Origin: Candidatus Omnitrophota bacterium
Lineage (GTDB): Bacteria > Ratteibacteria > UBA8468 > MWAK01
Direction: 5' to 3'
NCBI GenBank assembly: GCA_043797665.1
Contig: JAZDPL010000071.1
Location: 1 to 43,729, forward strand
DNA length: 43,729 nucleotides
Below, piece by piece: positions 1 to 43,729 of this stretch. Within the stretch, counting starts at the first letter, position 1, and every line of letters starts with the position of its first letter. Position numbers and translations under genes: made by a program. A model generated the notes under the pieces. The model did not search any database. It was not told where the DNA came from and worked only from the letters and a program-made list of their open reading frames with translations.

Positions 1-1
1 T

Positions 2-559
2 CGGGTACCAAAAGTAACCGCGGATTTGGTCTCTACGGATAATATTGAAGGGGGCAGGTTAGCCACAGAAATTCTGATTCAAAAAAAAGGCAAAAAGATT
101 GGCTTCCTCTGTGGCGCCCCCCATCCCTCCAGTTCCCAGGAGAGGCTCTTGGGATACCGGAGAGCGCTCCAGGATAACAGCATAAGGTACAATACCCATT
201 TAATCAGGTATAATACTTATTTGGGTAAGAAGGGTGTCCCTTTAGACTTTGACTTTGGTTCCCAATCAGCCAGTACTCTCATTCACCTGGGGATTGACAG
301 TATCTTTGTGGCTAACGAACCTATCACCGTAGAAGTGATGAAAGCGGTTAAGGAGAGTAAAAAAGAAATAAAGGTAGTCTCCTTTGACGAACCCAAAATT
401 CCACCCCACCTGCCCCATCCCATCGCTTTCGTTACCCAGCCCCGGCAGGTGATTGGCCGGGTCGCGGGTCAGATACTTCTGGAAAGAATCAAAAGAGGGA
501 ACTCAAACGAACCGGCAAAACGAATCAGCCTTGCTCCTCAACTTATTAAGTTTTTCTGA
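2..559 (+). CDS. LacI/GntR-type transcriptional regulator, C-terminal sugar-binding domain (5'-truncated by the window edge)
   Basis: Frame is open from position 2 (RVPKVTADLVSTDN). Motifs V.TDN..GG.LA, ERLLGY..AL, IF.ANE, VVSFD and QP...IG..A..ILLERI are typical of LacI-family effector domains. Confidence 0.85.
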   Translation, partial: RVPKVTADLVSTDNIEGGRLATEILIQKKGKKIGFLCGAPHPSSSQERLLGYRRALQDNSIRYNTHLIRYNTYLGKKGVPLDFDFGSQSASTLIHLGIDSIFVANEPITVEVMKAVKESKKEIKVVSFDEPKIPPHLPHPIAFVTQPRQVIGRVAGQILLERIKRGNSNEPAKRISLAPQLIKFF

Positions 560-574
560 AGGAGGTGATATAAC

Positions 575-742
575 GTGAAAAATAGAAGAAACCAACAAAC
601 CATACTCCACAGCGGTCAAACTATGGTAAACTACTTATTCTGTGACGGTCATGTGGAGTCCTTGAGGCCGTTGGATACTTTAGGCCCTGGCGGTACTATG
701 ACTCAGCCCAGGGAAATGTGGACCAGGGTAGCCGGAGATTAA
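575..742 (+). pseudogene. 55-aa remnant of a prepilin/H-X9-DG protein (basic leader fused directly to the C-terminal motif)
   Basis: AGGAGGTG RBS at 560-567 and GTG at 575. Translates MKNRRNQQTILHSGQTMVNYLFCDGHVESLRPLDTLGPGGTMTQPREMWTRVAGD*. NYLFCDGHV matches the tails of the intact paralogues. Not in the ORF track. Confidence 0.75.
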
Positions 743-780
743 TCACAAGTGGAAATTTACCTTACAGGGGGAGGAGTGGT

Positions 781-3700
781 ATGAGACGCGTATATCTGAG
801 TGTTCTGGTATTCCTGACGATGTTTGCCATATGTGAAGTTGCAAAAAGTGCGGGTAGTGATCAAACGCTGACAGCACCTCCCGCCCCATATAAGACCGTC
901 GTCAAAACAGACAGCGTCATAAAAGTTGAGCCGGCCGTGAGGGAAGACGGCATTTTTTACGGCGACAAAGGGCTTATCGTCAATAAATCCGGCCTGCTCA
1001 TTCTTATGGCGGGAAACAAGATAGGCGAATTTTTCATCTATTTTTCTACTCCGTATTCTCCGTGGATAACAACGAATTTCAAGGATTTTCAGGAGGGCAA
1101 AACAGAAAGGAATCTGAAAGACCGGGAATTCATTTATACGGCCGTTTTCCCATTGGAAAAAGAAGGGACAGAGAATATGCCATATGGCAAATATCAACAA
1201 AAAGTAAAAGTAACTAAAGACAATAAAATAAGTATATCTTATAAATATTCCGTCCCCGAAGACCTGGGAAAAAACATTAAGGACACCTGCATGTTTTTCT
1301 GTATGCCTTTCGGTGTGGCAGCTTCTAAAAAATTTGAAGTTGACGGAGAAACTTTTGTAATATCCGATAAACCGGGTGAAGTAAAAAATTTATTTGAAGG
1401 CCGGGCAAAAACATTGGTGTTCAATCCGGGAAATCCGGAAACAGAATTTTCTCTAGAAATGACTTCTGATATGTTATTCCGGCTTGAGGAGACGCCAGAA
1501 AATATCTCTCTAAGGTTTGGTATGTTATGTAAAGCCGAGGAGGAAATTTCTTTCACCCTTGATTTAAGCAAAGTTTTGGAATCATCCCTTGTGGAGTCGA
1601 AAGACTTTCATTCAGGAGTGGATTTCTGGAAATCTGACCGGCTTCACGTTCCCGATTACAGCAAGTCCGTAAATCTGGCACAGAACCCGTCATTTGAAGC
1701 GGGGCTTAGATATTATGTCCTTCATACCACCTGGGGATGTTTCAAGAACAGAAGCAAACCGGTCTTTTCCGTAGACGAAAATGTCGCTAAATTCGGTAAC
1801 GGCAGTCTGGTGATAAACGCTTTTAAGGGAGAAGGTGCAAATAAAACGGGCTTTCTCCAAACCTTTGCCATACCCGTGTCTGAAGGTAAAAAATATACGG
1901 TCAGTTTTTACGCTAAAGGAAACAGAACACAACTTTACCTTAACTTAAGGAGTGTTACCGGAGCATGGCCGGTCTTTCCGGATTTCGCTAAGGAGGGGAG
2001 CAATATCTCAGTAAACGACCAAGGTGAAAGGTCTACTCCTACCCTCGGTATCACCGAGGACTGGAAAAGGTACGTCTACACTATTACTGCCCCAAACCGT
2101 GTTTTTACCCTGCTTATGGGGGTAAGTTATTATGGGGACGACCCTTCCGGGGAAGGCACGGTATGGGTTGACGGTCTTCAGGTGGAGGAAGGGGATAAAG
2201 CCACTGATTATGTTGAAAAACCTCTGCACGGTATCCTTCTTACCTCAAATCCCGATAATTTTTTGAGCGTTGAGGACAAGAAAATTGATGCCAGACTGAA
2301 AATTACCGCTCCCGCAAATACGGAAGGCAGTGTAACATGTGAAATTGAGGATTTCTTTTACCAGAAAATCTGGAAACAGAAATTCAACTTTAGCACGGAT
2401 GCGAAAGGAATTTTCGTGGTAAGTCTGCCGATAGAGAATCTGCTGGGCAAGGGAGTGTATATTGTGCGGGCTGATTTTGAGTTGAGCAATGGATATAAAG
2501 ACACCGACTTCTTCCGCATTTCCAGAATGGAATTTCTCAAAAACACTCATAAGAACAAAGATATCTTCGGTTCGAATATAGTGACTTATATTTCAAGGGC
2601 CAATGATGTTCTGAAGAGATGCCGGGACATCGGGTTCGGTTCCGCCAATTATGGAGCATACGACTTAAATAAGGATTATTTTGACCATATCGCTGAATAC
2701 GGCATATCATTCAGCGGACCGGTCGGAACGGTATCTGACGGAGGACATGGAAGTATTACAATTCCCGGGAAAGTTCTGATAGAAGGACTTTACGCAGTAG
2801 AAAGTGTTTCTCCGGAATTGGGGAAAAAGGTTGAAGATGCCTGTTATGAAAAAGCCGAAGCATATCCCTGGGTGAATACTTGGTGCCTGTCTTCAGAATC
2901 GGAGGGGAGATACGAACTTATCAAACAGGGGAAATTCCGGGATTTCGCAAAATTGCTCATGGCATGTTACCGGGGCGTCAAGCGTTTTGATCCGGAGAAA
3001 AAGGTGCAACTTGAGGGTGGACCCTGCAACATGATGCCCCAGGGTGGGACACGGCTTATAGACAGCTATCTTACCGGTGTGAATGGTGAAGTGAAATTTG
3101 ACGCCGTTTGCATTCATCCCTACCGAACCACGCCGGAAAATCCCGACCTGGACGATGATGCGGCGGCGTTCTTCGCGGTGCTGGATAAACACGGTTACCA
3201 GAACATGCCCGTCTACTGGAATGAAGGCATCTTTTATACATATTACAATATTCCGGCCTGGGGTCTTGACCCTCACAAGGGATGTTCCACAGACCACCAC
3301 CGGGCCGGTTGTCCGAGTTATCATATGGGCTGGGGCGAAAGAATTTCCGCGGCTTACTTTGCCCGAAGCTGGCTGGTGGCGCTGAAATACCAGTACCGGG
3401 TCAAACAATTTAACGGATGGTGCTCCTGGATGGAGATGGACGCCTATCTTACGCCGCTTGCCCTGCAGAAAATACCCAATACGTTAGGGCACCTTTTAGG
3501 CAATGCGGTTTTCAGAAAAGACATCCGTTTTGCTCCCGAAATAAGGTGCTACGTATTTGAGGACGAAAAACAAAGGCCGGTAGCCGCCTTGTGGTCGCAC
3601 CAGCCTAAGGTTGACCGGGGTTATGAGAACAGCCCGGTCGGACGTTTCAAGTTTGACGGAGTATCCATGGAAATCTTTGACTTGATGGAAAATAAACGTT

Positions 3701-4806
3701 CTGTCAGGAACGATACGTCGGGATTCACGGATATTCCCATTTCACCTTTCCCGCTTTTCATCCGGGGCGGGGCGGGAGAACTGGCAAGCCTCTGCAAGTC
3801 TATCCAGAACGGTCGGATTATTGATTCCGACAAGGCAGTGATTCAGATTTCAGCCAAACCTTTGGATTCATCCGAACTTGAGGTTGAATTCAGAAACCTT
3901 GTTACCAGGGAATTTAGAGGAAAAGCGGCCATAAAACTCCCGAATGAAGTCATAGAAAAAAATATCCAGGTGAAGGGAAAGTCTGTTGAAACCCTGATTA
4001 TACCCCTGCGGGAAAAAATCCCGTCTGACAGAATCGCTGAAATCAACCTGCCGGTTACCTTGACGGAAGAGGGGGGTAAACCGTTGGCCGCTAACCTTTC
4101 GTTCAATGCGTTTGCCGTGAAAAAACTGCAAGGGAAAATCGCGGTTGAGGGGAACGCCGGGGATTGGAAGGACATTCCGGCCATCCGTGTTAAAAACAGG
4201 AATATCAGCACAACCAGAGATACTGACAAACTTGAAAAAGTCGGCTATGAAGGTGACCATGAAGCTGAATATCAGATGGCGTGGGATGATGAATATCTTT
4301 ACCTGAGAGTCAAAGTTACCGACGATAAATTCTTTCATAACCCGAATCCAAAAAGTGGCGTCGGCGGAAGATGGGACAATGATTGCCTGCAGGTCTATAT
4401 TGACACTCTCGACGACGCCCGCAGCAAGGAGACAAGAGGATTTGACGGGAACGATTACAATTATGATTTTTTCCCGAATGAAGACGGCACTCTGACCGTG
4501 TTCCGGCGTTTTGCGCCGGAACAGCAGATAGCCGGAGGGCTTTTTGCGCCGAAGCCAAACATGGTAGAGCCGGAAATTAAAGGGACATTCCGGAAGACGG
4601 GAAAAGGTTATATCTATGAAATCGCTTTCCCGAAACATCTTATTGCCCCGGTACAGTTAAAGGCGGGAAGCGTTTCCGGTTTTGCGATATATATAGCCGA
4701 TCATGACGGTAGTTATCTCAAGAGCGCGCTCACAACCACGTCTCCGGGGACGGGCGGATACATGAACCCGCATCTTTACCCGGTTATGATTCTTGTTGAA
4801 AGATAA
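781..4806 (+). CDS. Large secreted multidomain glycoside hydrolase-like protein (CBM4/9-like domain, clan GH-A-like barrel, C-terminal CBM9/DOMON-like domain)
   Basis: GGAGGAG RBS before ATG 781; signal peptide MRRVYLSVLVFLTMFAICEVAKSA. NLAQNPSFE...VWVDGLQVEEG (CBM-like); FDAVCIHPY and PVYWNEG (GH-A-like); AWDDEYLYLRVKVTDD, WDNDCLQVYID and YIYEIAFP (CBM9-like). Confidence 0.75.
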   Translation: MRRVYLSVLVFLTMFAICEVAKSAGSDQTLTAPPAPYKTVVKTDSVIKVEPAVREDGIFYGDKGLIVNKSGLLILMAGNKIGEFFIYFSTPYSPWITTNFKDFQEGKTERNLKDREFIYTAVFPLEKEGTENMPYGKYQQKVKVTKDNKISISYKYSVPEDLGKNIKDTCMFFCMPFGVAASKKFEVDGETFVISDKPGEVKNLFEGRAKTLVFNPGNPETEFSLEMTSDMLFRLEETPENISLRFGMLCKAEEEISFTLDLSKVLESSLVESKDFHSGVDFWKSDRLHVPDYSKSVNLAQNPSFEAGLRYYVLHTTWGCFKNRSKPVFSVDENVAKFGNGSLVINAFKGEGANKTGFLQTFAIPVSEGKKYTVSFYAKGNRTQLYLNLRSVTGAWPVFPDFAKEGSNISVNDQGERSTPTLGITEDWKRYVYTITAPNRVFTLLMGVSYYGDDPSGEGTVWVDGLQVEEGDKATDYVEKPLHGILLTSNPDNFLSVEDKKIDARLKITAPANTEGSVTCEIEDFFYQKIWKQKFNFSTDAKGIFVVSLPIENLLGKGVYIVRADFELSNGYKDTDFFRISRMEFLKNTHKNKDIFGSNIVTYISRANDVLKRCRDIGFGSANYGAYDLNKDYFDHIAEYGISFSGPVGTVSDGGHGSITIPGKVLIEGLYAVESVSPELGKKVEDACYEKAEAYPWVNTWCLSSESEGRYELIKQGKFRDFAKLLMACYRGVKRFDPEKKVQLEGGPCNMMPQGGTRLIDSYLTGVNGEVKFDAVCIHPYRTTPENPDLDDDAAAFFAVLDKHGYQNMPVYWNEGIFYTYYNIPAWGLDPHKGCSTDHHRAGCPSYHMGWGERISAAYFARSWLVALKYQYRVKQFNGWCSWMEMDAYLTPLALQKIPNTLGHLLGNAVFRKDIRFAPEIRCYVFEDEKQRPVAALWSHQPKVDRGYENSPVGRFKFDGVSMEIFDLMENKRSVRNDTSGFTDIPISPFPLFIRGGAGELASLCKSIQNGRIIDSDKAVIQISAKPLDSSELEVEFRNLVTREFRGKAAIKLPNEVIEKNIQVKGKSVETLIIPLREKIPSDRIAEINLPVTLTEEGGKPLAANLSFNAFAVKKLQGKIAVEGNAGDWKDIPAIRVKNRNISTTRDTDKLEKVGYEGDHEAEYQMAWDDEYLYLRVKVTDDKFFHNPNPKSGVGGRWDNDCLQVYIDTLDDARSKETRGFDGNDYNYDFFPNEDGTLTVFRRFAPEQQIAGGLFAPKPNMVEPEIKGTFRKTGKGYIYEIAFPKHLIAPVQLKAGSVSGFAIYIADHDGSYLKSALTTTSPGTGGYMNPHLYPVMILVER

Positions 4807-4844
4807 GAAGATAATGTTTAAACAGCTGCAAAATTGGACCCTGT

Positions 4845-6104
4845 ATGTATCTCCCTACTGACGATTCTCTCGTACGGACAATGGTAGAAAAAACAACCGA
4901 AATTCCGGTGCTGGATAGCCATCAACATCTCGGACCTGAAGAACCAGTAGTAACTGACCTATGCAGGTTGATGGTAAATGACAATTATCTGGCAACCGAC
5001 CTTGTTTCTGCGGGAATGGATACAACAACTATGAAATGTATAGCGGATACATCAATTCCTCTCTCAAAACGATGGGATTTGTTATTCCCACTGTGGCAGA
5101 AGGTTAAATATGGCTCATACGCTCAGGCAGAATTGGTTACATTACGAGATTTATATGGAATGGACGAGATGAGTGGTTCTAAAGTAATAGGAGTATCAAA
5201 ACGCCTTTCCCATGATTTTCAAACACCTGGTCTTTTCCGAAGGGTTCTCTGGAAGAAGTGTGGCATTAAGGTTGTTCTTACCCAAGGAGGATACTTCCAT
5301 CACGAAAATCCCGTGTTTTTCAATGTTAGTCGTCCCCTAGACAGGGCTGATTTCTCGTCTGGCGGAACGTTTGAAGATGATGCTCACAAGGTTGGAGTGA
5401 ACATACAAACAGTGGATGACCTTGTGCCGGCAATGGATGCACTTCTTCGCCACCACTCCAGTCAGGGAGCCGTTGGTTTCAAAATCGCTGCTTTACCATG
5501 GAGTGAACCATCATCTCGTGAACTGAAAATGGCTTTCTCTCACAGGGAACAGAAAATCACCAATCCATATACTACAACTAACCCGCTCATTCGTCTGTAT
5601 GTCTCGCGAATTGCAACCCTGGCAGAAGAATTGAATCTCACTGTGGCTGTCCATACAGGAGCCCCATGGACGAACTGGCTGGATTACAGAATTTGGGAAC
5701 CAACATCTCTCATCCCCCTATTTTCATGTTTCCGCAATACACGGTTTGACCTCTACCATGCAGGTATCCCGTATGGAACACAGGCGAGTTTGCTTGCTAA
5801 AGTTTTTCCTAATGTCTGGCACAACCTTACCTGGGCTCACATTATCAGCCCGGAACTGGCTATGCGGAGTATTGCTGAGTGGCTTGACCTTGTTCCTCTG
5901 AATAAGGTGTTGGGTTTTGGTGGCGACTATACAAATGAAACCGTTATCCTGACGTATGGACATCTAATGATAGCACGAACCAACCTCTGCAGGGTACTCA
6001 GTTATCGTGTGAAGTGTGGACAGATGGAAGAAGAGGACGTACTCAGAGTGTTAAAATCCTGGCTTTATGAAAATCCCTATCAGTTGTATAGAATGGGTAG
6101 GTAA
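4845..6104 (+). CDS. Amidohydrolase-superfamily protein (uronate isomerase-like)
   Basis: Metal-binding D-S-H-Q-H near the N-terminus, plus VAVHTG, FDLYHAG and LGFGGDY. Confidence 0.8.
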   Translation: MYLPTDDSLVRTMVEKTTEIPVLDSHQHLGPEEPVVTDLCRLMVNDNYLATDLVSAGMDTTTMKCIADTSIPLSKRWDLLFPLWQKVKYGSYAQAELVTLRDLYGMDEMSGSKVIGVSKRLSHDFQTPGLFRRVLWKKCGIKVVLTQGGYFHHENPVFFNVSRPLDRADFSSGGTFEDDAHKVGVNIQTVDDLVPAMDALLRHHSSQGAVGFKIAALPWSEPSSRELKMAFSHREQKITNPYTTTNPLIRLYVSRIATLAEELNLTVAVHTGAPWTNWLDYRIWEPTSLIPLFSCFRNTRFDLYHAGIPYGTQASLLAKVFPNVWHNLTWAHIISPELAMRSIAEWLDLVPLNKVLGFGGDYTNETVILTYGHLMIARTNLCRVLSYRVKCGQMEEEDVLRVLKSWLYENPYQLYRMGR

Positions 6105-6107
6105 CTG

Positions 6108-6480
6108 GTGGACGGCGACTGGCCGGGGCCGTGTTATTGCCCGAGGTGTGAAGCACGCTTCCGCAAGAAGACCGGTTATACCGGAAAAATGCCGGATTAC
6201 GATTTGAAGACGCCGGAAGGAATCGCCTGGCGGCAGACATGGTGTGATATCACCATCGAATGGCGCCAACGGTTAAAAACCCTGATTAAATCGTTGAAAC
6301 CAGACTGCCTGTATAGTTCAGGCAATATCAATCCGCACAGCCGGGCAACACCTGCACTTGACTGGCGTTCCGGAGATTTCTTCAGTCCAGTTTTGCCCAG
6401 AATTATGCAGAGCATTGCCATGCGGCGGTATACCACCCAGAACGTTCCTTATAGCGCAGAAATCGTGGATACCGCGTCGA
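6108..6480 (+). pseudogene. Internal fragment of a GH-like gene with a Cys cluster
   Basis: Starts mid-domain (DGDWPGPCYCPRCEARFRKKTG), parallel to FDG...CICPDCRQKFETETG in 26932-29082. No RBS and no N-terminus. Right boundary approximate. Confidence 0.6.
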
Positions 6481-6484
6481 AGGA

Positions 6485-6645
6485 CTTAATGCTTATGTTT
6501 CCAAATCCGCAAAAAAATATGTGATACCAGCACTCATCTTTGCCTTACCGGAATGGAAAGGAGAAGAATTGGAAGAAAAGGTTATGGCCGGGGGTTTTTG
6601 TGGTACGAAAGTTTATCTGCAATACGCACCTTCATATATCCCAGT
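6485..6645 (+). pseudogene. Probable internal fragment of a second amidohydrolase-family gene
   Basis: IPALIFALPEWKGEELEEKVMAGGFCGTKVYLQYAPSYIP resembles the GF.G.K.Y strand of Amidohydro_2 proteins. Boundaries approximate. Confidence 0.45.
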
Positions 6646-6736
6646 TAAGAACTGGGGTAAGGCGATAATTGCCGCCGGCCTCCTTTATCAAAGGATTAGG
6701 AAGAGAAGGGTTGGTTGTTTTGCTAAAAGAAAGTAC

Positions 6737-6764
6737 TTGACAGACCTTGATGGGGTAATAGAAT
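6737..6764 (+). promoter_or_regulatory. Sigma70-type promoter upstream of the prepilin gene
   Basis: TTGACA-16 nt-TAGAAT, followed by AAGGAG RBS motifs before ATG 6805. Confidence 0.5.
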
Positions 6765-6804
6765 ATCGGTTGGGAAAACTCCTTAAAAAGGAGAAAGGAG
6801 AAAA

Positions 6805-7569
6805 ATGGTTAAGAAGATGCTGAATCGGGTGGTTAGGATGTTTAACCCGGTCAGAATGGGGCAGAAGGTAGGGAAGATGGGTATTGACCCGTTTGTAACA
6901 CGCATACCCGTACCACAGAATTCTCAATATGTGTGGACCAAACACAAAAACGGATTCACCCTCATCGAGCTTTTGGTCGTCATCGCTATCATCGCCCTTT
7001 TGGCCGCGATGTTACTGCCGGCGCTCAATCAGGCCAGGGAGAAGGGCAGGCAGACAAAGTGCTTGAATAATTTAAAGCAGATCGGTTTGGCTATGATACT
7101 GTATACTGAGGATTACGACGACTATTTGCCTCCGGTAAGTCCTGTTGGCGGACAGTGCTGGGCACATCTGTTGGCACCGTACGTTAATGTTGCAACCGTG
7201 TCGGCCGCTACCAAGTCCGGCACAGTATGGCAATGCCCCTCTCGTGGGGACTATCCTGGTTATTATGGTTGGAAAATTCACTATATGAAAAATGTTTACA
7301 TCGGTGACTTCGGAAATATCTGTTGGGCCCCCGCCGTATGGAAATTGTCACAACTGAAAAATCCTACCGAAGTACTTTTTGCGGCTGATTCCAGAAAACG
7401 TCCTTCCCCTGAGTATGGAGAGATTTCCCCTTGGAACAGCCTACAGACGGCCCTTGCAGATTACCACACCGGTGGAGCAAATCTTCTCTTTTGCGATGGA
7501 CATGTGCAGTGGTACCTGAAAGCAGACGCGGTGAGTAAAAACGATGACTTTTTATGGAATAATCGGTAG
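6805..7569 (+). CDS. Prepilin-type N-terminal cleavage/methylation protein with C-terminal H-X9-DG motif (DUF1559-like)
   Basis: [29 protein letters not shown]....CLNNLKQIG; central [17 protein letters not shown]. Confidence 0.92.
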
Positions 7570-7614
7570 CAGGGTATTTGTTAGGAGATTAATACTGTTA
7601 CGGAGGGAAAGAAA

Positions 7615-10039
7615 ATGAAAAAATTGATAATTTTAGTACTGGGGATTAACCTCATCTTTATGGTAAAAACAGGTGCCCAGGAAAGAGGTCTGGTTGCTTA
7701 CTGGAATTTTGATGAAGAAAAAGGAGATACCGTCCCTGACCTCTCCGGAAATAAAAATGATGGAATAATAAAAGGAGAACCGGGGAGAGTTAAAGGAATA
7801 AAGGGAAAGACTCTGGAACTTGATGGCGATGATTATATTGATTGTGGAAATAATGAAAGTCTGAATAATTTTGGAACCGGAGGGATTACGGTTGAATCCT
7901 GGGTATATGTTACCAAAGACCCATCCGTCTCTTACTCTTATCCTTCAATTGTTGAAAAAAGCTTTGGTGATTTTACAGATGCTCCGATCAAGCAAAAAGG
8001 ATTTAATTTAATTGTTACTACCACTGGTGGATATGGCAAAGTAATCTGGTGGGCAATTGGAGATGGAACCGGATATAATTCCACATCCTATTCTCCTTCT
8101 CAATTAACAGAAAGGTGGATTCATATTGTCGGAACTGCGGATAGCGCCTCAGAAAGCAGTCCCAGATTAAAATTGTACTTGGATGGTGCCCTGGCGGCTT
8201 CTGTCCCAAGAATTTATTTAGGTCCCATAGATGTTGGTTCAAAAAATTTGTATTTAGGTGTCTGGAAGAGTATGGAAAGATATTTCAGCGGTATTATTGA
8301 CGAAGTGAAAATTTATAATCGCGCATTGAAAGAGGAAGAGATAAAAGCAGGTTATGAGGAAAAGACAAAGGATTATGTTAAAACAATTACTTCCCCTCAA
8401 AAAGAAATCCCATTGCCGGAAATCATTGTAATTCCAACACCAAAAGAATTAAAATCAACCGGAGAAGAAATTCTCCTTACTTCCTCAGGGAAAATTTTAT
8501 TTGATGTTTTGTTAAGTGATTCTCCCGCGGAGACGGAAAAAATCGCGGCTCAGGAATTAGCCGGTGAAATATTTAAAATCTCGGGAATTAACCAAGGAAT
8601 AAAATTCTTAAGTGAAAAAGAACCTTCTGATAAACAAATTTTTTTGCCCTCGGAACGAACCTCTCTTTATTTAAAAAATATAATGTAAATCCACCAGCAA
8701 AAAAGGAAGGGTATACGATTAAAAAAATCAAGGATGGTGATCAGGAAATAATTTTCCTTGCCGGTAGTGACAAAACAGGCGTTTACTGGGCAGTCCAGAC
8801 TTTTTATCAACTTATCCAAAAAAAGAAAAATGAAATTGTTCTGAAAGTATGCGAAATAAATGACTGGCCTACTTATGCCATACGGGGAATAGGCACGGCA
8901 GGAGATGATGAAAGACCTGTCCGCTATAAATCAAATACTTTGATGAGCCACTGGTATTATCCGAATGACCTTTATAATCGCTGGGACAATCCGGGCAATA
9001 ATTATATAAGTGACATTCAAAAAATGAGTGAATTCGCGGTGAAAAGAGGCATTAACGTAATGCAAATCTTAAATCCGGTCTGGGTTGAAGGTCACGAAAA
9101 GGGTGGTGAGAAGAAGATAAGGTGTTCCAGCCAGGAAGACCTGGATAAACTTTTTAAGGTATATAAATTAAGCCTTGATAAAGGGAGCAGGATTGTTTCT
9201 TTTTTCTTTGATGATTTCGTTTCTACCGGCGATGAAAAAGGCCAGCTATTCCTGACGCAACCTGAAGACCGGAAGTTCTTTGAAGGAAACATCGGCAAGG
9301 CACATTGCTATGCCCTGAAAGAATTATCTGAAAGAGTAAAGAAAGATTTTCCTGATTGTGAAATTACTTTTTTACCAGGACCCTATCAGGACATTCCCGG
9401 ACCGGAACATTATTATTTTAAGGAATTTAAGGATGCGCCACCGGATACCATATTTCACTGGACCGGACCTTCCCCAGGTAACAATGCGGTATCCCTCAGT
9501 TACACGGAAGAACAGTGCAAAAATTATCAGTCAGGCATTGGTGGAAGAAGATTTGTAATCCATGACAATGCCCCTGGCCATCTGCACACAACAAGCGGTG
9601 TGCGAATGTTTGACCTCTATGCTGAAAAATATGATGGTCTATGGAAATACTGTTATGGAATTCAGGCGATGGTTGGTTTCTCTCCGGTATCGGAATTGAT
9701 GAACTACGATGCCATAATGGCGGCTGAGTATATGTGGAATGCGGAAAACTACCAGCCGGAATTGTCGCGCCGGAAAATATTGGCTGTCATGGCCGGTAGA
9801 GATGCTATTGAGTACCTATTAGTTTTCCGGGAAATTTATTTCCGGATACTGGAAGAATATGTGGAGAAAAAACCGCCATATCCTTTGGAAGAAAGGGTAA
9901 ACAATCTCAAAATGGGAATGGAAGTGATGAAAAAGTCTCTGGAAGAGATTAAAAAAAATGCCCAAACGCAAAACTGGTAAAGGAATTGGAAGAAAATTAT
10001 TACCGGTTGACCGAGAGGGTGGTTCTGGAAGGTATTTGA
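7615..10039 (+). pseudogene. Secreted LamG + GH20-domain-2-like + GH84-like hydrolase, split by two single-base frameshifts
   Basis: Signal peptide; LVAYWNFDE...FSGIIDEVKIYNRAL (LamG); VIPTPK. After the T7 run at 8639-8645 the shifted frame continues EGY...LAGSDKTGVYWAVQT...INDWP...RG into ORF 8940-9980 (FFFDD, FHWTG, AEYMWN). After the A8 run at 9951-9958 another shift continues CPNAKLVKELEENY...EGI* to 10039. Confidence 0.75.
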
Positions 10040-10213
10040 AAGGGGGAGAGCACAATGAGAAAAATAGCAAAGATTATGGGACGGCAAGGTGTCAATACTA
10101 CCTGGGATGTTAATGGACAATAGAAAATACACTCAAACTCCATACTTATCTGAAGGATGGAGTAAATATCTGCCCATCTTTTCTGGGGAGAAACTGTGGT
10201 AAACCAAACAGAT

Positions 10214-10250
10214 GGGATTGCCCCGCTCCCTTTGGTCGCTCGCAATGACA
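10214..10250. repeat. Short palindromic repeat element (GGGATTGC...GCAATGACA type)
   Basis: ATTGC/GCAAT stem with a GACA end; same architecture as 37683-37712. Lies between convergent genes. Confidence 0.55.
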
Positions 10251-10286
10251 GGCACGGTGTTCATTGAGAATTTACTATATAACTTC

Positions 10287-10685
10287 CTACCCAATTTTTT
10301 CAATTTTATCAACAATAAATCCAGTAAGTTCTTGGGTTAATTTTAAAACTTTTTTACACTCTTGCCGAGAATAAATTTTTATTTCTGGGGGATAGCGAGA
10401 CTCAATATAATAAGCGTCTAATAGTTTCAGTTCTTCTTCCGAATTTAGAAATTCCTTGTCTTTAGTGGCACAAAGTTTCGCTAAATTCCATAAACTATGA
10501 ATCTTTTCAAAATGGATGTTTTTGGCAACTAAATAGGCTTTTATAAATTTCTCTATGGATTGATGACAGTGAAAGCAAATAGTATCGGAAGGTCCCTTTT
10601 CTCGATAAAGGATTTCAACTGATTTAAGGTCATTCCGGGCTTTAATAATCCATTCTTCAACTAACCTAGAGTGGTTATTTAGCAT
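10287..10685 (-). CDS. HEPN domain protein (MNT-HEPN pair)
   Basis: W..KA..DL, CFHCHQSIEKFIKAYL, KIHSL..L and YIESRYP; overlaps the upstream nucleotidyltransferase gene. Confidence 0.9.
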   Translation of the reverse strand: MLNNHSRLVEEWIIKARNDLKSVEILYREKGPSDTICFHCHQSIEKFIKAYLVAKNIHFEKIHSLWNLAKLCATKDKEFLNSEEELKLLDAYYIESRYPPEIKIYSRQECKKVLKLTQELTGFIVDKIEKIG

Positions 10686-10986
10686 ATACTACTTTTCCTT
10701 TTTTCATAATATCCTGGAAGAAGAAATCGCCCATCTCAAGCCGTTCTTGAAGTTCTTCTGGAGAATAGACTAAAGGTTCTAAAGGAAAGTTACTTTCCAC
10801 TTTCATCAAGACTTCTTTAATCCGCTCTATTTTTCTTTTTTTAGTTTTTTTAATGATTAACAAATCTATGTCACTGGAAAGTTTAGTTTTTCCATAAGCA
10901 AAAGAACCAAAAAGGACAACCTGTTCTGGTTTATAACTTTTTACAATTTGTTTTATTATTTTTTTTATTTCTTTTTGATTTTTCAT
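10675..10986 (-). CDS. Minimal nucleotidyltransferase (MNT)
   Basis: VLFGSFAYG....SDIDLLII motif; 103 aa. Confidence 0.92.
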   Translation of the reverse strand: MKNQKEIKKIIKQIVKSYKPEQVVLFGSFAYGKTKLSSDIDLLIIKKTKKRKIERIKEVLMKVESNFPLEPLVYSPEELQERLEMGDFFFQDIMKKGKVVYAK

Positions 10987-10994
10987 ATGGTTGT

Positions 10995-11023
10995 ATTATA
11001 GTCTATTCAAAAATCAATGTCAA
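10995..11023 (-). promoter_or_regulatory. Consensus sigma70 promoter of the MNT-HEPN operon
   Basis: Minus strand TTGACA-17 nt-TATAAT, only 8 nt before the ATG. Confidence 0.8.
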
Positions 11024-11059
11024 AGTAAGGAAAAAATGACAACGAAATTCTTATGCGGG

Positions 11060-11863
11060 TTACCAGGAGGGAAAGATATAGAGGGTAATCCGGTAGCGCT
11101 GACACAGCTCAAAAACCGTCTCTTTTTCTAAAACAAACGTCCCGCCGGATACCGCTAAAACCCGGCCGGAAAACCTGGCTAACGTCCTGAGCGTTCGGGA
11201 ACCGATTACCGGTAAATCAAACCGCACATCCTGGTTGGGCCGTCTCACCTTAACCACCACCATCCCCCGGGTAAACCTGCCGGCCCGCGAGATAGTCAGG
11301 TCGGTGCCTTCAATCGCTTCTAACGCAAGAACCACCCCGTCCTTTACCGCCACCGTGAGTCCGACGTCAAGAGAACTCAAGACCTCAGCCACCTTCCTGC
11401 CTAAGGCAACGTCTTTCTCTTCAGCCTCGGAAAGGATGGGTCCCATAATTGTTTTGGGGGGCAGGAAAAGGTCATCCAGAAGGAAATTTGACGGCAAAAG
11501 TTTGACGCCTTTATTTTCAAAGTGGTCCGCGATGGCTTTAAGAACGGTACTGGTCCTCCGGTCCGGAATCCGGGCCAAAATCTGAGTCATTTCCGGGTCA
11601 AGGTTCTTTTCCTGGAGAAGCCGGATATGGCGTACCTGGCCTAACATCACCGCTTCTTTAATACCGTTTTCGGCAAAAAAGTTTGTTCCGGTACTTAACC
11701 GGCCGGCCGGCAGGAGAAGGCTCTTTTCCGAAAGGGACAGAACCTTAGGTTCAGCCTCCCGTTCAATTGCTAAAGTATATACCTGGTATTCCTTCTCCCT
11801 GGCTTTATTCAGAAAAAGAAGGGGGAGCGTCCCGTTACCGGCAATCAATCCGATTTTTTGCAT
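11060..11863 (-). CDS. lpxI: UDP-2,3-diacylglucosamine diphosphatase LpxI
   Basis: IGLIAGNG.LP, LDVG.TV, ALEAIEGTD and QDVRFDLPVIG; immediately downstream of lpxA. Confidence 0.93.
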   Translation of the reverse strand: MQKIGLIAGNGTLPLLFLNKAREKEYQVYTLAIEREAEPKVLSLSEKSLLLPAGRLSTGTNFFAENGIKEAVMLGQVRHIRLLQEKNLDPEMTQILARIPDRRTSTVLKAIADHFENKGVKLLPSNFLLDDLFLPPKTIMGPILSEAEEKDVALGRKVAEVLSSLDVGLTVAVKDGVVLALEAIEGTDLTISRAGRFTRGMVVVKVRRPNQDVRFDLPVIGSRTLRTLARFSGRVLAVSGGTFVLEKETVFELCQRYRITLYIFPSW

Positions 11864-11870
11864 TTTCGGT

Positions 11871-12650
11871 TTAGCACCTCCTTAGGGCAAGCCCGCGCTC
11901 GGAAAGGGCAATAAATTCAAGAAGGTGGGCTACTTCAGGAGCAGGAGGAACCTCGGCTTTAATCCTGGCTACCGCCTGGGTAAGGTTCAGATGACTCCGC
12001 AAAAGGAGTCGGAACGCTTTCTCCAGACCGGCTAATGCTTCGGAAGAAAACTTCTGCCGTTTCAGACCGATCCGGTTAAGCCAGTAGACCCGGGCCGGTC
12101 GTCCGTCGGAAAGGCTGTAGGGTATGACATCCTGGGTAACCTTGGAACATCCGCCCACGATGGCAAAAGAGCCGATCCGGCAAAACTGATGAATACCACA
12201 AAAACCGCCTAAGATTACGTTCTTTTCTATCGTAACATGACCCGCTAAGGTGGCGTTATTAGCCAGAACGGTGGCATCGGCGACAACGCAATTGTGCGCG
12301 ATATGGCTGTACGCCATAATCAAATTATCCGAACCCACCGAGGTAGACCCGCCTTCTTCGGTAGCCGAATTAATCGTTACGTATTCGCGAATAGTGTTCC
12401 GGTCACCAATCCGGATAAAACCCTTCTCACCCCGGTACTTAAGGTCCTGGGGAGGACTGCCGATGACTGTCCCTGTAAAAATACGACATTGTCTGCCGAT
12501 GGAAATATTCCCGGTGATAACCGCATAAGGACCCACCTCGGTTTCGTCACCGACCTCAACCTCACCATCTATGATTGTACCCGGTCCGATTACTACATCC
12601 TTCCCTAACTTAACCCGGGAACTCACGATGGCGCTGGAGTGAACCTTCAT
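11871..12650 (-). CDS. lpxA: Acyl-ACP--UDP-N-acetylglucosamine O-acyltransferase
   Basis: Hexapeptide repeats; PQDLKY.GE, IREYVTIN, MAYSHIAHNC, LAGHV and HQFCRIG. Confidence 0.97.
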   Translation of the reverse strand: MKVHSSAIVSSRVKLGKDVVIGPGTIIDGEVEVGDETEVGPYAVITGNISIGRQCRIFTGTVIGSPPQDLKYRGEKGFIRIGDRNTIREYVTINSATEEGGSTSVGSDNLIMAYSHIAHNCVVADATVLANNATLAGHVTIEKNVILGGFCGIHQFCRIGSFAIVGGCSKVTQDVIPYSLSDGRPARVYWLNRIGLKRQKFSSEALAGLEKAFRLLLRSHLNLTQAVARIKAEVPPAPEVAHLLEFIALSERGLALRRC

Positions 12651-12694
12651 TTTCCTTTAATTTTAGCACACATTAAAAACTTTTTCCAAGGAAT

Positions 12695-12724
12695 TTTACA
12701 AACAAAGCAAATTCCTGCTATAAT
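12695..12724 (+). promoter_or_regulatory. Sigma70 promoter divergent from lpxA
   Basis: TTTACA-18 nt-TATAAT with an extended TG. Confidence 0.55.
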
Positions 12725-12792
12725 AAATCAGCCCCTCACCCCTGGATTACCGCTGGATGGTGAAACAGAGGTAGGTTCTAATTTACCTCAAG

Positions 12793-13578
12793 ATGAGAAA
12801 TTGGCGTTACCTTTTACCGGCTGTATTCTTCCTTGCTTTACTCCCCGGATGCTGCACCACAAATAGCAGCCGGGACAGGCTCTTCCAGGTATCCACCATC
12901 AATGCCCTTTTTGAAGGTATTTACGAGGGAAGCATAAACTGGTCGCAGTTAAAGAAACACGGCGACTTTGGCATCGGAACCTTTGAGGGGCTTGACGGCG
13001 AAATGGTGGTACTTGACGAAAAATGTTACCAGGTTAAGATCGACGGCGTGGCTTATGAAGTGGGACCATCGATACGAATTCCCTTTGCAGCGGTAACCTT
13101 TTTTGAAGCCGACCAGACCAACATTCCCGGGAACAATCTGAATTACCAACAATTGACCAGGTACCTTGACGGAAGTCTGCCGTCAAAGAACCTTTTTTAT
13201 GCTATCAAAATAGAAGGAACCTTTGATTACATCAAAACCAGGAGCGTCCCCAAACAAACTAAACCCTATCCCGCCCTCTCTGAAGTGGTCAAGAACCAAA
13301 GGACGTTTGAATTCCGGAATGTAAAAGGTACGGTGGTTGGTTTTTACTGTCCGACCTATGCCAAGGGTTTCAACACCTCCGGTTACCACTTCCATTTCCT
13401 CACGGAAGACCGGAAGTCCGGCGGACATCTTTTGGACTGCCGGACGAAAAGTGTAAAAGTTAAGATTGACCGTACTCCCCAATTTTACGTCGTGCTGCCG
13501 GAAAACGCCGGGTTTCTTGAAGTGGATTTGACCAAAGAAACAGAGGTGCAGGTAAATAAGGTTGAAAATCAGAAGTAA
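12793..13578 (+). CDS. budA: Alpha-acetolactate decarboxylase with a lipoprotein-like signal
   Basis: LFQVSTINAL..G.YEG, HGDFGIGTFEGLDGEM, GYHFHF and GGHLLD; N-terminal LALLPGC. Confidence 0.92.
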   Translation: MRNWRYLLPAVFFLALLPGCCTTNSSRDRLFQVSTINALFEGIYEGSINWSQLKKHGDFGIGTFEGLDGEMVVLDEKCYQVKIDGVAYEVGPSIRIPFAAVTFFEADQTNIPGNNLNYQQLTRYLDGSLPSKNLFYAIKIEGTFDYIKTRSVPKQTKPYPALSEVVKNQRTFEFRNVKGTVVGFYCPTYAKGFNTSGYHFHFLTEDRKSGGHLLDCRTKSVKVKIDRTPQFYVVLPENAGFLEVDLTKETEVQVNKVENQK

Positions 13579-13618
13579 CGCCACCTTAGCTCAGCGGTAG
13601 AGCAGGGCATTTGTAATG
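13579..13618 (+). repeat. att-like 40-bp duplicate of the tRNA-Thr 5' half
   Basis: Identical to 16056-16095; ends 2 nt past the anticodon loop. Confidence 0.95.
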
Positions 13619-13739
13619 AGATACAGCCGATTTCCGCAGACCCGCACCAGATAAGCGAATCCGTTGTCTATCAACGGTCTCACCCACCTGCCCGACTTAT
13701 ACCAAGTTATATGGAGATATGCCGTTTTGGACGGCAACA

Positions 13740-13760
13740 TGGCACAAATCTGGCACAAAT
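13740..13760 (+). repeat. Tandem 10-bp direct repeat TGGCACAAAT (integrase arm-site-like)
   Basis: Two perfect copies with an 11-bp period, about 120 bp inside the att-like repeat. Confidence 0.6.
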
Positions 13761-13806
13761 AGAGTTACCTTATCCCGGAGAAATTGTCTCATAAAAAGGC
13801 CGGCTT

Positions 13807-13836
13807 TTGATTTTCCTTCTTAGGTGATGTTATAAT
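13807..13836 (+). promoter_or_regulatory. Sigma70 promoter of the PIN operon
   Basis: TTGATT-18 nt-TATAAT with an extended TG. Confidence 0.55.
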
Positions 13837-13898
13837 AGACAAAGATAAAAAGACTACAGTTTTATACTTTTCATCTTTTTGGAAAAGAGGGAGGGGCC

Positions 13899-14078
13899 AT
13901 GGCACAAGAAAAAAGAGCGGAGAAAATAGTTTCGTTTGAAGAGAGCCTTAAAGAAAGGATGGGGAAACAATGGGAGAAGGTCTCTAAAGAAGACAAGAAA
14001 GTCATACACGAAATGAGCGCGTGCCAGATGAAAGGAGGCCCCATAGGCTCAGCAGTGGTTGAAAACGAGTGGGAGTGA
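13899..14078 (+). CDS. 59-aa small protein, putative antitoxin of the PIN protein
   Basis: GGGAGG RBS. Translates MAQEKRAEKIVSFEESLKERMGKQWEKVSKEDKKVIHEMSACQMKGGPIGSAVVENEWE*; ends 6 nt before the PIN gene. Not in the ORF track. Confidence 0.65.
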   Translation: MAQEKRAEKIVSFEESLKERMGKQWEKVSKEDKKVIHEMSACQMKGGPIGSAVVENEWE

Positions 14079-14084
14079 CCCCGT

Positions 14085-14729
14085 ATGCTTTTTTACTTAA
14101 TAGATGCTTCCGTAGCGGTAGAATTTTATCAGCCAAAGTCTGCATTTCATACACCAACGGAGTATAAGCACAGTTTAGATCTGCGTTATTATATTACTCA
14201 ACAGAAGTCTACCGGCAAGGCAACTATTTTTATTCCCTCATTCTGTATAGCAGAGGTACGCAATACTTTAGCGAAATGGTATTTCCGCTCCAAAAATGTC
14301 TTCTCCTCAAAACAACATTATGACACTGCCTTTGGAACTTTTATTTCCCATGTTCACGACCGGAAGTTTTTTTATTCTTATGACCTCAATCGGTATCACA
14401 ATCTTAACACAAATGTAATTGCCGAGATAGAGCATACTACAGACACTGAATTCGACGCCACAGGCCTATCAATTGGGACAGATAGTAAGTTAATCAACGA
14501 AAAACTGCGTCAGAAAAATCCAAAAGGCCACGTGGGTCACTATCACTTAGGCACTCTTGATATTCTTATTATTGCGATGGGTATGGAATTAAAGAGAATA
14601 ACCGGTGAAGAAGTTTATCTTCTAACATCTGATAAACGACTAAGTCTAATTTCATCTAAGAAACCGGAAGAATTTCCAAAGTCCTATTACTGGCCTACAT
14701 TGAAAATTTCTGACTTGCCAAAAACCTAA
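14085..14729 (+). CDS. PIN-domain (VapC-like) nuclease, extended form
   Basis: YLIDASV, FIPSFCIAEV, LGTLDILIIA and LLTSDKRL supply the four conserved acidic positions. Confidence 0.75.
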   Translation: MLFYLIDASVAVEFYQPKSAFHTPTEYKHSLDLRYYITQQKSTGKATIFIPSFCIAEVRNTLAKWYFRSKNVFSSKQHYDTAFGTFISHVHDRKFFYSYDLNRYHNLNTNVIAEIEHTTDTEFDATGLSIGTDSKLINEKLRQKNPKGHVGHYHLGTLDILIIAMGMELKRITGEEVYLLTSDKRLSLISSKKPEEFPKSYYWPTLKISDLPKT

Positions 14730-15130
14730 GGTGCATAAACAAGCCCGATCTACTATTCACTATCTTTTACCCCGACTGGCCCCCAGACTCCCTTCCCGCG
14801 CTCAGGTCCCACCCACCATACCTCCTCTCCCCTGAGTTGCTGTTCCCCCGCCCCGCAATATTTTGAGGCTAATGGAATTAAAGGTGAGGGGAGCCAGGAT
14901 AATTTCTGGTTTGTTCTGGATGAAGTAAACCCAGGTACTACTGCTGAAATTACCATAAAAGCACTTGAGGCACCTCCTTTTGATATTCTTTCACCGGAAC
15001 AAGTAGATCCGGAGGGGGTCCGGGTGGCAACTCCACAGGCGGTATATTCTCGTCTTCGGAGGAGGTCGTGACCCATATCTTAGACTTACCGTCGCCACAA
15101 AAGAAGCGATAGCAGTATTTGGCAAGCAAT

Positions 15131-15688
15131 GTCTCTGCCCCTGCACTACGATTGGTTCCACCCTCAACCTTTCCAATGGCAACCTATCCTCCAGGACTGA
15201 CCCTGCCGGCAAGAACGAATCTTTACCCATAAAGGAACTACACCCAACCTTAGACCAGCAACCCTTTATCCAGAATCCCACAACAATCACCTACACCTAC
15301 AATTCTGGAAACCAACTTCTCTCTGAATCCGGCCGCAGAATCCTCTCCCCTGGTGGGAGAGGCGTAGGTGAGGGGGACTACTACCAGACCACCTACGAAT
15401 ACGACTACGCCAACCTCCTTTCCCAGATTACCTACCCAGACGGCTCAACCAACACCTTTACCAACTGCCGGTGTGGTACCTTCCGGCTCCAGAAAGTATC
15501 TCTCTGATGACACCACTTGGAAGATCACCTACTACCTCTACGACGGCTTAGGCAATGTCCGGCAACTGGTAGATAAGAAAGGTTCCGTAATGGGAAGTTA
15601 TGACTACGAGCCTTTTGGCCTCATTACTGATTGGAAGGGCGGCTACCCCTTCAATAATCTTACAGGGGGGTGGTACACTTTTACTTGA
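15131..15688 (+). pseudogene. Collapsed RHS/YD-repeat gene fragments
   Basis: Pieces in different frames: IGSTLNLSNGNLS, ITYTYNSGNQLLSE, TTYEYDYANLLSQITYPDGSTNTF and YYLYDGLGNVRQLVD..G.V..SYDYEPFG. Confidence 0.75.
15342..15376. repeat. REP-like palindrome CCTCTCCC...GGGAGAGG...GGTGAGGGG
   Basis: 8-bp stem with a G-rich tail, located between RHS fragments. Confidence 0.55.
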
Positions 15689-15986
15689 CCGACCCCGAAC
15701 GATCTTGGAAGATATTCTTCTTGCTCTGGAACGAGAATCTTTACAGCACAGGTTACGCAGTATCATACCCTAAATCCATACCAAAGATTTTTCGCCTTCT
15801 TTAAAAAGATATATCCAAATCGCTTCGGGATTAAGTAAAAGGTTAGAGAAACGTTGGCAAAAAATGAGACCAGGAATTAAACCTAACCCGCCTTTGCAAT
15901 TCTTCTCCTGAATTGTAATATCTCTCCACTTAGGCAACGAATCGGTTTCGTTTAGATTTTCCGTGAGGCAACTCGGGAACACGATT

Positions 15987-16015
15987 TTGACTACCCGGAG
16001 AGAAGGTGGTATCCT
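15987..16015 (+). promoter_or_regulatory. Promoter for tRNA-Thr
   Basis: TTGACT-17 nt-TATCCT with an extended TG, about 40 nt upstream of the tRNA. Confidence 0.55.
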
Positions 16016-16056
16016 TTAATGTGATGAAATTGCCACGGAGCTTCGAATAAGTTTTC

Positions 16057-16128
16057 GCCACCTTAGCTCAGCGGTAGAGCAGGGCATTTGTAATGCTCTG
16101 GTCGGGGGTTCAATTCCCTCAGGTGGCT
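16057..16128 (+). tRNA. tRNA-Thr(TGT), CCA not encoded
   Basis: Acceptor stem GCCACCT/AGGTGGC; D arm GCTC-AGCGGTA-GAGC; anticodon arm GGGCA-TTTGTAA-TGCTC; T loop GTTCAATTC. Confidence 0.97.
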
Positions 16129-16565
16129 CAAAGGCAGGACAAGGCTTTCCACGTTTTCCGTCTTTTCAGTTTTTGCCTCAGGTGTCCAAAAAACGTCCAT
16201 CTTTTCTTCAAAATGGTCAACCCACTTCTTCTGGTAATCAGGTGAAAGGTGGGCATATCTGAGTACCATATTGTATGACTTCCAACCACCCAGTTTTTGA
16301 AGAACCTCCAGCGGAACTCCCGCCATAGCCATTTGTGAAGCCCAGGTATGGCGTAGGTCGTGGAAGGTAAAGTTATCTATCCCTGCTTTATTCAATGCTG
16401 TATGGAAGGATTTCCTCAGGTCTTGGTAAGGTATTCCGTCCTTATTAGGAAAAATATAGGGGTTTTTAGGGTTTTTCTTTACCTTAAGTAAAACGTCAAA
16501 GACAATATTATTCATCGGCACTTCTCTTTTTTCTTCGCTTTTAGTCTCCAGTAGGTAGATTAATC
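16063..16565 (-). pseudogene. Tyrosine recombinase/integrase C-terminal fragment
   Basis: TK...R.VP, FHDLRHTWAS, LGGW and RYAH. The N-terminal domains and first catalytic Arg box are missing. The frame runs antisense through the tRNA. Confidence 0.88.
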
Positions 16566-16643
16566 TACATGCCCGTTCTATGAGGAAACTCCAGGTATCC
16601 ACATAGCTAACTTTGGCGCTCTACTCTCGCCACAAGGTGTTAG

Positions 16644-16675
16644 AGTAATAGTTTAGTTTCTCTAAAACTATTACT
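16644..16675. other. AT-rich inverted repeat (possible terminator or protein-binding site)
   Basis: AGTAATAGTTT-10 nt-AAACTATTACT, just downstream of the deacylase stop and close to the integrase truncation point. Confidence 0.4.
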
Positions 16676-16689
16676 AATTATATGATATT

Positions 16690-18375
16690 TCAGGATAACT
16701 TAATTCTTACCAACCGGCAGGTACGGCCGCCCCGTTTTCCGGTCAACTTGCCGTGATCGATTGCCAGTTTGCCGTTAACCAATAAATAGGCAACGCCCTC
16801 GGAATAAAGCCCGCGATCAGCGTAAGTAGCATTCTCTTTCAGGTTCTTGAGATCGATGACCGCGATATCAGCGAATTTGCCCACGGCAATCATGCCCCGA
16901 TCTTTAATTTTAAACTTGGCTGCCGGCAATGAAGTCATCGAACGGATAGCGTCATTTAAGCTCAGCAGTTTTTCCTCCAGGGCATATTTTTTGATCTTTC
17001 GCGGGAAACAGCCAAAAAATCTGGGGTGCGGTGAATCAGCAGACTTAAAAACCGTAAAGCCGTCGGAAGCGGTGAAAACGTAATCATGCGGCATGATTTC
17101 GCGGTTAATTTGATCGCTGATCTCAAAGAAGAGCGCAAAGGGTGCCGGCTCCAGGCAGGAAAGTTCAACATAAACTTCAGCTGGATCTTTTTCCTTCATT
17201 TCCGCGATATCCTTAATGGTCTTGTTGCGGTATTTTTCCGGGCCGGAAGTGAGGCTGATCTTTTCCGGGTCAAGGAAGGTAAATACTTTTTTGATGGCCT
17301 GTCTCATCCGTACTTTGCCTTCGGGAGTCTTGTATTTTTCATTCACGCCGAGGCCGGTCTTGAATTCAGCCGGCAGGCGGTAGGAGAGGATGGCATAGCC
17401 AGCTTCGTAGGGATGCTGGTCAGCAGTAATATCTACGCCTTCAGCGCGGGCCTGCTCGATCAGACTGTACATTTGTTTTGCCTGGACATTGTTCCAGGGG
17501 AGGTTGAGCTGAATATGCGAGATGTGAACGGGGATATTGGCGCGCTTACCGATCTCGATCGTTTCCTTAATTGAATTCAGTTCCCCGTGCAGGCCGTTCT
17601 TATGCATGGCTCCGGTTTGGTCCCGGATGTGGGCATCGTAAAGGCCGCCGTATTTATTGACCACTTTGGCGATCTCAACCAGTTCGTCAGTGGTGGTGAA
17701 ACAATCGGGCGCGTACTCCAAGCCGACGGAAATACCGAGGGCGCCATTTTGCATTTCTTTTTCTACCATCTTTTTAAGAGTATCAAGCTGGTCTGCGGTC
17801 AGGGTCGTTGGCTGGTTATCCCCGAAAAGCTGATGTCTTAGCATGCCGTAAGGGATCAGGTGATAAACGTTGCTGCCAAATTTCATGGAATCGATCAGGC
17901 CCAACCACTGGTTTATGTCCCAGAAGCCTCCGCCGCACAACCCGGTAACTATAGTTGTAACGCCTTGGGTTGAATAATTATGATTGTTCTTCCAGGCGGG
18001 AGTTATCATGGAAAGGGCGTCCGCTTTGCCGAACATGATGAAAGCCATGAGAATATTGAGGTCGGTATGATTATGCACATCAATGAACCCGGGAGTGACG
18101 ATCAAGCCTTGGGCATTGATCGTTCTCCTGGCTGACCCGGTCAGATCTTTTCCCACAGCCACGATCTTGTCTCCCTTGACCCCCACATCCTCGACCACTG
18201 GTTTGGCGGTGCTTCCGTCATAAACCAGGCCGCCTTTGATCAGGATGTCGTAAACATAAAAAGAGCGCATGATCCGGCGGCTGGTCGGGATCAAAACAAT
18301 AACGGCCAGGATCAGAATGATAATGAGGATAATTATTTTTTGTCGAGTAGACATCTTTCCCGTCTTTTCCTCCAT
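16690..18375 (-). CDS. N-acyl-D-amino-acid deacylase family amidohydrolase with an N-terminal membrane anchor
   Basis: DILIKGG.VYDG, PGFIDVHNH, QGVTT, HIRD, HISH, ASDG, HPRFFGCFPR and ADIAVID; hydrophobic N-terminus. Confidence 0.88.
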   Translation of the reverse strand: MEEKTGKMSTRQKIIILIIILILAVIVLIPTSRRIMRSFYVYDILIKGGLVYDGSTAKPVVEDVGVKGDKIVAVGKDLTGSARRTINAQGLIVTPGFIDVHNHTDLNILMAFIMFGKADALSMITPAWKNNHNYSTQGVTTIVTGLCGGGFWDINQWLGLIDSMKFGSNVYHLIPYGMLRHQLFGDNQPTTLTADQLDTLKKMVEKEMQNGALGISVGLEYAPDCFTTTDELVEIAKVVNKYGGLYDAHIRDQTGAMHKNGLHGELNSIKETIEIGKRANIPVHISHIQLNLPWNNVQAKQMYSLIEQARAEGVDITADQHPYEAGYAILSYRLPAEFKTGLGVNEKYKTPEGKVRMRQAIKKVFTFLDPEKISLTSGPEKYRNKTIKDIAEMKEKDPAEVYVELSCLEPAPFALFFEISDQINREIMPHDYVFTASDGFTVFKSADSPHPRFFGCFPRKIKKYALEEKLLSLNDAIRSMTSLPAAKFKIKDRGMIAVGKFADIAVIDLKNLKENATYADRGLYSEGVAYLLVNGKLAIDHGKLTGKRGGRTCRLVRIKLS

Positions 18376-18762
18376 TTACAAAAGGTTATCTTTATGTGTT
18401 CACCCTTTACCCCACCAAAAAGAGATATTTTAACCTAAACCCCCAAAAACTACCAGGTTATTTATGTTAAACAACCTTGCTCTTTACCTAATTAAGTTGA
18501 GTTAATTAGTGTGATATAATAAACTAACAAATCTCACTACTGTCCGGTTAAAGATTGAATAATCCGCGAGGTGGCTCCGGCGATGATTGGTGGGGAACCG
18601 TTGAGGCTCCAAATTCCACCACCTTCGTTCCGGAAAGCACGACCTACTACACCAAAACGATGACCCGAACCGCTATCAAACTGCAAATCTGAAATCAAGT
18701 AATTTTGACCAGAAAGGACTGACGACATACAAATGGTATAATAAGTAAGGCAGGGTATTTTA

Positions 18763-21039
18763 ATGGACAAGAAGAAAAAGAGAAATATTATCATAATAGG
18801 AGCCGGTCCGGGAGGGGAAGCGCTGATAGAAATGCTGCATCATGGGCCAACTGTAAATATTCTGGCTGTGGTGGACGTTAAAACAGATGCTCCGGGAATA
18901 ATGCTGGCGCAGAAATTCGGCATTCCAACTTATACTGATTTTAAAGAAATCATAACCAAAGGAGGAATTGACGAAATAATAAATGTTACCGGAAGCGACC
19001 AGGTTCAGGCCCGGATAACCGAACTGAGTCCCAAAGGTGTTGAGATTATCGGGAGCCACAGCGCAAAACTCTTCTGGGACATTATTGAAGAACACAGCCG
19101 TACGGTGGAAGAGATAATCCGGGTGAGAATGGGTTATCAGGAACTTGTAGAAAACTTAAACGTGGGTGTCTATCGCAATACCTCCGGAAAAAATGGGCAT
19201 TTTATTGAAGCCAACAACGCGATAATAAAAATGTTTGAAGCGGATTCAAAAGAGGAATTTCTTTCACATAATGTCAGTGATCTCTATGCTGACGCCAGTA
19301 AACGTAAGGAATTCAGCGATAAGATGCTGGAGAAAGGTGTGTTAAAAAATGAAGAGTTGGAATTGAAGACTCTGAAGGGTAAAAAATTCTGGGGCGCAGT
19401 TACCGCCGTAATGAAAAAAGATGAGGAAGGAAACATATTTTTTGATGGTATCATTGAGGACATCACCGCGCGCAAAGAAACGGACTTTGCCCTTATGGAA
19501 TCCCGGCGGCGGCTTGCGGACATTATTGAATTTCTTCCCGACGCAACTTTTGTAATTGATGCCGAGGGCAAAGTTATTGCCTGGAACCGCGCCATAGAAA
19601 ACATGACCGGGGTTAAAACCAAGGAGATGCTCGGTAAAGGCGATCACGAATACGCCATTCCGTTTTATGGCGAGAGACGGCCGATTCTTATTGACCTGGT
19701 TTTAAAATCGAAAGAGGAAGTTCTGAGTAAATATAGCCACCTGCAGAGGGACAGCGACCTGTTAAACGGGGAGGGCCGTATTACAAACATAGGTAAAGAC
19801 GTCCTTCATTTTATCGGACATGCGGCGGCGCTTCGTGATTCCAGGGGTAACATAGTCGGTGCGATAGAAACCATCAGAGACGTAACGGAACGCAAACATT
19901 TCGAGGAGGAATTGACGAAAGCCAAGAGTTCTGCGGAAACCGCCAACCAGGCCAAGTCGGAATTCCTCGCTAACATGTCGCATGAACTGCGCACGCCGCT
20001 CAATGCCATCATCGGTTTCTCCGAGGTGCTGCAAGACGAGAGTTTCGGAAAACTAAACGACAAACAGAAAGAATATCAGAAAGATGTTCTTGATAGCGGT
20101 AAACACCTTCTTGCGTTAATAAACGACATATTAGACCTGTCCAAGATAGAATCCGGAAAAGTGGAGTTGTTTCTGTCCGTGTTTTCTCTCGAGGACTTAT
20201 TCAAACAAAGCATTATCCTGATAAAAGAAAAGGCGTTTAACCACAGCATCCAGCTATCGATAGATATTGAGCCTGATGTAAAAAATATAGTGGCGGACCA
20301 GCGAAAGGTAAAACAGATAGTCTTCAACCTGCTTTCCAATGCGATTAAGTTTACGCCCGACAAAGGAAAAATAGGCATCCGCGCAAAGAAAATTGGAGAG
20401 GATATTGAAACGGCTGTCTGGGATACCGGTATCGGCATCGCCAAGGACCAGCAGAACAGGTTGTTTGAAGATTTTGTCCAGCTCGAGAACCCTTACACAA
20501 AAATGCACCAGGGAACGGGACTGGGGTTGGCTCTAACGCGCAAGCTCGTGGAGTTACACGGGGGGAAAATCCGGGTAGAATCCGAAGGAATCAACCAGGG
20601 TACTGTTTTTACCTTTACCCTGCCGGCACGGCCTACGCCGTCGAAAACCCCCGAAGAGACAAAACCGGCAAAGAAAAAAGCGCTGGTTATAGAGGACGAA
20701 CCTAAAAACTTCAAACTCGCCAAGGACCTGCTGGAATTGGACGGCTGGGAAGTCTTCGGTGCCGCCGAAGGGTACGAAGGTATTAAGCTGGCAAAAGAAA
20801 AATTACCGGATCTTATTGTAATAGACTTTCGCTTGCCGGATATTGACGGTGTAGAGGTACAAAAAAGATTGTGTGAGGACGAAAAGACCAAAAATATCAA
20901 GATGGTGTTCCTGACCGCTTCGGTAACCACAGAAGAAAAGAAGCAGATGGAAGCCACCAATTACCCCGTTATGGAGAAGCCGGTCAATACAAGAACTTTT
21001 GCCAAGGAAATCGATAAGATGTTCGGGGGACAGGAATGA
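18763..21039 (+). CDS. Cytoplasmic hybrid histidine kinase (Rossmann-like N-domain, 2 PAS, HisKA, HATPase, REC)
   Basis: IIIGAGPGG; PAS/PAC ends DITARK and DVTERK; FLANMSHELRTPL; NLLSNAIKFT; DTGIG; GTGLGL; receiver VIEDE...DFRLP...KP. Confidence 0.93.
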   Translation: MDKKKKRNIIIIGAGPGGEALIEMLHHGPTVNILAVVDVKTDAPGIMLAQKFGIPTYTDFKEIITKGGIDEIINVTGSDQVQARITELSPKGVEIIGSHSAKLFWDIIEEHSRTVEEIIRVRMGYQELVENLNVGVYRNTSGKNGHFIEANNAIIKMFEADSKEEFLSHNVSDLYADASKRKEFSDKMLEKGVLKNEELELKTLKGKKFWGAVTAVMKKDEEGNIFFDGIIEDITARKETDFALMESRRRLADIIEFLPDATFVIDAEGKVIAWNRAIENMTGVKTKEMLGKGDHEYAIPFYGERRPILIDLVLKSKEEVLSKYSHLQRDSDLLNGEGRITNIGKDVLHFIGHAAALRDSRGNIVGAIETIRDVTERKHFEEELTKAKSSAETANQAKSEFLANMSHELRTPLNAIIGFSEVLQDESFGKLNDKQKEYQKDVLDSGKHLLALINDILDLSKIESGKVELFLSVFSLEDLFKQSIILIKEKAFNHSIQLSIDIEPDVKNIVADQRKVKQIVFNLLSNAIKFTPDKGKIGIRAKKIGEDIETAVWDTGIGIAKDQQNRLFEDFVQLENPYTKMHQGTGLGLALTRKLVELHGGKIRVESEGINQGTVFTFTLPARPTPSKTPEETKPAKKKALVIEDEPKNFKLAKDLLELDGWEVFGAAEGYEGIKLAKEKLPDLIVIDFRLPDIDGVEVQKRLCEDEKTKNIKMVFLTASVTTEEKKQMEATNYPVMEKPVNTRTFAKEIDKMFGGQE

Positions 21040-21082
21040 AAAATCATGAAAGATTCGGACAGGTTACTGAAAGGAGAAAAAT

Positions 21083-21469
21083 ATGGTAAAGGAAAGAAAA
21101 GATTTAAAAGTACTCATCGTAGACGATGACGAAAAATCTCTAAAACTTCTGGAGATAAAACTGCGGCAGATGGGGTTTGAAAACATCTTAAAAGCCGATT
21201 GTGGTCACAAATGCCTGGAAATTGCCCGTTCCCAGAGACCTGACTTGATATTCCTTGACTTTATGATGCCGGGCATGGACGGCGGAGATGTGAAGTTCGA
21301 AATTTCAAATGACAAAAACCTCAAGGATATTCCGGTTATTTACGCGACGGCGATTATTACCCAGAAAGAAGTTGAAAGCATCGGCGGAGAAACAACCAAA
21401 GGTATTTTTGTATCAAAACCATACGATACGGAAATGATTGAGAAAGTGCTCCAGAAGGTCTTGCAATAA
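21083..21469 (+). CDS. Single-domain response regulator
   Basis: VLIVDDD, PDLIFLDFMMPGMDG and SKP; AAGGAG RBS. Confidence 0.93.
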   Translation: MVKERKDLKVLIVDDDEKSLKLLEIKLRQMGFENILKADCGHKCLEIARSQRPDLIFLDFMMPGMDGGDVKFEISNDKNLKDIPVIYATAIITQKEVESIGGETTKGIFVSKPYDTEMIEKVLQKVLQ

Positions 21470-21542
21470 ACAAATATATTTTCGATTTATCTCTCCTGTC
21501 CCTAAATGAAGGAGTAGGGAAGTAACAGGTTCATCCCGTGTA

Positions 21543-21803
21543 ATTGAAAACGCAAACCATGTCCTTTTAAGACTTAAAGATGGTATTATTAAAGAAATGG
21601 ATAGTAATAATTGGCCCGTAACCATAAGTATGGGTGCAATAACATATAGAATAATTCCTGCATCTATTGAAACTTTAATTAAACAGGCAGACGGATTAAT
21701 GTATTCTGTAAAAAAAGGGGGGGAGAACAACCTGAAACATAATCGGTGGCCAACGCAATCCCAACCAGAAGGTAGTGTCAAAGAGAAGACTGGCAACCCC
21801 TGA
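21543..21803 (+). pseudogene. GGDEF diguanylate cyclase C-terminal fragment
   Basis: VTISMGA...LIKQADGLMYSVKKGG.N. The GGDEF motif and N-terminus are absent, with an in-frame stop at 21507. Confidence 0.7.
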
Positions 21804-21834
21804 GAGAATTTCTTCTCGTCGCAAGTGGTTGTCT

Positions 21835-22410
21835 TTACTCAATACTCCGGGCAAGATTCTTTGCCCGCTCTTTGAACTCAGGCTTCAAAAGGTCTTTTTC
21901 TGTCCGGATGTTAGCCGCCACCAGATGTCCGATATCCTTCATTCTGTGGTATTCAACCATCCGGCAGTAGCCTTCCACCACCAGGTCCGCTCCGTCAAAT
22001 TCATCACCAGCCGCCGTCACTATTAAACCGCACTTCTTACCTTCTACCAGTGAGGTGTAACTGCCATCCTCAGCAAATTTATCAAGAGAGTAAGTCCGGT
22101 CAAGGAATGACTTGGCCAGAGCGGAAAACGACCAGCAGAAAACAGGCGTAGCAACCAGGATGCAATCCGCAGACAGTATCTTGGGATATATTTCCTGCAT
22201 ATCGTCCCGAACAGTGCAGCCAGGCTTATCCTTGGTTTTCTGGCAGGCGAAACATTCCCTGCATTCACAGATGTTTTTGTCTGCAAGGTAAACCAGTTCT
22301 GTTTTATGTCCCAGCCTTTCTGCCTCTCTTAAAACCTGCTGCAACAAGCGGCCGGTATTTCCTTTTTTCCTCGGACTACCGAGAAAAGCACAGACCTTCA
22401 ATTTTTTCAT
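21835..22410 (-). CDS. Iron-sulfur flavoprotein / flavodoxin-like NADPH-dependent FMN reductase family
   Basis: GSPRKKGNT, C..C..C......C, DDM, ATPVF and K.FLDR. Confidence 0.88.
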   Translation of the reverse strand: MKKLKVCAFLGSPRKKGNTGRLLQQVLREAERLGHKTELVYLADKNICECRECFACQKTKDKPGCTVRDDMQEIYPKILSADCILVATPVFCWSFSALAKSFLDRTYSLDKFAEDGSYTSLVEGKKCGLIVTAAGDEFDGADLVVEGYCRMVEYHRMKDIGHLVAANIRTEKDLLKPEFKERAKNLARSIE

Positions 22411-22450
22411 AATAATATTGTACCACATCAGGAGCGGAGCGAGGGGTGAC

Positions 22451-22479
22451 TTGACAAATATCTAAATTTTTAGTATATT
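22451..22479 (+). promoter_or_regulatory. Sigma70 promoter of the GntR-pilin-hydrolase operon
   Basis: TTGACA-17 nt-TATATT. Confidence 0.7.
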
Positions 22480-22492
22480 AAAGTTGATTAGT

Positions 22493-23683
22493 ATGAAAAC
22501 AAACAAAATTACCGGGAAAAACCGGTACGAGGCAAAGTATCTTAAGATCGCCCGGACTTTGGAACAGAGGATTCGCACGCTGCAATGTCCGGCGGGAGCG
22601 AAACTGGCTACCGAAGCAGAAATCCAGCGGCGTTTCGGGGTGAGTTCCATTACCGCCAAACATGCACTCAACCGGCTCCGAGCCATGGGATTGATAGAAA
22701 GACGGCAAGGGCTGGGGTCTATTGTCGTTGCCCGCCCGCTCCAGGCGGTAAGGCCTCCGAAAGCGGAGTTCCGGGTGGGTTTAATCTGGTCTGCCCGGCC
22801 TCAGACGCGGGGCGGCATGGAAATGCTGTGCGTCATAGAAGAACAATTAGCCAAGGCAGGGTATAGTTTGATGTTCCGCGCCTCGCATGAAGACCCGGCG
22901 CGGGAGAAACAGTGCCTGGAATGGTTTGAGGCGCACGGAATTAAGCGGGTACTGCTCACGCCTTCGGGTGACCGCCATACGGCTGCCGTTTATGAAGGAT
23001 TCCGCAAGCATGGGATGCGTCTGGTCTGTATGGACCGGGGGGTGGACTCTCCGCATTACTCCCTGGTTGGTTTTGACAATAAAGCAATCGGGAGGCTGGC
23101 GGGGCAGGAACTTAAACAGGCCGGGTGCCGGCGGATTGCGGTGGTTACTACCGGTCGGCACGATACTTCCATTGACGACCGCCTTGCCGGTGTGGTGGAC
23201 GAATGCAGGAAGCATAGCCTCGCTGTCCAGATATTCCCTATTACAATCAAGGATTGCGGAGAATTAGCGGAACAGCCCTTAAGCAAACTGGACTGGTGGC
23301 GCCGAATCTACGCAGAAACGGGTCCGGGAGCCGGCTGGTTTGGCGTGAATGAGACTATTGCAGTCGCGCTGCTGCGCCTGATGGTGCACGAAGGAATCAA
23401 AGTACCGGCGGACGCCGCAGTGCTCGGCGTGGGGAATATGGAGACAGACCCGCTCGCGACGCTTTTCCTTTCCGGCATTGTCCTGGATTTCAGGAAGAAC
23501 GGCGAAGAGGCGGCAAAGTGTGTTGTTACCGACAAGACGCAGTGGATTCAAATCCCGCCGTCCGGGGTGGTGCGGCGCAGCTCAACTACCGTTGGCGCCG
23601 AGGTGCGATGGAATGCAGACCTGGAAATCGGCGAGTTCCAACCCAACGGGGAGCTGGCCGGGAATCTGGCAACGGTTTTTTAA
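22493..23683 (+). CDS. GntR HTH + LacI-type sugar-binding domain regulator (AraR-like architecture)
   Basis: KY..IA..L...I, G.KL.TE.EI...FGVS.IT...AL..L...G.IERRQG.GS; then V.FDN..IG and R..G in the effector domain. Confidence 0.88.
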
Positions 23684-23700
23684 AAAGGAGGAGAATGGCA

Positions 23701-24486
23701 ATGATAAGAAGAGTAGTACGGAAAGCAAGGGGCCTTGTCCGCCGGAGCTTTAGCGCAGGTGGATTTACGTTAATTGAGTTGTTGGTCGTCATCGCCATCA
23801 TCAGCCTTCTGGCGGCGATGCTCCTGCCGGCGCTCAGCCAGGCAAGGGAGAAGGCCAGGAGCGTCAAGTGCCTGAGCAACCTGAAGCAAATGGGACTTGC
23901 TGTTTACATGTACGCCCAGGACGCCGATGATATTTTACCATCTTTTCAACGATCTAGTACGTCATGGTGGTTTGAACAAATGCTGGGCAAATATATGGGG
24001 GTCAAGGCGCGGAGTTACGATGGCTGGGCGTTATTTACAGGTGATAACTTCGGTGGCATCCTCTATAATTGGAAGGGCACTGTGCTTGACTGCCCCAGCA
24101 TGAAAAATAATGATAGCACGGCCTGGGGAACCCCTCATTCCTATTGGTCTGCCGACATAGATTATGGCTTCAATTCTTGTATAGAAGGCTTGGGAGGACC
24201 AGATGCAGGAGGAGGTAGCCCGGATAACGAACATGCATCTTATAAGATAGGCCAAGTAGCCTCTGATACTTTTATTATTGGAGATACTAAGTGTGGTTAT
24301 CCTACCGGCACTCTCATTGGTTGGAGCTACTGGTCCTGGTTTGGTATGTATGCTCCGTCACGCATTCACAGTGATGGGGCTAATTATCTCTGTGTTGATG
24401 GACATGTGGAATGGGTAAAAACTGATAATCTCCATACCAAATCCACTGAGTCTCTCGAGCCAAGAATAAGCAGGGCGTTTGATTAA
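23701..24486 (+). CDS. Prepilin-type cleavage/methylation + H-X9-DG protein (DUF1559-like)
   Basis: AAGGAGG RBS right after the GntR stop (ATG 23695 is an alternative start). Arg-rich leader; [40 protein letters not shown]. Confidence 0.92.
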
Positions 24487-24539
24487 ACGAAAATCTAAAA
24501 ACAAGGCACTGCAGAGTTTTTAAAGTACAAGGAGGAGTA

Positions 24540-26930
24540 ATGAAAAGGAAAACGGTCAGGCGTTGTTTGTTGTTTTGTCTGCTTATTTCAATTATCTTTT
24601 CTCGCGGTGCTTTTGCTGCCGAAAACCTGGCGTTACACAAACCGTACACGATGGAGCCAATGCCCAACTACCATTACCTTGATGACCCGATGTGCACCGA
24701 TGCGGGCGACAAGGTACAGCTTACCGACGGCCAGCGCACGACCTTTCGCGGCGCGTACATGTGGTTCTGCCGGGAAGCCATCGGCGTGGGCGTTGGACCC
24801 AAGGATAAAATCTTTCGCGTGGTGATTGATTTGGGACAAAGCCATCCCATCGGACGCGTGATGGTCAGCACCGCTGCACGTTGTCCCGAAGCCGGACTTA
24901 CGCTCAATTCATTCGTCCTGGCGTTCAGTGAAGACGGCAAGACGTATCGGGTGATGGACCGGGTGACGCCCCTGCAGACGTTAGGGTCCGACACGGAGCG
25001 TGAGAAACCGCGTCAGGGAGTGGAAGTTAACCTGGACGGTAGCGGCGGCTCGGCGCGCTATGTCTGCGTGGCGGTTATTCCAAACTCCCTGATAGTAATG
25101 GACGAGATTGAAGTTTACCCTGCCGAAAACGTCGCACCAAGAGCCCCGTTGTTTGAGTGCAAGTACGAAGAACTGCCGGACAAGTTGACCCTGCGCGCCA
25201 GTCGGACGGTGCTGGATCAACCGCTGTTTGCCGAACTGTATGAAATATTGCTGAAATCCCAGCAAGTTCGCGAAGAAAGCTATTTTTTGAGCCAGCTCCG
25301 CGACCTGGATGGGGCGCACGAACAGGCGATGGGCGAAAGTGAGTCGGCGTGCGAGAAGACGATGGCGCCATTGCCCGGCCTGGCGGCAGAGTGGAACCGG
25401 ACAAGCCGGAAAAGTCTGCCTGACCTGATGGTATGGCCGGCCAATCCGTATGAGACGCCAACGATGTTTGCGGTTCCTCCGGACCAACCCCACGAGCAAA
25501 CTCTGTACCTGCTTGGCAACCAGAAGGGCATCGCCGCGGTCAATGTGTCCTGGAAGGGGCGCGCACCCGCACGGTCAACCGCGACTTTTACCGGTCCGGC
25601 CGGCGCGGAGCTGCGCCGCGCGTATCGCTCTGATGCCGTTACCGGGGTTGGCACGGCGCGGGTGGCCGACGCCCTGATTCTGGAGAAGGATAACCCGCTG
25701 ACGCTCACCCCGGGGGTCATAGAACAACTGTTGCTCTTTATCCCGCCCGGTGCAAAAGGGACGTCAGCCAGGTACACGCTACAACTTCAAGCCGAGGGCG
25801 CAGAACCGGTCTCTTTCACGGTGAAAGTTGAACGCGCAACCACGACACTGCCGGAAACTTTTGAGACGGCAAACGGCGGCTGGTTCTATCTTGATTGGGA
25901 CACGAAGCTCGTTCCCGCCGAGGTACAGGCAAAATACCTCCGGGATTCCCACGTCAACATCGCGACGTTTACCTGGGCATCCATCGCCGTGCCGGTGTTC
26001 AATACCCAGGGCGATGTGGTCAAGCCCGCGGGTGAAAGCCAGTATGATTTGGTGAAACTTGCGCAACTGCAGTCATTCTGCCGGTACTTTTTCTTCGGCT
26101 TCAATCCGTTCTCCCAACTCAAGTGGGAGGAAGGTAAACCACCTGCAGACCCCGACATCATCGCCAAGGCTTATGCCGAGTGCATGCGCCAGAATATCGA
26201 GCGCCTCAAACCCCTCGGCATCCAACCCGACCAGATTTTGCTTGCTCCTGCCGACGAAGACATGAGAAACGAGAAGTGGGTTCCCGTCAGGAAAGCGCTG
26301 GAGAAACTGTTGCCGCCGCGCCCTAAGTTGTTCTGTACGATGTGGATCCCCGCCAAAGACACCCCTGAGGTGGATTCCTTCATCAAAGCGGTGGATATCT
26401 TTGTACCGGGCCGCGGTCCGTGGTATCGGGAAGGCGGCGACCCGGCCAACCTGCTCCCCAGGATGCGCGCCGAGGGCAAGGAGGTCTGGTCCTACGATTG
26501 TGTGAGTACCGTTGCCGCTTCACCCAATCACTACCGGCTCTATCCGTGGGAAATGCTGGTTGCGGGAAGCCGCGGCAACCTGTGGTGGCCGCATGATTCG
26601 GGTCAGCCGCTGTGGACGCCTTCGGGAGCCGGTTGGGCGCTCTACTACGGCAAGCGCGGCGCGCCGGCTGACCTCAAGATTGAGGAAGACCTGGTGCCTT
26701 CCCGCCGCATGGAAGCCTGGCGGCAGGGAATTGAGGACCGCTGGATGATGGAAGAGGTCCGCGCCCTGGCGAAGAAGCGGCTGGAGCAAAAACCATCCGA
26801 CCCGCTGAGCGCCATGGCATTGGCCTACGTTGACCAGCACCTGGCGTTGGCGCTGACGCACCCGGAAGACGCTTCCGTTACCCAGGAAACAAGCCAGTGG
26901 TTGGTACGGATGCTGGATACCCTTAAGTAA
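24540..26930 (+). CDS. Secreted protein, discoidin/CBM32-like N-domain plus DUF4091/GH123-like C-domain
   Basis: AGGAGG RBS; signal peptide ending AFA; NLAL.KPY...LTDG...VIDLG...DEIEVY; W.Y.C and S.RMEAWRQGIED. Confidence 0.7.
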   Translation: MKRKTVRRCLLFCLLISIIFSRGAFAAENLALHKPYTMEPMPNYHYLDDPMCTDAGDKVQLTDGQRTTFRGAYMWFCREAIGVGVGPKDKIFRVVIDLGQSHPIGRVMVSTAARCPEAGLTLNSFVLAFSEDGKTYRVMDRVTPLQTLGSDTEREKPRQGVEVNLDGSGGSARYVCVAVIPNSLIVMDEIEVYPAENVAPRAPLFECKYEELPDKLTLRASRTVLDQPLFAELYEILLKSQQVREESYFLSQLRDLDGAHEQAMGESESACEKTMAPLPGLAAEWNRTSRKSLPDLMVWPANPYETPTMFAVPPDQPHEQTLYLLGNQKGIAAVNVSWKGRAPARSTATFTGPAGAELRRAYRSDAVTGVGTARVADALILEKDNPLTLTPGVIEQLLLFIPPGAKGTSARYTLQLQAEGAEPVSFTVKVERATTTLPETFETANGGWFYLDWDTKLVPAEVQAKYLRDSHVNIATFTWASIAVPVFNTQGDVVKPAGESQYDLVKLAQLQSFCRYFFFGFNPFSQLKWEEGKPPADPDIIAKAYAECMRQNIERLKPLGIQPDQILLAPADEDMRNEKWVPVRKALEKLLPPRPKLFCTMWIPAKDTPEVDSFIKAVDIFVPGRGPWYREGGDPANLLPRMRAEGKEVWSYDCVSTVAASPNHYRLYPWEMLVAGSRGNLWWPHDSGQPLWTPSGAGWALYYGKRGAPADLKIEEDLVPSRRMEAWRQGIEDRWMMEEVRALAKKRLEQKPSDPLSAMALAYVDQHLALALTHPEDASVTQETSQWLVRMLDTLK

Positions 26931-26931
26931 A

Positions 26932-29082
26932 ATGAGCCGACCAAAAAAAGGGAATTATGAACGTTATTATGACCGGACCCTGTTCCGGGTTTCCGAGAAC
27001 TATCTCCTGCCCGACCAGAAAGTCGGCGGAATTCCAAGGGAGGATTTTGAAAAAAAACTGGCTGAATGTGGTGTGGAATCCCGATGGATCGGAGTTTATG
27101 ACCACGGTGGACCGCGTTTCAGTTCTAACTTTATCCCTATATCCAAACGCGTTCCCGGCGATTTGACGTCTGAATTGAAGAGATGGGTGGATATTGTCCA
27201 CCAGGCGGGTATGAATGCGGTCACCTGGTGTGCTGTATCCCATTGCGAATCGGGTTGGGCGGAACATCCCGAATGGCGCCTTGTCTATATGGATGAGAAT
27301 CAAGACCTGAAACACTCCTGTTGTATCAACACCTCTTACGGCGAGGCGCTTATCGGCATGACATTGGAATTCTTTGAGAAATTTAATCTTGACGGCATCT
27401 GGTTTGACGGCGCCAATTTTACCGGATTTCCTCTTCGCTCCGGTTGCATCTGTCCTGATTGCCGGCAGAAATTTGAAACCGAAACAGGTTGCGTATCACC
27501 AAAGACAGTCAATTTTGGTAATAAAGTTTTCCGGGTGTGGGTGCAATGGCGTTTTGACATGTATTCGGCGTATCTGAAAAAGTTGGTTGATGCCATCCAT
27601 GCCCGTTATCCGGATAAAGTCATCGGAATAAACCATTATCACCGGTATGACCCCAATGCCTGGCTTACCGCCTGTCCGCTGGACCCCTTTGAATGCGATA
27701 TCGTTACCGGCAGTGAATCTACGGGCCGTACGGATTTAGCCTCTTTTTCCGCAAAATTGGCTTCGGCTTACGGCCGAAAACATTTTGACGTCTGGACGGC
27801 GACATTCCGATGGAAAGGGGGGAAAAACTGGCAGTTCCATGAACCTCTCGCTTTAATGCATCATGCCGCAGCCTGCCTCACCTTCGGCGGGTATCCTGTC
27901 TTTGGTTTTGAAACAGACATCCCGGCGGGAGCGATGTCTGCATACGCGGAGTCCTTTTTTAAACCGGCGGCAGATTTCTTACGCCGGCGGTCCCCGTATG
28001 TGGAGATTGAAAGCGCCAATCCGGTAGCTCTGCACATCTCCCAGCAAACCGAGACCTTCTTTTTTGGGCGCAACCCGGACAGCCCCGGTTTCGGCTGGTA
28101 CTGGGAGAGTGTGCTGGGTTGGGACCAAATGCTGAATGAAACGGGCTTAGGCTCAGATTTCATATTTGATAAACACCTGAACGCAGAACGCCTGAAACGT
28201 TATAACGTGGTTATTCTGCCTCTGTCCTTAGGGCTTTCGGAAGAACAGGGGAAAATCCTTAAGGAGTATGTCAGGAATGGCGGGGTGCTGGTACTGGGAC
28301 CCTGGGCCGGCAGATTGGATGTAGCAGGGGAACCGGTTGTTGGTGGAGGTGTTCTGGAGGAATTACGTTCCGTGGACGAAGGAATCGTCCCGGCCGCGGA
28401 TAAATTCGCCAGGAATACAGTATATCTCAAAAATCAGGCCGTGAATATTTCAGGACTGCATGGTTTTGGAGTATTCACTATGGCCGCGGAACAGACAGCG
28501 AAAAACGGGGCTGAAACGGTAATGTTTCAAGAAGAAACGGCCGTCGCAAAGGGTGACCTGTCCTTTCTTTACGATCGGGACTTGCCAAAAAAAGCGGCGG
28601 AACGCGTCCTGTCTGCCGTGACAAGGCGGCGGTTTGGAAAGGGACATGTCATTGACCTGGCAGCTGACTGGGGCGCCTCTTTCTACTATGCCCCAAGTTC
28701 ACCCATGCGTAAAACGCTGATCTCCACTCTGGAAGATCTGACCGTTTTTCCGATAGCCGTGAAAGCTCCGGCCTGCGTTTCAACGGCGTTCCGAAAAGAA
28801 AAGGGCGGCGGTTTGCTGATACACCTGCATAACTGCCCGGTCACCATACACCAGAGTGGAAATAGTCATATACCTACGCCCGAGGTGTGTTATGCCAACA
28901 TAATACCAAGGGATATAATACCCATATGCGACGTAAACATTGAGGTTCGGGGACTAAAAATCAAAAAAGCAAACCGGTTGGTGGAAAAACCTGAATCTCT
29001 ATCCGTGGAAAAAAATGGGGGTGTCTTGATAATCAGGCTGGGCCGGCTTGATTTGCACGAAATCGTCAATCTTTCTTTTTGA
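26932..29082 (+). CDS. Cytoplasmic glycoside hydrolase-like protein (TIM barrel + beta-galactosidase trimerisation-like domain)
   Basis: No signal peptide; HPEW, DGIWFDG, CICPDC and L..YNVVILP....LS......L.EYV.NGG.LV. Confidence 0.7.
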   Translation: MSRPKKGNYERYYDRTLFRVSENYLLPDQKVGGIPREDFEKKLAECGVESRWIGVYDHGGPRFSSNFIPISKRVPGDLTSELKRWVDIVHQAGMNAVTWCAVSHCESGWAEHPEWRLVYMDENQDLKHSCCINTSYGEALIGMTLEFFEKFNLDGIWFDGANFTGFPLRSGCICPDCRQKFETETGCVSPKTVNFGNKVFRVWVQWRFDMYSAYLKKLVDAIHARYPDKVIGINHYHRYDPNAWLTACPLDPFECDIVTGSESTGRTDLASFSAKLASAYGRKHFDVWTATFRWKGGKNWQFHEPLALMHHAAACLTFGGYPVFGFETDIPAGAMSAYAESFFKPAADFLRRRSPYVEIESANPVALHISQQTETFFFGRNPDSPGFGWYWESVLGWDQMLNETGLGSDFIFDKHLNAERLKRYNVVILPLSLGLSEEQGKILKEYVRNGGVLVLGPWAGRLDVAGEPVVGGGVLEELRSVDEGIVPAADKFARNTVYLKNQAVNISGLHGFGVFTMAAEQTAKNGAETVMFQEETAVAKGDLSFLYDRDLPKKAAERVLSAVTRRRFGKGHVIDLAADWGASFYYAPSSPMRKTLISTLEDLTVFPIAVKAPACVSTAFRKEKGGGLLIHLHNCPVTIHQSGNSHIPTPEVCYANIIPRDIIPICDVNIEVRGLKIKKANRLVEKPESLSVEKNGGVLIIRLGRLDLHEIVNLSF

Positions 29083-29101
29083 ATGCTGCCCATATACCTT
29101 C

Positions 29102-31579
29102 ATGAAAACGTACAAATGCTGTTTAATGAGATTGGCTGGTTTATGGTTGTTTATTCTGCCGTTGCGCCTCATGACGGCTGACGTTCCGCTGGTGCTGGTG
29201 CGGGACGGCAACCCGACAGTCAGCATCGTGGTGGCGAAGGAACCGTCGCGGTCAGCGGCCTTCGGGGCGATTGAACTCCAGTATCACATCCAGAAGATTA
29301 CCGGGACAGACCTGCCGATTGTGACCGACGATGTGCCGGTTTCGGGTCCGGTAGTCCTGGTGGGGGAAAGTACCTTGACCCGCCAGCGCGGGTTGAAGAG
29401 CGCTGATTTCAAACCCCAGGAGTACCTGATTCGGTTTGAGCCCAACGTCTTAATCCTGATGGGACGGGATAAGCCGGATGGAATCGCCAATTGGCGGGAC
29501 CCGGCTGTTTCGCGGGGCAACGCACCAAGTTACCAGGACTATGAGGATAACGGCTCAAACTACGCGGTCTTTGACTTCCTGGAGCGGTACTGCGGGGTGC
29601 GGTGGTATGCACCCACGGAATTAGGCATGGTCTATCCGACTACCAAGACCCTGGAAGTCCGCGGCAAGGACGTCCGACGCTCCCCGGCCTTTGAGTTCCG
29701 GCTTACGCCTATGGGCTTGTACTATTACACCTCCAGTACTATGACCGCAAACCTCTGGAACCATGCGACGGCTAACGACATCGGTTTGTGGGTTCGCCGC
29801 CTGCGGCTGGGCGGGAAAATGTATGCCGGCAACCATTCGTTCTACGGCTATTACGACCGGTTTTGGAAAAAGAATCCTCAGAACCCGGGAGTATTTGAAG
29901 AAGAACATTCTGAATATTTCGCGCAAGGTTACGACGGCAAGCCGCCGCAGTTGTGTTATACCAACCCGGCGTTAATCAAGCAGGTAGTACAGGATGCCCG
30001 CGATTACTTTGACGGGAAGGGAGCGAAGTATTGGGCGTGCGTGGGCGAGAATTATTTTTGTTTGGAACCGATGGACAGCAGCGATTACTGTAAATGCGAT
30101 ACCTGCCAGGCGTTCCTGAACAAAGACGAAGTGAATAACCAGCAGTTCAGCAACGGCAAATGCAGTAATTACATCTTTACCTTTGTCAATAAGGTGGCCA
30201 GGGAACTTAAAAAGACCCATCCGGACAAGTATGTCTCCGTTCTGGCCTATGCGAATAAAGCGCATTATCCAACCAATGTGCGGCTGGAGCCCAACGTCAT
30301 GGTGCAGATGTGCCTGCATACGCGCAACTGGTGGTGTCCGGCGATGGAGCGGTCAGATATGGCAGTTTACAAGCCGTGGGTGAAAAAGGAGAAGGGCCGC
30401 CCGTTGGCGCTCTGGCTTTACTATTTATTCCCGGAGTTTATTGCCAACGGGCAGGGTTTTCATTGTTTCCCCGGGTTTTTTGCGCATACTCAGGCGCGTC
30501 AATTCAAGATGTTTCACAAGGACGGCATTCTCGGTACGTATTCCGACGCCTGGGCGACGGGTGAACAGATAGATGCATACGTGATGTTCAAAATGCTGGA
30601 TGACCCGGACCAGGATGTTGACCAACTGCTGCATGAATTCTTCACCCGGTACTACGGGCCGGCAGCCGGCAAATACTTAGAGCAGTTCTACCGGAGGGTG
30701 GAGGAGATTTACACAAACCCCGCCAACTACCCGGAGGAAGTACAAAAAGAGGACAAGACCTTCCATCAAACCGAGGAGATTGCCTGGGGGTATCTGGGGA
30801 CAGCGGAGCGGATGGCGGAACTGGGGAAATTAGTGGAGCAGGCAGGGGCTGCGGTACAAACCGATGCGGAAAAGCAGCGCTTTGCGCTCTTTGAGCAGGG
30901 TATCTGGAAGTATATGAGCGAAGGCCGCAAGAAATATGTCGCCAAACTGCCGTTCAAGGCCGAAGTGGAGGCCTTGAAAAAATCCCTGCCGCCTTCCGGA
31001 CGGATACCGAAAGCGGACGGAACGATTGCCAACGGCGACTGCACCAGAGTTGATTGGTCTAAGGCCGCGGTCATTAAAATTTACCGTTCGGTACAGGGCT
31101 ATCCGACCGACCGCACCGTCCGCGCCCTGATGGTGCATGACGGCCGGTTCCTTTACCTGCACCTGGAAGATGCGACGGATGCAACAAAGTTGGTTGATGG
31201 CGGCGTATTCTCTGGTGACCACTGGGAGTTATTTTTCGCGGCGCAGCGCGGTAAGGAGACGTTCTTAGCGGCGCGAGAAAACCCCTACCGTCAAATAGGT
31301 ATCTCGGCAAGCGAAAAATTCGAGGCATACCTGTGGGGCGAGTCGGGCGGGTGGAACAGCGGTGTAAAGATTACGTCCACCAAGACACCCGAATCCTGGA
31401 TTATGAACCTTGCTTTCCCCCTGGATAAACTGACGGCCAGGGGAGTTAAATCCGAGGGTAAGTTATATTTCAATCTTATCCGCGGGTCCAGCCAGGGCGC
31501 AGACCCGTTGGCCTGGAGTCCGACTTTTTCCGACAATTTCCACGCACCGGAGAGATTTGGCGAACTGACCCTTGAGTAA
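29102..31579 (+). CDS. Secreted DUF4838-family protein with a C-terminal CBM9-like domain
   Basis: Signal peptide; A.ELQYH..KITG; AVFDFLERYCGVRWY; P.FEFR; HSF; QLCYTNP; MD...YCKC..C; LAY; C-terminal D.WELFF and W.MNLAFP. Start could be 29126. Confidence 0.78.
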   Translation: MKTYKCCLMRLAGLWLFILPLRLMTADVPLVLVRDGNPTVSIVVAKEPSRSAAFGAIELQYHIQKITGTDLPIVTDDVPVSGPVVLVGESTLTRQRGLKSADFKPQEYLIRFEPNVLILMGRDKPDGIANWRDPAVSRGNAPSYQDYEDNGSNYAVFDFLERYCGVRWYAPTELGMVYPTTKTLEVRGKDVRRSPAFEFRLTPMGLYYYTSSTMTANLWNHATANDIGLWVRRLRLGGKMYAGNHSFYGYYDRFWKKNPQNPGVFEEEHSEYFAQGYDGKPPQLCYTNPALIKQVVQDARDYFDGKGAKYWACVGENYFCLEPMDSSDYCKCDTCQAFLNKDEVNNQQFSNGKCSNYIFTFVNKVARELKKTHPDKYVSVLAYANKAHYPTNVRLEPNVMVQMCLHTRNWWCPAMERSDMAVYKPWVKKEKGRPLALWLYYLFPEFIANGQGFHCFPGFFAHTQARQFKMFHKDGILGTYSDAWATGEQIDAYVMFKMLDDPDQDVDQLLHEFFTRYYGPAAGKYLEQFYRRVEEIYTNPANYPEEVQKEDKTFHQTEEIAWGYLGTAERMAELGKLVEQAGAAVQTDAEKQRFALFEQGIWKYMSEGRKKYVAKLPFKAEVEALKKSLPPSGRIPKADGTIANGDCTRVDWSKAAVIKIYRSVQGYPTDRTVRALMVHDGRFLYLHLEDATDATKLVDGGVFSGDHWELFFAAQRGKETFLAARENPYRQIGISASEKFEAYLWGESGGWNSGVKITSTKTPESWIMNLAFPLDKLTARGVKSEGKLYFNLIRGSSQGADPLAWSPTFSDNFHAPERFGELTLE

Positions 31580-32006
31580 CATATTGCGGAAAAGCTGTAT
31601 GTCGTCAGCCCTTTTTGGACAAATTCGCCTGATTTAAGTTTGCAGTTTAGTATCGGTCCGGGTAGCCGTTTCCGTTAAATGTCTTCCTTCCAGATTGTAC
31701 TTCTTCCTGCGTTTCGGGGTCAACTTCCTAAACCAGAAACTAATTGCGACAGCACGTTGGGGTAAGGCCAGTAATTCAATGAATTTCAGGTTTATTAGGA
31801 ATTGTGTGGCTGATTTCTCCAGGTCCGGAAGACATACATACCATCTGTCCCTTGCGTTTGTCTTTAGGGATGTTTTCTTCAGGTAAAACGCAAACCCTTT
31901 ACCCATATTAGAAAGAGCCGGATTCTCCCTGTTGCGGTTCTTTTTGCCGAATTACAGACGTAGGGTATTTGGACTAGAGGGGAAAAACGTCAGGAAACAA
32001 AGATTT

Positions 32007-32035
32007 TTGACTCTGCTAATAATTTGTGGTATGCT
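32007..32035 (+). promoter_or_regulatory. Sigma70 promoter of the TA operon
   Basis: TTGACT-17 nt-TATGCT with an extended TG. Confidence 0.6.
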
Positions 32036-32096
32036 TTTGATAAGAATCTGGATTAACGTTTAATAAAATTTTGGTCAGAGTAAGGAGGAATGACCG

Positions 32097-32309
32097 ATGT
32101 CTACGCGACAAACATTAGAAAAAACCCCGGAATTAGTTGTCAGAGAAGGGAAGCCGGTGGCAGTGATCTTGGCTCTTGATGAATACCAAGAAATGTTGGA
32201 GAAATTAGAGGACATAGAAGACTTGAGGATGTTAAATGAGCTGAGAGCAAAACCTCTTAACTTCAAAAATCTTAATGATTTTCTGAGGGAATATAGTCCA
32301 AGTGTATAA
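32097..32309 (+). CDS. Type II antitoxin (Phd/YefM-like)
   Basis: AAGGAGG RBS; GKPVAVIL..DEY..MLE.LED.EDL; overlaps the toxin start. Confidence 0.82.
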   Translation: MSTRQTLEKTPELVVREGKPVAVILALDEYQEMLEKLEDIEDLRMLNELRAKPLNFKNLNDFLREYSPSV

Positions 32310-32556
32310 CATCTATCTTGAACGGACCGCGGAGAGAGACCTAAAACGGCTACAAAGTCAAGATTTTTGGCGAATCATTGAAAAGATTAAAGTCCTGAGT
32401 GATAACCCAAGACCTGCTAATTGTCGCAAGATATCTGGTTCCAAAAATGATTGGCGCATTAGAATTGGGGATTATCGAATAATCTACGAAATAGATGATT
32501 CTGCGTGTGCGGTTAAAGTATATCGGGTGAAACATAGAAAAGAAGCCTACCGATAA
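32302..32556 (+). CDS. relE: RelE/ParE-family toxin
   Basis: Y.I.....AERDL..L, L.DNPRP, WRIRIGDYRIIYEIDD and HRKEAY. Confidence 0.9.
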   Translation: MYNIYLERTAERDLKRLQSQDFWRIIEKIKVLSDNPRPANCRKISGSKNDWRIRIGDYRIIYEIDDSACAVKVYRVKHRKEAYR

Positions 32557-32579
32557 GTATTTTCTCCAATAGAACAAAT

Positions 32580-32601
32580 GTTCAATTCCCTCCGGTGGCT
32601 C
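32580..32601 (+). repeat. att-like duplicate of the tRNA-Thr 3' end
   Basis: GTTCAATTCCCTCCGGTGGCTC versus tRNA GTTCAATTCCCTCAGGTGGCTC (21/22 identical). Confidence 0.9.
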
Positions 32602-32612
32602 CGCTTCCCTAA

Positions 32613-32822
32613 TTACAGGTTCTTCAATTCCACCGGTTCCTCTTTAGGATTACAGACACCGCAGTAAAGCACGTTGTCCACCACCACTGCTTTATAGCTG
32701 TCACCAACCTTCGTATAAATATCCAGGATGTACGGCATAGCCTTGACGTGTTCTTTGCATAGACCACGGCCACAGAACTTACATACCCCGAAAGCAGGTC
32801 TCTCACAGTGCCAGCAATTCAT
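32613..32822 (-). CDS. Small Cys-rich zinc-finger-like protein (DUF2180-like)
   Basis: MNCWHC...A.GVCKFCGRGLCKEH...YCGVC; AGGAGG RBS within the end of the upstream gene. Confidence 0.8.
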   Translation of the reverse strand: MNCWHCERPAFGVCKFCGRGLCKEHVKAMPYILDIYTKVGDSYKAVVVDNVLYCGVCNPKEEPVELKNL

Positions 32823-32823
32823 T

Positions 32824-35800
32824 TTAGTACCCTCCTTTTTTCAATTCGTGGATTCGTCGGCTGGATACCCGCTCTATCTTTTTCGTAATAAAGGGATTGT
32901 TACCCAGCAGGCTTGAAAAGTTTTCCCGGGTAAGCGTTAAAAGGGTTACCGCCGTTTTACTCTTTACGGTTGCGGTTCTCGGCACGTCAAACACCAGTGC
33001 AATCTCACCGAAATATTCGCCGGCACTTAATTCGGACACCTTTTCCGTGGAACCATCCGGACGGCGGCGGATTACTTCCAGTATTCCTTCTTTAACGAGA
33101 TAAAATTTATCTGCCATTTCGCCTTCTTTTATGATAAGCGCATCATTCGGATGCTTCTCCACCCTGAATTTTGAAGACAGGCTGCTTATCTGGACCATTG
33201 AAAATTCCTGGAACAACGGGATGTCGGACATAAACTGCAAATCCTCCCAGCCTTCCCGCAAATTGCCGGTTGTTCTGAATTGAGACCCCAGGAATGATTC
33301 GAAAGCATTTCTGTCGAGGGAGAGCAGTTCCACCTCCGTCATGCCTCTTACCGTAGCGTTTCGCTGTACGTTTTTAAGCAGCGCTTCCTCGCCAAAATAG
33401 TCCCCTTTTTCTAAATAAGCAACGACACTGGCATTCCCGTCAAGGTTTTCGTAGATAACTTCTGCCCTGCCTTTCCATATCAGATAAAATTTATCTCCCT
33501 TTTGCCCCTGCTTGATGATTTCTTGGCCGGGGCGGCAGGTTTCAAATTTAACCAGGGAAGAGAGTTTGTCTGTGTCTTCCGCGGCGAGGTGCCGGAATAA
33601 CAGTGTCCGGGACAAAAATTCCCGGCGTTCCTGGGTGGAAATTTTTGCGGAAGACCCGGGTACCTGCAGCCATCCGAGTTTAGAAATTACATAATCCTCA
33701 AATACCTCGCGGTCTTCCCAGGGCAGGGTGTCGTGAATCTTTAAGAGCATCCTTTCGACCAGGTTCTTCCCGGTTACCTTCATTATGGAACTGACAAGAT
33801 ACGTTGTGCTTTGCTGGTAGAGAGTAACTATCTGGGACATAACAGAAGCATCGAATCCACGGTGTTCAACATTAGTCTCTGTAATAGAAATGGGCCAGTT
33901 TTCTTTGTCTGCTTTACAATTAAATCTTTTCTTTACCAGTTCTGCAGTTCTCCGGCCGTAAAAATCAGCCACATCGTGGAGAAGCGAAAGAGCCGAAAAA
34001 GAGAATGATTTCTGGAGCCGCTCCCGGTCGCTTGTTGCGTCCCACCAGCCCGGCTCGAACCCTGCCGGAAGAGACAGGCGTCCATATCGGTGAACCAGGT
34101 AGTAATTCAGGAAGGAACACAGTACGAGCAAAAACGAAAGGGTAAAGAGGGTATTTGCTGAAATTTGTTGTGACGGGTTTGTGGCTACAATCCATCCGCC
34201 TTTCAACAGGGATAGAAGTGCCAGGAAGAGCATCCACCAGTAAACGTTTAATTTACTGCCCCGATAAGTTTTCAGGTTTGGCAAAAGAAAGACTAAAAAA
34301 CCTGTGGCTGCAATCAACAGGGGCGGGAAGAGCGGCAAGGCATTGGTCAGCACGACGACCAGTAGCGGGAATACAAGAAATCTGCCGGCAATGTTTTTAT
34401 GGAAAATCCAGCCGGCTAACCATAAAGTTAAAATAACGGCGATTGTGGAAAGGGAAATAAGGTAGAGATTATCCCATCTTTTCGGGAATAATACGTGGAT
34501 GGAAATAAGAACCAGCGACCCTGCCAACAACAGGGGGGATACCTGTCGGGCGTTCCGCCACAAGGGCCGCCTGACAAGCCAGTTAACCAGTGACATTACG
34601 CCCAGTACGGCTATGACCACAAAGAAAATAGTCAGCGGTATCAGCAGGATGCTTAAAGCAAATAATGCCCCGATACGCGTACCGGCACTGACGCTGACAA
34701 CCAGGTCTTCAAGCATCAAATTCTGTTTTGTTTTAATGAGATAGAGAAAAATTTTCGTGGTGGCAACAATCCAGATTAGACCGGAGAATAAAAGGCTTAA
34801 ATACCCATTCTCGGCCGGGGACAACTTTTCCTCCCGCCAGAATTTTGCCCGGAGGTCTTTTTTGAAAGCCACGACGGTTCTTCTCCGCAGGTTTTCAACG
34901 TTGAACCAGTCTTTAAGCAGCCGGTAGCCATCCAAATCCAGCAGCGGCGAAAACTGGATAAAAATACGCAGATAGCAGACCAGTGTAAGCGTGAATATTA
35001 TCTGGTTCGTCAAATCAGCCGGACGGACTGCCAGGGAGATAATGCTGAGCAACCCCGCAAAACCAAATTGTATCAAAAACCCGGCCCAGGTCAGCCGCAT
35101 CCTTACCTGGTTGTCCATCAGACATCGGTCCCGTTTATCTAAGAAGACGTTGGGCAGACCCAGATAAAATCCGAGGCCGGACTTCCTGGGCTTTAGTTTT
35201 AATGCCTTAAAATAAGCGGCGTATGAACCTTCGTAAAGGAACGAACCCGCCAGATTGGCCAGGATTATCGTGATGAAACCGAGGGCATACGAATTTAGCA
35301 GTTTCAAGGGGGTGTAAAGACCCTGCGTACCGGTAAGAATAAAAAAGATGAAGCCGGCGATGCCCGCTAAGACCAGCCATAATTTCCCTGATTTGGTTGA
35401 AAAAATCCGTATATAGGGAGTAAATAACCAGGATAAGAGGTTATCTAAATGCCTGATTTCCACTTTTTTTACCGCGATGGTACGTCTCCAGCGGTTCAGT
35501 TTTGCAACGGACGAACGTTTGGCTATTTCCTCTTTGACCTGGGAAAAGATGCCCGCCGGTGTTGTTTTAAGAAAATAATTATTTCTGAGGTCGTTCAAGA
35601 AATGTGCCACCCTTTCCATTCCCAGGGAACCATATTTTTCCAGGTATTTGCTGAGGATAATGCTGACATTGTTGGAGCCATCGATAATGTTCCAGATGAA
35701 GAAGTTTTTTTCATCTATGGTGAGGTATGTTTCCTTCGGTTCATTTTTCAAAACCCAGGACTTCTTTCCTGCCCGGTCCGAAACGCGGTATTCTGAGACC

Positions 35801-35886
35801 CCTTCTGCTTTTACGAATACCGATTCAAGCAGGTCCATTTCTTTCTTCATCTGTTGCCATATCTCCGGCTTTTTGTCGTTTTTCAT
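32824..35886 (-). CDS. Polytopic membrane protein: PqqD-like winged helix, degenerate M50 peptidase-like domain, two cyclic-nucleotide-binding domains
   Basis: FIWNIIDGS..V..I (PqqD-like); YEGSY at the HExxH position and F.PLL.LDGY; many TM segments; two II.QG..GDKFYL...G.YFGE.AL....R.ATV repeats. The start overlaps the upstream stop (ATGA). Confidence 0.8.
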   Translation of the reverse strand: MKNDKKPEIWQQMKKEMDLLESVFVKAEGVSEYRVSDRAGKKSWVLKNEPKETYLTIDEKNFFIWNIIDGSNNVSIILSKYLEKYGSLGMERVAHFLNDLRNNYFLKTTPAGIFSQVKEEIAKRSSVAKLNRWRRTIAVKKVEIRHLDNLLSWLFTPYIRIFSTKSGKLWLVLAGIAGFIFFILTGTQGLYTPLKLLNSYALGFITIILANLAGSFLYEGSYAAYFKALKLKPRKSGLGFYLGLPNVFLDKRDRCLMDNQVRMRLTWAGFLIQFGFAGLLSIISLAVRPADLTNQIIFTLTLVCYLRIFIQFSPLLDLDGYRLLKDWFNVENLRRRTVVAFKKDLRAKFWREEKLSPAENGYLSLLFSGLIWIVATTKIFLYLIKTKQNLMLEDLVVSVSAGTRIGALFALSILLIPLTIFFVVIAVLGVMSLVNWLVRRPLWRNARQVSPLLLAGSLVLISIHVLFPKRWDNLYLISLSTIAVILTLWLAGWIFHKNIAGRFLVFPLLVVVLTNALPLFPPLLIAATGFLVFLLPNLKTYRGSKLNVYWWMLFLALLSLLKGGWIVATNPSQQISANTLFTLSFLLVLCSFLNYYLVHRYGRLSLPAGFEPGWWDATSDRERLQKSFSFSALSLLHDVADFYGRRTAELVKKRFNCKADKENWPISITETNVEHRGFDASVMSQIVTLYQQSTTYLVSSIMKVTGKNLVERMLLKIHDTLPWEDREVFEDYVISKLGWLQVPGSSAKISTQERREFLSRTLLFRHLAAEDTDKLSSLVKFETCRPGQEIIKQGQKGDKFYLIWKGRAEVIYENLDGNASVVAYLEKGDYFGEEALLKNVQRNATVRGMTEVELLSLDRNAFESFLGSQFRTTGNLREGWEDLQFMSDIPLFQEFSMVQISSLSSKFRVEKHPNDALIIKEGEMADKFYLVKEGILEVIRRRPDGSTEKVSELSAGEYFGEIALVFDVPRTATVKSKTAVTLLTLTRENFSSLLGNNPFITKKIERVSSRRIHELKKGGY

Positions 35887-36335
35887 AACCCTGTTTCGCA
35901 AATAGACATTTTATTTTCAAGAAGCCCCAGTCCTCTCTTCATATTATCGCCATCCCGGATAAGATACAAATCATCTTGTGTTTCCGACTGTTTGTCCGGG
36001 CCAAAACTTCTGATTTCGTAACCATTTTCACTTCGGTGGTAACATAAGTCATTGTCCCAGAAATCCTTGCCTACCTTTCTGAGTCCACCTTTGGAAGTAA
36101 AATTTCCCTCCATAAATTGTTTAAACTCCTCGTCGGCCGGATATGCTTTGGACGAACCGGCATCCACCGCCTCCATGATTTCATGTCGCTGCAAGGCCTG
36201 GTCTATTTCCACCAGTTCATTGCCGGTAATGGTATATTTAACCGAATTTATCAGGTTCAAAATGGTTTCCTTACCAGTTTTACCCAGACTGGTTATACTA
36301 CCGATAACCAACAATGTGGCAATCAATTTAAACAT
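35883..36335 (-). CDS. GspG/T2SSG-like pseudopilin C-terminal domain protein
   Basis: DFWDN.L.Y......YEIRSFGPD....T.DDL matches the DPWG...S.GPDG..GT.DDI signature; N-terminal hydrophobic segment without a G|FTLxE site. Confidence 0.65.
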   Translation of the reverse strand: MFKLIATLLVIGSITSLGKTGKETILNLINSVKYTITGNELVEIDQALQRHEIMEAVDAGSSKAYPADEEFKQFMEGNFTSKGGLRKVGKDFWDNDLCYHRSENGYEIRSFGPDKQSETQDDLYLIRDGDNMKRGLGLLENKMSICETGL

Positions 36336-36464
36336 AGGGAATTTTTCCGTCTCAGCCGGAGATATTATATCTTATAAAGTATGAGATTTTCAATACCTTT
36401 TTATGGTAAAATTAAGTGGTAAGTCTGTGTAAAATAATCTTGTGACCAATCAACATAGCTACAA

Positions 36465-37349
36465 ATGAATGAAGAAGCGTTCCGCGAGATAGAGGATTTA
36501 GGAATCCTGAAGCGCTTTCAGGCAGACCTTAAACTTTTGACCGGCCTGGGGTTTGACTTCATCGATACCCAGGCAAAACACTCCCTGCCCTTAAACGCCA
36601 TTAAGAAATATACCCCTTTTTGCAGTCTTGTCCACACCAAACCTTTAGGCAGAACCGCCTGTGAGGAATCTACCCTGAAAGCAGTGGCGCAATGTCTGAA
36701 GACAAAACAGCCGGTAATGTCCAACTGCCATTTAGGCCTGGTAGACGTGTACATCCCCCTGATTATCCACAACACCGTGACCGGGGTTCTGACTACCGGA
36801 CAGTTCCTTTTTTCAAAACCAGATGCCCCCGGTTTTAACCGCATAAAAAAGAGGATGGCTGGCTTTGGTTTAAACCTGAGCAGGGCGAAAGCCGATTATC
36901 TCTCCATCCCGGTCATCAAAAAGGAACGCGTAAAGGCAATCGTTGACCTCATCAATGTGGTCATAGAGTACATCCGGGAAGCGGAACACAAAATTCTGGT
37001 GGCGGGAGACGTTACCCGGAAAGATAAACTAAGACAGGCACGGGAATTTATTGAATCTAAGTACACGCAGGACATTTCTCTGGCTGACGCGGCTTCCGCA
37101 GTCAACCTTAGCCCCTCCCGATTATCGCATCTTATGAAAGAGAGGTTAAATACTAATTTTACTGCTTACCTCAACGACCTGCGGGTTCACTGGGCAAAGT
37201 TCTTTCTGACTAACACCAACCTCAAAATCATTGAGGTCGCCTCCCGGGTCGGGTTCGGAAACCTCAGCCATTTCAATCACCTCTTCAAAGAAAAGGTCGG
37301 TCTCTCACCCCTCCGGTTCCGAAAACAGCAGAATAGTACAAGAATTTAG
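36465..37349 (+). CDS. AraC-family regulator with a PocR-like sensory domain
   Basis: FC.LV....G...C, CHLGL....P.......G....GQ; C-terminal double HTH ...EVA..VGF.N.SHF...FK...G.SP..FR. Confidence 0.9.
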   Translation: MNEEAFREIEDLGILKRFQADLKLLTGLGFDFIDTQAKHSLPLNAIKKYTPFCSLVHTKPLGRTACEESTLKAVAQCLKTKQPVMSNCHLGLVDVYIPLIIHNTVTGVLTTGQFLFSKPDAPGFNRIKKRMAGFGLNLSRAKADYLSIPVIKKERVKAIVDLINVVIEYIREAEHKILVAGDVTRKDKLRQAREFIESKYTQDISLADAASAVNLSPSRLSHLMKERLNTNFTAYLNDLRVHWAKFFLTNTNLKIIEVASRVGFGNLSHFNHLFKEKVGLSPLRFRKQQNSTRI

Positions 37350-37411
37350 CCTGCCAGCAGTAGACACACCTGCTACTTTTATTCTAAACTAATACAAACA
37401 CATTATTGAAA

Positions 37412-37470
37412 TGTAGGGGCGACATTTATGACGCCCGTACCCTGCGGGTTTGATAAATCAAACCCCTACA
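37412..37470. repeat. GTAG-type REP doublet in inverted orientation
   Basis: GTAGGGGCG..ATTTAT..CGCCC / GGGTTTGATAAATCAAACCCCTAC; related to 43658-43707. Confidence 0.75.
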
Positions 37471-37490
37471 AAACTTGCTCAGAGGAATAA

Positions 37491-37537
37491 TTATGGAAAC
37501 GTTGGGGTATGAGTGGCCGGGCGCCTATTTTGTCGGT
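37491..37537 (+). repeat. 47-bp direct repeat, left copy (orphan 5' end of the DegT gene with its RBS)
   Basis: 46/47 identical to 42346-42392. Preceded by AGAGGA. Reads METLGYEWPGAYFVG and then stops at 37573. Confidence 0.97.
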
Positions 37538-37675
37538 AGGGCGTATCAAGTTAGTAGTGCATCCCTATCGTAAACAACAGAACTGTACTGAAACGTAAGG
37601 CAAGCCCTGAAATTTATTCAGGACAGCATTGAAAAACGTAGTGTGACCCTTTCAGGGTCGCCAGAGGAGGTTCAG

Positions 37676-38401
37676 ATGATACGAGATTCTTCACCTTTGG
37701 CTCAGAATGACAGAGGGCATGCCTTCACACTTATCGAACTTTTGGTCGTTATTGCGATTATCGCCCTTCTGGCGGCGATGTTACTGCCAGCACTGTCTCA
37801 AGCCAGGGAGAAAGCAAAACAGGCACAGTGCATGAATAATTTGAAACAGTTGGGATTAGGTTATTTTATGTATACGCAGGACTACGATGATAACATCCCT
37901 GCTTTGACATATAATTTAAATTACTATGAAAGTTGGCTGGATGGCGAATATGCTTATACGGGAGCTCGTCTATTAAAAAATTTAGGTTATATTGGTAACT
38001 ATAAAATTGGCTGGTGTCCCAGTGCTAAAGGTTGGTATTCCTTATCTAAAAGTTCGCAACTCGCTGGTTATTTTATGCGTCTGTTCTATTTTGACGGAGT
38101 TTACTCTTGGAATAATCAGAGTAATTCTTGGCACTGCATGAAACTGGGTAGGATACGTAACCCGTCGGGAACAATGTTACTGGCGGATCCGGTCTGGGAC
38201 AACTTCCTTGGTGCCTTTCCTCATGGCAATAACAACTTCAATGTCCTCTTCTGTGATGGGAGTGTACGTCATGTTGTAGACAACGGGCTTACAGTATACA
38301 ACTATGTCTCAATTGAACCCGCATGGAATTGGGAAAGTCCTTGTCGTACCACAGGTAGATATGTAGAAATGGCTGCCGGAAACTCTCAGCCGGAGTTTTA
38401 G
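37676..38401 (+). CDS. Prepilin-type cleavage/methylation + H-X9-DG-like protein (DUF1559-like)
   Basis: GAGGAGG RBS at 37664-37670; [52 protein letters not shown]. Confidence 0.92.
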
Positions 38402-38436
38402 GCATTTCGGGAAACTAAAGGAAGAAAAAAGGGAAT

Positions 38437-40869
38437 ATGGGTAAGAGAATAATGAAGCGGATGGTTGAAATGTTGTTTTGTAGTTTAGGGACAATATTTG
38501 TTCTTATGGCTTTGCCACTGCGGGCAGGAGAACTCCTCCTGGCGGAAAAGGGAACCACTAAGTATGCCATCGTACTTTCTAACCAAGCCAGTAAATCGGA
38601 AAAGACTGCCGCGGAAGAACTGGCCGGGTACCTTCAGGAAATAACCGGAGCTACCTTCCAGATAATTACTGAGGATAAAGAAGTACCTGGCCCGCGTATC
38701 ATTGTTGGTCCGGGTACGCTCGGTAATTCCATTCTGGGCAAGGAAGCCGTTGGCCAGATGGCTGAGGAGGAATTCATTATCCGAACCGCAGGTTCTGACC
38801 TCCTGCTGGTTGGAGGCCGGCCCCGAGGGACGCTTTATGCGGTCTATTCGTTTCTGGAGAACGACCTGGGTTACCGGTGGCTGAACTGGTACGGTAACGA
38901 AGTGATACCCAAAAAAGAAACCCTTCGGGTAAATAGGATTGACCGCAAAGAAAAACCCGCCTTTAGATCAAGGGACGTCTACTTCCGTAACTATACCGAT
39001 ATGGAACAGATGAAAAGATTTCTCATCTGTAATCGTATTCAAGGACCTAACCTCCGGTGGCTTCACGGAGATGAATATATTTCCCGGTACGGAGGAATTT
39101 ACTACCGAGAAATAGCACCCGGGTGTCACACTCTCTTCTATTACATCCCTCCAGGCGAAGCCCCCACAAGATGTTCTTTTGCGTACTTTCAGTCAAGAGA
39201 CCAAAATAATTACTTCAAGACCAACCCGGAGTATTTTTCTTTGATCGACGGTCGGCGGGTACCCTGCCAGCAGTTGTGTTTCAGCAATCCTGGACTGCGA
39301 CGTACCCTTACGGCGGAGGTCGAAAAATATATAAAATTCGTCGAGGGAGAAGGTGACCTGTCTATTTCGGCGGTCGGGGGAAAAAATCTCCTGTCTATTT
39401 CGGCGATGGATTCTCCTGGTGACTTATGCCAATGTCCTGAATGTCAGGAACTTGTGAAACGCGAGGGAACACCTGGTGCGCCGTTATTTGACTATCTGGT
39501 AGAATTGGCAAATTACATCCGGGATAAGTATCCGGGGGTCTTTATCACCACCCTTGCCTACCGCCGGGGCCAAACAGAAAAACCGCCCCTCCATCTTAAG
39601 ATGCCGGAGAATGTAGTCATTGTCTTTGCTCCTATCGACAATAACTTTTCAGCTCCTTTTGAGGACCAGTCAAACGAAGAAACCTTTGAGAATATCAAGT
39701 CCTGGACTTCAGTAACCAAACATCTCCTGGTCTGGTACTATCCAAACCCTTACGGTGATATGCTTCCCATAGGGAACCTTGAAAATGCCGCAAAAGATTT
39801 TCGGTTTTTCCGAAAAATCGGTGTGGAAGGATTCATGCTGGAACATGATTCCGGTATCTATGAGTCGCATCACCTTGCGGATTTGCAGACGTGGCTATTA
39901 GCCAAATTGATGTGGAACCCGGACCAGAATTTTAATACACTCACAGAAGATTTCACCAATAATTTCTATGGTAAGGCCGCTCCATTTATCCGGAAGTATC
40001 TCTACGCACTGGAAAAAGCGACTCAAGGAATGACCACCACCATGTCCTGGATTCCGGCAGCCAGGGCATATTGTTTTCTGACGCCAGAGTTACTGATTGC
40101 CTCCCAAAAGATATTTGACCAGGCGGAAGAAGTGGTTCTCAATGATCCGGTTCTCTTGTTACGCGTCAGGCAGGCCAGAATGAGTCTGGACCGCGCCTCG
40201 TTCCACTTCCGGAGAGATATTTCGGCCATTCCGGACTCAGGATTAGAACGGGAAGAAATAGCCCGGCGTTACCGCGACACCTATCAGAAGACGATTGAAA
40301 AAAGGATTAGACCGGAATTTAGGCAAGAATTTTCCAGATATGTGGAAGATTTTTTCAATCCGCGGTTGAGGATAACGTCGACACTCAAACTTAAACCCTT
40401 GCCTGTCCCACTCAATGAAATTCCCGAAGAGAAGGTTCAACAGGTGGTTCCGGATTCCTCACAACTCTATCGTGATGCAACAATCGAAAAGGACCCGGAC
40501 TCGGCTTCCGGAATAGCCATAACCAAAGAAACCGGAGGAGAACTCCCCTTCAACTTAGGTTATTATGACGGAACCACCAAACGACAATTGCCTCGCAACA
40601 TAACGAAGGATGAAATATGTTCCAGCGGCTACAATCTTTATAAAATTGGCCGAACAACCTTGAACGAACAGTGTCTGGTCTGGATAAGCAGTTCCTGGTG
40701 GATAGGGTTTCCTGCTATATCTGCTTGTTACGATAGTGATGACCCTGAAAAAGAATGGGACATTTACGCCTCTCTCCGGTTTGAAGGACCAACCTATCCG
40801 CACGGTCCAAAGAGTACGGTCGACCGGGTCTTTGTGGACCGGGTGGTGCTGGTTCCAGTCGAGGAATGA
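38437..40869 (+). CDS. Secreted DUF4838-family protein
   Basis: Signal peptide; AAEELAGYLQEITGA; RGTLYAVYSFLE..LGYRW; HT; PEYF; QLCFSNP; MD....CQC..C; LAY; KLMWNP. Paralogous to 29102-31579. Confidence 0.82.
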   Translation: MGKRIMKRMVEMLFCSLGTIFVLMALPLRAGELLLAEKGTTKYAIVLSNQASKSEKTAAEELAGYLQEITGATFQIITEDKEVPGPRIIVGPGTLGNSILGKEAVGQMAEEEFIIRTAGSDLLLVGGRPRGTLYAVYSFLENDLGYRWLNWYGNEVIPKKETLRVNRIDRKEKPAFRSRDVYFRNYTDMEQMKRFLICNRIQGPNLRWLHGDEYISRYGGIYYREIAPGCHTLFYYIPPGEAPTRCSFAYFQSRDQNNYFKTNPEYFSLIDGRRVPCQQLCFSNPGLRRTLTAEVEKYIKFVEGEGDLSISAVGGKNLLSISAMDSPGDLCQCPECQELVKREGTPGAPLFDYLVELANYIRDKYPGVFITTLAYRRGQTEKPPLHLKMPENVVIVFAPIDNNFSAPFEDQSNEETFENIKSWTSVTKHLLVWYYPNPYGDMLPIGNLENAAKDFRFFRKIGVEGFMLEHDSGIYESHHLADLQTWLLAKLMWNPDQNFNTLTEDFTNNFYGKAAPFIRKYLYALEKATQGMTTTMSWIPAARAYCFLTPELLIASQKIFDQAEEVVLNDPVLLLRVRQARMSLDRASFHFRRDISAIPDSGLEREEIARRYRDTYQKTIEKRIRPEFRQEFSRYVEDFFNPRLRITSTLKLKPLPVPLNEIPEEKVQQVVPDSSQLYRDATIEKDPDSASGIAITKETGGELPFNLGYYDGTTKRQLPRNITKDEICSSGYNLYKIGRTTLNEQCLVWISSSWWIGFPAISACYDSDDPEKEWDIYASLRFEGPTYPHGPKSTVDRVFVDRVVLVPVEE

Positions 40870-40969
40870 AAAAACAGATAAGTAAGGGATAATCCAAAAG
40901 AACCAGTTTGTTATCTTTTCGACCTTAAAGCCTGAAAATCCGTGTCCCTATTATTAAAGAGGTAATTCT

Positions 40970-42256
40970 ATGACTGACCGATTCGGCGATGGACGCGACT
41001 GGTTTTTTGAGGAGCGTTTTGGTTTGTTCGTGCATTGGGGGTTGTACGCCATTCCCGCCTGGCATGAACAAATTCAGTATAGAAAGAGAATTCCGCGAAA
41101 GGAGTATGAAAAGCTGATCTATGAGTTTAACCCGACCCGTTTCGTCCCAGACACGTGGTTGGATCTGGCGGAGGAGGCGGGCATGAAATACGTCTGTTTC
41201 ACCACAAAACACATTGATGGTTTCTGTTTATGGGATACAGCGCAGACAGATTACAATGTAATGCATTCTCCCTACGGGAAGGATGTTCTTGGAATACTTG
41301 CCGATGCTTGTCACCGCAGGAATTTCCCCCTCTGTCTGTACTATTCGGTTGTAGACATGCACCACCCGAATTATCCTAATCAGAACCGGAGCTATGAGTT
41401 GGCCGGGCCAGAGATAGGTGATGAGCCGGATTTGGATAGGTACATGATTTTCGTGAAGGAGCAGGTCCGGGAGCTCTGCACCCAGTACGGGGAGATCCAC
41501 GGTTTCTGGTGGGATGCAAACGTAATGAAACACAGGGACCCATCGATCAACAGTTTGATTCGTTCTCTGCAGCCAAAAGCGGTCATTAACGGACGAGGTT
41601 TTGATGACGGCGATTTTTGCACGCCTGAGCGGGATTGGGATGATTCTGTAAATAAACTTCCGGCTTTTAAGCGTCCCACCGAGGCCTGTCAATCAGTGGG
41701 CACGGAGAGCTGGGGGTATAAGGAGGATGAAAATTACTACAGTGATATTCATCTCATTCGAAATATTGACAAGATCCTGGCCAAAGGAGGTAATTACCTC
41801 CTGAACGTCGGTCCCACAGCGGACGGCAGTATCCCGCCTGAGGCGGTGCGGATCCTGAGAACCATCGGGAAATGGTATCATGCTGTCCAAGAGGCCTTTG
41901 ATCAGAGTGAACCTGTCTCTCACATGACCGAAAACCCAGATGTACTACTGACAAGAAAAAATAATATTTTTTATGTTCATCTGTTCAAGTGCCCGGCCAG
42001 TACGAAAGTAATGCTCAAGCCCATAGATGTGATGCCCCGGCAGGCAAAACTACTTAACACAGGCGCGGAGGTAGAAGTCCGCGTGGATCTTCTTCCCAGC
42101 TTACATCCGGAGAATAAAAAATATTTGTACATCCGCAACCTGCCGGTCAATGAACTTGTGAACACGGTGATGGTTGTGAAGTTGAAGTTTGATAAATTTC
42201 CCGAATCGGGTTTCGAAGACCAAGGTGATTCACCATTCATGCGGCTCCAGTCATGA
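40970..42256 (+). CDS. Alpha-L-fucosidase (GH29), no signal peptide
   Basis: WF...RFGLFVHWGLY, FNP..F, AGMKY...TTKH.DGF.LW, EL.TQYG...GFWWD (nucleophile), SWGY and GGNYLLNVGP. Confidence 0.93.
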   Translation: MTDRFGDGRDWFFEERFGLFVHWGLYAIPAWHEQIQYRKRIPRKEYEKLIYEFNPTRFVPDTWLDLAEEAGMKYVCFTTKHIDGFCLWDTAQTDYNVMHSPYGKDVLGILADACHRRNFPLCLYYSVVDMHHPNYPNQNRSYELAGPEIGDEPDLDRYMIFVKEQVRELCTQYGEIHGFWWDANVMKHRDPSINSLIRSLQPKAVINGRGFDDGDFCTPERDWDDSVNKLPAFKRPTEACQSVGTESWGYKEDENYYSDIHLIRNIDKILAKGGNYLLNVGPTADGSIPPEAVRILRTIGKWYHAVQEAFDQSEPVSHMTENPDVLLTRKNNIFYVHLFKCPASTKVMLKPIDVMPRQAKLLNTGAEVEVRVDLLPSLHPENKKYLYIRNLPVNELVNTVMVVKLKFDKFPESGFEDQGDSPFMRLQS

Positions 42257-42345
42257 GGTTATTTTACCCGACATTAATCCTGCAAATGTAGCAGTTCTTT
42301 TTGATGCAGTAAGAAGTTAGTACGGAGTATTATAACGCACATCCC

Positions 42346-42392
42346 TTATGAAAACGTTGGGGTATGAGTGGCCGGGCGCCTATTTTGTCGGT
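42346..42392 (+). repeat. 47-bp direct repeat, right copy (start of the intact DegT ORF)
   Basis: Matches 37491-37537 with a single A/G difference (42351 versus 37496). Confidence 0.97.
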
Positions 42393-43595
42393 GCAGAAGA
42401 ACTGGAACTGGTAACAAAAGTGGTGCGGGCAAAGTCGCCTTTCCGGTACTACGGCCTGGACTGCCAGCACATGACCGACCGATTGGAAAAGGAGTTTGCC
42501 GGGTATACCGGAAGCCGGTATGCCTTAGCGGTAAGCAGCGGAACCTCAGCGCTGAACGTGGCTTTGGCTGCCCTGGGTGTCGGACCGGGCCAGGAAGTGA
42601 TTGTGCCCGGCTATATGTGGGTCAGCACCGTGGCTGCGGTGGTGAACCGGGGTGCCATTCCGGTTCTGGCTGAAATTGACGATTCTTTCTGCCTGGACCC
42701 GAAGGACTTGAAACGGAAAATTACTCCCCGGACCACGGTGGTGATCCCGGTCCATATGAGCGGTGCTCCCGGAAATATCTTGGAGGTCTGCGCCATCAGC
42801 CGCAGATATAATCTGAAGATTGTAGAAGACTGCGCCCAGGCTTGCGGCGCATCCTACCATAAGAAAAAAATCGGGACTTTCGGTGACATCGGCTGCTTCA
42901 GTTTCCAGTACAACAAGGCGATGACCACCGGCGAAGGAGGCATGGTAATCACCAATGATGAGCTCTTTTATAAACGGTCCCTGGCTGCCCATGACATTGG
43001 CCACAGCAGAAATTTAGCGGGTCGCCTGGTCGTTGACCCTAAGGTTCTCCTCTGGGGATTAGGAACCAGGATGAGCGAACTCCAGGCAGCTTTTGGCCTG
43101 GCGCAACTGCGAAAACTGAATAAGATAACCGATGCGATGCGAACAGCCAAGTACAAAATCCGCACTGCCGTCTCTAACCTTCCGGGTATCACCCTGCGCC
43201 GAATGGATGACCCAAAAGGCGATAACGGCTCCTTTCTCATTACCAGCTACCCTACCCCGGAAAAGGCAAAACGGATGTCAGAAAGATTAAAGATACTGGG
43301 CGTCCAGGCTGGTCCGGACAGCCTTCTTCTCTGCTATTTTGAACAATGGGGTTTCCATCTTTACTACAATATGCCGGCTCTGGTAAAAAAAGCCAGTACC
43401 TCTCCGGACGGATTCCCCTGGACCCATCCCTTGAACAAAAACAGCGTTTATGAGTATGATAAAGGAAGTCTGCCCCGGACCGATGACCTCTTCAGCCGGA
43501 GCGTCATTCAGGCGATTCCGTCTAACAGCCGTGCTAAAAACGCAGCAATGATTATAAAGGCATACCGGACCGCCGCCAAAGAGATATTAAAGTAA
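42348..43595 (+). CDS. DegT/DnrJ/EryC1/StrS family PLP-dependent aminotransferase
   Basis: SSGTSAL, G.EVIVP, PVHMSG, VEDCAQA.G, FSFQYNK.MTTGEGG and RMSELQAA.G. Confidence 0.95.
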   Translation: MKTLGYEWPGAYFVGAEELELVTKVVRAKSPFRYYGLDCQHMTDRLEKEFAGYTGSRYALAVSSGTSALNVALAALGVGPGQEVIVPGYMWVSTVAAVVNRGAIPVLAEIDDSFCLDPKDLKRKITPRTTVVIPVHMSGAPGNILEVCAISRRYNLKIVEDCAQACGASYHKKKIGTFGDIGCFSFQYNKAMTTGEGGMVITNDELFYKRSLAAHDIGHSRNLAGRLVVDPKVLLWGLGTRMSELQAAFGLAQLRKLNKITDAMRTAKYKIRTAVSNLPGITLRRMDDPKGDNGSFLITSYPTPEKAKRMSERLKILGVQAGPDSLLLCYFEQWGFHLYYNMPALVKKASTSPDGFPWTHPLNKNSVYEYDKGSLPRTDDLFSRSVIQAIPSNSRAKNAAMIIKAYRTAAKEILK

Positions 43596-43599
43596 ATTA

Positions 43600-43619
43600 C
43601 CCCGTGCTTCCGCACGGGG
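43600..43619. terminator. GC-rich hairpin after the DegT stop (possible terminator; no U-tract)
   Basis: CCCCGTGC-TTCC-GCACGGGG. Confidence 0.45.
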
Positions 43620-43657
43620 CATTGGGACATTAAAAATGTTTGTATTCAACATTCAAG

Positions 43658-43707
43658 GTAGGGGCTTGATTTATCAAGCCCGCGGGTCGGATAAATCCGA
43701 CCCCTAC
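43658..43707. repeat. GTAG-type REP doublet in inverted orientation
   Basis: GTAGGGGCTTGATTTATCAAGCCC-GC-GGGTCGGATAAATCCGACCCCTAC. Confidence 0.8.
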
Positions 43708-43729
43708 AATTTTGATTGCAAAACAACTC

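Follow-up and report, generated by a model that had tools for sequence, protein, structure and literature searches.

Pilin-headed gene modules in the window

The window (the whole contig of 43,729 nucleotides that was analyzed) contains a series of modules, each consisting of a pilin gene and the adjoining enzyme or lectin genes. The module parts described here are all on the forward strand. An earlier note on this DNA had counted four pilin-headed modules; the modules are real, and three of them are headed by full prepilin genes and one by a tail-only remnant. Modules 1 and 4 are truncated by the ends of the contig, so that any genes farther out are not visible.

Modules 1 and 2 form a single co-directional block (2 to 10037). 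It opens with the C-terminal sugar-binding domain of a LacI-type regulator, cut by the contig start (2 to 559; PF13377, E value 5e-12), followed by a pilin remnant of 55 codons (575 to 742) that retains a start and an H-X9-DG tail, with the N-methyl helix and head deleted, as judged from the sequence, TIGR04294, and a tail-only scan. The next gene (781 to 4806) encodes an exported protein of 1,341 amino acids that the earlier note had called a giant glycoside hydrolase. Pfam detected only CBM4_9 and CBM9 in this protein, and the PDB sequence search gave no match. Its middle resembled GH39, GH42, and GH5 clusters in language-model features (0.90 to 0.91; Atlas), which is no more than a lead; a clan-A glycoside hydrolase barrel is probable there. 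An Amidohydrolase_2 protein (4845 to 6104; Pfam) and two partial gene copies from elsewhere in the genome (6108 to 6823) precede the second pilin, which has no adjoining regulator. The fragments are 93% identical (123 amino acids) to a 707-amino-acid gene product on contig C48 and 88% identical (40 amino acids) to an amidohydrolase on contig C49. The DUF1559/H-X9-DG prepilin gene itself (6805 to 7569; Pfam, TIGR04294, and model) has a predicted cleavage site between G and F, with the mature protein starting at 6955. It is followed by a gene for a signal peptide, a LamG domain, and a GH84-like N-acetylglucosaminidase domain (7615 to 10037; PF13385 and PF07555). This gene had been called a LamG-glycoside hydrolase; its reading frames are broken by frameshifts near 8660 to 8690 and near 9975, and it is truncated, stopping before a HEPN/nucleotidyltransferase pair.

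Module 3 is preceded by a sigma-70 promoter-like site (22451 to 22479) that is near consensus (11/12), as judged from the consensus match only. A regulator with a GntR helix-turn-helix and a LacI-type sugar domain (22493 to 23683; Pfam) is followed, 11 bases past its stop, by a DUF1559/H-X9-DG prepilin gene (23695 to 24486; mature from 23764; Pfam, motif, and alignment). The three genes that come next had all been described as glycoside hydrolase-like. This description fits the second, a GHL6/GHL10/GH42M protein (26932 to 29082; Pfam). The third encodes an exported DUF4838 and CBM9 protein (29048 to 31579; Pfam), and the first encodes a 796-amino-acid protein with a signal-peptide-like start (24540 to 26930) that had no match in Pfam or PDB and no paralog in the genome.

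Module 4 had been listed with no regulator; a gene for an AraC regulator with a PocR sensor domain (36465 to 37349; Pfam) precedes it. The prepilin gene of this module (DUF1559/H-X9-DG, 37676 to 38401; Pfam, motif, and alignment) has a cleavage site between A and F, with the mature protein from 37724, and is followed by genes for an exported GH67N and DUF4838 protein (38437 to 40869; Pfam) and a GH29 alpha-L-fucosidase-family protein (40970 to 42256; PF01120, E value 3e-70). The last gene of the block to be complete ahead of the contig end encodes a DegT-type aminotransferase (42348 to 43595; Pfam).

The gene 3' of each full pilin is on the same strand after a gap of 36 to 54 bases and encodes a large or lectin-domain product with a signal-peptide-like start. 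The PDB sequence search returned no matches for the three large pilin-neighbor proteins. As the earlier note had observed, the modules contain no transporter: transporter families were absent among the 32 window proteins scanned with Pfam, and the one window gene with a predicted polytopic membrane product (32824 to 35886) sits between modules. Rfam detected no riboswitch in the window or in 13 pilin loci of the same genome.

Pilin sequences, predicted fold, and genomic context

The products of the three full prepilin genes all carry N_methyl and the N-terminal part of DUF1559 over the Pfam cut-off, with the match to PF07596 limited to the first 40 to 50 of 268 Pfam positions. They have in common a stretch of 16 residues and the H-X9-DG tail, and they align poorly in the middle; the overall identity of pilins 23695 and 37676 to pilin 6805 is 37 to 41%. 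The common N-methylation helix, CPS motif, and tail combined with unlike middles, previously ascribed to all four pilins, are thus found in the three full ones but not in the remnant, which has neither helix nor CPS. The remnant scored 21.7 bits with TIGR04294 (cut-off, 19), and pilin 6805 also passed. The H-X9-DG tails of pilins 23695 and 37676 are visible in the alignment, with no TIGR04294 match at an E value of 0.001. A local tail profile recovered 62 of the known pilins.

The assembly of this genome (G000) is 86% complete, and all genomes compared in this study are incomplete assemblies. It encodes 63 DUF1559/H-X9-DG pilins, 57 that fit the strict motif and 6 more. All 57 strict-motif pilins have a class III signal (G, A, or S at -1, F1, E5, and a hydrophobic helix), and E5, P22, C36, and C94 are invariant among them. 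The model of pilin 6805 (204 residues; pLDDT, 80) consists of one pilin-type domain, with a helix at residues 3 to 53 and an antiparallel sheet of strands 110 to 112, 141 to 146, 174 to 179, and 184 to 188. This was the outcome of the structure prediction that the earlier note had suggested. Structural matches included PilA4 (Z score, 6.1; rmsd, 3.3; 118 residues aligned), EpsG (5.3), a type IVb pilin (5.1), ComP (4.8), and PilV (4.7), all middling scores in the range below 8 that, according to the tool, may indicate a common arrangement. By title, 16 of the best 17 matches were pilins or pseudopilins, and they spanned either the entire chain or the entire head. Foldseek gave no match to the model at an E value of 0.001 or better, and the PDB sequence search matched the N-terminal helix only. 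The two-lobed fold of solute-binding proteins was absent from the model, and the window pilins had no match to SBP_bac_1, 6, or 8. The signal, the modeled fold, and the machinery in the genome fit membership of the window pilins in the type IV pilin superfamily.

The variable middles share 58 to 60% identity within each functional group, 23% between groups, and 19% among the paralogs of this genome. Tryptophan and tyrosine make up 12.4% of these middles versus 4.7% of the proteome. The group-specific conservation and the aromatic content would be indirect signs of ligand binding by the head. One window pilin is matched by 100,504 clusters (50% identity) at an E value of 1e-10 or better, a number that includes matches through the common helix.

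Many of the pilin genes stand immediately before genes for sugar-degrading enzymes. The genome-wide colocalization with CAZyme and LacI/GntR genes that the earlier note had proposed as a check was found as an enrichment. LacI-type genes were within one gene of a pilin in 20 of 35 cases (background, 5.2%), and 11 of 12 DUF4838, 14 of 25 CBM9, and 17 of 22 LamG genes were within three genes of a pilin (background, 13.7%); the binomial P values for four independently located families beside pilins were 8e-7 to 3e-17. Matches to glycoside hydrolase, carbohydrate-binding module, or lectin-type Pfam families were counted by hand for 82 of 205 pilin neighbors versus 8 of 140 distant genes (Fisher P = 6e-14). 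The gene 3' of the pilin shared its orientation in 58 of 60 cases, with gaps mostly under 160 bases, and its product had a median length of 668 amino acids versus 279. According to a simple hydropathy rule, 27 of 60 genes next to pilins had a signal-peptide-like start versus 232 of 1,820. Several pilins precede enzymes that lack an export signal. LamG genes were direct pilin neighbors in 10 of 22 cases, and 15 of the 22 encode stand-alone lectin-sized proteins. Among long genes (500 amino acids or more) far from pilins, 6 or 7 of 17 encode CAZymes, and several hydrolase clusters (GH95, GH116, and GH2) have no pilin. Similarity of pilin heads was not associated with similarity of the neighboring enzymes (2 of 12 pairs versus 64 of 1,473; P = 0.10), the exception being two recent duplicates.

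The pilin gene lies directly behind a regulator gene in 20 of 61 cases. Regulator and pilin are in frame in one open reading frame at two loci of this genome and at one of a relative (G001). The candidate fusions on C8 and C65 are probably read-throughs; the C65 frame retains the ribosome-binding site and start of the pilin. The gene order also recurs in relatives and, in Lentisphaeria, at 15 of 22 loci. Elsewhere than in Lentisphaeria and this class, pilins are only weakly associated with sugar regulators (1 of 44 loci).

Filament assembly machinery, which the earlier note had proposed to look for elsewhere in the genome, is present. There are genes for a prepilin peptidase (PilD), 12 T2SSE ATPases over the cut-off, four PilT proteins, four secretins, and PilB, PilM, PilC/GspF, GspG, GspK, and a T2SS-type GspD; PilT is present in 64 of 65 class genomes. 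At one locus (L048), a member of the pilin family lies within a cluster of minor-pilin-like genes. No match to PF00593 or PF07715, the families of TonB-dependent receptors, was found in the 86% of the genome assembled, and neither a TonB-dependent receptor nor SusD was among the 205 pilin neighbors. The transport genes of the genome include seven ABC-permease matches and one SBP_bac_1 match.

Exchange of pilins and TonB-dependent receptors in relatives

Orthologs of one pilin, here termed the B12 pilin, have a cobalamin riboswitch upstream at 9 of 12 loci and at 4 of 6 further loci, and btuF lies within 1.5 kb downstream at 8 of 11 loci in relatives. In two genomes, G024 and G061, btuB-tonB occupies the slot of the B12 pilin. 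An ortholog was found in none of the 8 class genomes with btuB versus 39 of the 57 others (P = 3e-4), or in 2 of 11 versus 37 of 54 when every match resembling a TonB-dependent receptor was counted (P = 0.005), in a comparison of incomplete assemblies (70 to 93% complete for the btuB genomes) that included kin even though these are not independent. Swaps between pilin and receptor were seen inside three genera (g1, g3, and g14). A second, zinc-type pilin was found in 36 of 65 genomes and is ahead of znuA-znuC (znuACB) at 14 of 14 loci. In G049, which lacks this pilin, a TonB-dependent receptor gene is ahead of the same znuA-znuC-znuB-methyltransferase genes. In G000 the B12 pilin follows cobO with no riboswitch match, and no cobalamin riboswitch was found among the 150 of 231 candidates scored.

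The pilin gene replaces btuB-tonB while btuF and btuC remain, so it is the outer-membrane step that is missing. The gene 3' of the B12 pilin is variable (BtuF, homocysteine methyltransferase, CobU, DUF4838, or XseB) while the pilin head is 58% conserved, which suggests that the head tracks the ligand rather than the neighbor. The model of the B12 pilin had a pLDDT of 45, and a predicted complex of its head with BtuF scored 0.00; neither result is counted as evidence here. The earlier note had proposed a pilus-based analogue of a polysaccharide utilization locus (PUL) for modules with no SusCD or ABC transporter. The outer-membrane part of this proposal is in keeping with the swaps; ABC uptake does not appear to be replaced, as pilins in relatives sit before btuFCD, znuACB, and an SBP_bac_1 gene. 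These arrangements suggest that only the outer-membrane step is taken over by the pilin and that the family serves more than glycans. The evidence from swaps comes from B12 and metal paralogs, and clear orthologs of the window pilins with mature starts at 37724 and 23764 were not found in 64 class genomes (family-level matches only, near an E value of 1e-31), so the extension to glycans is one that we infer.

Candidate functions and known systems

The lack of TonB-dependent receptors in this assembly, the presence of about 60 pilins, many of them ahead of enzymes, and the swaps in relatives together suggest that each pilin likely captures a nutrient of its own extracellularly and is likely drawn in by a retractable pilus common to all. 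We lean toward the explanation that the window pilins do the job of SusC/SusD or BtuB as ligand-specific minor subunits of one retractile type IV filament that they share. The substrate-specific capture subunit of the earlier note is retained in this explanation, backed by the reciprocal replacement with TonB-dependent receptors, but for a family that is not limited to glycans. A wider proposal, which we hold more tentatively and at slightly less than even confidence, is that DUF1559/H-X9-DG pilins constitute outer-membrane nutrient receptors of a class that does not depend on TonB. A cell would have dozens of interchangeable, separately regulated pilin heads at its disposal, mount the induced ones on one retractile filament, and reel in glycans, cobalamin, and metal complexes via the secretin. 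The window modules would be the glycan arm of this system, as pilus-based PULs.

In the proposed mechanism, a sugar would lift repression of a pilin-enzyme operon, and PilD would cleave and methylate the prepilin. The pilin would fit into the filament by way of its constant helix, E5, P22, the C36-C94 pair, and the hairpin of the H-X9-DG motif, and its variable loops rich in tryptophan and tyrosine would confer specificity. Once in the shared filament, the pilin would bind its glycan extracellularly and bring it into the periplasm by way of a secretin. Retraction would deliver the cargo to periplasmic lectins and hydrolases encoded alongside the pilin, or else to BtuF, to ZnuA, or to another solute-binding protein, and a small common set of inner-membrane carriers would complete uptake.

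Export of a partner protein carried on a pilus is known from CofB-CofJ and TcpB-TcpF. The pilins might likewise be adaptors that each bind the product of the next gene, whether a LamG or CBM lectin, a multidomain hydrolase, or a periplasmic binding protein. The filament would take this partner to the surface, where it rather than the pilin would bind the nutrient. The length and signal-peptide-like starts of the next genes, the LamG genes adjoining pilins and the stand-alone lectin-sized proteins among them, the genes for T2SS-type GspG, GspK, and GspD, and the position of B12 and zinc pilins, mostly directly before BtuF or ZnuA genes, are all consistent with an adaptor. We nevertheless regard it as unlikely, given the variable gene after the conserved B12 pilin head, the pilins ahead of enzymes with no export signal, the independence of head similarity from partner similarity, and the B12 and zinc operons that contain no secreted enzyme. 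It is distinctly improbable that the pilins form no filament and are periplasmic binding or sensing proteins anchored in the inner membrane by the pilin helix, with ligands entering by porins or open secretins. The Pfam name of the family (SBP_bac_10), the pilins directly behind or in frame with regulators, and the presence of Tuwongella proteins in the Triton-soluble as well as the SDS-soluble fraction (PMC8567305) would fit such a tether. Conservation in 57 of 57 pilins of the residues expected for cleavage and polymerization, a fold that matches pilins rather than solute-binding proteins, the replacement of btuB-tonB while btuF and btuC stay, and the pilin start retained in the C65 frame argue against it.

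The pilins could also be substrate-induced adhesins that fix the cell to a polysaccharide particle while the enzymes act outside, with no import. Type IV-like pili have been proposed for glycan attachment in Akkermansiaceae (MUL2; PMC13174399) and in Fimbriiglobus (as cited in PMC11131199), and aromatic-rich variable loops would suit adhesins too. We give adhesion alone little chance, as it offers no account of control by cobalamin riboswitches, the place before btuF or znuA, or the reciprocity with TonB-dependent receptors. Chance placement or hitch-hiking of an expanded family scattered in a CAZyme-rich genome is barely conceivable. CAZyme-type genes do occur away from pilins (8 of 140), and one pilin of the window is decayed and one hydrolase broken, but the genome-wide enrichment counts rule this reading out, together with the orientation and short gaps of the next genes. 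An order repeated in relatives and Lentisphaeria also argues against it.

If the pilins are receptors, nutrients would cross the outer membrane by a new route, which would explain how glycan-rich diderms feed with no SusCD. Ligands would be predictable from the operon that each pilin heads, and the variable heads would also offer a new natural scaffold for binders. For the B12 and zinc-type members, the ligand is known or narrowly guessed. If the pilins are instead adhesins or adaptors, they are a variation on a known system rather than a new uptake route. To our knowledge, no retractile pilus is known to import small solutes. The literature searched, mostly outside subscription journals, yielded no account of these loci or of a pilin in the btuB slot and no assigned function for the DUF1559/H-X9-DG family.

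Bacteroidota PULs use SusC/SusD, and cobalamin uptake uses BtuB-TonB-BtuFCD. Like these systems, the loci described here combine one regulator, a private surface component, and hydrolases or an ABC system per substrate, and the B12 pilin takes the place of btuB after the riboswitch. The canonical PUL feature of a regulator colocated with CAZymes is found in the window and genome, and the TonB-dependent receptor with a SusD partner is missing. Beta-barrel, plug, TonB, and SusD are all absent; PilB/PilT would supply the energy, and a secretin the way through. ComP of Neisseria is a subunit of the pilin fold that recognizes DNA for uptake by a retractile pilus. The pilin fold is shared with ComP and the minor pilins PilV and PilX, and a head that recognizes a ligand is proposed here. 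ComP is one gene with DNA as its ligand, in contrast to about 60 paralogs under separate nutrient regulators.

In the Sulfolobus bindosome, sugar-binding proteins with prepilin-like signal peptides are proposed to build a pilus-like structure that growth on sugars requires (PMC3387779). These are ABC-type binding proteins of an archaeon with no outer membrane, whereas here the head has the predicted pilin fold and the solute-binding proteins are separate genes. MUL2 of Akkermansia is likewise a type IV-like pilus of a PVC lineage tied to glycan use (PMC13174399). It differs in being one conserved locus of four genes, with a proposed role in attachment and no substrate-specific paralog library, and the description consulted does not call it DUF1559. 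Tuwongella has 91 DUF1559-type genes, often beside signal-peptide genes (PMC8567305). The DUF1559/SBP_bac_10 (PF07596), N_methyl (PF07963), and H-X9-DG (TIGR04294) proteins of PVC bacteria are like the pilins of this study in domains, motifs, and paralog expansion. Neither this protein family nor the type IV machine is new; what would be new is the uptake system, in which the genes have sugar regulators on one side and CAZymes on the other and change places with TonB-dependent receptors.

Gene blocks of the window

The window belongs to a 2.69-Mb assembly (86% complete) whose LpxA, LpxI, and secretins mark the organism as a predicted diderm. Three complete prepilin-type genes, starting at 6805, 23695, and 37676, match N_methyl and, of DUF1559, positions 1 to 40-50, and a Pfam scan of the gene calls found no transporter genes within the three blocks that hold them. 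The earlier note had described recurring pilin-headed modules. Block 2-10037 is a cluster in decay, not two intact modules: in order, it has a LacI-type regulator, a pilin deletion remnant (575-742) that keeps only the H-X9-DG tail, a 1,341-aa CBM4_9/CBM9 protein, an amidohydrolase, two gene fragments, the pilin, and a LamG/GH84-like gene interrupted by two frameshifts. Block 22484-31579 (promoter-like site, GntR-LacI, pilin, unassigned 796-aa protein, GHL6/GH42M protein, and DUF4838-CBM9) has a G+C content of 54% versus 45% on either side, which suggests that it came in as one unit. Block 36465-43595 encodes PocR-AraC, pilin, GH67N-DUF4838, GH29, and DegT. A REP-like palindrome (37412-37470) lies behind its AraC gene, and a repeat-like stretch (37660-37720) is the leader of the pilin, as in many paralogs.

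The glycan blocks are bordered by two of three gene pairs: a HEPN-nucleotidyltransferase pair (10287-10986), a small gene with an unassigned PIN-like gene (13899-14729), and a Phd/YefM-ParE pair (32097-32556). An integrase fragment overlapping a tRNA (16057-16128), together with a short RHS-like fragment, is by its sequence the remains of an integrated element (15368-16602). On the reverse strand, 32824-36335 encodes a 1,020-aa protein with an M50-type intramembrane metalloprotease region, two cyclic-nucleotide-binding domains, and weak NCBIfam matches to daptide and bacteriocin-transport-associated proteins; it is preceded by a 150-aa gene and followed by a Cys-rich gene of 69 aa.

Pilin neighborhoods in the genome and its relatives

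The source genome (2,359 genes called for this analysis; families located independently by whole-genome Pfam scans) has 57 pilin paralogs by strict motif and 6 more by profile. The proposed genome-wide co-localization of pilins with CAZymes and LacI/GntR genes was borne out. LacI-type genes lay within one gene of a pilin in 20 of 35 cases (background, 5.2%; P = 3e-17) and within three genes in 28 of 35, and within three genes were also 11/12 DUF4838, 14/25 CBM9, and 17/22 LamG genes (background, 13.7%). Among the genes at -1 to +3 of 60 pilins outside the window, 205 of 210 were scanned (omitting one contig-end fragment and four genes around the C52 pilin), and 82 matched GH, CBM, LamG, F5/8, DUF4838, DUF6259, or DUF5696, versus 8 of 140 control genes in 20 randomly chosen blocks, each over 5 genes away from any pilin (hand counts). 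The gene after the pilin had the same direction in 58/60 cases, a median length of 668 aa versus 279, and, by a crude hydropathy rule, an export-like start in 27/60 cases versus 232/1,820. However, CAZymes made up 6 to 7 of the 17 control genes of at least 500 aa, some hydrolase clusters lacked a pilin, and about six pilins had housekeeping surroundings (contigs C1, C13 twice, C52, C63, and C85).

A LacI-type gene was directly upstream of, or in frame with, 20 of 61 pilins. The in-frame cases (C8:31840-33723 and C65:29409-31298, and also L174:3576-5321) are probably read-through, since the C65 locus still has a palindromic insert as well as a ribosome-binding site for the pilin itself. URO-D-like (corrinoid methyltransferase-type) genes were very common in pilin-CAZyme operons (L013, L015, L019, L030, L031, L032, L039, L040, and others) and possibly serve O-demethylation of methylated sugars.

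TIGR04294 matches were detected in 31/31 genomes of the class and 0/14 controls. The regulator-pilin-CAZyme order was seen again in G017, G020, G028, and G001, and G004 had the order LacI, pilin, SBP_bac_1. G004 has 11 SBP_bac_1 matches, compared to 1 to 3 in relatives, most without adjoining permeases and often amid CAZyme genes. A survey of named genomes took in 77 loci, with 66 genes scanned on the upstream side and 62 on the downstream side; for the rest, the script did not find the pilin motif or the neighbor. By hand count, LacI, GntR, or AraC was upstream in 15/22 Lentisphaeria loci and a CAZyme-type gene downstream in 9/22, versus LacI upstream in 1/44 and a CAZyme downstream in ∼5/40 of the others. 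On these counts, the glycan arrangement is concentrated by lineage and not general to every DUF1559 gene.

Pilins in place of TonB-dependent receptors

In relatives, TonB-dependent receptors were replaced reciprocally by pilins, while genes for the periplasmic binding protein and permease remained. The B12 pilin of the source genome (C85:39557-40288; L178:3555-4289) lies behind cbiB, cobD, cobQ, btuF, btuC, btuD, and cobO, an operon in which no btuB, tonB, or riboswitch match was found. Its btuF call begins inside the domain, so that the 5' end may be damaged. Orthologs of this pilin were detected in 39/65 class genomes (E value of 1e-35 or better), with 44 to 52% identity for the best match per genome and one exception at 41%. 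A cobalamin riboswitch was upstream in 9 of 12 loci, the exceptions being the source genome and two loci interrupted by contig ends, and in 4 of another 6; btuF was ≤1.5 kb downstream in 8 of 11 relatives' loci. The receptor genomes had the order riboswitch, btuB, tonB, btuF, cobO, btuC (G024 and G061), riboswitch and btuB (G041 and G013), or btuB adjoining cobO (G001 and G011); G002 and G008 were also counted, with 51% and 80% identity to G001 BtuB and an adjacent tonB. The B12 pilin was present in 0/8 btuB genomes versus 39/57 others (P = 3e-4) and in 2/11 genomes with any receptor-like match versus 37/54 (P = 0.005), related genomes not being independent in either comparison. The swap was repeated within three genera. 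The two genomes with both genes were G052, whose receptor is only weakly BtuB-like, and G049.

The G049 receptor heads an operon of znuA, znuC, znuB, and a methyltransferase gene, and the same slot was occupied by a second conserved pilin in 14/14 loci examined. Such operons, with a pilin or a receptor as first gene, are L167:736-4444 and L227:1-4583. The second pilin was present in 36/65 genomes, including 7/9 of the G049 genus, and was not found in G049 itself (44 of 46 candidates scored); neither it nor znuA was found in the source genome. This pilin lacks a His-rich motif but carries a GGC motif and many conserved Trp residues. From these replacements we infer that the outer-membrane step would be carried out by the pilin.

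In G017, a cobalamin riboswitch and B12 pilin are followed directly by DUF4838 and a 1,089-aa exported protein (L243:1280-8219), and a second riboswitch-pilin lies ahead of a GntR-LacI gene (L239).

Pilin fold, filament machinery, and a possible uptake route

An AlphaFold2 model from a 57-sequence alignment (pLDDT, 80; pTM, 0.77) had the predicted fold of a type IV pilin. Structural matches over the whole chain were type IV pilins and pseudopilins, all with modest Z scores (PilA4, 6.1, with an rmsd of 3.3 over 118 residues; EpsG, 5.3; type IVb pilin, 5.1; ComP, 4.8; PilV, 4.7), and a Foldseek search with the model gave nothing significant. F1, E5, P22, C36, Y50, and C94 were invariant, C36 and C94 probably forming a disulfide, and H171, N176, D181, and H183 were nearly so. 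The H-X9-DG motif looks structural because it maps to the last two strands of the model. The variable loops were modeled with low confidence and contained 12.4% Trp plus Tyr, versus 4.7% in the proteome. The pilin middles, previously called unrelated, had 19% identity among paralogs of the source genome, but identity was 58% and 60% within the B12 and znuA-linked groups and 23% between them, so that the middles are conserved function by function. Head similarity did not correspond to neighboring enzymes among the source-genome pilins, and no clear orthologs of two tested window pilins were found in class genomes.

The filament machinery sought elsewhere in the genome was present: 12 T2SSE-family ATPases, including 4 PilT, together with 4 secretins, PilM, PilC/GspF, GspG, GspK, and one PilD. 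The L048 cluster of minor-pilin-like genes, four in number, ends with a pilin-family gene, in the place that PilE has in Pseudomonas. A housekeeping-type H-X9-DG pilin (C1:5713-6336; L122) adjoins a gene for an O-antigen-ligase/TPR protein, an arrangement known for glycosylated major pilins, and is a candidate major subunit.

No TonB-dependent barrel or plug was found in a profile search of the 86% complete assembly. By inspection, the surroundings of the 7 ABC-permease matches suggest uptake of phosphate, peptides, and molybdate/tungstate, and there is one SBP_bac_1. Among 69 predicted polytopic proteins (46 scanned together, most others before), the plausible sugar carriers were three MFS, one SSF, one EamA, and three DUF6785 proteins. 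The claim that the modules lack transporters is true of most but not all of them, because the SSF gene and two DUF6785 genes sit in pilin operons. A conserved-looking membrane cluster near a housekeeping-type pilin (C63:11579-20638; L183) encodes a DUF6785 protein, a 1,456-aa M28-peptidase/FtsX fusion, an unassigned 10- to 11-helix protein, and a TPR protein; it is a candidate shared inner-membrane importer.

These pilins are expanded in Planctomycetales, with 25/91 members expressed and signal-peptide genes often flanking, and the available part of that report gives them no function (PMC8567305). Available parts of PMC11131199, PMC3542564, PMC6098224, and PMC12637624 contain nothing on pilin-CAZyme loci. 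MUL2 is described as an attachment pilus (PMC13174399), and an archaeal bindosome has been described (PMC3387779). A search of the published literature found no account of these pilin loci or of the pilin/receptor swap.

The pilin could be an adaptor for the neighboring protein, which we consider unlikely; a tethered periplasmic binder is more doubtful again, and a plain adhesin slightly less probable still. By analogy, we lean toward the pilin being the ligand-binding subunit of a retractile filament, which is the least complicated route by which it could perform the outer-membrane step. The pilin would join the filament, its exposed head would bind the ligand, and retraction would pull the cargo through the secretin, to change hands in the periplasm. 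In the case of glycans, the exported CBM, LamG, and hydrolase neighbors would take and cut it. The known counterpart is ComP, a pilin that is taken into a retractile filament and binds its ligand with an exposed head.

Follow-up and report, generated by a model that had tools for sequence, protein, structure and literature searches.

The window, i.e., the whole stretch of 43,729 bp that was analysed, is an entire contig (C78) of a Candidatus Omnitrophota assembly (2.69 Mb, 93 contigs, 86% complete). Towards one end of it, a gene for a PocR-domain AraC-family regulator and an intact gene of the DegT family (degT) are separated by genes for a prepilin-type protein, a DUF4838 protein, and a GH29 family protein, and by a remnant of a URO-D-family gene (Table 1). 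This insert is bracketed by two direct repeats of 47 nucleotides that start 4855 bp from each other, leave 4808 bp in between, and are identical at 46 of the 47 positions. Each copy consists of two leading bases and 45 nucleotides that open with an ATG (offset 2), thus doubling the first 15 codons of a gene. The lone mismatch (G/A at position 6) sits near the outer end of the repeat, leaving 41 perfect bases. The left copy reads METLGYEWPGAYFVG, continues with 11 unrelated residues, and then reaches a stop codon (26 codons in all), and the right copy forms the start of the intact DegT-family ORF of 415 amino acids. In the whole 2.69-Mb assembly, the 47-mer occurs twice; as about 3e-14 chance pairs are expected for such a repeat, a chance origin is ruled out. 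The duplication of the first 15 codons around 4808 bp, noticed in a preliminary description of this DNA, was borne out by the coordinates and the 46/47 identity. The same description held that removal of the insert together with one repeat copy would restore an intact gene behind the regulator. Indeed, it follows from the sequence that such an excision places the ribosome-binding site (RBS) of the AraC side before degT, which stays in frame because both ATG codons share one offset.

Table 1. Features of the AraC-DegT locus in the window (strand: +, forward;., none assigned).
Feature	Position	Strand	Basis or remark
PocR-domain AraC-family regulator, upstream flank	36465..37349	+	Pfam PF10114 + PF12833
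Sigma-70-like promoter match, weak (9/12)	37361..37390	+	
REP-like double hairpin of a family abundant genome-wide, outside the repeat	37413..37469	.	
Shine-Dalgarno-like sequence before the stub ATG	37481..37486	+	Duplex energy -5.9 kcal/mol
Left copy of the repeat, a stub with the first 15 codons of DegT (ATG 37493, stub ORF stop 37573)	37491..37537	+	
Prepilin-type N-methyl/DUF1559 protein, 241 aa, H-X10-DG near the C-terminus	37676..38401	+	Pfam PF07963, PF07596
DUF4838/GH67-N protein, mosaic relative to the C30 paralogue	38437..40869	+	
GH29 alpha-L-fucosidase family protein, last codons entering the URO-D remnant	40970..42256	+	PF01120
URO-D-family gene with two deletions, joining residues 236-243 to 322-end	42225..42320	+	Score reached by 0/5000 shuffles
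Right copy of the repeat, opening the intact DegT gene, without upstream Shine-Dalgarno sequence	42346..42392	+	Duplex energy +1.9 kcal/mol
Intact DegT/DnrJ/EryC1/StrS aminotransferase, 415 aa	42348..43595	+	PF01041

The stub has kept a Shine-Dalgarno-like sequence, whereas the intact degT gene lacks one, a weak test, given that similarly poor scores are found for 38% of 1063 long ORFs called by a crude procedure. Sigma-70-like matches numbered 14 in the region versus 8.6 in shuffled sequences, which provides no evidence of function, and a crude scan of the plus strand from 41977 to 42348 gave no promoter-like match. A duplication from one REP element to another was considered and rejected, since the hairpins are not part of the repeat and the RBS region that precedes the left copy is missing in front of the right one. 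The degT gene has a GC content of 53%, compared with 46.6% for the insert, and the 28 closest relatives of its product are 55-76% identical to it. A DegT homologue is directly preceded by a URO-D gene at one other locus (L008) and by a pilin-like gene at another (L011), indicating that degT fits such operons; judging from this gene order, the right junction looks inherited and resembles a natural operon joint.

The first gene of the insert encodes a protein (the 241-aa form being the version in the protein collection) that scores above the cut-off of TIGR02532. Its earlier designation as a pilin with an H-X9-DG motif holds for the prepilin-type part and not for the motif, whose spacing is ten residues and whose TIGR04294 score (17.7 bits) falls below the cut-off of 19. 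A small multi-copy hairpin repeat (37681-37712) lies in frame within the leader of this gene. The genome under study (G000) contains 55 ORFs with a prepilin-type N-terminal motif, 39 of which carry H-X(8-10)-DG near the C-terminus, and three prepilin-type ORFs are present in the window (6805, 23518, and 37676). The DUF4838 gene is 49-65% identical to its paralogue on contig C30 over the first 1.2 kb and 79-89% identical over 39631-40830; the paralogue is followed by a different gene than in the insert. A 33-bp in-frame tandem duplication (39340-39405) occurs approximately where the DNA similarity to the C30 paralogue starts.

The insert does not end with the GH29 gene. The 96 bases that overlap its end were matched to the URO-D gene following the GH29 orthologue in two class relatives, G028 and G055. 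Four GH29 orthologues were found among 64 other genomes; in these two of the four, a 341-aa URO-D gene follows (PF01208 on the G028 protein). The composition of the remnant indicates that two deletions removed 235 codons from the start of the URO-D gene and 78 from its interior. Its 31 residues gave no Pfam match on their own, their identity coming from the comparison with the relatives. Hence, the insert, which had been regarded as exactly one complete module, ends in two fused pieces of a decayed gene lying over the GH29 end. At its two ends (37548-37575 and 42314-42352), the insert contains the same 9-mer and, close by, the same 7-mer, both in direct orientation. These may be traces of an older nested repeat, a candidate that was rejected, the 9-mer alone not being significant (299 of 5000 shuffles and 621 of 20000 random pieces). 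No further degT pieces were retrieved from the insert or the 6.5 kb upstream (best E 0.5 with blastn and 0.89 with tblastn).

The insert does not contain a regulator of its own. Similarly, a Pfam scan of its three ORFs revealed no integrase, resolvase, or transposase, in agreement with the initial reading, and none of the six PF00589 and two PF00239 matches of the genome lies inside it. The nearest recombinase match is truncated and located 21 kb away, at a tRNA-Thr gene. At that site, the 5' half of tRNA-Thr(TGT) is duplicated, a perfect copy of 40 bp being found 2.5 kb upstream of the intact tRNA (13579-13618 / 16056-16095), with a weakly PIN-like gene of 214 amino acids and scraps that are presumably Rhs-like in between; the truncated tyrosine integrase gene comes shortly after the tRNA and is not enclosed by the 40-bp repeat.

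All five proteins of the locus form single-member clusters, and the pilin-DUF4838-GH29 module was not found outside this locus in the genomes and protein clusters searched. Positions 28000-43729 of the window, compared as DNA with five family genomes, gave matches to repeats and short gene stretches only, and a search of viral contigs with 32 bases of the repeat gave no match. The target degT is an accessory gene, retrieved from none of eight other family genomes at E <= 1e-100. No match to the AraC regulator was found beside DegT relatives (six metagenome-contig loci, three genome-contig loci, 2/40 relatives); in 65 class genomes, the search yielded only a paralogue on contig C61 and its counterpart in G005, both of which lead a different operon. 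No empty AraC-DegT allele was found, close orthologues of either gene being absent from the genomes searched.

The arrangement at degT is not unique within the genome. A self-comparison, from which multi-copy repeats and paralogous gene pairs were taken out first, revealed 13 direct, no inverted (same contig), and 45 cross-contig pairs of isolated repeats at 25 bp and 90% identity, and 32 direct, no inverted, and 119 cross-contig pairs at 22 bp and 85% identity; part of this direct-strand bias may come from co-oriented paralogues. Setting aside two of the 32 with a spacing above 25 kb left 30 repeats for analysis. Half of these close direct repeats (15/30) contact a gene end, i.e., lie at most 45 bases from either end of an ORF encoding at least 190 amino acids, versus 6.2 +/- 2.2 by random placement (maximum 13 in 300 draws). 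The spare copy is on the gene-sparing side in 12 of the 15, and the geometry is opposite in three. The 12 gene-repairing sites, degT included, concern 12 unrelated genes, the symbols of which are interpretations of Pfam matches. Six are affected at their start (degT, xerD, an M24 peptidase gene, a URO-D-like gene, and two unnamed genes) and six at their stop (glmS, metG, holB, ychF, and the genes for a GntR regulator and a PLP decarboxylase). Other cassettes bracketed by duplicated gene starts, for which a search had been suggested, exist in the genome, together with further ones at gene stops. The duplications at the 12 sites span 29-223 bp and the inserts 0.36-18.9 kb. The cargo comprises pilin-like modules at five sites (the one at the C33 site being judged by sequence only), toxin-antitoxin-type genes at three, and other genes at four. 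The 12 sites have no junction motif in common (mean score 15.7 versus 16.0 in random DNA). Furthermore, a scan of 63 ORFs at the 11 sister sites, which left out the C33 AraC-end repeat and intergenic repeats, gave no integrase or transposase except the xerD target itself.

Ten of the 12 repairing sites show a single gene end only. The xerD site keeps both ends of a second gene copy (a 125-bp start and a 59-bp end, with cargo in between), the second copy of the GntR gene on contig C46 consists of a 151-bp start fused to an 87-bp end via a 9-bp overlap, and contig C45 contains two separate remnants of one gene. The complete xerD locus (L018; G000:C79:46341-59066) is composed of a start stub, 10.8 kb of pilin/GH29 cargo, an end stub, a DUF4160/DUF2442 pair, and the intact xerD gene, the latter seeming to be about 20 codons longer than its family members through an in-frame insertion. 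On contig C46 (G000:C46:6594-7776 / 26558-26786), a second copy of the GntR/LacI-type regulator gene is found 19-20 kb downstream, with promoter and start fused to the end, and stands ahead of a second pilin-like module.

Comparison with relatives uncovered alleles without cargo at three sister sites, namely glmS, metG, and xerD. None was found for AraC-DegT. In G001, a genome of the same genus, the end of glmS directly joins the stretch located behind the stub in G000. The glmS stub has kept its native downstream flank and agrees with G001 at the single differing base, indicating that the stub is the displaced resident end and that the intact gene took the incoming end. The 13-kb glmS cargo is also absent from G003, G006, and G008, and the glmS end is doubled in one of the 25 genomes with a glmS-end match (65 searched). 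Similarly, metG adjoins the post-cargo gene in six of seven relatives examined. The gene upstream of xerD is its immediate neighbour in five relatives. In G001, two small genes lie between them, and in G000 the distance is 15.6 kb; the upstream gene was not visible in G002. For both metG and xerD, the few differing bases favour neither copy clearly. In G001, holB has a different neighbour gene. The same filter applied to 755 kb (about 40%) of the genome of G006, which represents a second genus, gave 13 direct and three inverted pairs, among them stubs of what we take to be the starts of cmk and osmC; as far as sequence can tell, G006 has the same scar type at different genes. A 102-bp copy, 99% identical, of a gene 3' end is also present in G006, 4 kb upstream of the intact gene (L102; G006:C11:6117-6218 / 10229-10330), with scraps in between that are labelled transposase-like from their sequence.

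Short two-copy direct repeats some kilobases apart around acquired genes form a known class, attributed to Campbell-like integration of taken-up DNA. The present locus is similar in its close two-copy direct repeats around genes, competence of this lineage being putative. A class named 'insertion with long, variable target duplication' was described by Furuta et al. in 2010 (PMC2853133); that paper gives cases of 45-47 bp and notes that the repeats often lie over a start or stop codon, so that the gene stays intact, and mostly occur in competent species. Its criteria are an insert below 20 kb, a unique duplication above 30 bp, the absence of other mobile genes, and an empty allele. The degT locus has a duplication of 47 bp present in two copies only, and not as a multi-copy repeat, around an insert of 4808 bp devoid of integrase and transposase genes; as in that class, the length varies between events (29-223 bp over the 12 sites). 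Empty alleles are available for glmS, metG, and xerD, and none was found for AraC-DegT. Its authors link the class to restriction enzymes (PMC2853133). The published cases were chosen for restriction-modification cargo, whereas glycan-use, pilin-like, and toxin-antitoxin genes are found here, and no R or M genes are present in the insert (pilin-like, DUF4838, GH29, URO-D remnant). The locus is filed under the rearrangement type, not under the restriction-modification subset.

A mechanism for duplications of this kind has been studied in Escherichia coli, in which DNA with one-sided homology gave duplications of 109-950 bp through trimming, circularisation, and a single crossover (PMC3240628). 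Such events were rare, at about 6e-9 per recipient; 56 of 60 clones were PCR-positive and 14 were sequenced. Homology-facilitated illegitimate recombination (HFIR) in its classical form deletes resident DNA and leaves no duplications. In addition, recombination with one anchor was invoked for displaced gene-remnant arrays in type VI secretion system (T6SS) loci of Vibrio (PMC5361080). Single-crossover integration and HFIR share with the present sites one homology anchor, variable duplication lengths, and the lack of a dedicated recombinase; the experimental duplications differ in being very rare and 109-950 bp long, versus 47 bp here.

Taken together, the scar at degT is real and of an already described recombination kind, and is probably not a new targeted mobile cassette. 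The evidence supports an insertion-type scar whose duplication repairs the gene; further cassettes of this kind are present in the genome, and three sister sites have empty alleles in relatives. The insertion, with its long, variable target duplication, probably took place through homology-anchored uptake of DNA from a relative, without a dedicated recombinase. Indeed, many unrelated targets, variable lengths, and the absence of a common motif, of reuse, and of a recombinase indicate general recombination with DNA of a near relative. The donor would be a close relative that has the same degT gene behind other upstream genes (pilin, DUF4838, GH29, and the URO-D remnant), degT serving as the sole homology anchor for entry into the chromosome. 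In a first possible route, trimming would leave 47 bp of degT on the fragment, which would then circularise and integrate through a single crossover. Alternatively, in a variant of HFIR, a homologous crossover within degT may be combined with an illegitimate joint 47 bp into the resident gene. In either case, the stub would consist of the promoter, RBS, and 15 opening codons of the resident gene; the cargo and then an intact degT with the start of the donor would follow. Repeats would be found at gene ends because the homology of differently arranged alleles begins there and only products with an intact gene survive. No empty AraC-DegT allele being at hand, we infer from the sister sites that the locus was once empty and that an insertion occurred at degT; donor side and entry route are inferences too. 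The genome contains comEC and dprA matches, but as these occur in 10 and 11 of 14 control genomes, they are no sign of competence. Several points speak against homology-anchored uptake. No empty AraC-DegT allele was found, and with 47 bp the duplication falls below the 109-950 bp range obtained in E. coli, where the events were moreover rare (PMC3240628). Classical HFIR yields deletions, the geometry is reversed at three of the 15 repeats that touch a gene end, and the restriction enzymes to which Furuta et al. tie the class are absent from this cargo.

The main rival, possible yet decidedly less probable, is that a longer duplication comprising most or all of degT, originating from a larger homologous circle or a tandem duplication, was later cut to 47 bp by deletions in the redundant copy, in which case this length would record erosion and not the insertion step. 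Whole-gene duplication followed by decay, named in the preliminary description as a route that would speak against a mobile cassette, was encountered at two sister sites, xerD and the GntR gene on C46, which retain both ends of the second gene copy. The two separate remnants on C45 point in the same direction, and the two deletions in the URO-D gene of the insert indicate that deletion is active here. Other pieces of degT, however, were found neither in the insert nor in the 6.5 kb upstream, one gene end only is left at ten of the 12 repairing sites, and the copies at degT differ at a single position out of 47, so that little time has elapsed or the decay took place in one step.

Elements of the SXT/R391 type integrate at prfC and repair the 5' end of this gene. 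The islands specific for dusA possess their own integrase and excisionase; in different taxa, they reuse a single conserved site, with a repeat fixed at 21 bp, and provide their target gene with a new promoter (PMC8409611). The degT locus resembles both in having a stub upstream, an intact gene downstream, and an imperfect repeat that spans a protein gene's start. Accordingly, a non-autonomous cassette with an attP-like identity block could have been integrated at the start of degT by a site-specific recombinase encoded elsewhere or since lost, which is how the preliminary description had read the locus; we consider this unlikely. In its favour are the geometry, which equals that of 5'-end-repairing elements such as the dusA islands (PMC8409611), the outer position of the mismatch, whose 41 perfect bases look like an identity block, the presence of six tyrosine and two serine recombinase matches (and two Y1 transposase matches) in the genome, and a pilin-like gene at five of the 12 repairing sites. 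In contrast with dusA and prfC elements, neither an integrase or excisionase nor a supplied promoter was found at degT, and no second filled degT site was found at which reuse would show; no cognate integrase is present in or beside the insert. The repaired gene does not receive an RBS either, although this holds for 38% of crudely called long ORFs too. A discrete element that targets gene starts and is moved in trans is not supported, given 12 different, unrelated targets at both starts and stops, duplications ranging from 29 to 223 bp, and no junction motif in common. Likewise, the view of the pilin-hydrolase module as a discrete mobile unit finds no support, the cargo at sister sites often not being a pilin module and the module itself, a mosaic with decayed parts, not being found elsewhere. 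The doubling of the glmS end in one of 25 genomes and the accessory nature of degT (0/8 other family genomes at E <= 1e-100) also argue against this view. An insertion sequence or non-autonomous transposon was rejected, given the 47-bp duplication and a best end-to-end inverted match that is reached by 25% of random pairs, leaving no terminal inverted repeat. The same applies to an XerC/D dif-module, as the insert ends match 13 and 9 of the 22 positions of the arm motifs and the spacers differ.

A more far-reaching reading, which we regard as improbable, is that the modules exit as circles via their gene-end repeats and re-enter the empty alleles of neighbours by 30-200 bp of homology, without any integrase and maybe with the help of a short-homology recombinase; this traffic would cover the approximately 55 pilin-like glycan modules as well as toxin-antitoxin pairs. 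Finally, an assembly artefact joining two strain alleles via the 47-bp match, conceivable for a metagenome assembly of 93 contigs, is very unlikely, as contigs overlap by 141 bases, so that the final word length was three times the repeat and 47 bases should not trouble the assembler, the C78 contig ends in a multi-copy hairpin and not in the repeat, the two copies differ and have unrelated flanks, and the sister scars match independent assemblies of relatives.

A limited search found no literature on such cargo or site density in this group. The scar itself has been described before and is mechanistically unsolved, and the cargo type and the density of about 4.5 such sites per Mb are a small addition. 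Its modest value resides in a scar with metabolic cargo in an uncultured phylum, present at a dozen sites in one genome and with empty alleles for three of them, which supports general recombination over the restriction-enzyme explanation of 2010. In addition, intact and eroded states occur side by side in one genome. If circles and re-entry were true, the 47-bp repeat would be a working, reversible attachment site instead of a dead scar, and pilin-like glycan modules would have a route to spread without mobile-element genes.
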